Virus record (IMG/VR): IMGVR_UViG_2907128583_000005
Span: 96,001-160,000 of that record
DNA from: a virus
Lineage: Duplodnaviria; Caudoviricetes
DNA length: 64,000 nt
Direction: 5' to 3' (one strand)
Part shown: positions 1 to 64,000 of the stretch, one piece after another
How the letters are laid out: each line of letters begins with the position of its first letter
Position numbering within the stretch: the first letter of the stretch is position 1
Program-made: the position numbers and the translations under genes
The notes under the pieces: model-generated
Told to the model about the DNA's origin: nothing
What the model saw: only the letters and a program-made list of their open reading frames with translations
Databases searched by the model: none

Positions 1-394
1 TTAACTGTATAAAGCCCTCAACAAATGCAGTCAAAGATTGTCCTGGTGCTAAAAATGCAACCCCTTCTTTTATCATATGTGCTTTATCTATATGGGTAGA
101 TACTACGCTTCTATTCTTTGGTTTAAGTTTAATCTTTATATCTTTAGCAGGAATATTCCCGATATTAGATAGATGAAAATATACATTTCGTAGGTTTACT
201 GAGTTGAAGTAAGCAATTATATTAGGAGTATTATTTTCTTTCCTGATTTCTTCATTTTGTCTAACGGTGTCTGCACTATATCTTTGTGAATTTCTAGCAA
301 ACCAAACATTAAGCGCAGTCAATAAAACTGTTAACAAAATATTTATAAAACCTACTAATGAGCTATTTTGTAGATACCATTGGTTAAAATCCAT
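1..394 (-). CDS. Membrane-anchored hypothetical protein (runs off window)
   Basis: ATG at 394 with GGAG RBS; MDFNQWYLQNSSLVGFINILLTVLLTAL N-terminal TM. Confidence 0.65.
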   Translation of the reverse strand, partial: MDFNQWYLQNSSLVGFINILLTVLLTALNVWFARNSQRYSADTVRQNEEIRKENNTPNIIAYFNSVNLRNVYFHLSNIGNIPAKDIKIKLKPKNRSVVSTHIDKAHMIKEGVAFLAPGQSLTAFVEGFIQL

Positions 395-429
395 AAGACT
401 TCTCCGATCTCTTAAAGTAGATTTTTACT

Positions 430-645
430 TTATGATTCGTTTTTAGTTCCTCTACTATATCTTGATTTAATCCACTCTAAAAAATTTCGGGATTGCTGAG
501 GATTATAAGCTTGCAAAAACTCATTTACACTAATTTTTAAAGTCTCTTCCAAATATTCTTGCAGTTCTTCGCGAGTAGTGTAAAAGTAAAATTCGCTATG
601 TTGATTCGTAGAAACTAACTGTATATCATATCTCTGCTCATTCAT
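430..645 (-). CDS. Hypothetical protein
   Basis: ORF with RBS, flanked by junction sites. Confidence 0.7.
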   Translation of the reverse strand: MNEQRYDIQLVSTNQHSEFYFYTTREELQEYLEETLKISVNEFLQAYNPQQSRNFLEWIKSRYSRGTKNES

Positions 646-712
646 GTTGTAGTCTCCTTGTTGTCATATAAATTGCATTAGCACAAAGTATATTTCGGAT
701 CAAAGTAAACTT

Positions 713-862
713 TTATCTGTTTCTAAGGATTGATTCAGCATAGGATAGGCTTTCTTGTACATTCCCTGCGACTTCTCCAGATAGAACTTTTTTAAATTGA
801 ATTATGACCCATTCTAAAGCATCATAGCACTCTTCAACCATATGCTTGTTCTCGTTCTGCAT
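713..862 (-). CDS. Small hypothetical protein (49 aa, not in ORF track)
   Basis: MQNENKHMVEECYDALEW..., GGAGG RBS, TAA stop lies in the arm of site 700-715. Confidence 0.6.
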   Translation of the reverse strand: MQNENKHMVEECYDALEWVIIQFKKVLSGEVAGNVQESLSYAESILRNR

Positions 863-904
863 ACCTAAGCCTCCATTCTTAGTAAAAGAAAGATTTTAAT
901 TGGA

Positions 905-1114
905 TCAGTCAAATGCGTTTTCTTCATCTGAAAAATATTTGCGATTTTTTCCAGTGGCCTTCTCAAGGTCACGAATGTTAACCATAATATGATTTGAGTA
1001 ATGAGGGATTTCAGTCATTTGGTCTAAGATAATGTACAAATTCCTTAATGTTTCTTCTGCCTCGACCATTCTTCCTTTGTTATACCCCAACACATAATCC
1101 GTACTTGTGCTCAT
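905..1114 (-). CDS. Hypothetical protein
   Basis: ORF with GGGGAG RBS between junction sites. Confidence 0.7.
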   Translation of the reverse strand: MSTSTDYVLGYNKGRMVEAEETLRNLYIILDQMTEIPHYSNHIMVNIRDLEKATGKNRKYFSDEENAFD

Positions 1115-1152
1115 ATTATCTCCCCATTTCTATGTAAAAGGAAAATTTGATT

Positions 1153-1404
1153 CTATTTTTCTTTTGGTTTAATGTTTGCAAGGTAAACAATCAATACTAG
1201 ATAAAATAAAGAACATATCCATGCCAACACTGGACCTTCTTTCCAAGGAGACACGTTATAGATAAAATTAAAAGGCAAAGCAAATACGACTATCAGTAGA
1301 ACTACAAAAACAAATTTTATAAACAATGTTTCTTTTCCCAATCTAATGGTGCCACGTAGATAGAATAGAGCAACTAGAAATATAAGAACCTGAATCCAAG
1401 GCAT
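1153..1404 (-). CDS. Small membrane protein (about 3 TM)
   Basis: Hydrophobic segments. Confidence 0.7.
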   Translation of the reverse strand: MPWIQVLIFLVALFYLRGTIRLGKETLFIKFVFVVLLIVVFALPFNFIYNVSPWKEGPVLAWICSLFYLVLIVYLANIKPKEK

Positions 1405-1440
1405 TTTTTATATCACTCTTCCCGTAAAATGTACGATTTA

Positions 1441-1974
1441 TCAGAATCTCAATTGATCATAAATCTTCACAAAAATCTTAGCAATATTCTTAGCGTCATC
1501 AATCCCTCTGTGATGGGTTCCCTCCATTGGCAGTTTAAGCATAGTCAAAGCTCTTTCCATGCCTACGCCTCGCTCCCTACCAATCATCCTCCCATGCTGA
1601 TGCTTGAGACTGATATGGTTATCCGTCGATTCACATGCGATTTGATGTAGTGCACAATCCTTCTGCAACTGGTTCTTATCATAGAACCCCCAGGAGCAGA
1701 GGACATGAGGTTCATTGCCTATCCACTCTCGAAATTGACGGATTGCCTGCGGATAATACATTGCAGCATCCACATCCGCCTGAGAGATGGAGGTAAGCCG
1801 CTTACAAAAATCAGAAAGCTGTGGGCTTAATACAGGCTTGACAAAAATTTGGAATTCACTTACAGTCTTCAGCCTATCATTGAGTTTTACGGCTCCGATC
1901 TCAATAATTTCGTTTTGTCTTTTGCGGTCATTTTCCCAACAAGTAGCTTCTAGATCAAAAATTATGTAGTTCAT
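1441..1974 (-). CDS. DEDDh 3'-5' exonuclease (KapD/ERI-1-like)
   Basis: YIIFDLEATC, EIIEIGAV, SWGFYD and HHRGIDDA motifs. Confidence 0.9.
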   Translation of the reverse strand: MNYIIFDLEATCWENDRKRQNEIIEIGAVKLNDRLKTVSEFQIFVKPVLSPQLSDFCKRLTSISQADVDAAMYYPQAIRQFREWIGNEPHVLCSWGFYDKNQLQKDCALHQIACESTDNHISLKHQHGRMIGRERGVGMERALTMLKLPMEGTHHRGIDDAKNIAKIFVKIYDQLRF

Positions 1975-2010
1975 TTCTTAATCCTTTCTCACGCAAAGTA
2001 TTTGTTTTAT

Positions 2011-2211
2011 CTATAGTAACCAGTCTGATGATTTATAGCGTCTTGTGAAGTAAAGTAGCAATATCCCAATAAGGAAGGATGTTCCTCCAATAAAATAACC
2101 TCTTAGACTGTTTATGCTAAAAGCCATTGCTAATATTGCAACTCCCAATCCACAAGGAAAATACCCGAAAATACCTCTTACCAAAGCCATGAAAAAGAAT
2201 TTCCGATTCAT
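2011..2211 (-). CDS. Small membrane protein
   Basis: Two hydrophobic helices, RBS. Confidence 0.65.
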   Translation of the reverse strand: MNRKFFFMALVRGIFGYFPCGLGVAILAMAFSINSLRGYFIGGTSFLIGILLLYFTRRYKSSDWLL

Positions 2212-2306
2212 AAATCCCCCTCTTTTCTAATATGTAATTTATTATACAAACGAACAAGGATACTAATTGGTTTCAAATGTGATTTTCTAAATATGAAAGT
2301 CATATT

Positions 2307-2471
2307 TTATTCTTTAATATCATTTCCATCTTCATCTATTAATCTACTTCCTCCACCAAATTCCCAGCCATTAGATTCAACAAACTCTATAAACTTATCA
2401 ATAAATTCATCGTGATCAACGTTTCCTTCAGTAGCAAAAACTGCTCCGCTAATTTTTATGCCTTTTTTCAT
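2307..2471 (-). CDS. Small hypothetical protein
   Basis: GAGGA RBS before MKKGIK; stop in site arm. Confidence 0.6.
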   Translation of the reverse strand: MKKGIKISGAVFATEGNVDHDEFIDKFIEFVESNGWEFGGGSRLIDEDGNDIKE

Positions 2472-2484
2472 GGAATCCTCTCCT

Positions 2485-2961
2485 TTAATTGATATATAGC
2501 CCATAGTTTTTCGTCGCGTTCCCAGTTGAAATTACCAGTTTGTTTTCTCCTTCTTTTACTGCTTCGCTTAACTTAACAACAAAGTGTTTTTTAAAGTAAT
2601 ACCTTGAGTAAAAATCAACTGATTCATTTTCAGGTTTGTCGTTGTATATGACATTATCATTCAGTACTACAACAAGTGGTTCCGCACTATTGATGTACCT
2701 ACCATAAATATATAAATCAGCCTTTCTTTTTTTGTATTGAGAGACATCAATTGAAAATTTATTTTGATCATCTAAATCAATTTCTTCTTCGTAATAGTTA
2801 TTAGTTTCATCTAATAAAACACCTATTCCAACGCCATAAAAGAAAGTATGAGGGTCTCCAAAGTTTTTATCAAATTGATATCTAATATAATTTGGCACTT
2901 GTAAAACAACTAAAATAATTAAAACAATAAACAGACTGAGAAAGAACTTTTTCTTATTCAT
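2485..2961 (-). CDS. Exported or membrane-anchored hypothetical protein
   Basis: Basic N-terminus plus hydrophobic helix. Confidence 0.7.
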   Translation of the reverse strand: MNKKKFFLSLFIVLIILVVLQVPNYIRYQFDKNFGDPHTFFYGVGIGVLLDETNNYYEEEIDLDDQNKFSIDVSQYKKRKADLYIYGRYINSAEPLVVVLNDNVIYNDKPENESVDFYSRYYFKKHFVVKLSEAVKEGENKLVISTGNATKNYGLYIN

Positions 2962-3260
2962 TTCACTTCCCTCTCACTTTTTGATGAAGTCGCTTATCTT
3001 TTGTTAAATTCATTCTATCCCACTGATACTATTTAAATAAAACTCACATTTTATCAAGATTAGATTCAACAGCTTGCTTTCTCGACTTATAGTTTGAATC
3101 TGCACTTATAGAAGTTCTCCAATAATTAGATTCTTTCCATACATTCATGACATGTTTATCATTAACGTACACAATATATCTATTTTCTGAAAACTTCTCC
3201 AACCTGTATTTCAAAGCAAATACACCTCGCTAAATAAAAGATTCGTTTTACTTTCTATTT

Positions 3261-3557
3261 CTATCTCCACAATTCAATATTTTGGACACGGCTATCTAGA
3301 TCATCTATATTTGTATCCATGTCTTTAATATGAGATTCTAGATCGTTCAACCTCATATCTAAATCTTCAGTGTCATAAATATTTCCTTTATCTTCGACAT
3401 CTTCAACTCTTGTTTTTAAGCTTTCAAATTCTTCTGTTAGTCCCTTCAGTGCCTTATCCTGCTGGTAGCTAACATAAGACTGGTAGCCCAATAAACCTAC
3501 AATTAAAACACCTAGGCAAATACATATTATTTTTTTGAACAAATAAGATTCCTCCAT
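3261..3557 (-). CDS. Membrane-anchored coiled-coil protein
   Basis: TM followed by heptad repeats. Confidence 0.7.
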   Translation of the reverse strand: MEESYLFKKIICICLGVLIVGLLGYQSYVSYQQDKALKGLTEEFESLKTRVEDVEDKGNIYDTEDLDMRLNDLESHIKDMDTNIDDLDSRVQNIELWR

Positions 3558-3599
3558 TAATGTTTAATCCTATCGGGTGTATTTAGAAGATTAATTTTA

Positions 3600-4079
3600 T
3601 TATTTATAATTTTTCAAAATTTCTTTTATAAGATCAGTATATAAATTAGACATCTCGTTGTTCCACTCGTATCTAACCTTATCAGTATTATCAAATATTG
3701 TTATGTCTAATTTTCGTGTTTTGTTTCTTACTTTTGGTGGCAAGAGGTCTAGATTATTAAATAATATATGTCTAATGCTTTCTCTATACTTTACTAGATT
3801 AAATTTCGCAAATGTTTTACTAGATTCAGAATCATATTCGTATGAAATCATCCTCTCCTGACCATCAGCTTCAAGCACTTGATTTAACACTTTAAATTCT
3901 TCATATTTCCTGCTCATTTCCTTGTCTTCAAGATTCCAATTCCTCAGTCTGTTATCTTTTTCTCGTTCTCTGCGTGTTTGAAACCAATTGTTTAAAAGGC
4001 TTACTAGTGAAGCTACCAAACCACCTATAAGAGCTGCCCATCCTGCATTCATAACAGTGTCTTCTCCTTGCTTATTCAT
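3600..4079 (-). CDS. Membrane-anchored hypothetical protein
   Basis: WAALIGGLVASLVSLL TM; probable start at MNAGW. Confidence 0.7.
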   Translation of the reverse strand: MNKQGEDTVMNAGWAALIGGLVASLVSLLNNWFQTRREREKDNRLRNWNLEDKEMSRKYEEFKVLNQVLEADGQERMISYEYDSESSKTFAKFNLVKYRESIRHILFNNLDLLPPKVRNKTRKLDITIFDNTDKVRYEWNNEMSNLYTDLIKEILKNYK

Positions 4080-4109
4080 TTTAAAGGGAAGCGAATTTCT
4101 GTAAAAGTG

Positions 4110-4895
4110 TTATTTTATTGCGCGCTTCCTATCGATAATACTTCCCATAAGTTGCTTAATACCAATAAACATGACAAGACCGAATGTGATTGGCGATACA
4201 CACAACGACCTCCAAAAATATATCTTACTATTGTACCAATTGAATGTTTTTTCTATATTCGCTTCACCTGTATAATCATCTTCAATTACTATTGCACCAT
4301 CAATAGGTCTAATAAATATTCTGTTCATATCTACGTTCATTGGATTAATTATTATCTTATAGTCTCTTGGATCTGATTCGCTATAATGAGAGTACCAGAA
4401 AGAGTTAAATTTAGGTTCCTTGTTTTCATCAGTTCGAGAAGGGTGAAACCAAACAAATTTCTTAGTTGCATCACTGAATTTAAAATTGTAATTTGAACGT
4501 GCGCTACTATTTGCAATCAATCTAATTATCCCAGTTCTTTCAGCCTCTTCAATTTCGTAAGGAAATAAGTGGTCGGTATAATGTATTAAATTCCTTCCAT
4601 TCAATTTTTCATACTCTTCTTTTGTGATCCGTCTTATGTAATATCTCGATTTCAAAGGATAGAGTAAAGGAACAAGAACAAAGTATCCTATGTACGGGAT
4701 TATGACAGAGATGATACTGGGCAAACCGGGTATAATACCTTCAATCCAAATAGATATCAATAATGCTAAAATCAATAGTATTAGCGTATAAAGTAAAATA
4801 GTGACCAATTGTAATGCATGTCTGATTCTACCGATTTTCCCACGCAATTTTTTTCTTACTTTTCTTTGCGTCATCTCCAATATTATCACCACCAA
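4110..4895 (-). CDS. Membrane protein, hypothetical
   Basis: Two N-terminal TMs, soluble domain, C-terminal TM. Confidence 0.7.
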   Translation of the reverse strand: MVVIILEMTQRKVRKKLRGKIGRIRHALQLVTILLYTLILLILALLISIWIEGIIPGLPSIISVIIPYIGYFVLVPLLYPLKSRYYIRRITKEEYEKLNGRNLIHYTDHLFPYEIEEAERTGIIRLIANSSARSNYNFKFSDATKKFVWFHPSRTDENKEPKFNSFWYSHYSESDPRDYKIIINPMNVDMNRIFIRPIDGAIVIEDDYTGEANIEKTFNWYNSKIYFWRSLCVSPITFGLVMFIGIKQLMGSIIDRKRAIK

Positions 4896-4917
4896 TAAAA
4901 TTTTATCTTTTTAATCC

Positions 4918-5175
4918 TTAGTTATTATATTCTCTATCTATTTTCTCAGATATCTCTTTTTCTATAAGCAGTTCTTCGAAACGTTCAATGGCTTCTTCGG
5001 GATTGTTGCTCAGTTGTACCGAATCTATGTATGTATCTCTAAAACTGTCATTATCTCCAACCCCATTTGTATCCAACCATTTTTCAATTATAATCTCAAA
5101 ATGACTAGCCTTGTGACGATATTTGGCTGCTTTCCTAATTGAATCCCTAATTTCTTTAGAGATTTTAGTCTTCAT
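4918..5175 (-). CDS. Hypothetical phage protein
   Basis: GAGGTG RBS. Confidence 0.7.
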   Translation of the reverse strand: MKTKISKEIRDSIRKAAKYRHKASHFEIIIEKWLDTNGVGDNDSFRDTYIDSVQLSNNPEEAIERFEELLIEKEISEKIDREYNN

Positions 5176-5212
5176 ATGCTGTCACCTCTCTTTATAGAAC
5201 TAACTTATTACC

Positions 5213-5425
5213 TTATGCAGTAGCTCTTTTTTCAATTTTATCAATATCATTTTTTAGTTCATACCAACATTCAACTACCCAATTGCTAACTTCTAATCCT
5301 CTGTTAGCTTTAATTTCCTCGTTGCCTTTTCTCATAACTAATGAGCCCAAACCGATAAATGGACATGTCCAACCTTTGTAGTCACCAATATTCTTGTAAA
5401 TAAGATCAATATCTTCTTGTTGCAT
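5213..5425 (-). CDS. Hypothetical protein
   Basis: GAGGAGG RBS. Confidence 0.65.
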   Translation of the reverse strand: MQQEDIDLIYKNIGDYKGWTCPFIGLGSLVMRKGNEEIKANRGLEVSNWVVECWYELKNDIDKIEKRATA

Positions 5426-5538
5426 CTCTATCCCTCCTCGATGCTTAACATAGCAATATTATACAACATTTTCCTATGTATTTCTCAACAACTTATACAT
5501 ATTATTTTATTATTTTTGTTTGTTTAAGTCAAGCTGAA

Positions 5539-5931
5539 TTATTCCAACCTGACCAATTTACTCAAGTCAACATCCATATAAGCAGCTATCCTTACTTCTA
5601 CATCATTCCTAATTTTAGACCAAAGAAATCGCATGGTGTGAGTATATCCACGACATAGATACTCGGTCACCAAATCTTTATCTGACCTAACCCCCTCATA
5701 AACTTTTATGCCTCTCTGTCTCATTTTTTGACGAACCACTTTTAAATCTGTCAATACTCTGCTTTGTAAGCCCTCTAGATATAAAACAAACAATTCCTTC
5801 ATCTTTAAGTCAGACTTCTTGATCTTGCTTATGTTAAGCTCCAATACATCCAACACATAAGGTAGTTGTATAAAATCAATTACAAGCTGAGTGTCTTCAT
5901 TAGATGTTTTATAATTACTCATGCTGTACAC
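5539..5931 (-). CDS. YhjD-like SOS-regulated protein
   Basis: FIQLPYVLDVLE...KMRQRGIKV...CRGY pattern of the YhjD family; LexA box upstream. Confidence 0.65.
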   Translation of the reverse strand: MYSMSNYKTSNEDTQLVIDFIQLPYVLDVLELNISKIKKSDLKMKELFVLYLEGLQSRVLTDLKVVRQKMRQRGIKVYEGVRSDKDLVTEYLCRGYTHTMRFLWSKIRNDVEVRIAAYMDVDLSKLVRLE

Positions 5932-5940
5932 ACACTCCTA

Positions 5941-5952
5941 GAACGTTTGTTC
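5941..5952. promoter_or_regulatory. LexA/DinR SOS box
   Basis: GAAC-gttt-GTTC directly upstream of the yhjD-like gene. Confidence 0.75.
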
Positions 5953-5977
5953 TTATAGTGTACAACTAACTAAATAA

Positions 5978-6262
5978 CTATTCAATAGCATCGTATCTAA
6001 ACATGTTCCTATCTGCTTCAACAAGAACTCTTTGTCCAACATATTCGCCATCTATGTATAATTCGAATTCATAACCTTTGTATTCAACCAAGAGAGTATT
6101 TGAAGGAATGTTCCCGTAATTCCTTGTGTACTCCTCTCCACTAGGCAACTCAAACCGAACAACAATTAGACTGTTCATATGATTTGTTTTAAGGTAAATT
6201 CTAAAAACAGTGTCTGATTTGGGTGGAAACTGATACTGAACATTAGTCTTCTGTTTTGCCAT
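5978..6262 (-). CDS. Hypothetical protein
   Basis: AGGAG RBS. Confidence 0.65.
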   Translation of the reverse strand: MAKQKTNVQYQFPPKSDTVFRIYLKTNHMNSLIVVRFELPSGEEYTRNYGNIPSNTLLVEYKGYEFELYIDGEYVGQRVLVEADRNMFRYDAIE

Positions 6263-6298
6263 TATTATGTATTCTCCTATCTTGGTAAAACGATGCTT

Positions 6299-6586
6299 TT
6301 ACTTGCTTTTAACTTCTGATAGCTGCTGAACAAATCCTTCGTGTTGGCTGATTGTTTCAAGTGAAATATCTACATCGTATAATTTATTTTTCACTACCTT
6401 GAATGTTTTGTCTGAGCTAATAATAAATCCATTTTTTTGACCATCTTCATCTGTAAACACCATAATATCTCCCTTACTCGTCCTGATCGTTTCAATATAT
6501 TTTTGGTCGTAATATGTCTTATAACTTTTTTCGCATCCCATCAGAATTAAAACTAAAGATATAGCAATAAACATTTTAAATTTCAA
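6299..6586 (-). CDS. Putative lipoprotein
   Basis: Lipobox-like LMGC after signal peptide. Confidence 0.7.
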   Translation of the reverse strand: MKFKMFIAISLVLILMGCEKSYKTYYDQKYIETIRTSKGDIMVFTDEDGQKNGFIISSDKTFKVVKNKLYDVDISLETISQHEGFVQQLSEVKSK

Positions 6587-7154
6587 TTGAAATACTCTCC
6601 TTTAATTCGATTAAAGCCTTCTTATATTTCTTCACACGGTCATAATCCTTCTTTGTTGGCTTTTCAAGCCTACTCAAATCCATATTGTCTTCAATATCTG
6701 CAATTTTGACAGTTCGGGCTAACTCATTTTGTTTACAACGTGCAATGAACTCCCAATACGTTTCATTCTCTTGTCTTGTCAAAGCAATAACTGCATCAAT
6801 AATTTGGTCAGTGAAATCTTCTGACAGCTTCTCTTCAGTCATAGTTGTATCTTCTAAGATATCATGCAGTACTGCCACAATTTGTTCTTCATTTGATTTC
6901 AAATTCATCATTACACGCAATGGATGTAAAATATATGGATTACCACCCTTATCAAGTTGACCATTATGCATGGTTGAAGCAATTGAGATTGCTTTGTTTA
7001 AGTTGTTTACTATCTTGAAGCAATCCTCTCTATACAAAACTGTTCCTATTAACAACCATCCTTTTTTATAATATTGAGCGCCATATTCTTGTCCAACTAC
7101 CAATTCATCATAGTTATTATGCCACTTAGAATATATGACCTTCATTAGCATCAA
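6576..7154 (-). CDS. HD-domain RelA/SpoT-type small alarmone hydrolase-like protein with N-terminal extension
   Basis: HNGQLDKGGNPYILHPLRV, AVLHDILED, VKIADIEDN. Confidence 0.85.
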   Translation of the reverse strand: MMLMKVIYSKWHNNYDELVVGQEYGAQYYKKGWLLIGTVLYREDCFKIVNNLNKAISIASTMHNGQLDKGGNPYILHPLRVMMNLKSNEEQIVAVLHDILEDTTMTEEKLSEDFTDQIIDAVIALTRQENETYWEFIARCKQNELARTVKIADIEDNMDLSRLEKPTKKDYDRVKKYKKALIELKESISIEI

Positions 7155-7192
7155 CCTCCTTGCAATCTATTCCTTCTAAAAGCCCAATTTTA

Positions 7193-7402
7193 TCAGTCAT
7201 CTTCCATGTGAATTTCATAGTGTTCAGGACATGCCTTTCTGTTCAACCAAGCACTTTCACCACACGCCCCAAAATCAAATTCGTACAACTTGCCATCCGA
7301 TCCAATGCCAAAGCAATAGCTTTCACCTTCAGTTAAAAAACGATCTTTAAACATGTCCCATATTTTATATTTCATTTTTCTACTCCTATCCATTGAATCC
7401 AT
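7193..7402 (-). CDS. Hypothetical phage protein (YopX-like N-terminus)
   Basis: MKYKIWD motif. Confidence 0.5.
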   Translation of the reverse strand: MDSMDRSRKMKYKIWDMFKDRFLTEGESYCFGIGSDGKLYEFDFGACGESAWLNRKACPEHYEIHMEDD

Positions 7403-8060
7403 AAATCACATCCAACTCAAAATCACGCTGCGGCTTTAACGTGTATAATGTTTTGCCTTTCTTCCTTACATATCTACAACAATTACCTGTGCCCCCCTTC
7501 GATCCATCCCAAGCAGCGACAGCGATTCGTGATTTATCTACCATGTATTCATTTCTTTTTTGCATTTTCGCTACATGATACTCACCAATAGGCACTCCCT
7601 CTACCCCATATAGTGGCAGCTCGTCTACATAAACAACTTCATCTGCTGTATCAAGCATCTTCTTGTACCACAGTTGGGTCTCTTTATCTGACCATTTTAT
7701 TGGCTGCTTTTTAAATGGTACAGCGACAATATTGACGATGCTGGAGTAGTAATTTTTCTTTAGTCCTTGTACTGTCCAAAAGGCTATTTGGTCAAACCCA
7801 ATTGCTCCACCGGATATAAAACGTTCAACTCCCTCATTCTTAATTAAGTCAATTAACACTGTTTCAATTTTGCTTTTTATGTATTTTGATTGTTTATCCA
7901 TAAGGCTGTAGCAATTTCCTAATTTATTCGGGCGGTGTCCTGTGAATGATACTGTTTTACTTTCTAGGTTCTCCTGTATTCTGCGTTCTTCACGTCTTCT
8001 GTTTATTTCTTCTCTTCCCTCAGGGGAGTTTAACCATGCAAAGTCAACCATTAGCATCAC
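7386..8060 (-). CDS. SLOG-superfamily YspA/DUF1273 protein
   Basis: SFTGHRP, ISGGAIGFDQ, RNEYMVD, WDGSKGGT. Confidence 0.85.
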   Translation of the reverse strand: MMLMVDFAWLNSPEGREEINRRREERRIQENLESKTVSFTGHRPNKLGNCYSLMDKQSKYIKSKIETVLIDLIKNEGVERFISGGAIGFDQIAFWTVQGLKKNYYSSIVNIVAVPFKKQPIKWSDKETQLWYKKMLDTADEVVYVDELPLYGVEGVPIGEYHVAKMQKRNEYMVDKSRIAVAAWDGSKGGTGNCCRYVRKKGKTLYTLKPQRDFELDVIYGFNG

Positions 8061-8273
8061 CTCTTTCTTAAAAATCTAAAATCTCTGTAACGTTACAATT
8101 AAAATAAATGACCCCATCATTAAATAGAAATATGTTTTATGAGAGAATTTTGACTCGTTAGTGAAACTTATGAGGCGACAAGGTAGATATAATATTGCCA
8201 GCGCCGCCAACATACCCAAAGCAGTATTAAGATAAGAAATTAGAATTTTTTGTCACCCTTTATATTAAAATGT

Positions 8274-8474
8274 TCATTTTATCATTTCTTTTAGATCTGC
8301 CACAATTTCTTTGTATGTATACTCCCTTTCCAATGACCTAATCGAATCAATGGAATGAGGTTTAATGGGTAGACCTCCCCACTCATCTGGAACCATCACA
8401 GGATTTCTAAAAGCCTGTTCCGTAAGAATCTTTTCTTCATAGACAACTATCAACTTACTTAACTCTTCTTTCAT
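8274..8474 (-). CDS. Hypothetical protein
   Basis: Stop inside the spacer of site 8266. Confidence 0.65.
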   Translation of the reverse strand: MKEELSKLIVVYEEKILTEQAFRNPVMVPDEWGGLPIKPHSIDSIRSLEREYTYKEIVADLKEMIK

Positions 8475-8527
8475 CCTTCTCGTCCCTTCTAAATCAAATA
8501 TGTATTTGATTTGATTTTAATTGTTTA

Positions 8528-8938
8528 TTAATCCCGCACTACGCATCTATTGTTTTCCCAGTGTTCAATTATACCTCTGTCACTTTCTATTTCATTCAAA
8601 GCGTCTTTCGCCTTCAGAGCTTCTTCATAGTTAATGGTTGCAGAGAATACAATTCCACTTCTTCCTTTGACAACGTAAACTTCGTTTTTGATGGGCTTCA
8701 CATTCTCTCCAATTCCCTGCTTTTCCTCCCCTAAATCATCCAGTTCGCAACATGAATCAACATAAATATCAAAACTCCGCAAGAACGCTGCCTCCGCGTC
8801 AGTTAATTCTTCGCCCTCTTCCAGCTTATCATGCAACTCATTTGCTAGATCGAAAAGAGAACTCATCATTGCATCAAAACATTGATAATTGTAGTCCTCT
8901 CTTTCTTCCATAAGCAATTCTTCTTGTTCTTTGTTCAT
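8528..8938 (-). CDS. Acidic hypothetical protein
   Basis: Very E/D-rich; AGGAG RBS. Confidence 0.7.
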   Translation of the reverse strand: MNKEQEELLMEEREDYNYQCFDAMMSSLFDLANELHDKLEEGEELTDAEAAFLRSFDIYVDSCCELDDLGEEKQGIGENVKPIKNEVYVVKGRSGIVFSATINYEEALKAKDALNEIESDRGIIEHWENNRCVVRD

Positions 8939-8969
8939 AGTTTAATTCTCCTATTCGTATGTATTTATT

Positions 8970-9179
8970 CTAAGCAAATCCTCTACACTCATTTATCTCG
9001 TACTCATCTTCAAATCTATCTTGGATAGTCTCGTCTGGGCTATTACACGTCTCAAAGCAATTATATTCCTCCTGTTGAGACAGATCTCCACATTCATGTT
9101 CGAAGTTCTTGCATTTCAAGCAAATACTATCTGTGTTAATCTTCATTTTTCTACCTCCGTTTTTCTCCTTTATATTCAC
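8970..9179 (-). CDS. Cys-rich small protein
   Basis: CxxC and further Cys residues. Confidence 0.6.
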   Translation of the reverse strand: MNIKEKNGGRKMKINTDSICLKCKNFEHECGDLSQQEEYNCFETCNSPDETIQDRFEDEYEINECRGFA

Positions 9180-9234
9180 TTATGCTCCGTTTTTCAAGCT
9201 CGATATTTTAATGAAACACGCATTTTACACCAAA

Positions 9235-9492
9235 TCAATCGTAATAATTTTCAACTGCATCATTTGCTAGTTTAAAAATATCATCATCTTTTGTCTGCAC
9301 CGTAATCTTGTATAATACTTTTTTAAGCTTTTCGCTTCTTTTGTTCCACATCTTACAAGCTCGATCACACATAGTCCACTCTGCCTGAATGATCTTGTTT
9401 TCTTCCTCTAGGATTCTAATCTTTTCCATTAAACTTTCAATCGTTTTGCCCATTCCAATAATTTCGTCAGCACTAATCTTACATTCGCTCAT
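9235..9492 (-). CDS. Hypothetical coiled-coil protein
   Basis: ORF with RBS. Confidence 0.65.
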   Translation of the reverse strand: MSECKISADEIIGMGKTIESLMEKIRILEEENKIIQAEWTMCDRACKMWNKRSEKLKKVLYKITVQTKDDDIFKLANDAVENYYD

Positions 9493-9533
9493 TTTAATTT
9501 CTCCCTTTTAATGTTTTAATAAAATTTGACTTT

Positions 9534-9902
9534 TCAATTGCTATTCAATAAAGACAAATCGTACCCAGAATCAATAAACATAATTGTCTTCTTTCTATTG
9601 CAGTCATTACCCAAATATGTATATATCTCATCCATATCGTCTGCTGTAAAATTAGTTCCTAAATATTCATTGATAATTGCCCTAAATCGTTTCTGCCAAT
9701 ACTTACTTACTCCCTTGCAGCTTGGTCGCGATAACCATGCCAAGACCTTTCTTTTGATATCCCATTCTGTCTCAACATCCTCAAGAAGAAGAAATATGTT
9801 ATTCTTGGGTTCGATTATTAACTCGAACTTGGAATTGATAAAACAATCAGGCGAATAACGCTCAACAACTCTCATAAATTTTTGTATTTCAATTAGGTTC
9901 AT
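9534..9902 (-). CDS. Hypothetical phage protein
   Basis: AAGGAG RBS. Confidence 0.7.
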   Translation of the reverse strand: MNLIEIQKFMRVVERYSPDCFINSKFELIIEPKNNIFLLLEDVETEWDIKRKVLAWLSRPSCKGVSKYWQKRFRAIINEYLGTNFTADDMDEIYTYLGNDCNRKKTIMFIDSGYDLSLLNSN

Positions 9903-9916
9903 ATCGCTCTCCTTAT

Positions 9917-11179
9917 TTATTTACTGAAGCAATCATTAGTGCTCTCACGGATTCTTTTAATTAAATCCTCGCCCTTTTCTTCGTCCCATTGATTTAAATA
10001 AATACACTTCCAACCCAAGCAGTATTTTTTCTTCTGGTAGATTTTTAATTTTTGAACAAGTTTGTAGTAAGTCATCCCATGTTCTCTACTCGTATTAACT
10101 CTTACTTCATCAATTTTTATCATGTATCGTTTACCATCTTCGTTCCAATACTTCTTATACATCAATTTCCTCCTTCTTAGAAAAAATATTCAGTAAATAA
10201 TCTTCATATATCGATCTAAACGCCTCTTCTTCCTGCTCCCACAAATTTTCTGAGACATCTATCCCATATCCAGCATTACATCCTTGTCGGAAAAAATAAC
10301 AACATAACTGCCTAAAATCATCTTTTTTTATGTATGGCATATTTTACGGCTCCCATTTATAAAGCTCATATTTATCATCTGTCAATTTATAAAAATCGGA
10401 ACTATAGTCTCCCGAAAACTTTTCATTCAGGAAATCAACAATAGCGTTGCCATAGTGCTCACTTACATTCTCACAAACTAATTTGTCACTCACTGATTCC
10501 CTGTCAAAATTATCTATGCAGACAATCTTCATTCTAATTCCTCCAACGCTTCCTCTAAACTTTTAATTTCGCCCCAACCATATTTATAATAAAAGCTATG
10601 GTGATTATCATGACTATCTATGTATAACTCATAGTAATCTTCGCCTTCTTCGTTGCATCCATTCACCCACCATATATCCATGTTTGGGTCATTTGTTCGC
10701 TCTCCTACCATGTGCCTTGTGACATCTGGCAATCTTTTTAACTCAATAATCATATTTTCTCCTCCTTATAAAACGTGCCTTTTACTGAAACAGTTTAATG
10801 AACTCCTCTTTCTTTGCGCTTGCTTCATTCTCCAATTTTACTAATTCAGAATTTCTTCCCCAAGATGATAACACGATAGTCATCGCGCTCGTTTCTTTAT
10901 TTACTTGATCGTTAAACATTTTTATTATTTTCTTGTATTGAGCTTCTGATATTTTTCTCATTGTTCAACTCCTTATGAAACAGACCATCAACTATTCTTA
11001 ATTAAGTTTACTTTATTATCAATAAATTCAATCGTTCTCTCAAATGCTGAGTAATCTAAGTTGTTCATTGTTTCTTCTTGTAACTCAAGTAAAGTTTCCT
11101 TAATAGCTTTGTAGTGTTGAAGAATCATTCTCTTTTCGTTGACTTGTAGTTTATTATTATCGAAGCGTCCCATACCCAA
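9917..11179 (-). CDS. Run of small hypothetical ORFs (9917-10165, 10155-10340, 10344-10532, 10529-10753, 10988-11179)
   Basis: Abutting or overlapping co-oriented ORFs. Confidence 0.6.
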
Positions 11180-11212
11180 TTCTCCCCTTTCTTAATAAAA
11201 GAACTCTTTTAG

Positions 11213-11569
11213 CTAATTTCTATGATCGATTGTCCAAACAACTTCCTTATGATTGTTACTTTGAGATTGAAATTTCCATCCATTGTTTGTCATTTCTACG
11301 GCGTGTTGAAGATACTCTTCATAATTTTCATATTCATAAGTTTTAATTTCATACAGAAGCTTTGGCAAACTGCTTTCCTCCTCTATACTTTCTTTTTTCA
11401 ATTGTATAACTTCAGAATGATTAGCTTGCTTGCTAATTAGCGACTCTGGAATTAAGTATCCTCTACAAATCGGACATTTGTCATAATCAAATACCCACTT
11501 CTCCCCACAGCCCTCATAGTGAGATAGATGGAATAAATGCCTCTTGGGTACTCCAATACAGTGATACAT
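11213..11569 (-). CDS. Zn-ribbon hypothetical protein
   Basis: GAGGTG RBS before MYHC; CPIC motif. Confidence 0.6.
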   Translation of the reverse strand: MYHCIGVPKRHLFHLSHYEGCGEKWVFDYDKCPICRGYLIPESLISKQANHSEVIQLKKESIEEESSLPKLLYEIKTYEYENYEEYLQHAVEMTNNGWKFQSQSNNHKEVVWTIDHRN

Positions 11570-11616
11570 TTTACTCACCTCTTTTTTTGAATTGATATGT
11601 ATCTTTCCATAAATCA

Positions 11617-11663
11617 ATTATAGCATCCATCTTGTTTGATATCAATATATTTCATTATTTTTG
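11617..11663 (-). promoter_or_regulatory. SigA promoter TTGATA-N17-(TG)TATAAT with upstream operator-like motif
   Basis: -35 at 11640-11645, -10 at 11617-11622, motif TTCATTATTTTT at 11651. Confidence 0.75.
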
Positions 11664-11675
11664 CTTATTTAAATA

Positions 11676-11702
11676 AAAAAAACCTCCATTAAAGGAGGCT
11701 TT
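11676..11702 (-). terminator. Rho-independent terminator
   Basis: GCCTCC-TTTAAT-GGAGGT followed by T run. Confidence 0.7.
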
Positions 11703-11705
11703 GCA

Positions 11706-12218
11706 CTAACTAATACGCAAATGCTTTTTATCTGTCACTAATTCAACACCTTCAACAACTTTACCCTGTTTTACGGCAGCCAATAACCCCTTGGTATCAA
11801 TCTTATCGGGTTGCGGAATTCTGTATGTATTAGGAATAGCTCTTTCATTCACAATATTAATGGATGGAGGATTCTTTTGTAGTCTAACTTTAAATAGACC
11901 TGCGTCTATCTTGTCAATTTTATTTACTTCTAGCACAGCTTGAGTGTAGCTCTTTAATCCTTCTATTTTGTTCTGAAGGTATTTGCGTTTTTTTGCAAGT
12001 CGATCTTCTTCTTCTTTTAAGGCTTTGATATCTCCCTCGATGTTTTTCATGAACTTAGCGATATTCTCTGCCTTATTACTAATCTCATCTTCAATAGATT
12101 CTAGTGTCTCAATGTACAGTTGCAAATCATCTTCCGTTAAATCGTCATTGTCCCACGCAGAATCTACAAAATTGTTAAATACTCTATACTGCTCCCCAAG
12201 CTCATATAACTTACTCAT
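11706..12218 (-). CDS. Siphovirus Gp157 family protein
   Basis: MSKLYEL..., KAENIAKFMKNIEGD, LQKNPPS, KHLRIS. Confidence 0.9.
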   Translation of the reverse strand: MSKLYELGEQYRVFNNFVDSAWDNDDLTEDDLQLYIETLESIEDEISNKAENIAKFMKNIEGDIKALKEEEDRLAKKRKYLQNKIEGLKSYTQAVLEVNKIDKIDAGLFKVRLQKNPPSINIVNERAIPNTYRIPQPDKIDTKGLLAAVKQGKVVEGVELVTDKKHLRIS

Positions 12219-12393
12219 ACTTTATCATCCTTTTGTATGTATTATGGTAAAATCTATGTTTTATACTAGTAAATAGTAACAAAACTTTTCCTTGCTATAT
12301 ATTTTTATTCATATTATACTTTTTCAGTAAGTTTTTTTGGGAAGTAATGCTGGCCAGCTTACTATATAACCCCAATATCAAGGAGGATATACT

Positions 12394-13554
12394 ATGTTAA
12401 AAGTAGCTAAAGTTGCTTTATCTGTTTTGCTCCTATCAGCATCAATCCCTTCTTTAATGGCAAATGCCCAAGAAAATGCTACTCCCAACAACTATGACCA
12501 GTATATTAAAGAAGCGATTGAACAAGAAATCTTACTAGATAAAGGTGCATCTAGTACTGCAAAAGGCATGTCAACTTTGAGCAATAAGGAATTCGATAAA
12601 ACTTTAGACAACATCACAGAAAGTTCTAGCATTAGTCAAACCACAAAGGAAAACATCAAAAAATTAGAAAATGCAGAAGTTGTTCTTCTAGACTTCGATT
12701 CAGATGGAGAATTAATTAACGCAACTTCCTCCGATAAAGGCGATATCCGATCAAACTTTGAAACAAGAGAAATCACAACTACAGAATCTACATACGGAAC
12801 TGAACCACATGAAAGAATCTCTACACAATCTTACTTAGGTAATCAAGGAAACACAGCAGGCAAAGAAACAGGGGCATTCCATCGCCTTCAAACTCCCGCT
12901 AGTAACACTAATAAAATATATAATGGCGTAGTTGCAGACTCTGTTGTTTTGCCAACTTATAATATCACTGATGCTTTGAAATATTCAGAGGCAGCCTACT
13001 TATACACTGGTGTTGATGGAGTAGCTGAAGTTGGATTTGAAGGAATTGCTTCTCAGTTTACTCCAGCTGGGTGGTATCCAATGTTCCATGCAAAATCAAA
13101 TCATACTGTTGATTCAGGAAATACCAATGGCATACCACAACCTAGTAGTGGAAAATATTATTATGATACAACTAAAAAGTTCTATGGTGGTGACAAAATT
13201 AACGGCTATAAAGTATATTATTACTCAACAGACTCAACCCTCACCATTAGAGAGCAAATAAATTACTCGGATATTTATGTTGTTAGATTTAATGGGTTAG
13301 GAAGTACAGGTAGATCAGTTAAGCGGCTAACTGCAATAGCTATGGGCTCTGCCACTTCAACCACCAGCCCATTCCACTATGGATACACTACACCTGCTAT
13401 TTGGAACAATATGAAATTTCTAACTAACAATAGTTCCAGTTCAGTTTACCCAAGTAGTGTCTCCGGATTAAGCAACGATGTATGGACTCATGGAGGAAAA
13501 ATAGATTATACCACGTCAGGGCAGTCAGAAAGATATGTCTTTTCAGTAAATTGA
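12394..13554 (+). CDS. Secreted protein (host-like cargo)
   Basis: Signal peptide ending ANA; S/T/G-rich beta domain; AAGGAGG RBS. Confidence 0.75.
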   Translation: MLKVAKVALSVLLLSASIPSLMANAQENATPNNYDQYIKEAIEQEILLDKGASSTAKGMSTLSNKEFDKTLDNITESSSISQTTKENIKKLENAEVVLLDFDSDGELINATSSDKGDIRSNFETREITTTESTYGTEPHERISTQSYLGNQGNTAGKETGAFHRLQTPASNTNKIYNGVVADSVVLPTYNITDALKYSEAAYLYTGVDGVAEVGFEGIASQFTPAGWYPMFHAKSNHTVDSGNTNGIPQPSSGKYYYDTTKKFYGGDKINGYKVYYYSTDSTLTIREQINYSDIYVVRFNGLGSTGRSVKRLTAIAMGSATSTTSPFHYGYTTPAIWNNMKFLTNNSSSSVYPSSVSGLSNDVWTHGGKIDYTTSGQSERYVFSVN

Positions 13555-13585
13555 TTGTACTTTGAATTAAAAGGAGAAAGACATC

Positions 13586-14056
13586 ATGAAAAGATTCTTT
13601 ATGGTTTCTGTGTTTCTTATTTTTTCACTTGCATTAAGCGTACAAGCCAGTGCAACAAAACATCCTTATAATTACACAATTAATGTGGAGGTAAACAATG
13701 TTCCTGTTAATTTCGGAACTAATTCAGATGCGCCTCCGTATATTGATAATGCTACAAATACAGCTTTTGTTCCTCTTCGTTTTGTTTCTGAAAATTTAGG
13801 TGGCAAAGTAACAGATTGGAATAAAGCTTTGCAACAAGTCACCATCCAATCGAAAGACGGAACTGTAATTAAATTAGCGGTCGGTAGCAAAATTGCGTAT
13901 GTCAATGGTGAAAAGAAAACCTTGCTTGTTGCACCGCAAAGTCCGGCAACTCGCATTCAAGTTCCATTGCGAATTGTTTCTGAAGTATTGGGAGCTAAAG
14001 TTAATGCTAAAAAAATAGATGGAACATTGAATGTGAACATTACAACTTCCAATTAA
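13586..14056 (+). CDS. Copper amine oxidase N-terminal (stalk) domain secreted protein
   Basis: PYIDN..AFVPLRFVSENLG; VPLRIVSEVLGAKV; domain typical of Paenibacillaceae. Confidence 0.85.
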   Translation: MKRFFMVSVFLIFSLALSVQASATKHPYNYTINVEVNNVPVNFGTNSDAPPYIDNATNTAFVPLRFVSENLGGKVTDWNKALQQVTIQSKDGTVIKLAVGSKIAYVNGEKKTLLVAPQSPATRIQVPLRIVSEVLGAKVNAKKIDGTLNVNITTSN

Positions 14057-14070
14057 TAATTCTCTAATCT

Positions 14071-14100
14071 AGACCACCTTTATGATAAGGTGGTCTTTTT
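14071..14100 (+). terminator. Rho-independent terminator
   Basis: AGACCACCTT-tatgat-AAGGTGGTCT followed by TTTT. Confidence 0.8.
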
Positions 14101-14291
14101 CATGTTGTTTTTGTTCGACTTAGGAAGAGTGATCCTTTTTCCCAGCTTTTTGAAAGATAGACTTTAAAAGAATTAAAACTTTGTTGTATAATCTTGACTC
14201 AATAAAAGTCCTCTTTTATACAATTACTTGTGCTTTATTTAATGAGAAGTCTATAATATAAATACTAACTCTCACTAAAGGTGGTAACTTA

Positions 14292-14735
14292 ATGGTGCTC
14301 TCTCCTAAGCCACTCAAAGAATTTGATAAATCAAAAATCAATTTTTCTGACGGCACTCGTTACTTATTAAATAGTAGAAAAAATACTGCAATCAAGATAC
14401 CATCAACTGTAATTAAATTGTTACTGAAATTAAATGCTAACATATTTCTAGCGGACACTTTGATCACAGCTCTTCATCTAAGGTCATTTGGACATGATGA
14501 CCTTATAATTAAAAACTGGCACGAATCTTCTTATCGCATGTATGCATTCCCCAATTCAGAGCCAAACCAGAGGTTTTTGAAGTTTATGAGTACCGTATTT
14601 AAGTCAACGTCTCACGAACTAACTGAGAACGAAGTGGATACCTTAATCTACTTTTTTGCAAGAGTTCCTCATGGATATGCCCTCCCCGATAACCTTATTC
14701 ATTGTCACTATGAACTGAGACACACTATTCTCTAG
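14292..14735 (+). CDS. Hypothetical protein (inverted cassette with its own terminator)
   Basis: AAGGTGG RBS; hairpin 14737-14762; flanked by sites 14203 and 14765. Confidence 0.65.
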   Translation: MVLSPKPLKEFDKSKINFSDGTRYLLNSRKNTAIKIPSTVIKLLLKLNANIFLADTLITALHLRSFGHDDLIIKNWHESSYRMYAFPNSEPNQRFLKFMSTVFKSTSHELTENEVDTLIYFFARVPHGYALPDNLIHCHYELRHTIL

Positions 14736-14772
14736 GGAGCGGTCTGTAAGGCTGCTCTTTTTAATCAAATTT

Positions 14773-14976
14773 CTATTTGATTAGATTCAAATAAATAGAA
14801 CAAGCTAGAATAAAAGCTACAATATCGTCGATAGTTCTAGGTGTGATTGTGCCATAAAATATTTTTTCTGCAATCGTCCATAGAAGACCTATCACGCAGT
14901 AAATTACCAATACATTAATAAAATCAATGATAAAAAGAAGTGTGCCAGTAAAAAAGTTAACCAAGAATATAACCAC
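14773..14976 (-). CDS. Small membrane protein
   Basis: Hydrophobic ORF. Confidence 0.6.
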   Translation of the reverse strand: MVIFLVNFFTGTLLFIIDFINVLVIYCVIGLLWTIAEKIFYGTITPRTIDDIVAFILACSIYLNLIK

Positions 14977-15032
14977 TCCTTTCTAAGCAATTAGCATTGC
15001 TTCTATTTGCTTCAACTAAAATTGCGATTTTA

Positions 15033-15824
15033 TTAATAATATAAATCGTCTAAAAATCGTTCTTTATGTATCAACAATTCTTCTTTAATTTCTTTATAGC
15101 TCTTTTTCAGCAATAACAACGAAGCAATAGTCTTTTCTACTTTTACTACTTTTCTCAAGTCTTCCGTAGAAAGCGCATCTCTTAAATTATCATTCTTATC
15201 CAGATCGTAGTATTCTTTCATTTTCTTTGCGTTAGAATCAAAAATAATCTGATAGACTAAGTTCGTAAATGTTGAATACTCAAATCCATCTTTTAATCCA
15301 CCAATGAAATAGTGTTTGATAGCATCTGTCAGTTGAACACGTTCAATCCGTGCTATTTCTCTTTGTACTGCCCATTCCTTTTGTTCTTTTAATGATACTT
15401 GCTCAATGTTCAATAAATAATGTCTTATTGATTTTGCTATTTCGCTATCTCTAAGCAGCATACCAATTCTAAGCATACCTCTTCTATTTAATAACATTAA
15501 GCTTCTTGTTTTGCTTCCTACAATTTTGTCAGGTACATTATGTACCTCGCAAAATTTAGCTAATGACTTACCTTTTAGTACTCTAACTTCTGAATAATCA
15601 TTAAACTCCTCTCTATTTCTTTTAATAACTTGTTTAACAGTTTCAATGCTTGTTTCATAATAATTCGAAATAGTCTCAATAGTAACTTCGTTTTTGTCAC
15701 CTAGAGTAGCAAAGAAACTAAAGCGTTCAAGCACATTATCTCGGAATACATGATCGTCTCGCAGATCTCTTAGTTCAATTAAATTTTCTTCGTTTATGTT
15801 TTTATTATTTTTATCTTTTCTCAA
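15033..15824 (-). CDS. Phage DNA-binding/antirepressor-like protein
   Basis: LRIGMLLRDS motif shared with 48824-49882; C-terminal YSTFTNLVYQ...NLRD domain. Confidence 0.65.
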   Translation of the reverse strand: MRKDKNNKNINEENLIELRDLRDDHVFRDNVLERFSFFATLGDKNEVTIETISNYYETSIETVKQVIKRNREEFNDYSEVRVLKGKSLAKFCEVHNVPDKIVGSKTRSLMLLNRRGMLRIGMLLRDSEIAKSIRHYLLNIEQVSLKEQKEWAVQREIARIERVQLTDAIKHYFIGGLKDGFEYSTFTNLVYQIIFDSNAKKMKEYYDLDKNDNLRDALSTEDLRKVVKVEKTIASLLLLKKSYKEIKEELLIHKERFLDDLYY

Positions 15825-15857
15825 TTTAGCATTTCCTTTCTATATAAAATTCTTATT

Positions 15858-16352
15858 TCACAGTATTTTTTGGTTAGATCTCCACATTAAATCCATGTAT
15901 CCATCTTGACTATCAATTCCCCAATCTTCAAAAATCGACTCTACTGTTTCTTCCTTTGATATGACTATGAATAAATCTCCAAGTTTACCTATGTATGTTT
16001 TTTGAGCTTCGTTTGAATAATCACTTTCACCTTCCCAATGGACATATATCTCATCCTTTGAGTCATCATCGTACACAATATCGATAACAACAATATCACC
16101 ACTAGTAAGACGGTCAAAGGTGTTTTGTTTAAAACCTTCATCTTCCACACCAAACACTTGATAGTCTGTATTTGCATTTTTATTAACAACAATTGAAAAA
16201 GTATCGCATATATCCATAAATCTAATGTCGCCATAATGTCGAATAATGCTTTTTCTAACATTAGTAACACTAAAATTTCCTATGTATTTGGCATCAATCG
16301 ATAAAGATTCACAATTCTCTAAACCAAACAAAATCTCTTTTAATTTCTTCAT
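15858..16352 (-). CDS. Hypothetical phage protein
   Basis: Long ORF with RBS. Confidence 0.7.
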   Translation of the reverse strand: MKKLKEILFGLENCESLSIDAKYIGNFSVTNVRKSIIRHYGDIRFMDICDTFSIVVNKNANTDYQVFGVEDEGFKQNTFDRLTSGDIVVIDIVYDDDSKDEIYVHWEGESDYSNEAQKTYIGKLGDLFIVISKEETVESIFEDWGIDSQDGYMDLMWRSNQKIL

Positions 16353-16363
16353 TAAACCACTTC

Positions 16364-16639
16364 CTATGTATTTTTATTTGATCTAGCTTTAGCCATTCTA
16401 TCGGCAGCAGCCTTTCTCTGTTCGGGTGTCCAGTTACGTCCACTACTCTTGGTACGAAATGAAACCTGTCCATAATCACCCTTGAAGTAGTGACCACCAT
16501 CTGCATCAACTCGAAGCAGCTCTAAACCAGCCTTTTTGATTTTTGTGATTGTTTTAGGTGAGCAACTATACACTTCCCACTCATTTGTTTCATCGTTACA
16601 GACACATACTGTTTCACGCTCAATTGCTGTTAGACTCAT
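16364..16639 (-). CDS. Hypothetical phage protein
   Basis: Coupled to upstream ORF. Confidence 0.7.
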   Translation of the reverse strand: MSLTAIERETVCVCNDETNEWEVYSCSPKTITKIKKAGLELLRVDADGGHYFKGDYGQVSFRTKSSGRNWTPEQRKAAADRMAKARSNKNT

Positions 16640-17151
16640 TATTTTTTGGATCTCGCTTTCTTAAGTTTATTTAAAATTTTTCGTGCCTTTTTTGAGGCAG
16701 TAGCCTCTTCGTGCAGTACCGATGATACTATATGATCTGTATTTATCAGTTTAACTTTTTCACTTTCTACTTTTCTGCCTTCAAGAAAAGCCCCTCTTAA
16801 TTCGATTTCTTTCAATGCCTTATCTCTACTCTTCTCATCGTCATATTCAACATCTACCCAATACTCCATTATCCCATCAACCCCATGGACAACCTCAGCT
16901 ATTTCATAATGATTTCCCTCAATACTTATACTTTCACCCTTGTCTAATAACCTATGGAACTGGTCTGTTTCTTTAAGTGTAATGAGTTCTAAATCTTTTG
17001 TCTTTTTAAATCCTAAACGACCATCATTATCCGATTTATCATTATATTTAAAGTCGCCGATCCCAATAGAATAACCCCACCAACTTAAAGGCTGACTTCT
17101 CTCCATATAATAAATTTTCTTAGTAGTTCTTGCCTTTATAATACTCTTCAT
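16639..17151 (-). CDS. Hypothetical protein
   Basis: ORF with AAGGGG RBS. Confidence 0.7.
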   Translation of the reverse strand: MKSIIKARTTKKIYYMERSQPLSWWGYSIGIGDFKYNDKSDNDGRLGFKKTKDLELITLKETDQFHRLLDKGESISIEGNHYEIAEVVHGVDGIMEYWVDVEYDDEKSRDKALKEIELRGAFLEGRKVESEKVKLINTDHIVSSVLHEEATASKKARKILNKLKKARSKK

Positions 17152-17375
17152 TTGTACATTCCCCTTTCAGTGTAAAAGTTTCATTTCATCGTGTTTCTGT
17201 TTGTTCTATCTTCAAACGACTATTCAAATGACCACAGATCTTACATCTTTTTTCATGAGTGAACCAATTTCCTTCTTTGACTTCAAGCAATTCGTATTCA
17301 TGCTTATGATTACTTTTTTTAGTCGGCATAATGCCCTCCATTTCAAAACCCTATCATTATGAAATGCTGATTTCA

Positions 17376-17753
17376 TCAAATATTTACTTCAATATGTATT
17401 TTATTTTTATTAATTGACTTCAACGAAGCACCTAGATTCATCTCTAAATCTCTTTCTAGCGATACCTCTTCTTTTCCCTCAAAGTACTCTCTAATCATTT
17501 CTTTTGCATAGTTTATAATTAGTTCTTGGTTAGCGATCAATTCAACACATTTTTCAAGAAATGAGCTTCGCAATTCGTTACTCCAATCATGTATAATAAT
17601 ATATTTTTTTAGTCTGATCTTCTTAAACTTTCCATGGCATTTGAATGCCACTTTAATTTTTAGTGAGTCAATTTTATAGTCCCCATTGTACCCTGCACTG
17701 ACAGACACATCTGCTTTAACTTTCACCGTTATCCTCCAATTCCCAATCTTCAA
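17376..17753 (-). CDS. Hypothetical protein
   Basis: Stop abuts site 17360-17375. Confidence 0.6.
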   Translation of the reverse strand: MKIGNWRITVKVKADVSVSAGYNGDYKIDSLKIKVAFKCHGKFKKIRLKKYIIIHDWSNELRSSFLEKCVELIANQELIINYAKEMIREYFEGKEEVSLERDLEMNLGASLKSINKNKIHIEVNI

Positions 17754-17822
17754 CTCTCTCTGACTTTTGAAGCATATACTCTCACATATTTGTCTTTATT
17801 CTTGATCAAAGATCGATTTTAT

Positions 17823-18014
17823 TTACACATCGCTTTTTAATTGATCTAATATTGTTCTATAATCAGAGAACTTTTCTTTGTAAATTTCAATTCGACTTTG
17901 AACTAACTCCAACTTATGCCCCAAATCTTCCTTTTCTCTCTCTAAATCAGAAATAAAGTTTTCGTAGTAGTCTAACTGCTGCTCAATAAAATGTTTTGCG
18001 CTTTGAACGCTCAG
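17823..18014 (-). CDS. 63-aa coiled-coil protein with CTG start (not in ORF track)
   Basis: AAGGAG RBS then CTG AGC GTT CAA; fills the interval between sites 17806 and 18035. Confidence 0.55.
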   Translation of the reverse strand: MSVQSAKHFIEQQLDYYENFISDLEREKEDLGHKLELVQSRIEIYKEKFSDYRTILDQLKSDV

Positions 18015-18177
18015 ATAAATCTCTCCTTTCCTGATGAAATATCAATTTCACACACGATATAATTTAATTTTAATATGTTGTTCACATTATATTCACTATC
18101 GTTACATTTATTTCAAACTATTGTTTACTTATGGTAATTTTTTCTCTATGATAGATCTGTATCCCAAATAAGAGAGG

Positions 18178-18501
18178 ATGATTGAGATGAAAAAGAAACT
18201 TTTAGTTGGCTTGTTGACTGTTGTTGCGTGTTTCACTCTTGGATCAACATCTTTTGCTGCAAGCACTGAAACAGCAAACCCCAACAATGTATCAACGGCA
18301 AGTGTTGTAACTCCTTCTGCGACAAAATATATCACTTGGCAAATTGTTTTACCAAAGTCTCAGTTCCCTACCCTTGGAGATATTCCAACAACTACTAGTT
18401 ATAACGTAGATCCATATCGTGGAACATTAACGCTGAGTTCAGTTGATGGACAAACTGGTTACACTTGGACAGTCACTTATGCTGGATGGGTTACTTATTA
18501 A
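18178..18501 (+). CDS. Small secreted protein (inverted cassette)
   Basis: Signal peptide ending SFA; C-terminal YRGTL...WTVTYAG beta motif; downstream hairpin 18519-18556. Confidence 0.75.
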   Translation: MIEMKKKLLVGLLTVVACFTLGSTSFAASTETANPNNVSTASVVTPSATKYITWQIVLPKSQFPTLGDIPTTTSYNVDPYRGTLTLSSVDGQTGYTWTVTYAGWVTY

Positions 18502-18596
18502 TATTTAAAACTGTATAAGACCTCCTTGAGTATTTTTATATATTTGAGGAGGTTTTAACCTCGCATATTTGTTGAAGTTACATTTCATTAAAATCT

Positions 18597-19001
18597 TTAT
18601 TTTACTGGGTAGTCTTCCTTATAAATTTTTTCATACAATCGTCTTACGTCCACTTGAAAGTAAATTTTTTCTGGCTCCAAAGGATCACCAACTTCAAAAG
18701 TCCAATCCCCGATCAAACCTTTCTTAATTTCGACTTCATCAATTAAACTCTCTTTGTAGTTAGCTTTAAGCACAAACTGTTCATAGATATCCAACCCTTC
18801 ATTGTCATCATATTGCCAATGTAGTAACGTTACCAGAAGTTCTGAGTTAGCAATTCCTGTATTATGAATTAACTGGATAATCTTTTGATCTGTAAACTTT
18901 TTAAAACGATTATCATTATTGAAATAATAATCGAAAACGTGAATTACATTTCCTATATCATCAGTTACTACTTTTGCATATCCATCAATAGGCGTAGCCA
19001 T
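18597..19001 (-). CDS. Hypothetical protein
   Basis: GGAGAGG RBS. Confidence 0.7.
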   Translation of the reverse strand: MATPIDGYAKVVTDDIGNVIHVFDYYFNNDNRFKKFTDQKIIQLIHNTGIANSELLVTLLHWQYDDNEGLDIYEQFVLKANYKESLIDEVEIKKGLIGDWTFEVGDPLEPEKIYFQVDVRRLYEKIYKEDYPVK

Positions 19002-19033
19002 AAATAGCGCATCCTCTCCATCAAAATTAAAAT

Positions 19034-20504
19034 CTACTCTTCATAAAACCCTTTAATGATTTCCTGTATATTTGTTTGCTCTATTGGTGGCAACATTGAT
19101 ATAACATCCAACAGCATTTCATACTTATGTATGAGTTTAATTCGCTCATTGCAGTCATTTTCTGAATAAACAAACCTATTTGAGCCGTATAATTTATCAT
19201 ACATACTGTGCTTGGCATCAGCTAAGTAAAACAAAAACTCATCCACACAAACACCTCACATTTACATAGTTCTGTTATACATGTATTTCATCTCTTCTTT
19301 TAAGGAGTCATACCCAAACACCTGAGTTACTTGAGGAAAAATCACTTTACTAAAGCACGATCCCAAATGTCTAACTGTTAAGATAATTTTATGATCCTTG
19401 TCTGATCGTTCATCAAGTTCAACAGACTTTTCATACAATAGACTTACTATAAACTCTGGTGGACATTCATCGTGTCTATACTCATTTTCAACGACTTCAT
19501 TTACTATTCTCTGAATAGCGTCAATGATATCCATCGCAAACACATCCTTATTCCACCGTCTCACATATGATCTTTTTATTTAAATGGCTAGTTCAATGAA
19601 AAATAAATTTCGCATTCCTTCCTCAAAAAACTAAATACCCCTTACTGATAGCACTAAGATCTATTTCATAGAGTTTCAGATAGTACCAATTTACTTCCTT
19701 TGATATGTCTGGAGAAATTTTTATTTTTTGAAACAGAGCTAATTGACGGATAAGCGCTATCTATATATCCGGTCTCAATATTAACCAATACAATGGGATA
19801 CTCATCTTCTTCAATATCCTCTGCAATGATATATACTCCAGAATCCTCGTCAATCAACAAGTCCCCTGTTTCTAATTCAACTAGCTCAGGTTCATTTTGA
19901 ATAAACTTCATCTTATCTCTCCTCTTCCGATCAAATACAGGTTTTACAAAATTTCTATTACCAACATCAGGTCAATATCCACGTCTATCATTGGGTCATA
20001 ATTACTCAAAGTATCAAATTCTATACGATTATCATTTAGATATTCTAAAGCTTTATCATGTGATGCCCATATATCGTCATTATTTTTGTCGATAAGAAGA
20101 ATATCCTTAGGCATAGTTAAGCCATATGCTATCCACTTATACATCACTCTCTACCTCACCTAGTCGTTCGATAAATTCCTGCACCTTTAACCCATACTGA
20201 GTCCTTGACTCCTTGGCTGCTTCAATAACCTGATTAATATTTGATCCTTTAGCTTTTACCTGCTTAACCATCTCATCAACGGAAGTTTCATTTATGTATT
20301 TAATCGTCTTAGTTCTGCTCATCAATATACATCCATTTTATCTTCAACAATTTGTTTTAAGTCGTAAATCTTATCGCGTAACTCTTGAAGCTCTCCATAA
20401 TCAATATCCTCAATTTCCAAGTAATTATATAATTCGGATAATCGTTCAAAGTTAAATGGCAACACTTTATCACTTCCAATCCAACAAAATTTCTCTAACT
20501 TCAT
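19034..20504 (-). CDS. Run of small hypothetical ORFs (19034-19246, 19262-19564, 19666-19911, 19944-20147, 20137-20325, 20322-20504)
   Basis: Co-oriented ORFs with RBSs. Confidence 0.6.
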
Positions 20505-21006
20505 TCCAGTTGTTTACTCGAAAAAATCGCTTCTCGTCAAGATTGTGTGGTGCATTATACAGAATCTTATTCCCTTTGAAATTCTCTAAATTTTTAGGTT
20601 TATCGTCAATTAAATAATTGGCTGCTATTATAGATTTGTCCCTTGTAAATACAAATTTATTTTCATCTAAAAAAGGGAAGTGTTTTACCAGCCATTTATA
20701 TTTAGGCACAACATTGTTCAAGTTGAATGGAGCTGTCACAATGTAGATATCATAATTGTAGTTCAATTCTTTCAGTACTTCTTGGCATCCCTCCATTACG
20801 GGCAGGTTATAAAAGAAGTCAGGTTCATCAAGATATTTATAAATTTTAATCCCACATTCTTCTTTGCATAGATGATGCCAATTCCAAGCGTTAATTTGAT
20901 CTGGGTGTAAATCATCACTGTAGTCAAGATTGTAACGCCGTACCCACTCACTGAGCAGGTCGGCAATAACATTGTCCTGATCGACAGCTAATACTTTCTT
21001 AGCCAT
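20470..21006 (-). CDS. 5'(3')-deoxyribonucleotidase (NT5C, HAD family; YorS-like)
   Basis: AVDQDNVIAD, IVTAP, YLIDDKPKNL. Confidence 0.9.
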   Translation of the reverse strand: MAKKVLAVDQDNVIADLLSEWVRRYNLDYSDDLHPDQINAWNWHHLCKEECGIKIYKYLDEPDFFYNLPVMEGCQEVLKELNYNYDIYIVTAPFNLNNVVPKYKWLVKHFPFLDENKFVFTRDKSIIAANYLIDDKPKNLENFKGNKILYNAPHNLDEKRFFRVNNWNEVREILLDWK

Positions 21007-21289
21007 TCAATCCCTCTTTCTGTTTTCTTAATTCAACTAAAGCGAGTATTCCATAACCGATTTGATCAAGTAATGTATCTTCAATTGATTCTTCAACCTT
21101 AGCCTTACTTCCTTGAACCAAGTTTTCAAGTCTTCTCATTTTATCGTCCATGCGGATTAGTGCACTTAGAATTCCATATTTCTCAAACTGGATACTAAAA
21201 GAATTTCCGTAATCATGGTTCTTTCTTTTTAGAAGCGACTCAACCTCACCACAAATCTTCTCAATTCGCTGTTCCTGATTGTTTTCGAT
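20999..21289 (-). CDS. DUF1599/nucleotide-modification-associated domain protein with non-canonical start (not in ORF track)
   Basis: KRKNHDYGNSF...RMDDKMRRLENL...ESIEDTLLDQIGY; only ATA/ATC/ATT in frame after the GGGGAG RBS. Confidence 0.75.
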   Translation of the reverse strand: MENNQEQRIEKICGEVESLLKRKNHDYGNSFSIQFEKYGILSALIRMDDKMRRLENLVQGSKAKVEESIEDTLLDQIGYGILALVELRKQKEGLNG

Positions 21290-21758
21290 CTTTATTCTCT
21301 CCCCACTTAATCACTCGTACTTTTACATGTTTCTTTCTACCAAATTGTCTTGCTTCACTTTCTGTTCTGACATACACATCAATCTTATGGCCTTTAATAG
21401 CTCCACCTTTATCCTGCACTACTCTTCTGCCTACACCATCTATATAAACTACTGTACCTTTAGGCAGCACCCTCCAGTCAGCAGCTATTGTTTCACCAGC
21501 CTTGGTCATTTTACCTGAAGCTGTCCTTCCATAATCTTTGTTGTGTACGTTCCTGCCTTGATTATTGGTGTATGCTGTTAACTCAAAACGATCCCATCTA
21601 TATGTATCTACTTGTTTGATCTTATCCAACTTAGCAATCTGTGTTTCTTCCTTGGTATTAGTCGTGTTTTTCATTTCTCGTACTTGATTGACACTTTGTG
21701 CTTCAGTGTTGTTCCATACTGATAGCGCCAATAGTAGAGAGAGGATTAGCTCACCCAA
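21261..21758 (-). CDS. Secreted 3D-domain peptidoglycan-modifying protein
   Basis: TAY..GRTASG..IAAD..DKGGAIKGHKIDVY. Confidence 0.9.
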   Translation of the reverse strand: MGELILSLLLALSVWNNTEAQSVNQVREMKNTTNTKEETQIAKLDKIKQVDTYRWDRFELTAYTNNQGRNVHNKDYGRTASGKMTKAGETIAADWRVLPKGTVVYIDGVGRRVVQDKGGAIKGHKIDVYVRTESEARQFGRKKHVKVRVIKWGENKDRKQSGTAN

Positions 21759-21828
21759 CGTATCACGCTCCTGTTTTAGTATGAAGCCCCACTTTTATGT
21801 GAGGCTGTTACACATAAAAATCTATAAA

Positions 21829-22227
21829 TTAAAATTCATAAAATTTAATTGAAGGTTTAATATATCCCTCTTTAACAAGTATTGATTTAGCTTTCTTATT
21901 CTTCAAAAGATCTACCATATTCAATAAGTCTGAAACCTCTTTACTGTTAAGAATCAACTCGTTGCTGTAAGTATACTCAATAATATAGGAGTCTAACTCC
22001 TTCTGTAGATTGCTGGTTAAAGTCTGCCCATATTTCAATGATTCCTTTAATTCATCGCTCATTATGCCTCTTTGAATAATTAAAGAGAAATCATACACGC
22101 AATCTTTTTCTCCATCAGTATTGATAAAATTCATCTTTGTAATTGGTCGAATACTCAGGTCACTTTTTGCTTCAAAATTCTTCTGTTTTAAGATTCCAAT
22201 AGCCAAATCTTTGCTCATTCTTATCAT
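21829..22227 (-). CDS. Hypothetical protein
   Basis: AAGGAG RBS. Confidence 0.65.
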   Translation of the reverse strand: MIRMSKDLAIGILKQKNFEAKSDLSIRPITKMNFINTDGEKDCVYDFSLIIQRGIMSDELKESLKYGQTLTSNLQKELDSYIIEYTYSNELILNSKEVSDLLNMVDLLKNKKAKSILVKEGYIKPSIKFYEF

Positions 22228-22328
22228 TTAAAAACTCCTTTTAAGTCCATATGTCATTGTAAAACAGTTGACTTCGTACATATGGACTTCTATTTATAAT
22301 AAAATCTGTCTTTTACTGGAGCTATGTA

Positions 22329-23507
22329 TTAAGCTGGCAACTGGAACTCGGTAATTAATTTAAGTGCTTCGGTAAGACCATCCACATCTGAAACTGTTGG
22401 GTATGCTGCTGTTCCAAGAATTTTTTTGAATTCAGGAACAATGTATTTTGTTAGTTGATCATTAGTATATCTTTCTTTTTGTTGATTAATTTGATTAATT
22501 AAATCTTCAGCATTTAGTTTCTCTACCTCTTGTGTTGCAAATTCCTTAGCTTGTTCATTACGTTCTTGTTCTTGTTCTACCTTCAGTTCTTCAATGTTCT
22601 TCTTTGTTTTTTTAAGTTGCCCCTTAACTGCTTTCTCAAACACCTTCATGAAGTTCTCTGCACTATACTCTACTGGCTCTTCTGGTAGATCTGTATAGCT
22701 TCCACCAGCGATAGAAATATACTCAGTTGGTCTAAAAACCATCACCGTACGAGTTTCATGAAAGTTGTGCCCTTTTTCTTTTCCTGCTTTAGTCTTAACA
22801 TTTTCTGAAACTTCACTACCTGCTTTATCTGTAACAACAACTTCATTAAATAGGCAGCAAATCAATCTTGCTTGAGATTCAAAGATCTTTCTTCCTGTTT
22901 GATGCATCATAAGTTCGACAGAATTATATTTCATACCATTATACAGAGTAGTTTCTTTTTCCTTAGTCCATGCCATTGCCATAATTCCATATTTAGCTGC
23001 TTTAAGAGCATCGATAGGCTTTTTCATTTCATCATAGAGTGCAGTGTATCCATTCTCTGCCCCCTTAGAAGCTTCAGTTAGTTCTTGCAATGAAACAAGT
23101 CGAGCGACACCATATTTTTTTGCTCTATCTTTTAGTAACCAAGCCGTTGCTGCATCAATACAACGATCTGCCGTATCGAATCCGATCAACTTAACTTTTT
23201 TATTTTCTTTTGCTTCTTGAACGAGACCGGGAACCACGTCTTTCTTAAAAAACTCCCATTGCTTCCAAGCATCTTCGTCCGACCCTTCTTCAAAAATAGG
23301 TAGAACGTTCTCCTCCAATTCCCAAGTCTCGAATCCTGGCTCCCATGCGATAAGCAGTGTTTCTTCTACTGGATTTTTGTAGTGCATTTCAGTTAGTTCT
23401 TTCCAAAGTCGCGTTTTTCCTGTTTTATACGTACCTGCAACCAGACTTGTGATAGAATGCAGCTCAACTTTAGGCGTATTACCTACAACTTTATTTCTCC
23501 AACTCAT
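22329..23507 (-). CDS. AAA_24/Sak4-like ATPase (phage recombinase, YorG-like)
   Basis: Walker A GTYKTGKT, FDTAD Walker B; adjacent SSB-like gene. Confidence 0.75.
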   Translation of the reverse strand: MSWRNKVVGNTPKVELHSITSLVAGTYKTGKTRLWKELTEMHYKNPVEETLLIAWEPGFETWELEENVLPIFEEGSDEDAWKQWEFFKKDVVPGLVQEAKENKKVKLIGFDTADRCIDAATAWLLKDRAKKYGVARLVSLQELTEASKGAENGYTALYDEMKKPIDALKAAKYGIMAMAWTKEKETTLYNGMKYNSVELMMHQTGRKIFESQARLICCLFNEVVVTDKAGSEVSENVKTKAGKEKGHNFHETRTVMVFRPTEYISIAGGSYTDLPEEPVEYSAENFMKVFEKAVKGQLKKTKKNIEELKVEQEQERNEQAKEFATQEVEKLNAEDLINQINQQKERYTNDQLTKYIVPEFKKILGTAAYPTVSDVDGLTEALKLITEFQLPA

Positions 23508-23596
23508 TAAATGAATCTCTCCCTGTTATATGTATTTATGTTTGGTCTGCGCTTTTACACACAGACCGTTTTCTAATAAATTGTAAAAATCTACTC

Positions 23597-24751
23597 TCAC
23601 GCGAAAGGATCATCGCTATTTGCTGTAAATGGATCATCGGATGGATTGGCTGTTTGGTTAAACGGATCATCACTTGCAACACTGCCACCAAATGGATTTT
23701 CATTTGTCAAAACAGCAGACTTCTTGACCTCTTCTTCAGTAAGCAGTTCACGCATAAGGCTTCCCTGGACATAACTGGTTACTTCAAGTCCCTTTTTGTC
23801 TCCGTTTGTCACACGTTCTTTTCTTGTTACTTTTTGAGTACTATCTACACTACTAAAAGGATCGTCCGAAGCTAGTTCTTCCACTACATCTACGTAGGCA
23901 AATGTTGCCCGGTTATTATCTTGTCCTGTTGCTTCGATGAAATCATATGTATTCAAACTTGCAAATGCATCTGCCATTGAAATCTTTCCTTCTGCTGCCT
24001 CTGTTTGATAACAAATCAATTCAACATCTTTTGGCTCAGAACGTTCTTTCCCATAATCAAGAAATAGTCCGTTTATTTTTGTATCTCCACCTTCTTCTTG
24101 ATAAGTGCTTCGAATACCAAGTTGCATTGTAAAGTAATTTACTTCTCTGAAATTTTCATCATTAAAATCTGTAATGTAATCAAATTCTTCTCCAGAGTGC
24201 TTAACTGTTTGAGTTGTGCCATCATCGTTAACAATCAGGCCATCTTTGATTGGGCGAACAGAATTGATGATGCGTTTCAGATAAACCTTTTCCTCGCCAC
24301 TGTCTGGAGTAAAGACATCAAATTGATATTGTCCTCTTACTTCATACCACTCGTCTACTTTAATCAACTCACCAAGCCGCTCTGTTTTATCCCAATCTAC
24401 TTCAATCGGATGATATGTATTGTCTGGAAAAGCTTCTTTGTTATTTCTGTCAGCCCAAGCTACTTTGTGAGGTTTTTTATGTGTACTACTATAAGGATAA
24501 GCCCATTGCTGTTCCATACCCGACAATTCCACTCGAAGGCGATTACTCAATGCTGTTTCAATTTCAAATTGCAGTACTCTACGTTGTTTATTTGTTTTCG
24601 TAGTTGTTTGTTGATAAATAGGCTGTTTAACCCAACTGTCTGTTTCTTGATCCTTTTTGCTAATCTCACTTACTTTCCCGATAAATCGAAATGCGCTTTT
24701 AAATTCTTTGCCACCGTGCTTCTTGTTCACTTTAATCTTATAGTCTGCCAT
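23597..24751 (-). CDS. Putative phage single-stranded DNA-binding protein
   Basis: Acidic C-terminal DDPF repeats; position next to Sak4-like ATPase. Confidence 0.6.
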   Translation of the reverse strand: MADYKIKVNKKHGGKEFKSAFRFIGKVSEISKKDQETDSWVKQPIYQQTTTKTNKQRRVLQFEIETALSNRLRVELSGMEQQWAYPYSSTHKKPHKVAWADRNNKEAFPDNTYHPIEVDWDKTERLGELIKVDEWYEVRGQYQFDVFTPDSGEEKVYLKRIINSVRPIKDGLIVNDDGTTQTVKHSGEEFDYITDFNDENFREVNYFTMQLGIRSTYQEEGGDTKINGLFLDYGKERSEPKDVELICYQTEAAEGKISMADAFASLNTYDFIEATGQDNNRATFAYVDVVEELASDDPFSSVDSTQKVTRKERVTNGDKKGLEVTSYVQGSLMRELLTEEEVKKSAVLTNENPFGGSVASDDPFNQTANPSDDPFTANSDDPFA

Positions 24752-25053
24752 ATGTATATTATTTCTCCTTTTTATGTTTGATTATTTTTATTTGATTAAT
24801 TTAAGTCTAATCAATCATAAAAAGGAGGGCTTCTCAACTTGTTCTTGATTCATATCACCACCTTGTTAAGTGAGATGTATTGCATCTATATAATCGCACT
24901 TGGCGTTATTATTGTATGTACTTCTTTAAGAGTTATTTTAGCTCCTACATTGAAACTAAGTAAATCCGCTATCGTAAGACCTGTTCATGTTTTGACATCT
25001 CCTTTCAGTTATATCTTATCTATATAATCACACATTTTTGTGTGTTATTTTCT

Positions 25054-25130
25054 TGGTGGGTCTTGAGGGATTTGAACCCCCGACCAATCGGTTATGAGCC
25101 GACCGCTCTAACCAACTGAGCTAAAGACCC
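25054..25130 (-). tRNA. tRNA-Ile2 (CAU anticodon, lysidine type)
   Basis: GGGTCTTTAGCTCAGTTGGTTAGAGCGGTCGGCTCATAACCGATTGGTCGGGGGTTCAAATCCCTCAAGACCCACCA; 77 nt, encoded CCA; resembles Bacillus Ile2 rather than Met. Confidence 0.9.
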
Positions 25131-25204
25131 TTGTTCATTGCCTTTTGGTAACAGTCTATCTTGATAAAAGTATTCTTTTATGACGTCGATTACCTTGCTA
25201 ATTA

Positions 25205-25250
25205 AATATAACACGCTTACTCATTATAGTCAATGTATTTCATTATTTTT
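25205..25250 (-). promoter_or_regulatory. SigA promoter TTGACT-N17-(TG)TATATT with operator-like motif; drives tRNA and recombination block
   Basis: -35 at 25228-25233, -10 at 25205-25210, motif at 25239. Confidence 0.7.
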
Positions 25251-25333
25251 AATTGTATAATCATTATACATTTTTATTTCTAGCTATAAAGTATGTAATC
25301 AGCCGAACCATACGCTCGGCAATGGCTATGCAA

Positions 25334-25708
25334 CTAAGACAAGGCTAAGTGTAGCAAATTTGAGTATTTATTTTTTTCATACAAGCTATATAATGTTTCT
25401 GGATCTGTTACTTTTAATCTAGCTAACTTAAAACCATCAACTTTTTCTTGACATAATCTCTCAAGTGCCATGATATTATTATCATTATAATCAACAATAA
25501 ACTCACTCTTGTCCTTATATCCTTCTTCATTGATCAACTGTTTTCTTTTTTCTGAGAGATAAATATATTCAGAGCCAGGATTACCATTGCAAAATAAATA
25601 CATTTTTTGTCTGTCAGAGTCACTTCTCAAAAGGAACTCAATTTTTTTAATTATTATTGTGGCGCTTTTAGGTATATCAAGCCGATAAATTAGTTCGTCT
25701 TGCTGCAT
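25334..25708 (-). CDS. Hypothetical protein downstream of LexA and Spo0A boxes
   Basis: AAGGAG RBS. Confidence 0.7.
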   Translation of the reverse strand: MQQDELIYRLDIPKSATIIIKKIEFLLRSDSDRQKMYLFCNGNPGSEYIYLSEKRKQLINEEGYKDKSEFIVDYNDNNIMALERLCQEKVDGFKLARLKVTDPETLYSLYEKNKYSNLLHLALS

Positions 25709-25724
25709 AGCATTATCTCCTTGC

Positions 25725-25920
25725 TGTCGAATTCTATACTTTTATTATACGAGATTACTATAATTAGGCAACAACTTTACACACCATGTCTAAATATATT
25801 GACTTAATCAATATACTGGAAAAACGTCCATATAGTGTGTCACTTTTTGTCGAATCGTTTTATTCAGGAACTTATGTTCGTATTTATTTTGATTATACTA
25901 CTGCCAAAAGGCATAAGCAA
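25725..25920 (-). promoter_or_regulatory. Promoter TTGCTT-N17-TATAAT (25892-25920), LexA box (25868-25879) and two Spo0A boxes (25725, 25848)
   Basis: GAAC-ttat-GTTC; TGTCGAA twice. Confidence 0.6.
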
Positions 25921-25940
25921 CATAAATCCAAAAATAACTC

Positions 25941-26354
25941 TTATTTTTTATTGTTTCTTAATTTTTGTAGCATTTTTTTCACATTGGTTAAATGTACCGC
26001 AGCTATCTCTACAAAGCTTTTTTTGTTTTTATCAAAGTATATCTCATATACCTTTTCATCAATTTCATCAATTTTAGTAACGTCAGCCATGCTCCCTCTA
26101 CCTACTCTTACGAAGCCTTCAATATTCTCAAATAAACGCATCGTCTGTTCCGTTCTTGTTTCATCGATATACTCGCCCATATCTGTTATGTATACAATTC
26201 TTGTTTGCCCAGTTCTTCCACTTTTCTTTTCAGTTCTAAATCCTTGAATTTCAGATACTGGCAGCATAATTGCTACTTCGTCTATTTTGTCACCTATCTT
26301 TTTAACTACTTTTATAGTATCCGTTGATTTCAATTTTTTCACCTCATAATTCAT
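25941..26354 (-). CDS. LytTR-domain-only transcriptional regulator (no receiver domain)
   Basis: GFVRVGRGSMADVTKIDEID matches the LytTR F-x-R-x-x-R-x-x-x-N/D pattern; located in agr operon. Confidence 0.75.
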   Translation of the reverse strand: MNYEVKKLKSTDTIKVVKKIGDKIDEVAIMLPVSEIQGFRTEKKSGRTGQTRIVYITDMGEYIDETRTEQTMRLFENIEGFVRVGRGSMADVTKIDEIDEKVYEIYFDKNKKSFVEIAAVHLTNVKKMLQKLRNNKK

Positions 26355-26394
26355 TTGGTGTCTCGCCTCCCAAAAGAAGAACGAGACACCAAAT
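26353..26394 (-). promoter_or_regulatory. 13-bp perfect hairpin enclosing the lytTR RBS and start codon
   Basis: ATTTGGTGTCTCG...GGGAGG-CGAGACACCAAAT(G). Confidence 0.75.
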
Positions 26395-26397
26395 ATC

Positions 26398-26520
26398 TTA
26401 TTTCAATTCTTCTGGCACTGCTTCTCCATGGATCAACGTCCAACTAGCAGTGCTTACTACTGTTACAGCCAGCAGAGAGCAAAAACTACCAACAATCAGC
26501 ATAAGTTTGTTCAATTTCAT
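26398..26520 (-). CDS. agrD: AgrD-like cyclic lactone autoinducer propeptide (40 aa, not in ORF track)
   Basis: MKLNKLMLIVGSFCSLLAVTVVSTASWTLIHGEAVPEELK; GGAGGTG RBS; ATGA overlap with agrB; A-S-x4-H-x3-VPEEL tail. Confidence 0.9.
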   Translation of the reverse strand: MKLNKLMLIVGSFCSLLAVTVVSTASWTLIHGEAVPEELK

Positions 26521-27053
26521 ACCTTTTCACCTCCTCTCAAGCGTATCAAGAGGAGACTTTGTACTAAAGCTGCTAAATTCAAAACTGGAATATTAATCGT
26601 ATATATTAGCGTAACTAATATTAAAGATATAATTTTAAACCATTTAAAATTTTTTGGTTTCACTCTTGTTTGCTGTTCGATCTTACTTGGTGCATACAAC
26701 ATTACTAATATTATACTCGCTAGGTACATAGCGAAAGAATAATTATCGAAATAATTGCCACACAATGCAATTAAAATTATAACAAGAGATGAAAAAACTA
26801 TACACATTTCTGCTGATTTAAAATGAAACCCACCTGAAAACATTCTTACTGATGAAAAACCAATTAGTGCAAGTATTGCTTCTTTGGTAATCCCCAGCAA
26901 CATTGATGCTATTAAAACAATAAATATTGGAATGGTATTCGATATAATAAATTTAATTGTATACCTTACTATTTGTTGTGACGGTAATTCATCAGGATAT
27001 TTCCTTTTAGCTGCAATACTCCATTTATCAGCCAACTGATTAATCATATTCAT
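26517..27053 (-). CDS. agrB: AgrB accessory gene regulator B peptidase
   Basis: RMFSGGFHFKSAEMC (R-x-x-x-GG-x-H...C catalytic motif), LYAP, multiple TMs. Confidence 0.92.
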   Translation of the reverse strand: MNMINQLADKWSIAAKRKYPDELPSQQIVRYTIKFIISNTIPIFIVLIASMLLGITKEAILALIGFSSVRMFSGGFHFKSAEMCIVFSSLVIILIALCGNYFDNYSFAMYLASIILVMLYAPSKIEQQTRVKPKNFKWFKIISLILVTLIYTINIPVLNLAALVQSLLLIRLRGGEKV

Positions 27054-27681
27054 TTTTAATTTCCTTTCTTCTTTCTATAAAAATCAGTAAGACAAATATT
27101 ATTATCCAAAAAACTACGCTAATAGTCATATTATCGAAAGTTGGCTTTGTCATTACAGACACTCCGATCAGAGAAATAATGAATAATACAACATTAGAGA
27201 CATTAATTTTGAATTTCAAAGTATATTGATACGGCAGTGTTGTAAAGAAAACAGATCGTTTTCTTAATGCAAGGCTTATTAAGATCATTGTTGAGTCACC
27301 TAAAAATTGAATCAACGTTCCATAATCTTTTGTTGTTGTAAAAAAATCAATTTTTAGTGTTAATGCGAGTATGACAGCAGTTAAAGTTTGTAAAATCATC
27401 TGCACTAAGAAACTAATTCCCGATATTCTCAGTGATGAAAGAGGGGATAACTTAAATAAAATTACAAGAAAAAGAATCATGCATATAAGGTTTGTCACGG
27501 GAGCAATCCTATTCGGAAAACCATATTCCATATATAAGTAGGAACCCACCGAAATACACAGGCTTGAAACGATAAATTGTATCCAATAATCTCTTATTTT
27601 TACCGAATACATACCAAATCCAAAAATAAAAATCGCCATTCCATCCAACATTGAGAATATTATGTATTTAGCTGTTTCCAT
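27040..27681 (-). CDS. Polytopic membrane protein, AgrC-sensor-like but without kinase domain
   Basis: About 6-7 TM helices; no H-box or ATPase domain; first gene of agr operon; start METAK with GAGGG RBS. Confidence 0.7.
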   Translation of the reverse strand: METAKYIIFSMLDGMAIFIFGFGMYSVKIRDYWIQFIVSSLCISVGSYLYMEYGFPNRIAPVTNLICMILFLVILFKLSPLSSLRISGISFLVQMILQTLTAVILALTLKIDFFTTTKDYGTLIQFLGDSTMILISLALRKRSVFFTTLPYQYTLKFKINVSNVVLFIISLIGVSVMTKPTFDNMTISVVFWIIIFVLLIFIERRKEIKNEYD

Positions 27682-27728
27682 GTTTGCCCTCACGTTCTTA
27701 TAATTAAATATAATGAATTTATAATGTA

Positions 27729-27757
27729 AATATATCATGCGTTTATGTTGATGTCAA
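27729..27757 (-). promoter_or_regulatory. SigA promoter of the agr-like operon, TTGACA-N17-(TG)TATATT
   Basis: -35 at 27752-27757, -10 at 27729-27734. Confidence 0.7.
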
Positions 27758-27794
27758 CACAATTTTCCATAAAAAAAAGTAGAATAAGAAATAC

Positions 27795-28772
27795 TTATTC
27801 TACTTCAGGATAAACTCTTTTTATGGTTTCTTCATTGAGGAAATCTTGAGTATACATTGTACTGTTGATTATACCACCATCACGCAAACCAACATTAAAT
27901 TGTTTACATATCTTATGAATATCTGAACGATCTAAAGATTTTTTGTTATCACGAAGGTATTCTATTCTTGCCATTTCTAACATGCCTGAATTTCTTATAT
28001 CGATTGGAGATAAACTTGGCCTATTCAGTTTTTCACCAAACTTTGTAACAACAAATGTTATTAATGACTGTTTAACTTCTTCTCCTCTCGTGCTCTTTAT
28101 TATATATTCATTGTCTTTTAATTTGGAAGTATCTTTTCTTTTGCTACCTTCACCAAAATTGGATTTGTACACTTCTTCTTTATCGGCTGCTAAAAGAGAT
28201 TTAATTAAATATTCACTAACAATAATTTCTCTTTCTGTTGTTTCATAGCGGTCTACATTTGTTAATTTTATTTTATTATTAGCCTTATCGATATTTTCCA
28301 CTTTTAAGGTTCTTATTTCAGAACTGTTTCTACCCAGAATACCTTCAAATATTGATAGAATTATCGCTATATCTCTATAACTATCCAATTCAGATAAAGC
28401 ATCGTCTAAATGCTCTTTTTTAATTAATGTTTGTTGTGGTACAAATTTTTCAAAGTCGCTTTTCCCTTTCATTGCTGCAAGTGGATTCATTTTATCTTTT
28501 CTAAGCCCTTGCGCACTTGCCCACTCAACGTATTTCCTGAGAATTGACCCATAATTCATTGCACTACTTAACTTTGTTGGAGCTAGAAGATAAATAACCT
28601 CTTCAAATTCACTCAATGTAAAATCATAAAGGTCTTTTTCCAATCTCATTTCCACTCTGCTTGCACGTTTTAATTTTCCTTCGTAGTTTTTACGAGTGTT
28701 TTCTCTAAATTCACTTAAAAATCTTTTTTTGATCTCTGGATTATATAGGCTATCCCCATATATATTATTCAA
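27795..28772 (-). CDS. YopR/MrpR (SroF)-like master repressor with degenerate tyrosine-recombinase fold
   Basis: YNPEIKKRFL, EKDLYDF, IFEGI.G..SEIRTL, IRNSGM; 325 aa; downstream of a YopQ-like gene as in SPbeta. Confidence 0.8.
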   Translation of the reverse strand: MNNIYGDSLYNPEIKKRFLSEFRENTRKNYEGKLKRASRVEMRLEKDLYDFTLSEFEEVIYLLAPTKLSSAMNYGSILRKYVEWASAQGLRKDKMNPLAAMKGKSDFEKFVPQQTLIKKEHLDDALSELDSYRDIAIILSIFEGILGRNSSEIRTLKVENIDKANNKIKLTNVDRYETTEREIIVSEYLIKSLLAADKEEVYKSNFGEGSKRKDTSKLKDNEYIIKSTRGEEVKQSLITFVVTKFGEKLNRPSLSPIDIRNSGMLEMARIEYLRDNKKSLDRSDIHKICKQFNVGLRDGGIINSTMYTQDFLNEETIKRVYPEVE

Positions 28773-28776
28773 TTTG

Positions 28777-30111
28777 TTACACCTCTTTGATTATATTTTC
28801 AAAATGTTTTAGTATGTCCCCTTGAATGCGAGTAGACGAATAAGCTCTTTTAGCCTCAAATAAATCTATAAGTGTTTTATCGTTACTTAAATCAAGACTA
28901 TCAATTATTTTATTTAACTCCTGTGGATTAATGCTTTGATTATCTTTTTGATACATTTTATAAGCGATCACTGTATATCCAAAAAACATTAAAGGGTGAT
29001 TTATATAGCTCTTATCATACTTTTCTCTATTTTCCAAAAAAGCATCCACATACAAACTTATCAAAATACCAAAATATTTCACAAGATAGTGAGATACATT
29101 TTGATAATCAAGATACGTCTGAGGATTAAATGTTCTTTCAATCGCTAAATTTAAGATACTGAAAGTTGTCAATTGCCCAACAGCAGTATTTGGCTTAGTT
29201 GTAGAGGCAATTCGAATACCTTTAAGTTCGCTGTCTTGGTTGGTTTGTAATTCTTTTACAACAGAAGCAGATCGCCCAGTAGCAGAAAGTTCTTTCTTTC
29301 TGTCTTTATTTAAAATGTTGATTGTATTTATCTGACCAAAAAATTTAGAGGCAGTTTGCTGATCATAAGTTCTAATCGATAGTTCAAAATTAAAATTTAA
29401 ATCATTTTTCTCATTCATTGCTTTGACAGTAGCCTGCAAACGGTGAAAACCATCCAATATACTTATAGTAGCATCTTTGTTTATAATTAATTGTCCAAAC
29501 TCGTCTTCTTTCGGAATCCAAGTTACTGGTTCTGATTCAAAGTTATAAACGTTAAATCTTATGGTATCAGTTAAATAGTCATTCGCAACCAGTTTATTAG
29601 CAATAGTTCTCACGGAAGACTGATTTACAATAGGCGTTTCAATAATTCCATCGTTGCGATTGCCTTTATATTTTAATCCTCTTTGAGACCTTGGATCGTA
29701 TATTATCATCTGCGATTCAAACATCTTATTTAGAAGCTTGGCTGATATTTTTGAAGAATATGCTTTTTCGTCAATTTGTATTGCATTAAAAGTCAAAGGT
29801 AGACTTATTGTTTCACTAACAAATTCTGATGCTACACTTTCTTTTGCTTCTCTAATTTCAGTCGCTGTAAAATGTTCAAGTGGATCTATACCACCAAAAA
29901 CACTATTAATGCACTCAGTAAAGACACATAATAAGGGTAGACTAACCTCTTCAATGCTTTTCTTTTTTAAAATAATCTCGTTTAATGTTCCATAGGGAAC
30001 TCCTAGTGAGTTTAATCTGTCATTTACACTAAGTATCTTCTTTCTACTTGTCTTATGTTCATCAATTATCTCAGTAATTATCTTTTCTACTTCTCTACGG
30101 TCAGTTTTCAA
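28777..30111 (-). CDS. YopQ-like DndB/DGQHR-domain protein
   Basis: SQRG, ILDGFHR, FFGQIN motifs. Confidence 0.8.
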   Translation of the reverse strand: MKTDRREVEKIITEIIDEHKTSRKKILSVNDRLNSLGVPYGTLNEIILKKKSIEEVSLPLLCVFTECINSVFGGIDPLEHFTATEIREAKESVASEFVSETISLPLTFNAIQIDEKAYSSKISAKLLNKMFESQMIIYDPRSQRGLKYKGNRNDGIIETPIVNQSSVRTIANKLVANDYLTDTIRFNVYNFESEPVTWIPKEDEFGQLIINKDATISILDGFHRLQATVKAMNEKNDLNFNFELSIRTYDQQTASKFFGQINTINILNKDRKKELSATGRSASVVKELQTNQDSELKGIRIASTTKPNTAVGQLTTFSILNLAIERTFNPQTYLDYQNVSHYLVKYFGILISLYVDAFLENREKYDKSYINHPLMFFGYTVIAYKMYQKDNQSINPQELNKIIDSLDLSNDKTLIDLFEAKRAYSSTRIQGDILKHFENIIKEV

Positions 30112-30169
30112 ATGTGATACACTCCTTTATTAAAGAATTATAACACATAAATATAATAAATATACACGA

Positions 30170-30952
30170 TCATTTTTTCCTAAGTTTATCTAACAAATTG
30201 TGATTATTACCTTCCAAAACCAGAACTTTAGTCACATCTTTTAAGTCTTTTGTATTCATTAATTCGATTTTATTTAGAATTTCATTCTTTATTTTATTCT
30301 CACAAGTGATGCAGAATTTCTTTCCTTCAATAAAAAGAAACTGCGAATAACATCTTTCGTATTCACATACTTTTTCCCCAACTTTCTTTGGAGAAAATTC
30401 TGCTTTTTTCATTGCTTCTGTCCAACTCAACCCCTTATTGTTCATTGCACTAGAAGATGGTTTTAGTTTCAAACTATCATATTCTACTTTTGTTGGAATG
30501 TAACCTATTTTTTTAATGGAATTTTTTAAATCAACAATCATTGATTCAATGCTTGTATATTTGTTTTTCAAATTTACTTCAGCAGCTTTGCATATTTTCT
30601 CTATTCCAAAGTGGTCAGATATATACTCCCAAGCAGGCTCAAAATTACCAGCTTCATAATCCACTTTATCTACATACCCATTTAATACATTTAATAATTT
30701 GAAATTACTGATTGCTTTTATTCTGTTTTTTTCTAATAAGTATTCTTCTTTTGTTGGAATACCAGCTTTTTTCAAGAAATCTTTAAAATTTGTTTTAGCT
30801 TTTCTATTGTAGGTATCCCATGTAGTAGTTTTTTCTTTGTTTCTATAAAAATCAAAGAGTTCTACTGTGAGGTATCCTCCTGCTTGCTTTGCCGCCAACT
30901 TTGCTTCATTTATATATTTATTTTCAAGCTCCATATTCATGTTACAATTCAC
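30170..30952 (-). CDS. Homing-endonuclease-associated repeat DNA-binding protein
   Basis: GYIPTKVEY...SWTEAMKKAEF-type repeats; C-terminal Cys cluster. Confidence 0.55.
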   Translation of the reverse strand: MNCNMNMELENKYINEAKLAAKQAGGYLTVELFDFYRNKEKTTTWDTYNRKAKTNFKDFLKKAGIPTKEEYLLEKNRIKAISNFKLLNVLNGYVDKVDYEAGNFEPAWEYISDHFGIEKICKAAEVNLKNKYTSIESMIVDLKNSIKKIGYIPTKVEYDSLKLKPSSSAMNNKGLSWTEAMKKAEFSPKKVGEKVCEYERCYSQFLFIEGKKFCITCENKIKNEILNKIELMNTKDLKDVTKVLVLEGNNHNLLDKLRKK

Positions 30953-31422
30953 CTCTCAACAAAGTACCTGTTGGTCATATACCAAGCTTTACCCTTCACT
31001 GTATCAACCATACCCTTCTTGCTATCCAAGAATACAATATCTCCACATTCCTTACAGCCCCATTTATTCCTCTTGTACGCTGACTCTTCTATATAGGAAG
31101 CTCCACATTTACACTCTACCTGAATCAATACCTTGTGCTGGCTGTATGCATCTGCTAATTGCTCTTTAGCCTTACTTACTACTACTGGTTGCTGTATTGC
31201 TGCTACATATTCCCTTTGCTCAGAAAATTCATTATGTACTTTAAAATCTGCAACAAGCTCAGGATTCAATCCGAAGTATTCTTTACCAACTGTGGTTACA
31301 TATTTACTCCCAACACGATAAGATTCTATCCAGTCCTGTATTTGTTTCGTGGATAGGTTTACACTTCCTTTAATACCGCTATTTAGCGTGTAAGTCATAA
31401 CAAAGTAAAGATAAGTTCCCAT
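30949..31422 (-). CDS. Zn-ribbon hypothetical protein
   Basis: CKCG...CKECG. Confidence 0.65.
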   Translation of the reverse strand: MGTYLYFVMTYTLNSGIKGSVNLSTKQIQDWIESYRVGSKYVTTVGKEYFGLNPELVADFKVHNEFSEQREYVAAIQQPVVVSKAKEQLADAYSQHKVLIQVECKCGASYIEESAYKRNKWGCKECGDIVFLDSKKGMVDTVKGKAWYMTNRYFVER

Positions 31423-31533
31423 AATACACCCCCATCTAAATATACTATAAGCGATAATTATTATCAAAGAGTAAAAAAAATAAGCGTAGCACATATATGC
31501 ACGCTCATCATTAGATTATTATTTACTCTCAAG

Positions 31534-31917
31534 TTATACCTTTGTTACTAACTTTTCTTTCTCAAACTCATCAACAACGATCCTAAGTCTTATAAGATTC
31601 TTTTGCTTCTCTTTTTTATAATTCTTTATATGTAATTTTACTGCTTTTAAGGCTTTATTGAAATACTCTTTGTCATAATCATTATGAATATTCAACAAAT
31701 AGTATTTTGTTGCGTCTGCGGTAATCTTGCTCCTATATCCCTCACCCTTCATCATAGAACAAAAATCGGAGATATGAGACAGAGCTGTTCCTCTGTGCAT
31801 TCCTGATAACAGTGAAATGGAATTTAACGCAGAACCAAGATCCATCTCATTATGAAAAACCTTTCTAGAATATTCGTATGCGGTTTCAATCATTAGTCTT
31901 GTTATTATTTTCCCCAT
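31534..31917 (-). CDS. Hypothetical protein resembling the N-terminal domain of some HNH restriction nucleases
   Basis: AYEYSRKVF...GMHRGTA...MMKGEGY...ALKAVKLHI pattern; no HNH domain. Confidence 0.45.
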   Translation of the reverse strand: MGKIITRLMIETAYEYSRKVFHNEMDLGSALNSISLLSGMHRGTALSHISDFCSMMKGEGYRSKITADATKYYLLNIHNDYDKEYFNKALKAVKLHIKNYKKEKQKNLIRLRIVVDEFEKEKLVTKV

Positions 31918-31926
31918 TATTTTATA

Positions 31927-32139
31927 TCACTCCTCATTGTTGTGTTCTTCTATCCATTTAGCTATATCTAGGTTAGTTTTAACAACTTCATCTTTCTTAG
32001 TGTCCCATATGCGGAAACCATTTGCCATAAAGTTATTTAAATCGTTCGCTTCTTCTGCTTCAATATTTACAAATTTCCATGTCTTCAGGTTATGCTCTTT
32101 ATCATAGGCTGCTAATTTCATTAAACTATATCTTTTCAT
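31927..32139 (-). CDS. Hypothetical protein
   Basis: GAGGA RBS. Confidence 0.65.
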   Translation of the reverse strand: MKRYSLMKLAAYDKEHNLKTWKFVNIEAEEANDLNNFMANGFRIWDTKKDEVVKTNLDIAKWIEEHNNEE

Positions 32140-32205
32140 AGTAACATGTCCTCTAAAGTTGTATTTTTTACTGTTATTTCATTAAACAATCTGCTAGAAT
32201 AAAAT

Positions 32206-32318
32206 GACAAATACACCCTTCGCCCAAAATCATAAGGAGTGTATTTGTCTTGTTGTGTAGTGACACGAAATTCGTATCACCTGAGTTATATTATAGGGTT
32301 TATCTAATTTCGTGTCAA
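32206..32318 (-). promoter_or_regulatory. Consensus promoter TTGACA-N17-TATAAT (32290-32318), 12-bp inverted operator pair and leader hairpin
   Basis: TGACACGAAATT (32261) / AATTTCGTGTCA (32306); GACAAATACAC...GTGTATTTGTC (32206-32249). Confidence 0.7.
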
Positions 32319-32349
32319 CCCCTATTTGTAATTAATGGAGGAAATGTGT

Positions 32350-32559
32350 ATGTCTTGGGTTGACATCAATCTTAAAGCTATACTTAAAAAATTCGAAATA
32401 AGCGAAAGGGAAATTTCAAGAAGAACAGGTATCAGACAGGCTACAATCAATAACATGTGTAATAATGATGTTAAGCAAATTTCTTTAAAAAATATTTCTC
32501 TCTTGTGTGATGAACTAGGAATTGATATTTCAGAGTTGCTTACTTTAAATAGAAAATAA
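32350..32559 (+). CDS. XRE/Cro-like HTH regulator (YozG-type)
   Basis: SEREISRRTGIRQATIN...LCDELGIDISELL. Confidence 0.85.
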   Translation: MSWVDINLKAILKKFEISEREISRRTGIRQATINNMCNNDVKQISLKNISLLCDELGIDISELLTLNRK

Positions 32560-32598
32560 AAGAAGGATATTCCTTCTTTTATTTCACTCTCATCCTAC

Positions 32599-32988
32599 TT
32601 AGTTGATCCCCGCCACTACTTTATATGTACTGTTCAAACTTGATTCATATTCATGAGGAATACTTGCAACCTTACAAGCCAAATCTTTTTTGTCTAAAAC
32701 TCTCATCTGTTCAAACAATGCAACTGAATGTCTATCGAATCCACATTTATCTTTGTCTAAAAGTACATGAGTTGGAAGATTTCCTTTTTGAGTCTGTGCG
32801 GATAAAGGGACTACCATAACTACTGGAGAATATTTATTTCCAATATTGTTACTCATAACAATCACAGGTCTCTGTCCCTTTTGAATGTTTGTTTTTACTC
32901 CATTAGTTTCTCCTAGGTTTGCAATCCATACGTCCATTTTTTTTACTTCTCTCGTTACTCTTTCTACTGCTACCGCCATTATGTACAC
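32599..32988 (-). CDS. PemK/MazF family endoribonuclease, orphan
   Basis: QKGQRPVIVMSNNIGNKYSPVVMVVPLS, LPTHV, EQMRVLDK. Confidence 0.9.
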   Translation of the reverse strand: MYIMAVAVERVTREVKKMDVWIANLGETNGVKTNIQKGQRPVIVMSNNIGNKYSPVVMVVPLSAQTQKGNLPTHVLLDKDKCGFDRHSVALFEQMRVLDKKDLACKVASIPHEYESSLNSTYKVVAGIN

Positions 32989-33150
32989 GCTCCTTATAAT
33001 TGAAACTTGTTTATGTTGTTCTTATCGCTATCTTCGTATTATTCCTATTATATATAACTACACATTCTACTTTTAACTCTAACTATGTTTCTCATTTATT
33101 TACTCTCTATATTGGTAATTATACAAATAAAAATAATAAAAAACAATACG

Positions 33151-33162
33151 GAACGTTTGTTC
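33151..33162. promoter_or_regulatory. LexA/DinR SOS box between mazF and rsfA
   Basis: GAAC-gttt-GTTC abutting a minus-strand TTGACA. Confidence 0.65.
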
Positions 33163-33268
33163 TGTCAAGGAATTTAAACACCATGTATATATTCAGTCTT
33201 TTACTGCATAAATAACTTGACAACTGGATATACATAGCAATAAGGAATATTTATTGGGAGGAATATAG

Positions 33269-33790
33269 ATGCGACAAGACGCTTGGACTCAGCCTGAAGA
33301 TGATCTACTAGCCAAAACAGTGATAGCCAATATACGCAGCAACAAAACCCAATTAACCGCATTTCAGGAGGCTGGGAGAGAACTAAATCGTACAGCGGCA
33401 GCATGTGGTTTTCGCTGGAACAGTGCTTTGAGACATAACTATAGGAATGAAATAAAAGCAGCTAAAGAAGAAAGAATGAATAATAAGATAAATACAAAAA
33501 TAAGAAATACAAATACCAACACAGCTATGAAAGAAGACATAAAACATATGACAGAAATAGATAAAGCAATCGACGCACTAAATAACCTGCGATTGGAATT
33601 TCTAAATATGCAGGAAACAATTCGAATGCAAACAAATAAAATAAATGAGTTGAAAATCGAAATTAGTGATGGCAGAAAAGAAAGACCTATCGCAAGCGAG
33701 GATTTAGACACATTAATTAAAATTATACACAGAGCTGAGCAATTAGGGTTTCCAAAAACCATTGGACATAAAGAAGAACCTGCCATTTAA
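33269..33790 (+). CDS. RsfA/YlbO family sporulation transcription regulator
   Basis: RQDAWT..DDLLA..TQLTAF..RTAAACGFRWNS. Confidence 0.9.
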   Translation: MRQDAWTQPEDDLLAKTVIANIRSNKTQLTAFQEAGRELNRTAAACGFRWNSALRHNYRNEIKAAKEERMNNKINTKIRNTNTNTAMKEDIKHMTEIDKAIDALNNLRLEFLNMQETIRMQTNKINELKIEISDGRKERPIASEDLDTLIKIIHRAEQLGFPKTIGHKEEPAI

Positions 33791-34153
33791 TTGGCAGGCT
33801 TTTTAATAAAAATTATATTTTACTCACTATAAAACAAACTTTGTGGTGCGGTTATTTAGCTGCATCGTTCAGAGGTTGATTCAGCAGAGATCAATCAGCA
33901 ATTCGCTTGCCTTCAACCCTTCCCCAATACCAATTAGATATACAGCCTTCCTAAGTGCTTCTCTTGCCTTCTCGTCCACTATTGCTGCTTCCCCTTACTT
34001 GTATGTATTTTATCCATTGCACTCATGGAGGATGTGCTTAACGTGTTCCAACACATCCTCTAGTTTCTTACCACACTTCTCACAATACATTCTGCATTTC
34101 ACCTATCTTTTTAATTAAAACTACATTTCAACTGCCATCCATAAATATCTAAA

Positions 34154-34432
34154 TTAATCTTCTATAAACTTTTGTCTTTTTATACATTCTACATGCTTCT
34201 TATGTTGCTTCTTTTTCTCTTCGTCCCAAGGCTCATACTCTAAAATATTTTCAGACATATACAATCTTACTACTAATTTTCCATTTACCATTCTTTCTAC
34301 TACATATTTGTCCTTAACATCACAATAACCTTTTATCCATCCAATACTCGCACCTCTTACCCATATGCGTTGGTTATAGCTCCATTTATTTTGTTTAGAT
34401 TTTAAGTTATCTATTAGTCTATTTGATACCAA
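34154..34432 (-). CDS. Hypothetical protein
   Basis: ORF with RBS. Confidence 0.6.
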   Translation of the reverse strand: MVSNRLIDNLKSKQNKWSYNQRIWVRGASIGWIKGYCDVKDKYVVERMVNGKLVVRLYMSENILEYEPWDEEKKKQHKKHVECIKRQKFIED

Positions 34433-34466
34433 CCCATTTTTCTCCCTTCCGCTTAAGATATAAAGA

Positions 34467-34742
34467 TCAAGAGAGTATCACCAATTGCGTATCATTATGT
34501 CTAAGTTGTTCTTTGAACATGTCTAAGGTTTCTTTGTTTCTACTAATTCGGGTTACGTCGGTCACAATAACAGCGTCAACTTCTGATAGATTATTGGTAG
34601 CTAATTCTAAATCTACATCACTCGCTACTACAACAATGTGAACAAGATTGATACCTTCTGATATTGCATACTGATTTATTTTATTTTGCTGTTCGTCTAT
34701 GCTCCATTCGATAGACGATCTTACGATTGCCATAGCCTTCAT
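34467..34742 (-). CDS. Stand-alone serine-recombinase catalytic-like domain
   Basis: AIVRSS...SIDEQ...DAVIVTDVTRISRN. Confidence 0.7.
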   Translation of the reverse strand: MKAMAIVRSSIEWSIDEQQNKINQYAISEGINLVHIVVVASDVDLELATNNLSEVDAVIVTDVTRISRNKETLDMFKEQLRHNDTQLVILS

Positions 34743-34796
34743 GAATTAATACTCCTTTACTATTCGCATTAATATTGGACTAATCAAACTTGCATT

Positions 34797-35951
34797 TTAT
34801 AAAGCTTCTACCCAGTTTACGGCTATCTCAAAATCGTTAATTACTTTCTCGGTATCCCTCGCATTGGGCATGAGCGAAGAATGAGCAATCTTATGACGGT
34901 ATCTATTCCTGTGGGAATTAATGTTTGTCCAAAGAGTAGGATTGTTTCGTACCAGTGATTGCCCTGCCTTCTCATTCAATTGTCTGTCGCATCTCCTATA
35001 AAAATTAGTCTTTGTGCTGTCTAAGAAAGTATCAATTTCCGCTTGCGTGTTTCCATTCAAATACATTTTCTCAATGATTTTTTGTTCTACAGCAACCTCA
35101 AGAGCTGCGGAACTATTAATGATTGCTGAACGGTACTCTCCTCTTTCAGCAAGATTGCGAGCCATTATAATCAAATCTTTAGTAGGTGGAATATCGAAAC
35201 CATTTATAAGTCTTTCTTTTAATGTTTCAACATGATTACTATCGATCTCTGGTAACCATTTTTGATATGGCATCATGCTAGGTGCTTTTCCAGCATGCTT
35301 AATAGAATCATAATAATAACCATCGACAAACTGTCTCGATGTCGTCCCCTTAAGAGTATGCATAGTTGTAGTTTCGACAAAAAAATCATTTCGCAGATAA
35401 GAATATTGTTTTATGAATTGATTTAAAGCATTATGATAGGGATAAACTAATCTGCTAAGTTCATTCAATCTCCTATTAACAACGTAATCTATTTTTTCTT
35501 CTAAAACCTGATCTGTATTGTAGGTGCCAAATTCTGTTGTCGCCATTCTAGTTAAATCAATGGTATCAGTATATTTAATTCCTTCTCTTATCATTTTTGA
35601 TTTAATTTTATCAATCAAGTCGTCGTTCGTGACATTTAAATACAGTTCATCTTTTAATTCTAGTTCCTCCTCAATTGTACAACTAATATAACTTTTACAA
35701 GGTTCGAAAGCATAATTTGGAATACGATTATTGATTATGTAACTTTCCAATTCCGCTCTCTCACCTTCGATACACATGGCAGACTTTTTGCTACCAAAAG
35801 GATTAATATGTACTCTGAAAACATCATCACTTAATTTTAGGATAAAATCTTTCTCTTCTGTTGGGTTTAGTCTCGTTCTTACTGAATAATCTCCATTTGG
35901 AAGTTGAATCATAAATGGTAGCTCGTTTGTGAACTGAACCTTTAATTTCAT
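34797..35951 (-). CDS. HEPN-domain protein (putative RNase or defence protein)
   Basis: EYRSAIINSSAALE and C-terminal R-x4-H (RHKIAH). Confidence 0.6.
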   Translation of the reverse strand: MKLKVQFTNELPFMIQLPNGDYSVRTRLNPTEEKDFILKLSDDVFRVHINPFGSKKSAMCIEGERAELESYIINNRIPNYAFEPCKSYISCTIEEELELKDELYLNVTNDDLIDKIKSKMIREGIKYTDTIDLTRMATTEFGTYNTDQVLEEKIDYVVNRRLNELSRLVYPYHNALNQFIKQYSYLRNDFFVETTTMHTLKGTTSRQFVDGYYYDSIKHAGKAPSMMPYQKWLPEIDSNHVETLKERLINGFDIPPTKDLIIMARNLAERGEYRSAIINSSAALEVAVEQKIIEKMYLNGNTQAEIDTFLDSTKTNFYRRCDRQLNEKAGQSLVRNNPTLWTNINSHRNRYRHKIAHSSLMPNARDTEKVINDFEIAVNWVEAL

Positions 35952-35989
35952 TTTATTCTGGGTCTCCTCTCCATTATGAAACATGCCTT

Positions 35990-36355
35990 TTACCAGCTAC
36001 CAGAATACTTGTTCACCGTTATAGGATAATGATATATCTCAATATCCTCATCGATAAAACCTCTCCGCTGAGCAGCTAACAACGTTTCATGCATGTTCTT
36101 GCGTCCCACAGGGTTGTCTGTATGTAAATATATCTTATCAGCCCTCAATCCATGTTCACAGAAGTACTTCACCAAGTCATATCCGTTAGGCAGTTCTTTA
36201 CCATCTACGTCCTCTCCCAAATCATGGTCTAACGTAAGAATGCCGACACTTTTGGTTTCAAGGATATGTATTGCTTCATAGTATGTACGAGCCACCACAA
36301 AGCCATCTGGACAGTCTCTAAGATCGTCAACATACAGGTCAATCTTATCAGTCAC
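35990..36355 (-). CDS. Cyclic-phosphate-processing receiver-domain protein
   Basis: LYVDDLR, LDHDLG, GYD, HTDNPVGR. Confidence 0.8.
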   Translation of the reverse strand: MTDKIDLYVDDLRDCPDGFVVARTYYEAIHILETKSVGILTLDHDLGEDVDGKELPNGYDLVKYFCEHGLRADKIYLHTDNPVGRKNMHETLLAAQRRGFIDEDIEIYHYPITVNKYSGSW

Positions 36356-36386
36356 AGCTATGCTCCTTCCCTGTGAAACACATCTT

Positions 36387-36758
36387 TTACTTTAACTCAA
36401 AGGTATCCAATATAAATTTAACTTCGTCTGCTGAAATTGAAATTATTTTTCTCACACCTTCAACCTTTTCTTCTTCGTTTGCCATGATTACAACTATTCC
36501 TGTAAGTTGTTTGCCTTCAATCTCAATATTTGGTCTTTTGTCATCACTTAAAGCAGTAGGTACTGAGTGTACACTTAGACTTGTTCCTTTGATTGGCATT
36601 CCAATCGGATGGTTTCCTATAATTTCAGCTAGGCTATTAATGTGATTATCCATCCATCTAACATCAAATCCCAAGTCAGGATCTAAGACCATTATTCTTG
36701 TTTTCTCATAAACAGGTTTTTTCTTCTTGAACCAATTCATTTTCTTACCACCATTCAC
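36387..36758 (-). CDS. Hypothetical protein
   Basis: Stop in site arm. Confidence 0.6.
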   Translation of the reverse strand: MNGGKKMNWFKKKKPVYEKTRIMVLDPDLGFDVRWMDNHINSLAEIIGNHPIGMPIKGTSLSVHSVPTALSDDKRPNIEIEGKQLTGIVVIMANEEEKVEGVRKIISISADEVKFILDTFELK

Positions 36759-36773
36759 TTTTGAATAACCGTC

Positions 36774-37139
36774 TCACAAAGTTTCATCTGAACCTCCAAA
36801 TTTATCAAAAATATCTACTAAACTAATAGCAGAAACAATCGGATGTGTTTTTTCTTTATCTCCGGGCAAATAAACAATTTCATTATCGATTTTTTCTTGA
36901 ATTAGATTAATAAGAAGCTTGGCTCCAGCAACGTATATTTCATGTAAATTCCCGTCGATATCGTAGTTATAATCTTCACCACGTTTTGGAACTTTAAACT
37001 CTTCCAACAGATACTGAATATCACTAGATTCGAGTCCAATCTGTGATAGTCCATAGGTTAATCTAACAACTTTCGATTCAAATGGATGTGCAACCATTTC
37101 TCCATTTAAAATATGATATCCGTAAGGTGCTTCAGACAT
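36774..37139 (-). CDS. Protein beginning with a large-serine-recombinase recombinase-domain motif
   Basis: APYGY...G....P.E..VVR. Confidence 0.5.
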   Translation of the reverse strand: MSEAPYGYHILNGEMVAHPFESKVVRLTYGLSQIGLESSDIQYLLEEFKVPKRGEDYNYDIDGNLHEIYVAGAKLLINLIQEKIDNEIVYLPGDKEKTHPIVSAISLVDIFDKFGGSDETL

Positions 37140-37185
37140 ATGAGTACCTCTTTCCTTAAAATATTTTCAAGGTAAAACAGTCATT

Positions 37186-37808
37186 TCACACAAATTGAAT
37201 TGAGATTCCGTCTTCAGTTGTCTGAACGCTCACTGTTAACTCAACCAATTTATTCTCTTCTATCCTCTTTAGTATTTGTACTTCATCGTGTGTAAAATTT
37301 CCATCAATGAAGAGCTTAAACCTGTCCTGTCTCTCTTGAAGTTCATCTGCAAGGTATTCGTTTATTCCTTTTACTAAATCTTCAATTTTGTCCATCTTAT
37401 CAATCATTAGAAATTTATCTTCTAAATAAAGCATTCCCTTTGTGACAGGAACACCTTTATAATCAAAGAAAATATCACCTTTTTCTTTATTGAAGATCTC
37501 GGCCATTGCTATATTCTTTGTTGCTTTTCCTTTAACCAGTCTCATGTCTTCATCTCCTTATAAATTAGTTATTTCACGTAAATCTCTTTAATGTCAGTTG
37601 CTAAAGTTCCAATTAATAGTATCATATCTCTTTCTGTTAGTTTTTTATTTTCTTTTAGTAAGCTTAATATATTTTGAACGCATTCTTCAACCTTCATATC
37701 CTTGTAGTGATCTTGAGCCTTTTCGAGTTTTTCAATGGCTTCTTTTGCGTCATAAGATGCCATTGACATTCTAGCAAACCCCTCCAGAACCTTATCCTGT
37801 GCATTCAT
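37186..37808 (-). CDS. Two hypothetical ORFs (37186-37545, 37569-37808)
   Basis: Each bounded by junction sites. Confidence 0.65.
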
Positions 37809-38103
37809 ATTGTTACTCCTTCATTTTATGAATAAAATAAACCTTTTACTACAACATAATATATTGATTGCCATCATCCATGAAAGCCACCAACAATGAC
37901 TTCCTTTTAATAGTCCTAGCTTGAAAGGCGACAATGCGTGAAACATCTACTTCCATTTCCTTTTTAGTTGCTTCGTCGTATACGAATATCTTCTTTTTAT
38001 CCTGACTCATTCTGTATCACCTCTGCGCAATAGCGCAATATTCTTCAAACTCTACAATACTATGTTACTAGTTTCTTTACAATGTTTGCCTATCGATAAA
38101 TAA

Positions 38104-38148
38104 ATCATAACATATCTCTATACCATATTCAATATATTCATTATTTTT
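38104..38148 (-). promoter_or_regulatory. SigA promoter TTGAAT-N17-(TG)TATGAT with operator-like motif
   Basis: Motif TTCATTATTTTT at 38137. Confidence 0.65.
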
Positions 38149-38753
38149 GTTTATTAAAAAGACCACATTAACGTTATCTTTATTATGTATGTTTCAATAT
38201 TCTATGTTGTTCATATTGTTTCGCTGCTTCTTGTAATTCGATCCACTTGCCCTGATCATTCCTAACATACAGCTTATTATCTTTTAATGCCCCAGCTTTA
38301 AACATAATGATACTCACTCCCCGTTAAAGAACTATAGATGTTCACATTAGCAGAAAAAATACTCCAGTGATAGAAACGATCAATCAATACAAAACTCATT
38401 GCTTCTTTGGAACGTCCAGCGGTTTCGATTTCTTCTTTTACTTTTCCATCTACAACTATCATATATGTATCCATCTCAAATTCTCCTTTTATTATATTTT
38501 TATTCGTTAGACAGAGGTACTACTTGTTCCGTTGCTTCTGTAATATCTTCAGCATCATGCCAATTCTCAAACTTGACAGCTAGATCTACGTCATGCGTAT
38601 ATAGTTGACCGCGCTGTTCTTCCCAATCTGCTCTAAGGTATTTCTTCGTTTCTGTATTAATTACTGTAAACATATTTATTCCTCCGTTGTTATGTGAATT
38701 ATAGTTATTAAAAGACTTATTTTATCTGTAACATTTCCCTATTGCTGATAACA

Positions 38754-39149
38754 CTAACTCTTAACAAGCTTTTCAAAGTCATAAATAAATGACTCCATTT
38801 TTTTCTTATTGAATTGATAAAGTTTGTGTTCATTTAATGCTGGTCTATCTATAAAAATTGTGTTTTCTCGGATATGAAGATAGCCATTAGTGTCGAGTTC
38901 TTTGTCATAATATTCGTAATAGTCTGATCCTAAACTGTCGGCTCCCTTGGGAGATAAATTAGCCCAAGCTTCATTCGCAATCATTTTAATGTAGTTATAC
39001 AACTCTACGAAATCCTTAAGTTCAAAATTATATGTAACATTATATTTATTATTTATTTGGTTTTGATTCATTTCAAATATCACTGCTGATTTTCGATGTT
39101 TAACAATTAACTCTGTCCCGTTAGAACATGTAAAAACCCTAGTCTTCAT
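38754..39149 (-). CDS. Hypothetical protein
   Basis: AAGGAG RBS. Confidence 0.7.
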   Translation of the reverse strand: MKTRVFTCSNGTELIVKHRKSAVIFEMNQNQINNKYNVTYNFELKDFVELYNYIKMIANEAWANLSPKGADSLGSDYYEYYDKELDTNGYLHIRENTIFIDRPALNEHKLYQFNKKKMESFIYDFEKLVKS

Positions 39150-39250
39150 AATCTTCGCTCCTTCTTACTTGATTACATTCCAGTATTTGCATATCATACA
39201 AATAGATTAGTATAATTAAATTAATCTTAAATTGAGAAAGGAAAATATGA

Positions 39251-39505
39251 ATGGTAGTAAAAATCAAAAATTTGGGTTATGGATTAAGCGCACTATCCTT
39301 CGTTTATGCTATTTATGCATACTTCATCAAACATCTGCTAAGGGTTACTCCAGATACACGAGAATTTATGGGTTCTCAGATTAGCAATTCGCTTAATAAA
39401 GATTTAGTTCAAGCATTAAATGACTACACTGTGTCTATTCCATTTGCTTTTATTTTCTTAGCGATTGGTATAGCAATTATTTTTGCTAATAAATACTTTG
39501 ATTAA
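39251..39505 (+). CDS. Small 2-TM membrane protein
   Basis: Two hydrophobic helices; terminator 39506-39533. Confidence 0.7.
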   Translation: MVVKIKNLGYGLSALSFVYAIYAYFIKHLLRVTPDTREFMGSQISNSLNKDLVQALNDYTVSIPFAFIFLAIGIAIIFANKYFD

Positions 39506-39550
39506 GTTGCGACTTTTGGTCGCTTCTTTTTTTGTTATCAAATACTTCTT

Positions 39551-42500
39551 TTATAAATAATCTTGATAGTTAGCAATGGCTTGATTTTTTCGTTTTGATA
39601 GCTCAAGTAACAACAATTCGTAGAGTTCGATATTTTCACGTAGTTCAAAGAAGTATTCAAAATCGTCATTCTTTGGGTTCTTATCTTGTGCTTCAATTAA
39701 TCGAAATACCTTATCAATGATCTCCATAAACTCTTCATGTTCCATCTCACTTAAGCGACTCTTAACATCTTCGTAATTCTTCCTTCGTTTCTCATTAATA
39801 TTCATTCGATCATCTCCTCATAAGAAACACTTCTATTCACTAAGAATATTATTTATTTTTATTTTCAATTTATCTTCAAGTTCATCTGTTAATCTAGAAA
39901 TTGAACGAAGTGAATCCATAAAATCTTTGTCTAATTTATCCTCAATCATTCCTTCAGCCCTCTTCTTTACCATATCCTCGAATTGTCCACCAATGTGTTC
40001 GAATACTTTAGCTAATGGCAAGTCTACTCCATTGATAATTAATTTTGCTTCCATAGATGAAGGATCATATCCTTTTTGATATAAGGGACTGTTTTTACCT
40101 ACTGCACTTAACGCTTCAATAATAAAATATCCCGTCCATGAATCGATACCGTGTTCCCATAAATCAAATTTGCTCATCTAATTTCTCCTATTATTTCATT
40201 GTATATCAGAATCTTCTATAAATTTTCCAACGAAAAACATATTGTCTTTCTCTTCTTCAAAATCACTTTGGTAATAAACAATCGGTGAATTATGTAAGTC
40301 CGTTATCTTATATTGTGTATCACTGTACCCATAACCATCAATGCTTTCACTTTTGATCAAAAAGAAGCGATTCTTATAAAGGTATAGATTAGTTCGTTCA
40401 ATGTTTCTTTCTTCTGAGGAAAAGTATCCAACAAAAGTGAGTTCATCGCACATCATTTGCTGCTCAAGTTCCTTAAGAAACTCAATCAATGTTTTAAGAC
40501 CATAGTTCAATGTTATTTTCGCATTAATAATATCGCCGTTTAATGTAATAAAATCATCATGCCCACATCTAGGCAGTTTGGAAATTTCATTATTAACTTT
40601 TAGTACCTTATTCTCTGTCATTCTAAGACTTAACTTGACTTGTGAATACATTGACATTTTTCTCATCATCCCTTTTATTCTTATAAAAGAATCCTTTTAT
40701 CAATACTTCCGAGCAAAGATAATTACACAATCTTCCTCATTGAATCCTTCCAATAATGACTGAATATGAAATCCTCTATCATCTTCTCGCTTAGAATTAA
40801 CATTAACAAAAACATTCTTTTCAGAACTAGCTCTATAAATTGCTGGACTGTCATCAAAAGTTCTATCTACTGAATACTCAACTTGTTTCATCTTTCACAA
40901 TTCTCATCTCCTTATAAAATCAATCATGCTAATTCACTAATATCCATCGATCATTAGCATCATCATACACGAAAGCAAACACACCTATCGTAGACTTCAC
41001 ATTAACAAATCGACTATTGGCAATTTGCCTTCCCGCTTCTTTTGTCAACCTGAGCATAAAGAAATTCAAAAACTTCACATTAGAACAAGCAAAGACATAA
41101 TCTACTGTTTCAGTAAAGTCTAAATTTTGATCTAGTGTAACTAGATCCTCAAAATTTACTAACGATGGAACAGCAAAAGTTATATATGAATCGTATTTAT
41201 TATCAAGAATCATCTTTTGATCTGGACTCAACATTGCGCCTTCATCTATAAATACTTTTGCTTTCAATGAATTCACCTCCAGTATAATGAAAATAAAATA
41301 ATCTTTTTACTGACTTTCAAGATCAAAACAAATGCTGAGTAGCTCTTTAGTGCCAATTCTTTTCTTAACTCCATCTTTAGTTATAAAGAATCCTGGTTTA
41401 TCGCTATTCTCTGTAACTTTTATCCCTTGTTCTTTTGCCAGATTCATCATTTTCTCTATATCAGCTATTTGTATCACTCCTATCTTTGTCTCCTCGTAAA
41501 ATATTCATTTGATCAGATATATTTCAAAATTTTTGTACTGACTTCAGCATGAGGATTTTGCGTGAAGATCTTCTTCGAAATTTCAGTAGCTTTCTTATGA
41601 AGTTCGGTTAAATCACCACGGATTCCCATTCCGCCGTTATAACACTTGCCGTTAGCGTATACGAACATAATAAACATTTTTAATTTCACTCCTCATAACA
41701 AATTACTTACTGTACTTATCAATCATAGCTCCCATAGTTGTACGAGCTTCTTTGTACGTCATTATTACCTGTGGCTTACCCTCGGCCTCGAATACATATT
41801 GATATGGCTTCCCATTGTTCGTTTCGGTATTAGTAAATGTTCCTTGAAATATGTATTCCTCACCATCAATACCAAAACAGCAGCCAATGAACTTTTCAAA
41901 CCATTGTTTCCTTTGGGACATTTTAAATCACTCCTTATCAGAAGATCATTTCACCCATTTGGGTAACAATAAATCCTTATACTCTTCAACAGAATTTTCT
42001 ACAATCATCTTTGCCTCATCCACAGCTTTTATATATTCCTCCTCTTTATTGTGATACAAAAATACATAGCCACTCGTTTGTCTACCCAATAAATATTTTT
42101 TAAACTCATCTAATGTTTTGCACCTTTTTCCTGACTTCACGTACATAGCAAACAATTCTCTTTTCAAGTTTATCGCTCCTTACCTAGTATCTCTCACATA
42201 TTCTTTAAGCCAACGGTTTTCATGATTATAAATAGCAACAGCAGTAAATTGACCAGTCTGAACTAATTTTTTTGCGACTCTAGTTGCTTTTAGCAAGCTA
42301 TCGTTCAACATTTTATCTTTTACTTTGTTGCCAAAAAGATAGCATTCTAATCTGAACAATTGCCTTCCTCCTTCCATTGTAAAAGGATCATTTTATATGC
42401 TCGTAAAACTGTTCTGGCAAAGTTCGGGAATGCTCTCTCCCCATTATAAAAGGATATGACCACTCTTCAAAGTTGATGTAGATTCTTCTTTGTCCATCAA

Positions 42501-43231
42501 CTTCGATGCATTTTGCTCCAGCAAACTGATAAGTATTTTGAATTAATCCTTCTTTTCTCATATGACTGAGAACTTCCAAAAGTATGTTTTGTTCGATTAG
42601 GATTTCTTTAGACATCTTTGCTACCCCAACTTTCTTTATAAAAATATAGTTTTATCTACTCATTGATAATTTCATTGATTCGTTTAAGTTGGTCTAGCGT
42701 CAGATCTAACTTACCAAAAGCATTAAATTTCGATCTAATGTCACGCTCTAACTTTTGAAATTCTTGTTCGTCTAAGATTTCTTGTTTGGAAAAGTATAGT
42801 TTCCAATCGGCAGTATAGCCACCAGTTTCTTGCTCTTTGTTCTCCATTTTAAATTTTACTCCATCTACCTCAAAGTATTTCCTTCCCACCTTTGTTATTT
42901 TCGATTCTTTAATAAGTAGCTGATCCTTATATTTAACAGCCATATTTCCGACAGCTTTTAGATATACCTTATCTCCTATGTTCATTTGTTTTATGTCCCC
43001 CAATAATTAATGATCTAGTTTAGTATTCAACGTTTCAATCTCATTGATGAGTTGCACATATCTTGAAGTTATTCGTTTTATTTGATTATGTATTGCAATA
43101 AAGTCTAGACTATCATAATCTCTTCGGCTCCTAACTGATTCAACTAATTTTTCAAGTGTATTTTCTACATCTCTTTTCTCCATAGCCAGCATGCCTACAA
43201 TATAAATCGCCGTTCCTGATAGGCTTTTCAT
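39551..43231 (-). CDS. Run of small hypothetical ORFs (39551-39805, 39833-40177, 40196-40669, 40700-40891, 40929-41276, 41307-41468, 41703-41921, 41946-42167, 42180-42377, 42388-42615, 42656-43003, 43007-43231)
   Basis: Co-oriented, RBS-bearing, many bounded by junction sites. Confidence 0.6.
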
Positions 43232-43567
43232 CTTATTTCATCCTCTCTTAGTGTTATGCTGTTTTTTGTTTTGTGTTTAGAGTGACTACAACCATTACGC
43301 CATCAGCTTCACATAAAGCGGCAAACTTAGCCATTACTATTTTATCATCGAACGAATATGTATTCGCCTCTAATTTACCTAACACCTTCTCAAAAACAGT
43401 TACTTTATACATGTAATCACCTCATATTTGTTGTTTTTCATAAATTAATTATACTACATTTATTTATTTTTGTATATAGGTTTTATATAATTTCATTATA
43501 TTTAATTATAAAAAAAGACCGCCTAAGCGATCTTGGTCAAATTAATCTTTTATAAGGAGTATGATAA

Positions 43568-44455
43568 TCAATGCATCTTCTTAAATAATACTGCCATTTT
43601 TGCTTCACCCTCACCTGTCAATACAACTTCAAAAGCTTCTTCGAACCACGATACTTTTTTCAGTCTCTTTTTAATAACAGTGTATGTTGAGTTTTCCTTG
43701 TAGCCTTTGTTTTTGGGCTTTAGGTTTAATATATATTTACTTGAAAAATCGTAAGCATCTATGATCACTGCTCCATTATCTGAAAGAATGTCTAAATATG
43801 TTTCAAGTAGTGAGTTAAATTTGGAAATATCTTTAGTATGCCAAAGAGCACCTTTTATGTCCCAAATTAAATCTACTTTTTGAACTCCCATTTTCGATAA
43901 ACACTCGGCTGATTTTAAAGCATCATTAGGCTCAGTTAAATAAACTATGTTATCTGATGTTTGAATATGTTCATTCGGAACACATATATCTGTAGCAACT
44001 ATATTAGAGTCAGGATATTGTTGTGACAATTTATATTCGTACTTACCTTTATTTGCAGAAGGACTAAATATTTTTTTACTCGAAAAATTAACCCCTACTA
44101 CCGACAAGTTTTCTACCGCTTTAGTCAACCAATTTTGCTTTAGGTTGTAATCATAAGTTGAATCATACCATCCATTTAGATCTGCCCCTTGCATGTATCT
44201 TAATTCTGGATGTTTTGTTCCTAAGTATAAACCAATAGAACCTGAGATCCATTCTATAAGTTTAACAACAAGCATCCCAACTGCAACAGTTGCTGAATAT
44301 CCCATCAATTGTAGATCTAATTTAAAGAATCCTATAAGATAAAATAGCAATCCAACCGCAATAATACTCCATATCCAATTACTTAATCTTGCTATCTTCT
44401 TAGATAAGTTAAAAAACTGATAATATTGTTTATGTACTTTTTTAGTATATTCCAT
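43568..44455 (-). CDS. Membrane-anchored protein with possible SAM-methyltransferase-like fold
   Basis: 2 TM; IVATDI, VDLIWD, GAVIIDA pattern. Confidence 0.45.
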   Translation of the reverse strand: MEYTKKVHKQYYQFFNLSKKIARLSNWIWSIIAVGLLFYLIGFFKLDLQLMGYSATVAVGMLVVKLIEWISGSIGLYLGTKHPELRYMQGADLNGWYDSTYDYNLKQNWLTKAVENLSVVGVNFSSKKIFSPSANKGKYEYKLSQQYPDSNIVATDICVPNEHIQTSDNIVYLTEPNDALKSAECLSKMGVQKVDLIWDIKGALWHTKDISKFNSLLETYLDILSDNGAVIIDAYDFSSKYILNLKPKNKGYKENSTYTVIKKRLKKVSWFEEAFEVVLTGEGEAKMAVLFKKMH

Positions 44456-44501
44456 TCGCTCAATCTCCCATGCACTATTTTAAAAAAGAGTAGCCTTTCG
44501 G

Positions 44502-44726
44502 CTACCCTTTAAGAATTTGACGCCAAGCATCCTCAATAGCATCCGAAGCATTCTCGTGTTTATCCGATGAAGCTCTTTTCTTTGTTTCGAAATCTTCAAG
44601 ATAGCATTGATACATTCCAACAGTTTTCAAGTAGACTATGTAAGTACGCCCATCCAACTCCATAATTGATACTTGAGTCTTGTTGTTATTCACTTCAGCA
44701 GAATTGACATTTAACAATATACTCAC
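44502..44726 (-). CDS. Hypothetical protein
   Basis: GGAGGTG RBS. Confidence 0.6.
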   Translation of the reverse strand: MSILLNVNSAEVNNNKTQVSIMELDGRTYIVYLKTVGMYQCYLEDFETKKRASSDKHENASDAIEDAWRQILKG

Positions 44727-44804
44727 CTCCCTCCATAATCAATTATAGCACAAATTTATATGATTAACTCTATGTTATATGAAATTTTTCAAGATTTTTA
44801 TGTA

Positions 44805-45761
44805 TTATTGTGTTACCAAATCTTTATGTGACCCATTTTGAACAAACTCTGTTTCTATAGTCTTATAAGCCTCACTTGCCAATTCCCATTTATTATAATC
44901 ATCAATAACATCTGCACAATTATATTTCTTGTTTAGGCTAGATTTAGAATAGGGTTTCTTACCTTCTTTTGTTCGTTCTGCGTCCATCTTTTCCCATTCA
45001 TTTTTTCGTCTTGCGTACACATCAAAACTACCAAGAAGCTTCATTTTATTAAATAATTCTCCATAGGCTTGCTGCAAGTCTCTACCGAAATATTTATTAG
45101 CTAATATTCTAATTCGTTCGCTGAAGTTTGTTCTATTACATACGAAAAGCTGCTGTGTTCTAATTAACTCATTTTCATTTTGCACCCTTTCTACAGCTTC
45201 GGTCAACACTTCAACCTTTTCTTTGATCGCCTTTGTTTCTTGTTGTTGCTTGTATAGCTCTAGCGATTTTTCAGCATCTTTATATTGAATCTGTACTAAT
45301 TGGTCTCTAGGATCTACTTTTAATACTTGTCCAATAGCATACAACTTCATGTGCAATTCTCTCTCTGTTTCATCTGTAATCTGTGCGATTCGATTTTCAG
45401 CTTCATCGTAACGACCAGTCGCTTGAATCTGCTTAATTACTTTTTTTACTGTCTTTTTGAACTCTCTAGCTTTCGGTAACTTGCTACAATAAATTAAATC
45501 AAAAATCCCATCTTCTTCTATAAACCAGTTACCCCGTTGACCTAAACTCACAGGTGAATCGCCGTTGAGTTTTTCTTTAGTGACCAAATATTTCTCATCA
45601 ATGCTTACATGTTTTTTGATAGCGTCACTCGTATCTTTATATCCAAGGAGTTCAGCACTCTGATTTCCGTGAAAAATAACATCGCCTTCAAAATCAAAAA
45701 TAACATCTTCTTTCGTTAAAAACTCCACGTTAAACCCTTCGAATTGAATTAAGTTGCTCAA
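44805..45761 (-). CDS. BRO-N domain antirepressor-like protein
   Basis: LGYKDTSDAIKKHV, FIEEDGIFDLIYCSKLPKAREFK. Confidence 0.85.
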   Translation of the reverse strand: MSNLIQFEGFNVEFLTKEDVIFDFEGDVIFHGNQSAELLGYKDTSDAIKKHVSIDEKYLVTKEKLNGDSPVSLGQRGNWFIEEDGIFDLIYCSKLPKAREFKKTVKKVIKQIQATGRYDEAENRIAQITDETERELHMKLYAIGQVLKVDPRDQLVQIQYKDAEKSLELYKQQQETKAIKEKVEVLTEAVERVQNENELIRTQQLFVCNRTNFSERIRILANKYFGRDLQQAYGELFNKMKLLGSFDVYARRKNEWEKMDAERTKEGKKPYSKSSLNKKYNCADVIDDYNKWELASEAYKTIETEFVQNGSHKDLVTQ

Positions 45762-45844
45762 ATATATATCTTCCTTTTTGATTTGTCAGGCGGTCTCACC
45801 CTGCCGTCTTCCTCGCTGTTATGAGTAATTATTTACTTATTATT

Positions 45845-46084
45845 TTATTCCTTAGTGTTGAATCCACCATGATCATCCTCAGCAAGAATTTCTGCACATA
45901 GTCCAATGCATTCGTTGCAAATACAGATGTTCTTTGCTGTCACCATTTTATCCACTTCAGATTGACTCTTACCGCAAAATGAGCAACGCAACTCACAATC
46001 TCTTTCGGGAAAAGCGATTAATTCATCATACTTCTTTGCCTTTTCCATCAACGTCATGGCTTCTTGCATAGCTTGTGGATTCAT
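45845..46084 (-). CDS. ClpX C4-type zinc-finger protein
   Basis: CSFCGKSQSEVDKMV....ICNECIGLC. Confidence 0.9.
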   Translation of the reverse strand: MNPQAMQEAMTLMEKAKKYDELIAFPERDCELRCSFCGKSQSEVDKMVTAKNICICNECIGLCAEILAEDDHGGFNTKE

Positions 46085-46624
46085 AAACCTACCACTCCTT
46101 ATGTATTTTTATATTGTAAAATTCAACTTTTACGCACTTCTCGTTCTTCATAATAATATTCTAGATAAGGTTTATCTCGATTGTGATCATCACAAAATGC
46201 CTTTGCTGCTTCTTCACTTTGAAAAATATCCACCAAAACCCTATTGACGCTGAAGACATACGCTTCTTCTGCATCCTCAAGTACAACAAATACTCTCATG
46301 CATACTCTCCCTATATTCTAATAAAATAAATCAATACTAATTTAACGCTTACCAACGCATCCTCCTGATCTTTCTTATAACTTCTCTTTATGATTTTTTT
46401 GATTTGTGCTGCTGCATCATTTCGCGCATACGATCCATTCCCACGCTTTTTGTTTTCTCTGTACTGGAAGCATAATCAATAAATTCGTTATAGCTTTTAA
46501 AATCCAACTGAGCAACTGTGGGACGTATTTCCTTAATTTTTACTTCTTTCAATTTAGTCCTTCTTTCTATGTATTGATGATAAAAGTCCGTTTTTATCAT
46601 GAAGATACCTTATATTTTAATAAC

Positions 46625-47485
46625 TCATGCGTTTCTAAGTTCCAATTTAAATCCAATAGATTGCAGCTTGACTATTCGTTCTTGCGACAATTTATTCATT
46701 TTATAAGCTTGACGTTGGTTGGATACCCAGTTGCCTAGATTTACTTTACCTTCTATATATACTCTTGGAACGTTGCAATTTCCATGGTTGTATTTATATT
46801 GACGTAGAATTTCATAGAAGCTGTCCCACGTTTCATTTTGGGTTTCCCATTGAAAACCAATTGAATTAAGTCTGTCTATACGTTTTTGAGAAAGCAGATT
46901 ATTTTTTAATAGTTGTCTTTGAGTTGTAACCCATCTTCCTAATTTTATGTTGTCGACCTCATAATGCTGTGGAACACAGATATTTCCCTTAATATTTTTA
47001 TAATTATTTAACAAGTTAAAATATTTGTTCCATGTTTTTTCATGTAAATCCCATGTAAACCCTAAATCCTCCAGTTTCTTTATTCTATCTTCTGACAACA
47101 AATTTTTTTCATAAGACTTTCTCTGTTGGTTTACCCACATACCAAGTTTAATATCCTTATATACATAACTTACTGGAACATCACAATCACCATACTGGTG
47201 CTTATATTTTAATAGTAAACTGTATTTATCAGCCCATTTTTTCTTATCATCTTTTATTCTTATATTGTAATTAAAACCAACAGTATTCAATTTCTCAATT
47301 TGATCTTGCGACAATTTTCCTTTACGATAAGATTGCCTTTGTGTTTTTACCCACATACCAAGTTTAATATCGTCTACTACATAATTTTGAGGTACATTCG
47401 CATGTTTATATGTATCTTTATATTTTAACAAAAAGATAAACTTTTTGTTCCACGAAGCAATTCTATTGTTGTAACAATGTTTCAT
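46625..47485 (-). CDS. Helicase-associated (HA) domain repeat protein (4 repeats, no helicase)
   Basis: W...VP..Y.....LG.WV..QR......LS..RI.KL...GF repeated four times. Confidence 0.9.
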   Translation of the reverse strand: MKHCYNNRIASWNKKFIFLLKYKDTYKHANVPQNYVVDDIKLGMWVKTQRQSYRKGKLSQDQIEKLNTVGFNYNIRIKDDKKKWADKYSLLLKYKHQYGDCDVPVSYVYKDIKLGMWVNQQRKSYEKNLLSEDRIKKLEDLGFTWDLHEKTWNKYFNLLNNYKNIKGNICVPQHYEVDNIKLGRWVTTQRQLLKNNLLSQKRIDRLNSIGFQWETQNETWDSFYEILRQYKYNHGNCNVPRVYIEGKVNLGNWVSNQRQAYKMNKLSQERIVKLQSIGFKLELRNA

Positions 47486-47536
47486 TTTGTCTCCTCCTTA
47501 ATTTGTCAAGAGTAAAATAACTGTTTCATCATCTAT

Positions 47537-47803
47537 CTAGTCTTCCATGCTTTTTCTCAACCTGTTTGCTTCTAATTCCAAAAACAATATCTTATCTCCA
47601 GTATTTATGTCTTTTGCTATAAAAGCCTCATCTTCATTTAAAATTTCAGATAGTTGTTCAAGTCTAGATTTAGGAATTGGTCTTTTCTTGCTCAGCCACC
47701 CCATTATAGTTGGAGAAGAAATTCCTAATTGCTCCGCAAGTTTTTTATACTCAACGTCTCTATATTTACAGATCAACTCTAACCCAATGGTCACATTACT
47801 CAA
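47537..47803 (-). CDS. XRE-family HTH regulator
   Basis: LAEQLGISSPTIMGW...IPKSRLEQLSEIL. Confidence 0.85.
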   Translation of the reverse strand: MSNVTIGLELICKYRDVEYKKLAEQLGISSPTIMGWLSKKRPIPKSRLEQLSEILNEDEAFIAKDINTGDKILFLELEANRLRKSMED

Positions 47804-47832
47804 CTCCTTAAAAAATCCTGCTTTTACTATAA

Positions 47833-48579
47833 TTAATTCCTGATGTACTTTCGCAGCATTTTGCTAATTTGATCTTCTTTACATAGGCCTTGAACCAGCA
47901 GTCTTGCTCCTGTCCCCGCTTCAACTGACTTAATTTTTGTGATATACATTTTCTTCCCCTCGACATCGATCAAATCACCAACAGATACCTTATCGGAGAC
48001 CATAATATCGAAGCTTACTGATTTGTTATTTTTCATCTGTGAACTCCTTATAAAATACTGTTTTTACTCAAAAAATTTCACATCTTTTTCATATGATGCT
48101 GCCGGGATCGATCCAACATTTGATTTGATAACTTCATAATCGTATTTATGCTCCCAACCATCTTGAAACATTATCTTTCTATGATTTTTTCTCTCCTCTT
48201 TACTGTTATATTCACAATCTCTTGTTATGAATTCTGAAACGATTTTCATGTAAAGCATCCTCCTTTAGAAACTCTATAGTTTTTCAATTTTCCCCATCAT
48301 TATACTCTTTATATCTTTGTAGCCTTTATTTTGTTTTATTGAAACAATGGTTTCTTTACTCGAAGGATCATCGAAGATATAAGCAACAACACCTTTATAT
48401 GATCTACTTCCAACTACTTCAATCTTTACATTATCACCAATCTGTACGCCGTATTTTTTAAACCTCTCATTGCAAATCCCAACAACTTCCGATCTATATT
48501 CTTCATAATCTTGTCCCTGCTTTGGTGCTTGCTGTACAAACCATTGTCCTGAGCCGATTTCAATACTCTCATTATTCAT
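47833..48579 (-). CDS. Three hypothetical ORFs (47833-48036, 48064-48258, 48274-48579)
   Basis: RBS-bearing, junction sites. Confidence 0.6.
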
Positions 48580-48731
48580 AAATTTCTCCTCCTAAAATTT
48601 CCATATATTTTTTTGTCGTATGCTTTATAGTTCCATTTATTTATATTTATTTCTTATAAAATCGTTGTTTTAATTGGTTACAATACATTGTTTCTATCTC
48701 CCGATACAGTGTTGCTTTCTTTGTTAAAACT

Positions 48732-48774
48732 ATTATATCATCATTCTTTATATTTATCAATATTCATTATATTT
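48732..48774 (-). promoter_or_regulatory. SigA promoter TTGATA-N17-(TG)TATAAT with operator-like motif
   Basis: Motif TTCATTATATTT at 48763; terminator 48785-48816 upstream. Confidence 0.7.
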
Positions 48775-48823
48775 AATTATATTAAAAAACTGAGCCTGCA
48801 ATTAGACTCAGTTTTTAATACTA

Positions 48824-49882
48824 CTATTTTAATTCCACTAATCCATTTTTGTCTTTCGTGTAAGTTCGCCCCAATGATTCTTCTTCTATGGTTGCAATTT
48901 CTCCCGTATTATTAACACCACTAAGAACTATTTTTCGAATTGCTTTAATGTTTGATTCTAAAGCCAACTTACTTTTCTTAAGCTTGCTAATAGTTCTATC
49001 TTTCTTATTAATCTCTACTGCTTTAGCTTCCAGTTCTAATTCCTTAAGTTCTAATTTATGCTTAATCTCTCTTGTTTCAAGTTTTAATTGACTAACTTTC
49101 AATTCTAACTCTTTTACAGTATTCATATTTTCTAGAAATCTATTTATTTCTAAGTGAATTTGATTTAATTCAGTTTTGTTTTCTTCCTTTGGATTACCCA
49201 GTTCTGTTTGGTGACTTTCTTGAGATTCCTTATTAAAATAAACTAAATTATTTGTCGATATATAATTCTCTAATGATCCATGCTTCTTGGTAACATTTCG
49301 ATATTTTTGATAAACTGTTTGAGGATTCTTTTTAAGTGCCTTTGCAGCTATCTTAATTGATTCCATCTTACTATTTCCGCTTTTTCTCTCTTGATTAAAT
49401 ATTTTGTTTAAAGTAAGAACATCTTCATCTGTCCAGCCCCCAATTACAATCTTTTTTTGTTCATTGGTTGTGTTTTCCTCTATACTTAACAAATAATTTC
49501 TTACTTCCTTTGCAATAACACTATCACGTAACAACATTCCAATTCTCAGTACGGATCTTCTCGTAAACACATTAATCATTTTCCTCGGAATAACCAATAC
49601 TGAATTGTTTTCAGTATTAAAATCCACCGCTTCTTCTCCTTTTAACATTAACATACCATCACTAACAAATTCGTTTCGTTGTTTTTTTATAATTTGTTCT
49701 ATGACATTTTTATCTACTTCATAGTACTCAGCTATCATTTTTGCTGTAATGTGTTTATTATCTGGCAACATAGAAAGTACTTTTACTTTATCAAGCACTT
49801 CTATTCGATCTATGTATTTATTTCTAATGCTGCAATTCTCAGAAGTAGTGAAACTTTCATCATATAATTTCAGTATACTCAT
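48824..49882 (-). CDS. Phage DNA-binding protein with coiled coil (paralog of 15033-15824)
   Basis: EVLDKVK, LRIGMLLRDS. Confidence 0.7.
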   Translation of the reverse strand: MSILKLYDESFTTSENCSIRNKYIDRIEVLDKVKVLSMLPDNKHITAKMIAEYYEVDKNVIEQIIKKQRNEFVSDGMLMLKGEEAVDFNTENNSVLVIPRKMINVFTRRSVLRIGMLLRDSVIAKEVRNYLLSIEENTTNEQKKIVIGGWTDEDVLTLNKIFNQERKSGNSKMESIKIAAKALKKNPQTVYQKYRNVTKKHGSLENYISTNNLVYFNKESQESHQTELGNPKEENKTELNQIHLEINRFLENMNTVKELELKVSQLKLETREIKHKLELKELELEAKAVEINKKDRTISKLKKSKLALESNIKAIRKIVLSGVNNTGEIATIEEESLGRTYTKDKNGLVELK

Positions 49883-49905
49883 TTTTATTCTCCTCTACTT
49901 TTCAC

Positions 49906-50082
49906 TTATTTATAAGATTCAATCAATTTCTCCAGTTTCATTATTTCAGGTTTTTGTAGTGGCTGCTTATCATTAATAAATAGCGAGAACAATGAATTAC
50001 TTATAGATAATTTACTAGCAATAAATGATTTCTTAATTCCTCTTTCACTAATTAACTGAAGCGTTCTTTCTCTTAGTGTCAT
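49906..50082 (-). CDS. Small HTH protein
   Basis: GIKKSFIASKLSISNSLFS; GGAGGTG RBS. Confidence 0.75.
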   Translation of the reverse strand: MTLRERTLQLISERGIKKSFIASKLSISNSLFSLFINDKQPLQKPEIMKLEKLIESYK

Positions 50083-50126
50083 GCACTCACCTCCGTTAAA
50101 ATTTATTTTAATGTTCTCTTGAGATA

Positions 50127-50171
50127 AGTATATCATTCTGTTTCTACTCTGTCAATATATTCATTATATTT
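50127..50171 (-). promoter_or_regulatory. SigA promoter TTGACA-N17-(TG)TATACT with operator-like motif
   Basis: Motif at 50160. Confidence 0.7.
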
Positions 50172-50267
50172 AGTTGTTTAATATATAATGATGTTACTCT
50201 CAATAAAAAAGCGCTTGAGATATTAACTCAGCGCTTCTTATTAGTAAAAGTAACAATTTATCAATCT

Positions 50268-50942
50268 CTATTCTGTGAACATCCAATCCTTAGTCACCCA
50301 TTGAATAACCTTAGCAAATCTATTTTCATCGAAATGAATAAATTCTTTATTATACCATTCGGTTAATTCCTTATCATGTTTACTACTATTGCATTCTTTA
50401 CAAGCTGGAACACAGTTGTCAATAAAATTGCTGCCTTCGTGAATAACATGATCTCTATGTAGTTGTTGTCCATTAACTGCGAAATGTATTTCTTGAGTCA
50501 TATCGCAATAAGCACATTTCCATTCAAAATACTCTAAACATCTACTCCACTCATCTTGGGTGATTTCATGAGACTTATTGAATCTTTTCTGTCTATAGAG
50601 TTTTAATTTATCCTTATTTTTTCTTTGCCACTCCCGCAAAAGTCCATTTTCTCTTCTTTTTTTCTCAGACAGTCGCCTTTTTTCTTTATTCTGAGGCTTA
50701 TCATTTCTTTTCTTTTGGAATGTAAGGGTCTTTTCATAATTTTCTTTGTTCCATTTAGTTGAGTTACTAATATTGCATTGCTTGCATTTTGGATTTAGGC
50801 CATCTTTTTTATTGCTCAGGTTTTTATAGAAATATATTTCATTGCAAGGGTACCACTGATTACAATTGGAACATAATTTTTGTTGTTCGCTTTCAAAAAA
50901 TCTATGACTATCTTCAAAACTTATTCGCTTTCTATCTCGCAA
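50268..50942 (-). CDS. HNH endonuclease
   Basis: CAYC...DHV...N..PACKECNSSK. Confidence 0.9.
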   Translation of the reverse strand: MRDRKRISFEDSHRFFESEQQKLCSNCNQWYPCNEIYFYKNLSNKKDGLNPKCKQCNISNSTKWNKENYEKTLTFQKKRNDKPQNKEKRRLSEKKRRENGLLREWQRKNKDKLKLYRQKRFNKSHEITQDEWSRCLEYFEWKCAYCDMTQEIHFAVNGQQLHRDHVIHEGSNFIDNCVPACKECNSSKHDKELTEWYNKEFIHFDENRFAKVIQWVTKDWMFTE

Positions 50943-51029
50943 ACCAATTATTCTCCCTTTTTATAAATTAAAATTTTATATAAAAAAACAAAACCAAACC
51001 TCTTTTAGCTTGTTGGTTTTGTATATTAC

Positions 51030-51461
51030 TTAAAGCTTTCCTTTTTTCAATTTTAATTTATTTTCTCGAGTCAATACATACCTTTTACTTGATGTGTTAT
51101 TGCTTCCGTCCAGAACAAAAGCAACTAACGATACTCCAAAAGCCACAATCGTTGAATAGTTTGATAGTAGGTTTATATCTAGAGTTTTTTCAAACTCACC
51201 AGTGTATAGCAGCATAAAACTACGTGAAATCACTGCAATCATGATGAGAATACATAATATTGTAACACCTTTATAAAACTTTGTAGCTACCTTTCTCAAC
51301 AAGGCAAAGAGTAGTATCATGAGCGAAACAATAAAAGAAAAAACAGTTATTACAGACGATATAAATGGTGAAACTTCAATTTTAAAGAAAATCACGACAA
51401 TTCCATAAACTATAAAAATAACTGCAATTAATAATAACATACCATGATAAATATGCTTCAA
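51030..51461 (-). CDS. 4-TM membrane protein
   Basis: Hydrophobic helices. Confidence 0.65.
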   Translation of the reverse strand: MKHIYHGMLLLIAVIFIVYGIVVIFFKIEVSPFISSVITVFSFIVSLMILLFALLRKVATKFYKGVTILCILIMIAVISRSFMLLYTGEFEKTLDINLLSNYSTIVAFGVSLVAFVLDGSNNTSSKRYVLTRENKLKLKKGKL

Positions 51462-51845
51462 GAAAATCTTCCTTTTTGTAAGTTTAGAATAGTTTTATTG
51501 TGAGCATGTCACCCATTAAGTTATGTATACATTTTAGTATAGTAGATATATCTACATTATTTCAATCATGTATTTAGATTGCATTGCTACGCATTGGTTT
51601 GTACGGTACATGTATGAGAGAAATTGAATGAGTGTTGATCTTCAGATAGTACAGTTCTTCAGCATCAAGTTTCTTATTGATTTGCTTCACAATTTCTCAA
51701 TTTTCATTAAGTATATTCTCCCATCAAAGCAATTTTATAATTATACATATTTATGAATTAAAATATCATTAAATGCGAGTTTTATACATTTATTATTGAA
51801 TATTAATACATTTGTAACTACGTAAAACAAGAATTTTATGCACAA

Positions 51846-53309
51846 TTAATTTATTGAACAATCATATAAATTGTTCATATAGCGCATTGTTGCGGTTGCT
51901 ATTTTTCTATCTCCTTCTGTAGGATAAACTTTCCACTCTATTCCAAAAATAAAGCCATTATCATTACCTTTTTTTACTTCCTCTTCTATTACTGAATCAA
52001 TTTGTGCAAAAATCGTTTTACTAGTAACGGTGTCCGAATGTACATGTATTACGTTTACTTTGTCAACCAAATAATCATAAATTGTCTTAAAACCCTTCTT
52101 TGCAACCAGTAAATTAATAGTTAATTTCAAACCTTTTTTTGTTTCTGATATACGTGCTGAATAGTCTTTAGTTGACCATCCATACATTCTCAATATCTCT
52201 TGTTTTGCTGATTTTAGTAATATTCTTGCTTGATCTTTATCCGTTATCATGCTTATTCCTCCACATTCATATCTTTACTTTTTAAGGCTATGAAATCACT
52301 CATTTATCAACACTGATCATTAGCACCTAACCACCTGTTATAGACGGTTAACGCTCTAGGCTTAAAGCGTATTAAATATAAGGTGAGAAATGTACAGAGG
52401 CATATTCTTTCGTTTCCCCATTATCATTTTCTATGATTAAATTTTTCGTTTGACTAATGTCTTTTATTTGATAGGCTTTTCCTACAGTAAAACCAGCCCA
52501 TTCGATACTCCAAGAAGCAAGCACAATATCGCCTTTGCCCCTCAAATAGTCTTTAACAGTGCAACCTATTCTTACTTTCATTTTCATTCCTCCAATACTT
52601 ATAAAATGAGTATTTTACAAAGTCCTATTGTCTTACAGATAAACGATAGACCCCGTTTTAGATCATGCCTCGATCTTTCAGCGATTTTTCTAGTTTCTTT
52701 AATTCGTCGAACTTTTTAGCATACATATCATTGAAAGCTACGTGAATTATTGAGTTTTTAGCTTCCAATCTGTAAAACTCTTCTACTGCATCAACTAAGT
52801 TCTTGTACATAACTATGAAAAGGCGGTAGTCATAATCTTTGCCCTCACATTTTTTGAGTGTTTTATTAAAATTAATACCCATGTGAGATAATTTAATTCT
52901 TATATCCTCGCTCATACCCGCTACCTCCCGCGTAAGGCCGCCGACTGCTATGTATTAACTTACCTTATGAATTTATTATAACACATCATTTCATTATATT
53001 CAATAGTTTAATTATTTTTGTATGTTGAATTGTGATTATTCTCCTTCTCTACGTCGAACAGTTCCTTGTAAAATATCAGTTTTATAACCCTTTAGACTCA
53101 ACATAGGCGTAATACTCCTCAAATGATTTATGACCTCCATGCTGCTTATATTTTATGTATTGTTCCAACACAATTTGATTAAATTGTTTTAGAGTTAATT
53201 CAGCAAGATCTAAGTTCCCCTGTAAATAGCTCCAATATAGCCGTGATACGCCAGCAGGCTTTCTCTGAGGTTTATTCTTTCTCATGTAATCACCAACTTT
53301 CCTCCCCAA
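51846..53309 (-). CDS. Hypothetical ORFs (51846-52250, 52372-52587, 52658-52915, 53082-53309)
   Basis: RBS-bearing, junction sites. Confidence 0.6.
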
Positions 53310-53320
53310 ATTCTAAATCA

Positions 53321-56300
53321 TTAGTTTACTCTTACTCTCTCTTCTTCAACTTTTTCAATAACTACCAACACTGTATTGACCCCGGTTCCCGACTCCTTGA
53401 ATGAACCTTCTGGAAGTTTCTCATAATACCCCTTATCATTTAACCAGTTACGAAACTGAATACTCTTGGTATCATTAGCGAATGTCCAATGTGGTGACAT
53501 AATAGCGATGAGCCTTCCCCCATCCTTAAGACATTCGTATGCCTTTAATACATGATCAACATCTTTCCCCTTCTCAAAAGGTGGGTTCATAATTATTTTA
53601 TTGTACTTAGTAAATGGCGTAAATTCGATAAAATCATTAGCAACTAACTTGTATTGTTTTAACTCAAGAATTTGACGTAATGTATAATTCCACTCTATGC
53701 CGTGCAACTCTGCACTTAGGTTGTTGTCTTGTATATATTCATTTACACCATCTAAAATATTACCGTTGCCAGCGCTTGGTTCCAAAATGGTTTCACCATC
53801 TTGTAAATCAGCCAACTCAATCATACGTTCTACGATAGTTTTAGGAGTCGGAAAGTAACCATCAATTTTATACAGCTTAACTTCACTTTCCATTTTCTTA
53901 ATTTTCTGCTGGACTGGATTGACTGGTTTTTCTATAGCTTTCACAAGTGCAGCATATTTATCTATTGCATCATTGTATTGTTCTGTATTGTGTATTCCTG
54001 CTTTGTTTAATCGCTTCTGCATTTTTGGAACTTCTTGATTCCACCAACCGTTAACATCAGCATCAGAATTAATAGTCGGATATTTTACTTCATTATTATA
54101 TCTACCTCTTGATCTATATTTAATTCTCATATCTTCTCTAAAGCTTCCTACTAATAAAGCTATGTCGAATTCGTCCATTGTATTGCTACATGCTTTTTCC
54201 TTTAGATACTCCAATATCTTAATTTCTAAGTTCAAATTATCTTTTTTCTGTTCTCGGCTTGCTGCTTCTTGCTGGCGTTTCCATGTGTTAGTTAAATAAT
54301 CACCAGACAAGGCATTCACTTTCCTTTGTGTTGACTCGATTTTCTTATTAATCTTGCTAATATATTGCTGCTGATTGCTATTTTCACTTTCTGATTCTTC
54401 TTGTAAAATTCGTATTTTATCATTATTTTCATTTGTGCTTGTTGATTCATCCTTGCTAATTAAATATGCAACAAATCTTTTGGCCTCATTCAATCGACTA
54501 GTCGTTTTTAAGCTTGTGTCTACCTCTTTTCCATCCTTAAAAACACGATACATTCCCCACGACTTAGTAATCATATAGTTCTTATAGGTGTATACTCTTG
54601 TTGTCTCTGTATAACCAGCTACAGTGATTTGCTTACGATCTATCTTAAATTCTGGTATTTCTACAACTCCATTGACTTCTTTATCTAATCTTTCTTTTTC
54701 TAATTGGAAAATTCTCGTTTTGAATTTATCCATACGATTATCAAATTCTTTTTTCATATCTGAAAACTGACTCAATAAATTTCCATATCTGTCCTGCATT
54801 TTGTTATACCGTCTTACATTTAGTCCACCTCGACCAGTAACAGCCCATGAAGGGTTGTTGGCGCGATGATTAAGTATTTTAATATATTGAGTATAATAAC
54901 GCTGCTTAAAAGATTGTAAGTACTTTTTAATTTGATACTGTAGATATTCATTGTCTGTCTGCGATAACACACTTAAAGCGTCTTTTTGGAGTTCGTTAAA
55001 TGTATTGAAACAATCCGTTTTATAATCTACCTGAAACAGACTAGATGAATGCAAACGTGATTGTAATTCATCTGAGACTGTATACATGTGAAGATCATCA
55101 ATATTAATGTCTTCGTTCACTGCAATATTGACTGATCCGTTGAATTCAGTATTATTGGGTTTGTTATAGTCCACTTGCAGTGAACTTGCAAATTTATTTG
55201 CTTTATCTGACTGTTTAGCATACCAAAAACCACGGGGAGACCATCTAAAACCATAAGCTTTAAGTTGCTCAATAATATTGTTTTCAGGTTTAGACGGGAA
55301 ACGGATCTCAACTCCTTGTTTTTCTTCGTTATATGTTACAGTTACTTCAGCAGACACGTTCACAATTTCATTGTTTTCCTTGGCTTGTTCTGTTGTTTCG
55401 ATAGCTGGAACATTATATACATTCTGTTTACGAGCTGCCTTCTTGAATACTGTTTTTTCTTGGTATTCTGTAACCTCTTGCAAGGTGTATACTTTAACGG
55501 TGCCTTCTTCAATCCCCTTGTTTAATCTATCAAGTGTTTGGTAATAACTTTTAACACTCATACTCTTTAAACGTTGATATCCTCTTTTTTCACTGCCCAA
55601 AAGTTCGTAGGTAATACAAGATTGTCCTTTGGAATTTGTGTAAATATCGGTTACTACCCAATAATGCCCATGATAAGAGAAAGACAATACATCATTAAGA
55701 TTGATAGTTTTGTCTTCTTTTTCAACTGGTTTAATGACTTTCTTTTCTACTTTAATTACTACAGCTTTCAATGCGCCTGCATCTTTAATTGCTTTTTCAA
55801 ATCTATTGATCAATGCTTCTACTTTCTCAGCTTTTTGCTGCTTTTCGGTCTTCTCTTTGTTCTCCCAATCATAGTCATTGACTGCAAATACACCTTTACC
55901 TTTTGCAATAATCTGACCATCTTTTTCAATGTGCCAGCTTGTACCACGTGGATTAGCAAAAGAGAATGTAGGATACGTTTCAATAACTTTATACTTCTCA
56001 ATCATTCCTGACTTTTCTTTTTCCTTCTCAATTAATACTGCACAAGAAGCCTTTTCATTATCAGTTGAAGCTTCATCATTCATCATTGCCTCAAGTTTTT
56101 GAATACGTGCATTAGTTTTATATACAGCATTACCACCTATGTATTCTTTTTGTTCATAACCACTGTAACGTGTATTATTTTGATCGATGCAAAGAACATA
56201 ACCGTTCTTTTCAGCAATGCCATCCCAATCGGCAGGACTAAAGTAATCAACCATTGCATCAGATTCATCATTTTTCCAACCGTAAATTTTCCATCCCTTT

Positions 56301-56356
56301 TCAACTAAAGCCATTGCAATTTTTACTCTTGCTTCTCTTTTGTCTCCGTACCACAT
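53321..56356 (-). CDS. Large multidomain protein with C-terminal N6-adenine DNA methyltransferase
   Basis: YFPTP, ILEPSAGNG (SAM motif I), IIMNPPF (motif IV). Confidence 0.85.
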   Translation of the reverse strand: MWYGDKREARVKIAMALVEKGWKIYGWKNDESDAMVDYFSPADWDGIAEKNGYVLCIDQNNTRYSGYEQKEYIGGNAVYKTNARIQKLEAMMNDEASTDNEKASCAVLIEKEKEKSGMIEKYKVIETYPTFSFANPRGTSWHIEKDGQIIAKGKGVFAVNDYDWENKEKTEKQQKAEKVEALINRFEKAIKDAGALKAVVIKVEKKVIKPVEKEDKTINLNDVLSFSYHGHYWVVTDIYTNSKGQSCITYELLGSEKRGYQRLKSMSVKSYYQTLDRLNKGIEEGTVKVYTLQEVTEYQEKTVFKKAARKQNVYNVPAIETTEQAKENNEIVNVSAEVTVTYNEEKQGVEIRFPSKPENNIIEQLKAYGFRWSPRGFWYAKQSDKANKFASSLQVDYNKPNNTEFNGSVNIAVNEDINIDDLHMYTVSDELQSRLHSSSLFQVDYKTDCFNTFNELQKDALSVLSQTDNEYLQYQIKKYLQSFKQRYYTQYIKILNHRANNPSWAVTGRGGLNVRRYNKMQDRYGNLLSQFSDMKKEFDNRMDKFKTRIFQLEKERLDKEVNGVVEIPEFKIDRKQITVAGYTETTRVYTYKNYMITKSWGMYRVFKDGKEVDTSLKTTSRLNEAKRFVAYLISKDESTSTNENNDKIRILQEESESENSNQQQYISKINKKIESTQRKVNALSGDYLTNTWKRQQEAASREQKKDNLNLEIKILEYLKEKACSNTMDEFDIALLVGSFREDMRIKYRSRGRYNNEVKYPTINSDADVNGWWNQEVPKMQKRLNKAGIHNTEQYNDAIDKYAALVKAIEKPVNPVQQKIKKMESEVKLYKIDGYFPTPKTIVERMIELADLQDGETILEPSAGNGNILDGVNEYIQDNNLSAELHGIEWNYTLRQILELKQYKLVANDFIEFTPFTKYNKIIMNPPFEKGKDVDHVLKAYECLKDGGRLIAIMSPHWTFANDTKSIQFRNWLNDKGYYEKLPEGSFKESGTGVNTVLVVIEKVEEERVRVN

Positions 56357-56662
56357 AATCATTACCACCTTTATTATCATTATTTTTATTTATATGTTTC
56401 TTTTTCATTTTATCTCAATACTAAGTGACCGTATACTGTTTTACTTTTTAATGCTTGCAGGCGCTGCCATTGACTTTTTAAAACTGCTAATTTAGATTGA
56501 CTCATTGTGTTTTCACCTCGTAATCTCATGTTCTTTATATATTTATTATAGCATGTTTTTATTTTATATACAATACATTTCATTATATTTAATTATATAA
56601 TTTGAATAAACGACAAATAAACCACCTATCAGATGAATAGATGGTTAGATGAAAAAATATGC

Positions 56663-57685
56663 TTATCTTTTATGTGCTATGTACAATTTATCTTTTAATT
56701 CTCTGCTTATGATTATTTTATCCTCTTCTTTATAATCTATATTTGAAGCTTTCAAAAATGATATATTATAGGTTGAAGGTGTGATAATGCTATAACCCAA
56801 ACTTCTATAAAAATAATCAATATACAGTTCAAACTCTGATTCGCAATTGTTAAGTTGGTCTATTTCTTTGATTTTTTCCAAAAAGTAATTATCTATTTTT
56901 CTTTTTACATAGCAGCCTTCTGAATTCAGTTTATTGTTCATTTTATCTATCTCTTCTTTGAATTCTTTGAAACATAATTCTACAAATGTTTTTCTGCTCA
57001 TTTTTTTAATTTTCCCAGTTAATTTTTTATTGACATTTTTATTTTTTCTTTCTTCTTTTAAATTGCTATTTACTTCACGACTTGAAAATTCTTGATATTC
57101 ATCTTTGCTCATTTCAGTGATTAATTGACCATCTATGTATTTAACAGTACCCTCTAATTTTAAAATATCATATGAACTTATTTCTATTATCTTGATACCA
57201 AGCATTTTAGCCAAACTTCTTTTCTGTGGTGTACATTTATGCTTGTGTAATATCTCAATCCATACTTTATGTTCTCCTTCAAAACCATAAGATATATCAG
57301 GAACAAAACTAAAAAAATTTTTATGTTTACTATGATAATCAAAAATGATATTTGATTTTGTAAGGTTTGATTTTACACACTTTAAACATGGTACAGTTTC
57401 ATTATAACCTGTAAATGCTTCTTTGTTGCAAGATTTTGATGGCATATCTATTTCATAATCCTTAATCAATTTTAATAAACATGGATAATAATTATTTAAC
57501 CCAATAGCTTTCTTTGACTTATAACTAGTAGGATATTCAAGATTTAAAAATTCATCTTTTTTATTTGTGAGTGTGAAGTTATATTGTTTATCATTTTGAT
57601 CAACAATAATTAAGTTATTATTTTTAATCAGATGAAATAGTTTACGTTTTGCTTTAATATATGCATCATTTTCAGAATACTTCAA
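56663..57685 (-). CDS. Putative PD-(D/E)XK/CoiA-like nuclease domain protein
   Basis: VPDI...WIEILHKHK motif. Confidence 0.45.
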   Translation of the reverse strand: MKYSENDAYIKAKRKLFHLIKNNNLIIVDQNDKQYNFTLTNKKDEFLNLEYPTSYKSKKAIGLNNYYPCLLKLIKDYEIDMPSKSCNKEAFTGYNETVPCLKCVKSNLTKSNIIFDYHSKHKNFFSFVPDISYGFEGEHKVWIEILHKHKCTPQKRSLAKMLGIKIIEISSYDILKLEGTVKYIDGQLITEMSKDEYQEFSSREVNSNLKEERKNKNVNKKLTGKIKKMSRKTFVELCFKEFKEEIDKMNNKLNSEGCYVKRKIDNYFLEKIKEIDQLNNCESEFELYIDYFYRSLGYSIITPSTYNISFLKASNIDYKEEDKIIISRELKDKLYIAHKR

Positions 57686-57944
57686 AATTATATTTTCCTC
57701 TCTTATTTGCTATTAAAAATCAAAAATAGGAGCAAAGGGGTGAATTGCTGAAAGCAAGAGGGGAAACGGTGACAAGCAATACTACTATGTAGCGTAGCGG
57801 AATAGTTTTATTGCCACTGAGTTTCCCTTATTAATTATCTATCTTATATTATATAATTATATACCTTTGCTTCTAACACTTACGCTAAAAAAATCCAGTG
57901 TTTATATGTATTATTTTTATCGTTTATTACTTTTGAGGTAATAC

Positions 57945-59171
57945 TCATATCTCATCATCAAGCCATTGATTCAATAAACTTCTCATTCTTTGTGAAGGAA
58001 TATATAAATTAATTTCTTCATTGTTCCTAATCGCACTTCTCCATATCCACTGTACCAATTCAGATAACGCAAATAGTTCTTGATTGATTTTAATATTCTT
58101 AGTATGGAAATAGCTTTCTATTAGTGGACTTGCAAATCTATTGACTGCATAAGCCAAAACCTTTTTATGACAGTATTTATTTGTACTTCTCTCTGTTACT
58201 GAGACATAGCCCTTTGTATATCCTTTTCCACTTATCTTTGATTTATAATCTTTAAAAGTTGTCCACATATTATCATTAGACTTAGATTGCATGATATTGT
58301 TGAAGTAGTTTAATGTATTATTTTTCAATTGTTTATGTAGGTGCGTCTTTTTGCTATACCATGATTTAGACAAAGAATAGTGTTCATCGCCTATTTTATT
58401 TAAAGTGCCTTCGTAAATGAACATATTCCTTTTGATTGCTTCTTTGATTTTTGTATCATCATTGTTGATCTCTTGAGAAAACATATACAGATCGTTTTCA
58501 ACTTTCACATTATAGTATTCATACTCAATACCATGAATATCAAAATAGTATTTTTGTAACTGAGCGCTAAATAAATATGTTAGTATGTATGATTCTTTGA
58601 ATAACTTAAATATGTCTGGTGGGAAATTCCACAACAATATGACTCCATTATGCATTATTAGATTATTGTTTAACGCATATCTTCTCACTGTTTGGAATTT
58701 CCCATTGTATACACCCTGTAATGACTCTTTTTTGGTATCCCACTGTATTAATCCATTTTCATCTTGCTTCATCCATTCTTTTAGTAGCATCTTTGTATCA
58801 TCTGGAGAAACCTTTAACTCTTTAATTACTTCCAATGCTTCGTCAAGAATTAATGTGTAACCCTCGTTGTAAATCAATTCTCTAGTTTCCTCTGTAGCCA
58901 TTTTAAATAATGCATGTGTTGTGGCTATATTTTTACCTTCTGATAGTAATTTGTGTAGGGAATCCAATTTAAAAAATATCTCTCCGTCCATTGTGAATAC
59001 CTTTGGTTCATAAAATTTACGCTGCGTACAAGTATTTTTGATTCTTGCTATTTCATCTAAGTATGGAGTGATATAGATATATTTGTCATCATCAATTTTA
59101 TTCATCATTTGAATTGCTGATGTCGTTTTCCCTGAACCCATAATTGAATCAACAACTTTAATCTTTGTTAT
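57945..59171 (-). CDS. YonV-like SF2-type helicase/ATPase (probable ATA start)
   Basis: KIKVVDSIMGSGKT, LILDEAL, QWIWRSAIRN; frame open upstream to an ATA overlapping the previous stop. Confidence 0.75.
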   Translation of the reverse strand: MTKIKVVDSIMGSGKTTSAIQMMNKIDDDKYIYITPYLDEIARIKNTCTQRKFYEPKVFTMDGEIFFKLDSLHKLLSEGKNIATTHALFKMATEETRELIYNEGYTLILDEALEVIKELKVSPDDTKMLLKEWMKQDENGLIQWDTKKESLQGVYNGKFQTVRRYALNNNLIMHNGVILLWNFPPDIFKLFKESYILTYLFSAQLQKYYFDIHGIEYEYYNVKVENDLYMFSQEINNDDTKIKEAIKRNMFIYEGTLNKIGDEHYSLSKSWYSKKTHLHKQLKNNTLNYFNNIMQSKSNDNMWTTFKDYKSKISGKGYTKGYVSVTERSTNKYCHKKVLAYAVNRFASPLIESYFHTKNIKINQELFALSELVQWIWRSAIRNNEEINLYIPSQRMRSLLNQWLDDEI

Positions 59172-59326
59172 GGCTTATCAACCTTTCTTAACTTAATCAA
59201 TCCTGTAGTAAGTGAATACAATCCCACAAATGAAACAATGCTTATTGACCACCAATTAGGCATGAATGACGCAAGCACAAACATGAGAATAGCAATAGAT
59301 AGCCTTGTGGCTGCTTCAGATTTCAT
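59168..59326 (-). CDS. 52-aa membrane peptide (not in ORF track)
   Basis: MKSEAATRLSIAILMFVLASF...; GGAGG RBS. Confidence 0.65.
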   Translation of the reverse strand: MKSEAATRLSIAILMFVLASFMPNWWSISIVSFVGLYSLTTGLIKLRKVDKP

Positions 59327-59384
59327 ATTTTATTGTCCTCCTTCTTTTGTTTATTGACTATAGGCAACACATTATAATAAAATG

Positions 59385-59490
59385 TAAGGGATAAGAGTAG
59401 GACGGTGTTAGTTTCCGTCCTTGGATTGTCTTCAAGTTTAGCGACTTGGTTTAGCGCTTACGTCTGTTGCGAGACGTGGGTGCTTTTTTC
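59385..59490 (+). ncRNA. Candidate antisense antitoxin RNA
   Basis: Plus-strand TTGACT (59354) and TAAAAT (59378); terminator AGCGCTTACGTCT...AGACGTGGGTGCT-TTTTT overlapping the toxin 3' end. Confidence 0.55.
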
Positions 59491-59600
59491 TTTTTCCGTT
59501 TCTTCTTTCTTGATGCTATGTATTCGGTAATGTCCTTATACACAAGTCGTAAGAAAGTTAGAATGGATATGATGACTGCTGTTTTCTGCCAGTTGTCCAA
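59451..59600 (-). CDS. YonT-like type I toxin peptide (49 aa, not in ORF track)
   Basis: MDNWQKTAVIISILTFLRLVYKDITEYIASRKKKRKKKKAPTSRNRRKR; GGAGGTG RBS; own promoter. Confidence 0.65.
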   Translation of the reverse strand: MDNWQKTAVIISILTFLRLVYKDITEYIASRKKKRKKKKAPTSRNRRKR

Positions 59601-59757
59601 GTAGTTTCACCTCCCTCCCTTACTTATATAATTATATCATACTTCATACTCTATGTACATTATTTCATTATATTTATTTATTTAGGCAATATAAAATATA
59701 TCCCTATTGGACGGTTTGGTTATGTTTTGTAATGTGCAAGTGGTATTTATTACCTTT

Positions 59758-59773
59758 TGTTTCACGTGGAACA
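59758..59773. other. parS (Spo0J/ParB-binding) site
   Basis: TGTTTCACGTGGAACA, reverse complement of TGTTCCACGTGAAACA, the Firmicutes consensus. Confidence 0.85.
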
Positions 59774-60058
59774 TTTCATTATATTCATGTGTTAGTATTT
59801 AATCTTTATTATCACAATTAGCCAAAACAATATGCTAGTTAGAATAGTTACCTTGTCTTTAATCTTCCACGAGTTCATAATATTCATCCTTTCAGGTGAA
59901 TGTAGACATACTTGCCGTGATAATCTACCCTATCCATTTGGAAAGCTGTAGATAGTTCAAGAATATCCATATCAGTACCTAGTGTATGTATGATTGTTGA
60001 ACCGTTTTGTTTGACTACTCTTATGTGCTTCATGTGTATACTCCTCCTTTTTGGTTAC

Positions 60059-60691
60059 TTAGAAAATTAATATAGGCTCTTTTTTAATAGAAGTAGTTGT
60101 ACTTTGATAACTAACATATTCACCCATATCATTTATTCCTGTGTCAATCCAACCGTCGTAAATTCTCAATTCGGAATCTTTTTCATAGGTATGCTTGTAT
60201 AATGTTCTTGAACGTTTAGGTTTATGGATAACGATTAATTTATTATTTTCTTCTTTTGTTTCCCTTATAGTTGTCTGCATTTCATAAGGAAATCCCATAC
60301 TATTGAAAGCTGTGATTGTTGCTTTAGTGTTTTCTAATACCTTTGTCTTTTCGTCGCTTTGATTAATTATTTTGTAATATGTCTCTCTTGAAATGTAATA
60401 AGTGACTTCTTTATTGACATATTGTAATGTTAATTCAATTAGTACGTTGCTAGTGTTGTAGCAGTCTGTATTCATCACTTTTATCCAAAACGATATACCT
60501 TCTATTGATAAGTCTAATAAATCATTATAAGAAATTTCTTCTTTGTCCTTAATTGATTGATACGTTGATAAATGTTTGTTGATGTCTCTTTGCCATTCAT
60601 TGTTTGACAATTCGCCCTGCTGAGAATCAGTATTCACATAAATCATTTGGTATCCATCACGGTTAATACATTTATCGGTTATGTTTATCAT
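60059..60691 (-). CDS. Hypothetical protein
   Basis: AAGGAG RBS; promoter 60730-60759. Confidence 0.7.
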   Translation of the reverse strand: MINITDKCINRDGYQMIYVNTDSQQGELSNNEWQRDINKHLSTYQSIKDKEEISYNDLLDLSIEGISFWIKVMNTDCYNTSNVLIELTLQYVNKEVTYYISRETYYKIINQSDEKTKVLENTKATITAFNSMGFPYEMQTTIRETKEENNKLIVIHKPKRSRTLYKHTYEKDSELRIYDGWIDTGINDMGEYVSYQSTTTSIKKEPILIF

Positions 60692-60822
60692 TATGTATCG
60701 TCTCCTTTTGTGTTCCTTTTGATATCTTCATTATACAGTATTGTATATTCATTAGTCAATAGTATATCAATAATTTATTCAATATTGTATACTATAATAA
60801 CCACGTTAAAGGAGATATTATA

Positions 60823-61041
60823 ATGCTCAAATACAAAGGTAAGCTAAGAGAAATAATCAAAGAGAAAGACATAAAACAATCTCAATTAGCAGTAGATGCA
60901 GGAGTTCCACAGCCTTATATATCGCGGTTCGATAAGTCAGAGCAGCATAATATAAATAATTTGTTTGCAGTGGCTAAAGCATTAGGAATAAGCGTAGAAG
61001 AGTTATTTACAGCTGAGGAATCAGATGAAGATGGCGAATAA
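60823..61041 (+). CDS. XRE-family HTH regulator
   Basis: QSQLAVDAGVPQPYISRF...VAKALGISVEELF. Confidence 0.85.
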   Translation: MLKYKGKLREIIKEKDIKQSQLAVDAGVPQPYISRFDKSEQHNINNLFAVAKALGISVEELFTAEESDEDGE

Positions 61042-61128
61042 GTAGATCGCTTGTATGATCCTAAATAGCACAAAAAGAGCCTAGACATAAATCATCTAGG
61101 CTCGTATAAATCTATTAGTTTCTATTAG

Positions 61129-61290
61129 TTACTTTCTCATTGAAGCTACAAAGGTAATTACACTTATGAAAATGAACGCATAAGGAATAAAGCTGGGTAA
61201 TGATGTATTGTTAATACCTAATAAGACACATCCAATTATAAATACAATGACCGATAATGTACGCGTCAACATTGCTTTAGAGTTGGTCAT
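61129..61290 (-). CDS. 53-aa 2-TM peptide (not in ORF track)
   Basis: MTNSKAMLTRTLSVIVFIIGCVLLG...; AAGGAG RBS; terminator 61072-61103. Confidence 0.6.
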   Translation of the reverse strand: MTNSKAMLTRTLSVIVFIIGCVLLGINNTSLPSFIPYAFIFISVITFVASMRK

Positions 61291-61399
61291 ACATAAGTCT
61301 CCTTTCATACTTGATGCCGTATCATAACAAACTTAATGTTATTGTAGCCTAGTGATTAAAAGGAGTCAATCGACCCCTTTAACCTAGACAGGATATGTA

Positions 61400-61600
61400 T
61401 TATGCCTGATTGTCACGTTCTAGCTTGTCATTTTCTAGTTTAAGTCTTCTTGTCTCCTCCTTTATTTTTTCTGTTTCAGCTTTAACCTTTTCAGTGTCAG
61501 CAATTTTTCTAGCCTTATCAGGGAAGAAGTTCATCGCCAATATTGTTGTGGTTAAAGCAGCTCCAACCGTTGCAAGTATTTTACTTATTGTTTCTATCAT
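61400..61600 (-). CDS. Small TM plus coiled-coil peptide
   Basis: AAGGAGGTG RBS before MIETISK. Confidence 0.65.
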   Translation of the reverse strand: MIETISKILATVGAALTTTILAMNFFPDKARKIADTEKVKAETEKIKEETRRLKLENDKLERDNQA

Positions 61601-62760
61601 TGTTATCACCTCCTTACATATATTATTATAACACATTTCATTATTTTTGTGTATATAAATTTGATAAATAGAGGAAAAATATTGAGGGAAAATGATGAGA
61701 TGAGTTATAGATATAGATATAGATATAGGCTATGAGGTGAGATGAATATATAGATATAATAGATTGATTAAAGTTGATTGATAGTTTGTATATATGAGTC
61801 TTATCTTGCGCTAATTCCGTTACAACTCGATTAAGGTGTTGTGTAGGTGCTATCCCCTATTGGTTATAGAGTTTGAAAATTCAAATTTAAAATCAGAATC
61901 CAAGTGTTTTTTGAAAATAATTTCCATATTTATAAACTGGTAGAGTATGGATATAGTTAGTCAATGCTTGATTGATGGATACTTCTAAATGCGCTACAAC
62001 TATGGTTTTACCTCATTTAGAATAGAGTAGTGGGGGGTAGTTTACATCCAGAGAGCACCTATTTTTTACAAATATGCCCCTAGCACTTCAACTCTCACGC
62101 TCAGTTTATTTTTTTAACTGATCATTTTCATTTATTACATCTTTGTAACTATTACATCATATTTTCAACTCATCTCAATCGTAACTTGAATCGTCAAACT
62201 CCTTATCTCTCCTATATTTTATCTCTCATTACAACTTTGTAACTACGCCCTTTTTGATCATTTTTATCTCTCCTGCATCAAATTATCCTTTTACTGTCTA
62301 TACTTTTACGATTCAATAGCCCCAAAACCAATCCAATATCCCCCACAACCCCTTATAACATATATGTTTTTCATCCATTTACTCTCAATTTACGATTCAA
62401 CTTTTTTTCATCGCGATTGAGATCTCCTCGGGGGTAATTTAACATCAAACGACAGTAAGATCCAACCATCCATATGATCATATATTTAATAGCACATACA
62501 TTATCAACTTTTACTTACACATACATACCCTATTAAACTGTTTGAATCTATTGTTCTAATATTTTTAAATTTTCAATTTTAACAGAACACAAAAAAAGAC
62601 AGCCACAATCGACTGTCCTATAATTCAACTTATTTAATAAAATTATTGTCAAGCTAACCACAACAAAAAACAACGACAGAGAGTTGGATGCGCGTTAGCG
62701 AAGACATACTCTAAATACTGTATATACATATCTAATATCTATATATCTATTACTAACTTA

Positions 62761-62862
62761 CTAGCCCCCAATTTCTCCAGGACATTTTGGGAGTGGTTCT
62801 TGGATTATTTGGGAGTGGATGTTGGATAAATTGGGAGTGGTTCTTGGATAAATTGGGACTAG
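62761..62862. repeat. 22-bp iterons (3 full plus 1 partial) with flanking inverted repeat; probable replication origin
   Basis: TTGGGAGTGG(T/A)T(C/G)TTGGAT at 62787, 62809, 62831; partial copy at 62853; AT-rich tract 62711-62760. Confidence 0.8.
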
Positions 62863-62868
62863 GTGTAT

Positions 62869-63546
62869 TTATAAGGTTTCTAGCCTATCGTAATTCAAAT
62901 AGTAATGGTTGTTATACTTATTGAATAATAGCTTACCCTCATCATCATATTGGTAACTGGTATGTATTGCATTCTTTTCAATGCTAAGTATCCCTTTTTC
63001 CTCTAGTTGCTTTGTATACTTAGGAATTGTGTTCTTGCTCATATTCAATTCTCTAGTCATGGTTGTTTCAATCCCCGGATAACAATACATCTTCTTACTA
63101 TTCGTATGATTTATATAACTTTTTAAATAATATAATATTCTTACTTCTTTTCTGTCTAACTTTCGATCTCTCATGGCATATAAAACATTTATGGGTAATT
63201 GAGTAAAGTATTCCGTCTCTTCTTTGCTGATAGAGGTCAAAAACTTATCCTTGTTCAAGGTAAGTAAGATGGGCTTATTTTGTTTTAACTCTTCAACTTC
63301 TTTCAGTAAATACCTCAGATTGTACAGTTCTTTGAATATAGTCTTTATCGTTTTATTATCTGAGATACAAAGATAATCTTTTACTTCTGTAGTAAATACT
63401 TCGAACTCAAACTTGTTCCCTGTCTTCCAATATAAATACTTCAGGTAAAATACAAATGCAAATCCATTTACGCTCAAGTTAGGATCTCTTACTACATCAT
63501 TTCTAATGAGAATGGTTTGTTTAACCGCTTTTTTGTTTTCATTCAT
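62869..63546 (-). CDS. Putative replication initiator (tandem winged-HTH)
   Basis: CYPGIETTMTRELNMSKNTIPKYTKQLEEKGIL; adjacent iterons. Confidence 0.7.
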   Translation of the reverse strand: MNENKKAVKQTILIRNDVVRDPNLSVNGFAFVFYLKYLYWKTGNKFEFEVFTTEVKDYLCISDNKTIKTIFKELYNLRYLLKEVEELKQNKPILLTLNKDKFLTSISKEETEYFTQLPINVLYAMRDRKLDRKEVRILYYLKSYINHTNSKKMYCYPGIETTMTRELNMSKNTIPKYTKQLEEKGILSIEKNAIHTSYQYDDEGKLLFNKYNNHYYLNYDRLETL

Positions 63547-63593
63547 ATTTGTCTTCCATCATTTACACAGATAAGTATTTTAATCTTATCTGC

Positions 63594-64000
63594 CTACCTT
63601 TCCTCCTTTTTATTAATTAATTTTTTAGCTTCTCTTTGCAGTATAATTTTAATGGATTCACTTTGCTTATTAATGATTTGCAGCAATTCTTCTTTATTTA
63701 GTTTTTCTAAGATATTTTCATCAATATCTTCTAACATCCGAATGCCTGCCATATTGGCATAGTCTTTATCGTCAGACATATAGTGTTTTAGTGAAGCATA
63801 GTTTGAATGTCCAAGTTGACTTCTAATCTCCTCAATGTCTCCACCAGTCTCTTTTATGTAGTTTGCCGCTACATTTCTAAAACTGTGGAAAACTATGTTT
63901 CTATCCTCAGAGATATTCATTTCAGCTCTTAAATTTTTCATCATCGCTAAGATTGTATTATCTGACAAATGGAATACATAGTTGTCATTATATTTTTTAT
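63594..64000 (-). CDS. Tyrosine recombinase, C-terminal part (5' end outside window)
   Basis: FHSFRN (H-x-x-R), LGH, catalytic Y (LKHY); frame open to window edge. Confidence 0.85.
   Translation of the reverse strand, partial: KKYNDNYVFHLSDNTILAMMKNLRAEMNISEDRNIVFHSFRNVAANYIKETGGDIEEIRSQLGHSNYASLKHYMSDDKDYANMAGIRMLEDIDENILEKLNKEELLQIINKQSESIKIILQREAKKLINKKEER

Follow-up and report, generated by a model that had tools for sequence, protein, structure and literature searches.

Gene junctions of an SPbeta-like phage carry a palindromic site whose unique centres may mark fixed joints for gene exchange

Why should the gene junctions of a large phage carry one short interrupted palindrome many times over, each copy with a centre of its own? 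The question arises in a 64,000-nt stretch of DNA (the window) from the record of a 218-kb SPbeta-like phage, in which a sequence-only reading had described TAAAA-N6-TTTTA sites and taken them for the borders of integron-like gene cassettes; the observation itself is confirmed, and its interpretation is partly supported. The relaxed pattern TNAAANNNNNNTTTNA (T.AAA-N6-TTT.A) has 63 matches in the window compared with 12.53 ± 3.85 in 100 dinucleotide shuffles (maximum 23; none of the 100 reaches 63). The spacer is indeed fixed at 6 bp, as only this length is enriched: strict TAAAA-Nk-TTTTA has 30 copies at k = 6, and every other k in the range 0–15 gives 0–4. Furthermore, TAAAA-N6-TTTTA came out on top of a de novo scan of the genome from 50 to 155 kb that covered all 5-mer palindromes at spacings of 0–12 (56 copies, 2.1 expected; the runner-up was 4.3-fold enriched). 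Sixty of the 63 matches lie within 412–53084, and none falls between 25181 and 33806, the core already described as free of copies (25.2–33.8 kb). Past 53.1 kb, where none had been seen, there are three (54404, 54741 and 62278), a number near chance level. The two arrays described at 0.4–53.1 kb are both present, although they run on outside the window, over about 50–155 kb of the record.

The arms are symmetric around the N6 as first described, but the full motif is 18 bp rather than 16 bp long, with a purine (R) at −1 (86 of 99 sites) mirrored by a pyrimidine (Y) at +17 (80 of 99). R-T(A/G)AAA and TTT(T/C)A-Y would thus frame the 6-bp centre as a two-fold symmetric, putative protein-binding core. 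A point against a recombinase site is that the arms, conserved over ~6 bp, are shorter than the 11–13 bp arms of Cre, Flp and Xer sites. In a hairpin test across sites, the position pairs 6/11, 7/10 and 8/9 showed no covariation of the kind that base pairing would leave. The excess at pair 2/15 is due mainly to A-T pairs, and the 43 non-A/T pairs at this position include 27 one-sided versus 9 two-sided changes.

With few exceptions the copies sit where one minus-strand early gene meets the next, in agreement with the sequence-only reading: 182 intergenic segments of the early region (each extended by 12 nt; 16.4 kb) hold 72 sites, compared with 2.7 ± 1.5 when each segment is shuffled (maximum 7 in 300). 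Stop-codon geometry was scored on the 76 sites with at most one arm mismatch. The stop of the upstream ORF forms the first three arm bases in 17, lies immediately before the site in 8, 4–12 nt ahead of it in 12 and inside the centre in 6, while 33 have no nearby stop of an ORF of at least 40 codons. Eleven stop-in-arm positions listed earlier agree with ORF ends and site positions, namely those at TGAAAGTCATATTTTA (2294–2309, ORF 2307–2504), TAAAACGATGCTTTTA (6286–6301), TAAAATTCTTATTTCA (15845–15860), TCAAATACAGGTTTTA (19931–19946), TCAAACTTGCATTTTA (34784–34799), TGAAACATGCCTTTTA (35977–35992), TGAAACACATCTTTTA (36374–36389), TAAAACAGTCATTTCA (37173–37188), TCAAATACTTCTTTTA (39538–39553), TAAAATACTGTTTTTA (48051–48066) and TAAAATATCAGTTTTA (53069–53084). 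The centre holds the stop in TAAAAGTGTTATTTTA (4102–4117, ORF 4110–4895), TAAAAGGATCATTTTA (42380–42395) and the candidate site TCAAATTTCTATTTGA (14765–14780, ORF 14773–14976). Since the site follows or overlaps a stop and lies a few bases ahead of the next ribosome-binding site, an exchanged unit would bring its own translation start.

The centres differ within a genome and are conserved between genomes. All spacers are distinct, as had been claimed, with no duplicates, and in six genomes there are 0 pairs of identical or inverted-identical centres compared with 7.3 expected. Colinear partners with an identical centre were found for 43 window sites in relative G004 and 39 in G001, whereas permuted order gives chains of 11 on average and 15 at most; in G002, with which just 5.3 kb of the 64-kb window can be aligned (74% identity), all 23 spacer-identical pairs are colinear. 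At least one relative holds a partner for 29 of the 30 strict and 47 of the 63 relaxed sites. In window coordinates and without assigned strand, partners occur in G001, G004 and G002 for TCAAAGTAAACTTTTA (700–715, colinear), TGAAAGTCATATTTTA, TCAAAGATCGATTTTA (17806–17821), TCAAACTTGCATTTTA and TAAAACAGTCATTTCA, and in three relatives for TAAAATAAACCTTTTA (37833–37848), TAAAAGACTTATTTTA (38709–38724), TAAAAGAATCCTTTTA (40684–40699), TAAAATATTCATTTGA (41497–41512), TAAAAGGATCATTTTA, TCAAATTAATCTTTTA (43537–43552), TAAAATAACTGTTTCA (47513–47528), TAAAATACTGTTTTTA and TAAAATCGTTGTTTTA (48657–48672). G001 and G004 share TAAAAGAAAGATTTTA (883–898), the degenerate TAAAATGTACGATTTA (1425–1440, one arm mismatch), TAAAACGATGCTTTTA, TAAAAGCCCAATTTTA (7177–7192), TGAAACACGCATTTTA (9212–9227), TAAAATTGCGATTTTA (15017–15032), TAAAATTCTTATTTCA, TAAAAGTTTCATTTCA (17173–17188), TAAAATCTTTATTTTA (18589–18604), TCAAATACAGGTTTTA, TAAAATCTGTCTTTTA (22300–22315), TAAAAGTATTCTTTTA (25165–25180, adjoining a tRNA-Met), TAAAAATTATATTTTA (33807–33822), TCAAATACTTCTTTTA, TAAAAATATAGTTTTA (42639–42654), the degenerate AAAAATCCTGCTTTTA (47811–47826), TAAAACAAGAATTTTA (51823–51838), TAAAATGAGTATTTTA (52602–52617) and TAAAATATCAGTTTTA; the 16-mers of TAAAAGCCCAATTTTA and TAAAATCTTTATTTTA recur identically in G005. 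Partners lie in G004 and G002 for TAAAAGGAAAATTTGA (1135–1150), TAAAATCTATGTTTTA (12248–12263), TAAAAGTCCTCTTTTA (14203–14218) and TGAAACACATCTTTTA, in G001 and G002 for TAAAATTCAACTTTTA (46117–46132), in G002 for TAAAACTCACATTTTA (3038–3053), TAAAAGATTCGTTTTA (3235–3250), TCAAATATGTATTTGA (8494–8509) and TAAAACGTGCCTTTTA (10769–10784), in G004 for TAAAAGTGTTATTTTA, TAAAATGTTCATTTTA (8266–8281), TAAAAGAACTCTTTTA (11196–11211), TGAAACATGCCTTTTA, TAAAAGTCCGTTTTTA (46581–46596) and the degenerate TAAAAGTAACAATTTA (50245–50260), and in G001 for TAAAATAATCTTTTTA (41294–41309) and TTAAATGCGAGTTTTA (51769–51784). A search of the relatives found no partner for the candidates at 412–427, 14765–14780, 18035–18050 (TGAAATATCAATTTCA) and 34115–34130, nor for the isolated match beyond the arrays (62278–62293). 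The candidate at 38476–38491, with an RBS-like GGAG inside it on the coding strand, has a different centre in its partners.

This conservation holds where the neighbouring genes are unrelated. Intervals between shared sites have neither nucleotide nor protein similarity in 19 of 42 cases (G004), 14 of 38 (G001) and 12 of 22 (G002), and such unrelated intervals flank a site on both sides in 6 of 41, 6 of 37 and 5 of 21, respectively, among them TAAAAGAAAGATTTTA, TAAAACTCACATTTTA, TAAAAGTCCTCTTTTA (in G004) and TAAAAGAATCCTTTTA (in G001 and G002). Beyond the 16-mer, identity stops after 0–3 nt in 22 of the 23 pairs with G002. Where flanks do align, at ~79–85%, all six centre positions are identical in 17 of 19 (G004) and 19 of 23 (G001) site pairs, and arm positions 2 and 15 of these pairs frequently differ; in G002 the arms have shifted symmetrically to TGAAA/TTTCA with centres unchanged.

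Homology between phages ends at sites above chance. In the L007 region, all five of the downstream block ends lie at sites. Homology to L007 stops just beyond TAAAATTCTTATTTCA, divergence begins immediately past TAAAAGTTTCATTTCA and TCAAATACAGGTTTTA, the block ends at TAAAATCTTTATTTTA, and a 484-nt one-gene insertion begins 7 nt on from TAAAATCTGTCTTTTA; L007 also holds a shifted, degenerate copy of the candidate TGAAATGCTGATTTCA (17360–17375), its centre similar by eye. In X15/X17, a relative from public runs, 8 of 30 joint ends are no more than 3 nt away from a site (random 3.3%). Joints fall at the edge of TAAAATAAACCTTTTA, TAAAATAATCTTTTTA and TAAAATTCAACTTTTA and lie at 1 nt from TCAAATACTTCTTTTA, 2 nt from TAAAACAGTCATTTCA and TCAAATTAATCTTTTA, 6 nt from TAAAAATATAGTTTTA and 0 and 8 nt from TAAAATCGTTGTTTTA; a replaced segment begins 1 nt off TGAAACACATCTTTTA, and X15 joints lie at 5 nt from TTAAATGCGAGTTTTA and 3 nt from the candidate TTAAAATTTATTTTAA (50096–50111). 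X21 RNA reads match only 43510–43553, at TCAAATTAATCTTTTA. Between SPbeta and phi3T, 8 of 50 block ends lie within 10 nt of a site (random 1.9%).

Homology ends are thus in excess at sites in these comparisons, but most block ends in G004 and G001 lie elsewhere. Of the blastn block ends, just 15 of 57 (G004) and 14 of 51 (G001) come to within 12 nt of a site, and the excess of breakpoints at motif-bearing over motif-free junctions is modest (G004, OR 3.0, p = 0.024; G001, OR 1.7, p = 0.18). TAAAAGAACTCTTTTA and TAAAATCTATGTTTTA lie at opposite ends of a 91% block (11190–12263). Moreover, about half of the X15/X17 replaced segments in the window are bordered by a site on just one side. Junctions are very compact, so that a gene-sparing breakpoint would necessarily fall near a site, and laboratory hybrids of SPbeta and phi3T crossed over inside 3–18 kb identical late-gene stretches, as ordinary homologous recombination expects. 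The sites are therefore not the sole boundaries of homology blocks.

The recombination-site part of the sequence-only reading is supported by inverted arms, a fixed 6-bp centre, centres that are unique and conserved in order, and homology that stops at sites more often than chance. Its integron-like capture and shuffling is not supported: unlike attC of integrons, the sites are 16–18 bp long and show no hairpin covariation, and their fixed order points to allele replacement at fixed addresses instead of reordering. A Tn916-type tolerance of non-matching spacers, also invoked, is unnecessary because partner sites share their centre. An operator of MrpR is rejected, as the SPbeta element SPBRE differs from the motif (PMC10516654).

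We lean, with modest confidence, towards heterospecific recombination joints that swap genes position by position. Motif statistics, symmetry, unique centres, their ordered conservation across unrelated genes and the homology-end excess are what the analysis shows; protein binding, strand exchange, any need for centres to match and the enzyme's identity are what we infer. A dimeric recombinase would bind the arms and exchange strands across the centre, only between sites with identical centres, and two such crossovers would swap whatever genes lie between a pair of sites, keeping gene order and needing no internal homology. In nature, such exchange would parallel recombinase-mediated cassette exchange, which uses heterospecific lox or FRT sites.

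Which protein might read the site? The most likely candidate is a YomM-like member of the tyrosine recombinase family, encoded outside the window in the tail module (184946–185947 of the record), with a strict site 15 nt past its stop in a 58-kb late region that has five strict sites. Sequence comparisons suggest that its presence tracks the motif better than that of the YopP-like tyrosine recombinase proposed earlier, a weaker candidate whose 3′ part closes the window (63594–64000, minus strand; Pfam Phage_integrase 1.3e-19; full gene 159594–160667 of the record, 357 aa). The YomM-like protein has counterparts in SPbeta, Perkons, E3 and phi116 that are 52–62% identical, compared with a median of 30–37% among the proteins shared with these phages. 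Of two relatives with no interrupted palindrome of this kind, KKP_3916 gave no match to it and Sundance a 25% match limited to 95 residues (E 6.5e-6), and both encode YopP homologues; the YopP-like protein is 29% identical to the SPbeta YopP region and Perkons ORF64. A weakness of the YomM-like candidate is the Lys that replaces the second catalytic Arg in the present phage, SPbeta, Perkons, E3 and phi116. A second-rank candidate would be the YopQ/DndB-like protein (28777–30111, minus strand; Pfam DndB 4.1e-12), matched in four of five motif-bearing and neither of two motif-free phages. The MrpR-like master-repressor homologue (27795–28772, minus strand; Pfam MrpR_N_CB 1.2e-22, MrpR_C_cat 2.3e-11), another reader suggested earlier, is not supported, since in SPbeta MrpR binds a different element, SPBRE (PMC10516654).

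Enrichment of the motif extends to SPbeta, phi3T and further large Firmicutes phages. Two cases weigh against the YomM-like candidate: Lactococcus 949-group phages encode a 34% YomM-like homologue but have only 7 strict sites (2.3 expected), and Clostridium phage c-st has 14 sites compared with 3 in the control, while a YomM-like search there gave no match. Since the compared phages are related, counts of the co-occurrence of protein and motif are not independent. We found no published description of an addressed junction-site system in the literature. If exchange takes place only between like centres, SPbeta-like genomes residing in the same cell would cross over only at equivalent junctions. 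The centre, unique within a genome and constant at the equivalent map position among related phages, is kept despite unrelated neighbouring genes, and the copies thus probably mark fixed, numbered joints for the swapping of genes.

The site T.AAA-N6-TTT.A (relaxed form; the strict form is TAAAA-N6-TTTTA) occurs 63 times in the window as against 12.5 ± 3.9 times in shuffled sequence, and the abundance on which the sequence-only reading was built thus stands clear of background. Strict copies in the window number 30 at a spacing of 6 bp and 0–4 at each other spacing from 0 to 15, and in the whole record the counts are 61 (strict) and 114 (relaxed), with almost every copy at 50–155 kb. Among all 5-mer palindromes, scanned at spacings of 0–12, TAAAA-N6-TTTTA was found 56 times versus 2.1 expected, and the others were enriched at most 4.3-fold. 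The sites had been placed at gene junctions, often with the upstream stop codon in or against them, and both points hold: intergenic segments plus 12 nt contain 72 copies versus 2.7 expected from per-segment shuffles, and in 17 of 76 sites the arm opens with the three bases of the upstream gene's stop codon, while in a further 14 that codon is inside the site or abuts it. By a crude gene model 27 of 99 copies fall inside ORFs, which is due partly to over-long ORF starts and partly to chance matches. A Shine-Dalgarno (SD)-like pentamer starts ≤10 nt downstream in 20 of the 48 sites having such a pentamer.

Read on the coding strand, the sites have the consensus R-TAAAA-N6-TTTTA-Y, with a symmetric logo that includes the R at −1 and the Y at +17 (the 18-base form). 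The information is confined to R-TAAAA and TTTTA-Y, about 6 bp per arm; both arms are alike and show no signal further out. Pairing at positions 6/11, 7/10, 8/9 and 0/17 is at shuffle level, and the excess at positions 2/15 comes from A-T sites mixed with noise, with 27 one-sided and 9 two-sided changes among the 43 non-A/T pairs. This pattern is that of a candidate symmetric protein site, not of a hairpin. Inverted arms around an overlap region of 6–8 bp form the layout of tyrosine-recombinase core sites, which is matched here, the 6-bp spacing alone being enriched. The arms contacted by each monomer in such core sites measure about 9–13 bp, and 7–9 bp in integron and lambda core sites.

Judged by its genes, the phage is SPbeta-like, because it encodes an MrpR-like protein (window 27795–28772), a DndB/YopQ-like protein (28777–30111) and a YopP-like tyrosine recombinase of 357 aa (29% identity with both Perkons ORF64 and the yopP region of SPbeta), the 3′ part of which lies in the window (63594–64000). 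Identity of MrpR to the named phages is only ~26–30%. When the phage collection was searched for near-identical sequence with 20 kb from the window, only tRNA-like matches came up, and a 395-aa protein query returned a single contig, L006, which is 100% identical and was used for the motif count only. The single virus record comprises 218,271 bp, the window being its bases 96001–160000; small minus-strand genes with 31–35% G+C occupy ~50–160 kb, and large plus-strand genes follow from 160 kb on. At this change of strand, adjoining the YopP-like gene, lies a gene for a 429-aa protein with a CoiA N-terminal domain (1.1e-06; 2079–3368 of the retrieved piece L019, or 161079–162368 of the record). 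The first 50 kb of the record (1–50000) are almost free of sites and have 39–45% G+C, compared with 31–38% in the remainder, and could represent either flanking host DNA or a separate module. Within the window, a tRNA-Met gene on the minus strand (25054–25130) lies 35 nt from the site at 25165–25180, and the phage-collection sequences closest to it at the DNA level are tRNAs from jumbo Escherichia phages. Just downstream of the MrpR-like gene lies one for an AgrB-family protein (Pfam 1.7e-23; 26517–27053), an agr-like circuit having already been remarked from the sequence. A 1019-aa protein (53321–56380) resembles N6-adenine DNA methylases of Vibrio and Pseudomonas phages in its last 225 residues (39–46% identity) and matches a Geobacillus E3 protein over residues 343–644.

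The strongest regularity concerns the 6-bp centre of each site. Querying with the AAA_24/Sak4-like protein (window 22329–23507) retrieved five proviruses (G001 to G005) and one further contig as relatives; in their whole records, strict sites number 50, 5, 12, 51 and 12, respectively, with controls of 1–3, and G002 carries 86 relaxed copies versus a control of 21, mostly with TGAAA and TTTCA arms. Identical centres in colinear order are shared with the window at 43 sites in G004 and 39 in G001, whereas permuted centres chain ~11 (maximum 15). In G002 all 23 identical-centre pairs are colinear, blastn aligning just 5.3 kb of the window at 74%, and in 22 of the 23 pairs exact identity extends merely 0–3 nt beyond the 16-mer. 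In at least one relative, an identical-centre partner exists for 29 of the 30 strict sites of the window and for 47 of its 63 relaxed ones. Between consecutive shared sites, the intervals lack nucleotide and protein similarity and differ in length in 19 of 42 cases (G004), 14 of 38 (G001) and 12 of 22 (G002); internal sites with unrelated DNA on both sides number 6 of 41, 6 of 37 and 5 of 21, respectively. When sites are paired by flank and arm alone (flanks ~79–85%), the centre agrees at 6/6 positions in 17 of 19 pairs (G004) and 19 of 23 (G001), and the pairs that disagree look mispaired. Positions 2 and 15 of the arms vary often, A/G/C at position 2 numbering 10/11/2 in G002 pairs versus 16/2/5 in the window. 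Within a genome, no two sites have the same or inverted centre (0 pairs versus 7.3 expected from column-wise shuffles; this record, SPbeta, Perkons, Tsamsa, E3 and phi116). One 16-mer common to SPbeta and the window (site 25165) is within chance, ~0.5 being expected by estimate.

Whether homology between relatives breaks at the sites, as the sequence-only reading would have it, receives a divided answer, with an excess of ends at sites in three comparisons and many block ends elsewhere. Where L007 was compared in detail (88–93% identity), each of the five downstream block ends coincides with a site or falls a few bases beyond one, and the other four ends have a clear site in one genome or the other only. 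In the public sequencing runs X15 and X17, which carry the same pieces and are counted as one relative, segments are replaced, and 8 of 30 listed joint ends fall ≤3 nt from a site (random 3.3%), with three further ends at 5–8 nt; for five replaced segments, the window shows no site at the opposite end. Between SPbeta and phi3T, 8 of 50 block ends are ≤10 nt from a site versus 1.9% at random. Taking all blastn block ends, a noisy proxy at 70–80% identity, 15 of 57 and 14 of 51 lie ≤12 nt from a site, and breakpoints are commoner at motif junctions than at motif-free ones, significantly so for G004 only (odds ratio 3.0, p = 0.024 for G004; 1.7, p = 0.18 for G001). The junctions are so compact that a gene-sparing breakpoint is forced near a site, and centre conservation and uniqueness therefore outweigh breakpoints as evidence. 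Two laboratory hybrids, Hyb1phi3Ts-SPbeta and PP526179, are uninformative on sites, their crossovers lying within 3–18 kb identical in both parents; Dragos et al. give hybrid recombination sites in a supplementary table. Of the RNA runs, X3 provided contigs only and X21 provided 14 reads. All 14 X21 reads lie on a 43-nt island (window 43510–43553) that ends at the edge of site 43537–43552, and they continue into unrelated sequence on both sides.

The motif is widespread in other phages. Strict sites (control counts in brackets) number 34 in SPbeta (2), 30 in phi3T (2), 17 in Perkons (2), 30 in Geobacillus E3 (7), 23 in Tsamsa (3) and 23 in vB_BcoS-136 (6), and 18-base sites number 11 in a Staphylococcus SPbeta-like phage (0), 28 in Mammaliicoccus phi116 (1), 28 in PJN02 (0) and 14 in c-st (3). 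SPbeta has sites also after the last gene ahead of a terminator, for example at 92394 and 116415. Sundance (0 sites, control 4) and KKP_3916 (2, control 1) are motif-free, and a scan revealed no other abundant interrupted palindrome in these two phages.

A candidate reader emerged from comparing the 354 ORFs of the record with five motif-bearing and two motif-free phages, which are kin, so that the counts are not independent. A YomM-like protein of 333 aa (record 184946–185947; Phage_integrase family, Pfam), encoded just before the tape-measure gene, is 58% identical to its counterpart in SPbeta, 62% in Perkons, 60% in E3 and 52% in phi116, where the median shared protein reaches 30–37%, and 31% identical to the Tsamsa form; it has no match in KKP_3916 and just 25% identity over 95 residues in Sundance. 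Fifteen nucleotides past its stop codon lies the strict site TAAAACTATCCTTTTA (record 185962–185977, outside the window); the 58-kb late region has only five strict sites, this one included. Aligned with XerA (4a8e) and XerD (5dcf), the YomM-like protein has a Lys at the position of the second catalytic Arg, a residue that the forms of Tsamsa and Lactococcus phage 949 retain. The 949-group phages, free of MrpR and possessing a YomM-like gene, were predicted beforehand to be motif-rich; their homologue is 34% identical and their site excess is weak (7, 7 and 10 versus a control of 3; 7 versus 2.3 expected), and c-st combines a moderate site excess with no YomM-like match. Both cases count against a simple link between the YomM-like protein and the motif. 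In these virulent phages (phage 949, L094 2914–3906; L095; L096) the YomM-like gene directly precedes the tape-measure gene, as it does here. G002 (L103–L106) has the centres of the window in its altered arms, and its YomM-like protein is 89% identical to that of this phage; site and candidate reader could be changing together. The YopQ-like protein has matches in four of five motif-bearing and neither of the two motif-free phages.

Two other proteins, both named in the sequence-only reading, were weighed as readers: the YopP-like one is a weaker candidate, and the MrpR-like one was rejected. The YopP-like protein (Pfam Phage_integrase 1.3e-19), in which all six R-K-H-R-H/W-Y residues can be read by eye, has homologues also in motif-free Sundance and KKP_3916. 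For the MrpR-like protein, the promoters that MrpR controls in SPbeta share a different element: MrpR, a repressor with a recombinase fold, binds SPBRE at ten promoters, as stated in the accessible part of its description (PMC10516654). From the 260 nt before the ten genes we derived a shared element of the type ATACAAA-A/T-AATATGTAT in nine, with none in the yorM stretch; it is unrelated to the motif, and T.AAA-N6-TTT.A is nearby in just three of the ten MrpR promoters. In Sundance (L050–L056), AATAC-N2-GTATT is present in eight copies versus 0.3 expected, and because it resembles the SPBRE core ATACA...TGTAT it may be the MrpR-type operator of that phage.

On balance, the sites are probably heterospecific recombination joints, binding, cleavage and the enzyme being what we infer from these patterns. 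A dimer would bind both arms, and strand exchange would require the same centre in both partners; this requirement would confine crossovers between co-resident relatives to equivalent junctions, where two crossovers would replace the intervening segment. Such a mechanism would account for the symmetry of the sites, the unique centres in each genome, the conservation of centres across unrelated genes and the kept gene order.

The strongest competing reading, which we hold to be unlikely, takes the sites as an array of operators for a recombinase-fold regulator: a dimeric DNA-binding protein would control or package the early region in a stoperator- or silencer-like role, swapping would be a by-product of conservation, and one candidate binder is the late-made YomM-like protein, turned regulator as MrpR. 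The confinement of the sites to the early minus-strand region and their rarity in the late region, their symmetry without hairpin covariation and their short, fairly constant distance to the ribosome-binding site (the SD-like pentamer within 10 nt in 20 of 48) all speak for it, as does the YomM-like protein without the second catalytic Arg, related as it is to MrpR, a repressor with a recombinase fold in the accessible text of PMC10516654. However, an operator with a free centre gives no reason for uniqueness within a genome (0 versus 7.3 expected), nor for centres that persist between relatives through changes at arm positions 2 and 15 and in both flanks, nor for the SPbeta sites that follow the last gene before a terminator (92394, 116415). 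The operator rival thus fits the early-region restriction and the Arg-to-Lys change but not the behaviour of the centres.

An improbable alternative is that the islands of 16–18 bp are linkers in the sense of Botstein's modular theory, short homologies for annealing and recombination proteins of the phage, such as the Sak4-like one, or for host RecA, with no dedicated site-specific enzyme. The identity islands coincide exactly with the sites, the phage encodes an AAA_24/Sak4-like protein, laboratory hybrids form by homologous recombination and many block ends lie away from sites. Yet 16–18 bp is short for efficient homologous exchange, and plain short homology explains neither the invariant arms, which recur in different genera as one palindrome with its halves always 6 bp apart, nor the symmetric arm change in G002. 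It is more doubtful again that a phage recombinase circularises incoming, terminally redundant DNA or resolves concatemers, as Cre/loxP does in P1, with unique centres preventing deletions and exchange between phages as a side effect. Uniqueness within a genome and a recombinase gene in the virion module beside the tape-measure gene, here and in Lactococcus phage 949, agree with such housekeeping, which offers no reason for centre conservation between phages or for sites at early-region gene junctions only. An RNA-level signal in polycistronic early transcripts (a small AU hairpin, terminator, processing site or translational coupling element) would suit sites that lie between stop codon and ribosome-binding site and are transcribed with the genes, but is very improbable: a 5-bp A-U stem is marginal, the arms lack compensatory changes, the centre lacks pairing and is conserved where a loop need not be, and the hairpin or terminator reading was rejected on the shuffle-level pairs and the mostly one-sided changes at 2/15. 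Finally, intergenic DNA is AT-rich and many sites start with the stop codon TAA, but an origin by chance from stop codons and A/T-rich spacers is refuted by the enrichment of the 6-bp spacing alone and the 72 sites versus 2.7 in per-segment shuffles; the conservation of the 16-mers in relatives also counts against it, and its probability is next to nil.

By analogy, the logic of the recombination joints proposed here is that of engineered cassette exchange with heterospecific lox/FRT sites. In these Cre and Flp systems (13-bp arms, 8-bp spacers) only sites with the same centre recombine, and a segment between two unlike sites can be exchanged between molecules with order and orientation unchanged. 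The sites here have in common with lox/FRT the inverted arms around a short centre and the proposed same-centre logic; they differ in occurring naturally and by the dozen, with ~6 bp conserved per arm and a centre of 6 bp, their same-centre dependence and enzyme being our proposal. Integrons use attC sites of 57–141 nt that fold as single strands and are interchangeable, so that cassettes move and reorder, and insertion takes place at one attI behind the Pc promoter. Phage integrons are reported in the accessible part of PMC9892861. As in integrons, arrays of mostly single-gene units are divided by recombination sites and served by a tyrosine recombinase, both putative here; unlike in integrons, the sites are duplex-type palindromes of 16–18 bp with position-specific centres and a fixed order. 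Long imperfect folding palindromes of the attC type are not matched by these sites, which lack pairing covariation; cassette reordering is not matched either, site order being fully colinear in three relatives, and no attI-like unique site was noticed. The integron-like capture and shuffling first suggested for these arrays is therefore not upheld.

The pdif modules of Acinetobacter plasmids are bounded by 28-bp sites with distinct 11-bp XerC and XerD arms and 6-bp centres, read by host enzymes. Here too, short sites with inverted arms and 6-bp centres delimit the modules, and a given site occurs beside different genes; unlike in pdif, only ~6 bp per arm are conserved, the arms are alike, the outer positions are free of signal and the centres would act as addresses. 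The 28-bp XerC/XerD layout is not matched, there being no signal outside R-TAAAA/TTTTA-Y. Stoperators of Cluster A mycobacteriophages, ~30 repressor sites with one asymmetric 13-bp sequence oriented with transcription, are likewise spread in number over short intergenic regions of a phage genome, but they lack a variable, address-like centre. In the accessible text on PeSLs of T4-type phages (PMC2839356, PMC4122927), these are promoter-plus-terminator elements that recombine by homology among copies; as described there, they similarly border variable early genes of a large phage as a short repeated motif and are tied to modular shuffling, whereas the sites here are palindromes of fixed spacing, without promoter or terminator features and with a conserved centre of its own for each copy. 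SPBRE, which the accessible part of PMC10516654 presents as read by the tyrosine-recombinase-fold MrpR, is also a repeated intergenic element in the same phage family, but it lies at about ten promoters and is unrelated in sequence. The sites thus resemble integrons, pdif modules, PeSLs and stoperators in part and depart from each of them in other traits.

No description of the motif or of a role for YomM was found in the literature searched, and supplementary tables may hold hybrid crossover points; the accessible portions of PMC10516654 and of two bioRxiv preprints (10.1101/2021.11.22.469490, 10.1101/2020.05.06.055103) do not mention the motif. More tentatively than for the joints themselves, we suggest that SPbeta-like phages, SPbeta included, may possess a natural recombinase-mediated cassette exchange, in which the tail-module YomM-like recombinase would read dozens of heterospecific sites with 6-bp addresses and so let co-resident phages trade accessory and anti-defence genes one position at a time, needing no homology and leaving gene order intact. 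This is testable because SPbeta and phi3T, two Bacillus subtilis 168 phages readily crossed and engineered, have the same sites, and the orphan core genes yomM, yopP and yopQ would gain a testable candidate role. Dozens of mutually exclusive natural sites would also be a potential tool for multi-site cassette exchange. If the sites are operators only, they would still represent a family-wide regulatory layer absent from the literature searched. If true, cassette exchange would give a concrete molecular form to Botstein's 'linkers' between modules, and it would explain why gene order is fixed in large temperate Firmicutes phages while single early genes receive unrelated replacements.

Follow-up and report, generated by a model that had tools for sequence, protein, structure and literature searches.

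The cassette of four genes located behind the repressor gene mrpR in a large SPbeta-like Paenibacillus prophage encodes a membrane protein that, judging from profile comparisons, shares homology with the sensor domains of proteins in the AgrC position of agr operons, some of which are true kinases. The same operon contains genes for AgrB, a putative AgrD and a LytTR protein without a receiver domain. On balance, we lean towards interpreting the cassette as a phage-resident copy of an agr module that functions without a phosphorelay, since the homology of the sensor and the shared C-B-D-A gene order describe an agr system minus the kinase and the receiver. The novelty lies in the homology of the membrane protein to AgrC-position sensor domains, as deduced from sequence profiles; phage agr cassettes that lack a kinase domain are already known, as described in the accessible text of an earlier study (Hargreaves 2014, PMC3901668).

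Organization of the cassette and its flanking genes

The four-gene operon described in the original prediction was confirmed in the window, that is, in the whole analyzed stretch of 64,000 nucleotides (positions 96,001 to 160,000 of the 218-kb provirus record IMGVR_UViG_2907128583_000005). The four coupled genes are located on the minus strand, 3' of mrpR, and the region contains the following features:

25941..26354, minus strand: LytTR-only DNA-binding protein, 137 aa if started at ATG, without receiver domain
26352..26395, minus strand: strong hairpin in the agrD-LytTR intercistronic gap, -28.1 kcal/mol, z -5.3, no U tract
26398..26520, minus strand: putative AgrD precursor, 40 aa, with an ATG that overlaps the agrB stop (ATGA), behind GGAGGTG
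26517..27053, minus strand: AgrB peptidase/cyclase, start overlapping the stop of the upstream gene
27040..27681, minus strand: seven-helix membrane protein, 213 aa, AgrC sensor-domain homolog without DHp or ATPase part
27707..27717, minus strand: TTCATTATATT box, about 12 nt 3' of the -10 element, a copy of a motif that is over-represented in the window
27729..27757, minus strand: SigA-type promoter TTGACA-17-TATATT with extended -10 TG, 11/12 match
27776..27806, minus strand: intrinsic terminator right behind the mrpR stop codon, with a stem of 13 pairs and a T run after it
27795..28772, minus strand: MrpR/YopR-like master repressor (context), Pfam MrpR_N_CB 1.2e-22 and MrpR_C_cat 2.3e-11
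28777..30111, minus strand: YopQ-like DndB/DGQHR protein (context), Pfam DndB 4.1e-12, phrog_5732 8.1e-85

The flanking genes have the features of an SPbeta-type MrpR module, with an N-terminal core-binding and a C-terminal catalytic-like domain in the repressor and a DndB-like YopQ protein encoded upstream, the latter scoring 46.2 bits against TIGR03187, which is under the cut-off of 58.85. The terminator, the stem arms of which are invariant in six related prophages, is the boundary between the repressor operon and the cassette. The promoter at 27757-27729 ranks first among 22 promoter-like sites between positions 25200 and 30300, and its TTGACA and TG-TATATT elements are unchanged across six relatives. 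Both the SigA promoter of its own and the position directly behind yopQ- and yopR(mrpR)-like genes, as claimed for the cassette, were borne out. The GC content of the cassette, 0.31, is like that of the remaining phage.

The motif TTCATTATWTT occurs in 12 exact copies in the window as compared to 1.19 expected, a number that was reached in 0 of 100 shuffles, and only one of the copies, the TTCATTATATT box, is located on the minus strand. In six relatives, the TATATT core of this box does not vary, with ATTATATT in five of them and AATATATT in L010, and the box is a candidate repressor operator.

Homology of the membrane protein to AgrC-type sensor domains

The membrane protein starts at the ATG at position 27681, behind the ribosome binding site GAGGG, in agreement with public gene calls. 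An AlphaFold2 model of the protein (mean pLDDT 92) contains eight helices, which we read as seven membrane spans with the short helix 113-119 merged with the next helix, consistent with the six to seven spans previously proposed. Both the model and the sequence place the C-terminus about 10 residues past the final helix. The protein has no family match in Pfam or NCBIfam, including protease families, and its profile retrieved no match in a sequence search of PDB. A Foldseek search of PDB with the model gave no hits with an E of 0.001 or below, and ESM Atlas returned unnamed Bacillota clusters only, with none among the named clusters. Pex3, suggested by a wide VIA-align search (best Z 7.8), was rejected as a fold match because the score is at the noise level for helical bundles.

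Alignment of the sensor family to AgrC-position proteins with hhalign scored 99.4% (E 1.7e-21, 152 columns from residue 1), and 97.6% (E 2.9e-12) when the phage clade only was used, as compared to 0.3% in a control with AgrB. With generic AgrC proteins from Paenibacillus, the match of the sensor profile was weak, at about 2-45% (15-45% and 2.2%), and the homology is clear only for the AgrC-position proteins from the Bacilli sample. In that sample, the sensor profile gave matches of 38.8-66.5 bits over positions 3-205 of 214, located inside open frames of 418-454 aa. All nine long proteins retrieved contain the sensor domain; seven of these match an AgrC-type C-terminal model built in this study, and eight are adjoined by AgrB. 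Pfam searches of the long relatives identified HATPase_c and HATPase_c_5 in two, and Response_reg together with LytTR in three of the downstream regulators. The regulators of the kinase-bearing relatives are 240 aa in length with a Response_reg domain, unlike the LytTR protein of the cassette, while the gene order in the operons of the long relatives, C-B-D-A, is that of the cassette. The suggestion that the membrane protein is a receptor candidate is now backed by this homology.

Fused sensor-kinase forms were absent from a HMMER search of 1.84 billion representatives, in which all 65 matches were 121-229 aa long. An open frame of 426 aa in genome G017 was considered as a fusion and rejected, as this frame is located upstream, in a GC-rich sequence, and the cassette at this locus consists of the ordinary four genes. 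A profile search of the entire 218-kb provirus record identified no HATPase_c_5 domain, which, along with the lack of Response_reg in the LytTR protein, upholds the description of the cassette as free of both kinase and receiver.

AgrB and the predicted signal peptide

AgrB was readily recognized (Pfam AgrB 1.7e-23, 83.4 bits with a cut-off of 23; phrog_10353 1e-24) and contains the catalytic pair H-x6-C, with His and Cys seven residues apart (GGFHFKSAEMC). The spacing rule for these residues comes from S. aureus AgrB. The AgrD precursor, with the C-terminal tail VPEELK, scores 16.3 bits against TIGR04223, under the NCBIfam cut-off of 19; a small open frame matching a model built in this study is present in the agrD position of 35 of 36 related loci. 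In agr systems, the precursor is encoded directly after agrB, has its ring nucleophile five residues ahead of the cleavage site and ends in an acidic PxEL tail. The putative AgrD agrees with this pattern in its location, its translational coupling, its tail and its Ser register, all of which are common to 34 of 35 relatives.

By the positional rule, Ser occupies the first position of the predicted ring in all but one of the 35 related precursors (34 of 35), in line with the register put forward in the original prediction, and the ring is predicted to be a Ser lactone, SWTLI. Among the rings predicted for chromosomal loci, SWLYI, SWTFV, SWGWV and SWAYI are near the phage SWTLI. The ring is unchanged among prophages with sensors that are about 31% identical, which counts against a phosphorelay-free signaling module. 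In staphylococci, AgrC/AIP pairs co-diversify, in contrast to the constancy of SWTLI despite the diverged sensors here.

The LytTR protein and the intercistronic hairpin

The regulator matches Pfam LytTR at 22.9 bits, with a cut-off of 22.6, and has no Response_reg domain. All 21 aligned homologs match LytTR (best 2.1e-11), which substantiates the claim of a LytTR-only regulator, and a profile of the homologs aligned end to end with the AgrA DNA-binding domain 3bs1 (3.9e-8). In the relatives, the LytTR gene starts 3' of the intercistronic hairpin, and the start here is most likely the TTG at position 26333 behind GAGGTG, giving a protein of 130 aa. Each of the five other prophage versions that were folded likewise has a hairpin at this intercistronic position, with a differing sequence (z -3.1 to -5.6).

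No LytTR-type direct repeats were identified upstream of the -35 element, where the position is occupied by the mrpR terminator, and the only repeat near the cassette promoter overlaps the -10 element and the transcript start. Across 37 loci, the best repeat had a mean of 6.97 of 9 as compared to 6.38 in shuffles, which is no clear excess. The pattern ATATATTTA-N13-TTATATTTA was examined as a LytTR site (7 matches versus 1.78 expected, only one of them exact), and this reading was dropped because its second half is probably a copy of TTCATTATWTT.

Distribution of the family, RNA-library coverage and selection

The cassette is no invention of phages: of the 401 Paenibacillaceae genomes sampled, 257 contain the sensor family, with up to seven matches per genome, and this type of cassette is mostly chromosomal. 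G362 contains the sensor family and no HATPase_c_5 at 1e-10. Short sensor open frames are adjoined by AgrB in 65 of 66 cases and by a small LytTR gene in 46 of 66. At 17 of the 66 loci, no LytTR gene is present inside the 1.5 kb retrieved, a finding that counts against the phosphorelay-free module. Some relatives have a degenerate-looking kinase part and have kept a full response regulator; these look like evolutionary intermediates and provide a comparative handle.

An mrpR homolog is located directly upstream of the cassette at eight other loci, giving nine SPbeta-like prophage loci when the window is counted, and MrpR has diverged down to 113 bits across these loci. In a second phage lineage, Abouo/Davies, the cassette is located beside the integrase. 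Searches of a phage collection with the sensor (tblastn) and of phages with the cassette region (megablast) gave no match; a scan of viral contigs using the Abouo sensor recovered Abouo itself only. Of two scans of genome contigs, the first yielded no relatives and the second a single locus, L009. The phage sensors are at most 38% identical to the aligned non-prophage representatives of the family and appear to form a distinct and old clade. The sensor tree, inferred with a quick method with SH-aLRT support only and no reliable root, can be explained by a single change, beyond which we draw no conclusion from it on the direction of events.

In two studies, RNA-seq libraries yielded contigs that cover positions 25365-27700 as a unit distinct from mrpR, with a gap from about 27700 to 27803 and contig ends at 27700 and 27693, just 3' of the promoter; such contigs show neither strand, level nor a single transcript, and DNA may occur in RNA libraries. 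Run X1 has no contig on the cassette, while X4 and X5 do, a comparison in which contigs cannot show absence or expression level. Crude pN/pS values for the three larger genes were 0.06-0.22 relative to L004 and L005. The AgrD protein is identical in L004-L006, with four synonymous and no non-synonymous differences to L005 and none to L004. From these comparisons, all four parts of the cassette appear to be under purifying selection.

Proposed mechanism and alternative explanations

We infer the peptide structure, the binding of the ligand, the contact between sensor and LytTR protein, the target genes and any effect on lysogeny as follows. AgrB would cut AgrD (40 aa) and cyclize it to give a secreted Ser-lactone of five residues with the ring SWTLI, and the 213-aa seven-helix protein, a putative kinase-less AgrC sensor domain, would bind this peptide extracellularly. 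In place of phosphotransfer, the cytoplasmic face of the sensor, with its basic loop (142-160) and its short, charged C-terminus, may hold or release the LytTR-only protein, which, corresponding to the DNA-binding domain of AgrA minus the receiver, would then alter transcription from phage or host promoters. This scheme is favored by the domain matches, the sensor homology, the lack of fused forms, the linkage of the sensor to AgrB and LytTR genes and of the cassette to mrpR, the abundance of the family, the selection and GC data and the RNA-library contigs. Besides the constant ring and the loci without a LytTR gene, the AgrD score under the NCBIfam cut-off, the lack of LytTR-type repeats upstream of the -35 element, the limits of the RNA-library contigs and the canonical agrABCD locus reported for the host species count against it.

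The cassette could be a density sensor for lysis-lysogeny or induction that takes the place of arbitrium in SPbeta, with the peptide, produced in infected cells or lysogens, acting through the sensor and the LytTR protein on the MrpR switch, an idea that we regard as tenable and still doubtful. It is favored by the location directly behind mrpR in nine loci including the window, across MrpR proteins diverged down to 113 bits, by the lack of AimR above the cut-off in the provirus record, by the retention of the cassette next to the integrase and the repressor region in an unrelated temperate lineage, and by the copy of the over-represented TTCATTATWTT motif at the cassette promoter. However, this is an argument from position, and morons are likewise found beside lysogeny genes. 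No LytTR site was identified at any phage promoter, and the RNA-library contigs from ordinary cultures fit prophage expression equally with expression early in infection. Also, a cassette type that is mostly chromosomal does not require a phage function. The stronger statement, that the stripped receptor and regulator are a working peptide sensor that sets the MrpR lysis-lysogeny switch in place of arbitrium in SPbeta-like phages, is rather unlikely. If it were true, different phages would share one language, since SWTLI is kept across sensors that are about 31% identical, and phages may overhear the similar SW..V/I peptides of the chromosomal cassettes of their hosts.

It is improbable, though conceivable, that the cassette manipulates or eavesdrops on the kinase-free cassettes or AgrCA of the host. 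In this reading, the peptide would cross-activate or block host receptors, the sensor would titrate host peptides, and the bare LytTR domain would compete at the LytTR sites of the host. Up to seven sensor matches of the same family per Paenibacillaceae genome, the closeness of the rings predicted for these genomes (SWLYI, SWTFV, SWGWV and SWAYI) to SWTLI, and an AIP system that controls antibiotic production in the host species, according to the accessible text of PMC12180512, are all consistent with such interference. This is countered by the distinct and old phage clade, with at most 38% identity and a phage-like GC content, and by the purifying selection on all four parts, which interference alone would not require. 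Least probable, and very unlikely, is that the membrane protein is a factor for peptide maturation, export or immunity rather than a receptor, with a constitutive LytTR protein. The 17 of 66 loci with sensor, AgrB and AgrD that have no adjoining LytTR gene would fit such a role, as would the lack of a solved-fold match or a known family, whereas the homology, over the full length, to sensor domains of proteins in the AgrC position, true kinases among them, the gene order equal to that of C-B-D-A operons and the failure to detect a protease family in the protein all argue against it.

The cassette is part of a large natural family, represented by 257 of 401 Paenibacillaceae genomes and two phage lineages, in which the peptide, sensor and DNA-binding domains are kept and the phosphorylation domains are missing. 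If the cassette signals, it would represent a new coupling of a membrane receptor to a LytTR regulator and a second peptide-communication system in SPbeta-like phages; as judged from its domains, it may be a phosphorylation-free communication route for phages or hosts.

Comparison with known systems

Signaling by agr is a two-component phosphorelay. The cassette shares with canonical agr (agrBDCA in Staphylococcus aureus; agr-type loci in Paenibacillus polymyxa) AgrB, a putative AgrD with a PxEL tail, an AgrC-type sensor domain and a LytTR domain matching AgrA 3bs1. Canonical systems have DHp and ATPase domains on the sensor and a receiver on the regulator, whereas the cassette has none of these, and phosphotransfer within it is impossible because the sensor lacks DHp and ATPase and the regulator lacks a receiver. 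Furthermore, the ring nucleophile is Cys in canonical agr and predicted to be Ser here, the order sensor-B-D-regulator differs from agrBDCA, and AgrA-type repeats were not found upstream of the cassette promoter. According to the accessible text of PMC13700820, a canonical agrABCD locus is present in the host species, so cross-talk with the cassette may be possible.

Control by a membrane protein without phosphorylation has a precedent in HdrRM/BrsRM of Streptococcus mutans (Zou et al., 2018, PMC6193735), where, as in the cassette, the gene for a membrane protein is accompanied by that for a soluble LytTR regulator lacking a receiver. These are two-gene operons without peptide genes, in which the regulator is located upstream of the membrane inhibitor (PMC6193735), whereas the order in the cassette is membrane protein, agrB, agrD and regulator. 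Their hallmark, 9-bp direct repeats located 11-13 bp apart and about 10 bp upstream of the -35 element (PMC6193735), was not found at the cassette promoter. As compared to the membrane proteins of HdrRM/BrsRM, that of the cassette has no Pfam or NCBIfam match and belongs to the AgrC sensor lineage. Arbitrium (AimR-AimP-AimX) is likewise a peptide module in the lysogeny region of SPbeta-like phages, made of unrelated parts. As originally stated, the provirus record contains no AimR (NF038310) above the cut-off, the best score in the entire record being 16.7 bits, as compared to the required 70, for an open frame of 108 aa.

Phage agr genes are known together with AgrC from phiCDHM1 of Clostridioides difficile, for which the accessible text of Hargreaves 2014 (PMC3901668) describes an AgrC of full length (453 aa) and the lack of a gene for a regulator. 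The same text already notes kinase-lacking phage cassettes. The cassette shares with phiCDHM1 the phage-borne agrB, agrD and receptor gene, and differs in having a regulator and in lacking the kinase part. In one paragraph, the available text of PMC3901668 suggests that membrane proteins of Abouo, Davies and Emery may be AgrC homologs without the ATPase domain, and it is silent on their LytTR partner; the literature searched contained no functional study of a kinase-free cassette and no mention besides this paragraph. The three Brevibacillus phages have the same four-gene layout in the lysogeny region of a temperate phage, with the LytTR protein annotated as "peptidase". Abouo-type phages are 45 kb in size and the neighbor of the cassette is the integrase, as compared to the 218-kb SPbeta-like record with mrpR as the neighbor here. 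AgrB of the Abouo-type cassettes is only 26-28% identical to AgrB of the window, and the Abouo-type and window sensors are placed in different clades, which suggests that the cassettes were captured separately.

Organization of the cassette

The cassette is located in a 218 kb provirus record (IMG/VR), and the public names of near-identical proteins indicate Paenibacillus polymyxa as the host group. Upstream, Pfam and NCBIfam identified MrpR, the SPbeta-type master repressor, and a YopQ-like DndB/DGQHR protein. The main features are:

27795-28772, minus strand, mrpR-like gene with both Pfam MrpR domains
27806-27776, minus strand, terminator hairpin with a 13-pair stem at the end of the mrpR-like gene
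27757-27729, minus strand, SigA-type promoter, TTGACA-17-TATATT with an upstream TG (11/12, the best of the region)
27707, minus strand, TTCATTATATT box, 12 nt downstream of the -10, an exact copy of TTCATTATWTT
27040-27681, minus strand, membrane protein gene (213 aa from an ATG behind GAGGG)
26517-27053, minus strand, AgrB gene, its start overlapping the stop of the preceding gene
26398-26520, minus strand, AgrD gene, its ATG overlapping the agrB stop and placed behind GGAGGTG
26352-26395, minus strand, agrD-LytTR hairpin, also present in L005, L007, L008, L010 and L074 (related loci)
25941-26354, minus strand, small LytTR protein gene, the last of the four tightly packed genes

AgrB scored 83 bits (Pfam cut-off 23) and the LytTR protein 22.9 bits (Pfam cut-off 22.6), while AgrD scored 16.3 bits against TIGR04223, under the cut-off of 19. 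No receiver domain was found in the LytTR protein by Pfam, and HATPase_c_5 had no match within the 218 kb provirus record, across which the arbitrium receptor model, AimR, stayed well below its cut-off of 70 (16.7 bits). The ORFs, domain calls and promoter search thus confirmed the original prediction of a SigA promoter followed by membrane protein, AgrB, AgrD and LytTR-only genes behind yopQ-mrpR-like genes. As had been claimed, neither protein has the kinase or receiver domain, and no AimR passes the cut-off.

Relationship of the membrane protein to AgrC

The membrane protein matched no Pfam or NCBIfam family, searches of solved structures with it gave nothing usable, and the ESM Atlas returned only unnamed clusters. 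Its AlphaFold2 model (62-sequence alignment) has a mean pLDDT of 92 and eight helices, which we read as seven membrane spans, with the short helix 113-119 merged with the next; six or seven had been predicted. By the positive-inside rule, the charged tail at the C-terminus and loop 142-160, which is strongly basic, would be cytoplasmic.

With the eight closest sequences as the query, HMMER identified 65 proteins in a set of 1.84 billion representatives, all of 121-229 aa, so there is no fused form among the near relatives. Matches of the sensor profile to generic Paenibacillus AgrC kinases were weak (15-45% and 2%). In a sample of the class Bacilli, the 62-sequence sensor profile matched short proteins and also open frames of 418-454 aa (38.8-66.5 bits, profile positions 3-205 of 214). 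Nine of the latter were retrieved. Each has an N-terminal sensor domain, eight adjoin AgrB, and in seven the same ORF additionally matches our own model of the AgrC-type C-terminal part. Two of them have Pfam matches to HATPase_c and HATPase_c_5, with SPOB_a in addition at L109, and Pfam also identified Response_reg plus LytTR in three regulators of 240-245 aa downstream of agrD in these operons. Their gene order, agrC-agrB-agrD-agrA, is that of the sensor, AgrB, AgrD and LytTR genes in the window.

In profile-profile comparisons, the short, kinase-free family matched these AgrC-position proteins at 99.4% (E 1.7e-21, 152 columns from residue 1) and the phage clade alone at 97.6% (E 2.9e-12), as compared to 0.3% for a multi-helix control, the AgrB alignment. 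Judged by sequence, the membrane protein is a kinase-less AgrC sensor domain, and the profile match together with the shared gene order identifies the cassette as an agr system whose receptor lacks the kinase half and whose regulator lacks the receiver half. In a quick tree of 76 sensor domains, for which no root is claimed, a single change suffices to account for the fused and short states (support 89).

Four AgrC-position proteins in other Bacilli genomes have a degenerate-looking kinase half:

L103:2398-3645
L104:2133-3371
L105:2249-3598
L106:2386-3603

These proteins are 406-450 aa long and contain the sensor domain, and Pfam found no HATPase domain in them. The alignment shows a substituted H-box His (INRD, ITKD or SIRE versus IKHD) and no G-box stretch; a full Response_reg plus LytTR regulator is still encoded downstream in three of the four. 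They are possible pseudokinase intermediates toward the kinase-free form. In two genomes, a 421-aa sensor-bearing protein without a Pfam kinase match is immediately preceded by a separate ORF of 269-270 aa (L107:1149-1958, L111:3534-4346) that matches the AgrC-type C-terminal model, which may be a split arrangement.

The LytTR protein

All 21 small proteins aligned from the equivalent position in related cassettes matched Pfam LytTR (best 2.1e-11). Their profile aligned along the full length of the AgrA DNA-binding domain, 3bs1 (3.9e-8), and also matched ComE (2.1e-5), and by this homology the protein consists of an AgrA-type DNA-binding domain alone. Because the agrD-LytTR hairpin is followed in relatives by a ribosome-binding site, GAGGTG, and then by the start codon, the gene in the window likely starts at the TTG at 26333 rather than at the ATG within the stem. 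In the record of Brevibacillus phage Abouo (L001, gp47) and in PHROGs (phrog_15081), the small LytTR protein of phage cassettes is named "peptidase", which looks wrong given the LytTR matches. One chromosomal cassette (L021:2804-3526) ends in a 240-aa protein with two tandem LytTR domains, not one.

Transcription and regulatory elements

The cassette is present in culture RNA libraries, alongside the repressor operon. Of the runs that contain all or part of the stretch, 12 are recorded as RNA libraries; these come from three studies, and 8 of the 12 contain at least half of its sampled words. In each of two of these studies, one contig covers the cassette (25365/25372 to 27700/27693), with mrpR and yopQ on a separate contig beginning at 27803/27826; such contigs report presence, not strand, level or a single transcript. 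The break between them fits the predicted terminator and promoter.

Exact copies of TTCATTATWTT number 12 in the window (11651, 25239, 27707, 38137, 43492, 48763, 50160, 52990, 56579, 59664, 59775 and 61637), against 1.19 expected, a count reached in 0 of 100 shuffles. Eleven are on the plus strand, and the sole minus-strand copy is that at the cassette promoter; support for the motif here consists of copy number and conservation.

A strong agrD-LytTR hairpin was obtained in all six prophage versions folded (z -3.1 to -5.6), at a conserved position with differing sequences. A U tract is missing, and the hairpin would suit a role in processing, stability or attenuation better than one in masking the ribosome-binding site. 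After the LytTR stop, the segment 25705-25945 contains two direct-repeat pairs, one of 14 nt (25737 and 25885) and one of 13 nt including TGTCGAA (25720 and 25843), and resembles two similar promoter units ahead of a 124-aa gene. The RNA-library contigs continue from the cassette through this gene.

The predicted peptide

The ring was taken as the five residues of which the last lies five positions ahead of the PxEL Pro, the register of S. aureus AgrD. By this rule, 34 of the 35 precursors have a ring that starts with Ser and one has Cys there, although 6 of the 35 are prophage copies and 8 are near-identical SYVYV copies, so that the independent observations are fewer. The Ser ring predicted for the window, SWTLI, was recovered. 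Other prophages have SWTLI, SWTLV or SWTIL, and similar rings are predicted in chromosomal cassettes (SWLYI, SWTFV, SWGWV). L074 also has SWTLI, with a sensor that closely resembles P0010, a family representative 31% identical to the sensor of the window; L083 has SAALI.

Distribution in phages and bacteria

The synteny YopQ-MrpR-sensor-AgrB-AgrD-LytTR-124-aa gene is complete in five IMG/VR proviruses, and MrpR homologs are located directly upstream of the cassette in the genome loci L010, L074 and L083. In total, mrpR and the cassette are linked in nine loci, the window included, and six of these share an unchanged terminator stem, -35 and extended -10. In Abouo and Davies, the four-gene cassette adjoins the integrase. 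The prophage sensors form one starred clade of the sensor tree and the Abouo sensor falls in a different one with chromosomal copies, for which reason the cassette was probably acquired independently by the two phage lineages. The GC content of the cassette (0.31) equals that of the remainder of the phage; that of the host is about 45%. Crude pN/pS values for the sensor, AgrB and LytTR genes against L004 and L005 are 0.06-0.22, and agrD differs from L005 by 4 synonymous and 0 non-synonymous changes and from L004 by none at all.

The short family was identified in 257 of 401 sampled Paenibacillaceae genomes (E 1e-5 or better, at most 7 matches per genome), and 38 of 401 genomes of the Bacilli sample match at 1e-8, several being the same Paenibacillaceae genomes. 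Among the best 30 bacterial loci, all have sensor-AgrB-AgrD, directly followed by a small LytTR gene in 20. Over 66 short sensor ORFs, AgrB adjoins 65 and a small LytTR gene is present at 46; three have a longer LytTR-matching ORF, one being the tandem duplication, and at 17 no LytTR gene was found within the 1.5 kb fetched, eight of these being one near-identical group. One Paenibacillaceae genome (G362) has the short family and no HATPase_c_5 match at 1e-10.

Signal transfer and comparison with known systems

With neither kinase nor receiver, information could pass from sensor to LytTR protein only via protein contact or indirectly. By analogy with membrane-inhibited LytTR systems, we favor a model in which the cytoplasmic face of the sensor would bind and release the LytTR protein. 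A more specific version would make the cassette a lysis-lysogeny sensor, and the one point in favor of this is the position of the cassette. Alternatively, the cassette might interfere with or eavesdrop on host cassettes, or the membrane protein might have a non-receptor role. The observations behind the original prediction hold, and its interpretation, a signal for lysis-lysogeny or host manipulation read by membrane sequestration of LytTR, is supported in part.

Binding and release at the membrane would recall HdrRM/BrsRM, for which the material consulted gives direct repeats upstream of the -35 as a hallmark (PMC6193735). In contrast to those systems, the cassette in the window has no LytTR-type direct repeats at this position, and there was no clear excess across 37 loci. 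For the agr cassettes of phages Abouo, Davies and Emery, Hargreaves et al. suggest that the membrane proteins may be homologs of AgrC that lack the ATPase domain, and in the parts consulted they mention no LytTR partner for these cassettes (PMC3901668). Likewise in the parts consulted, a 2025 review notes phage agr homologs, SPbeta-like phages included (PMC11945551), and for P. polymyxa there are accounts of characterized AIPs, with no receptor discussed (PMC12180512), and of a canonical agrABCD locus (PMC13700820). In our literature search, no study dealt with a unit made up of a kinase-free sensor and a LytTR protein. The cassette is a new form of agr signaling and a further member of an already noted cassette type.
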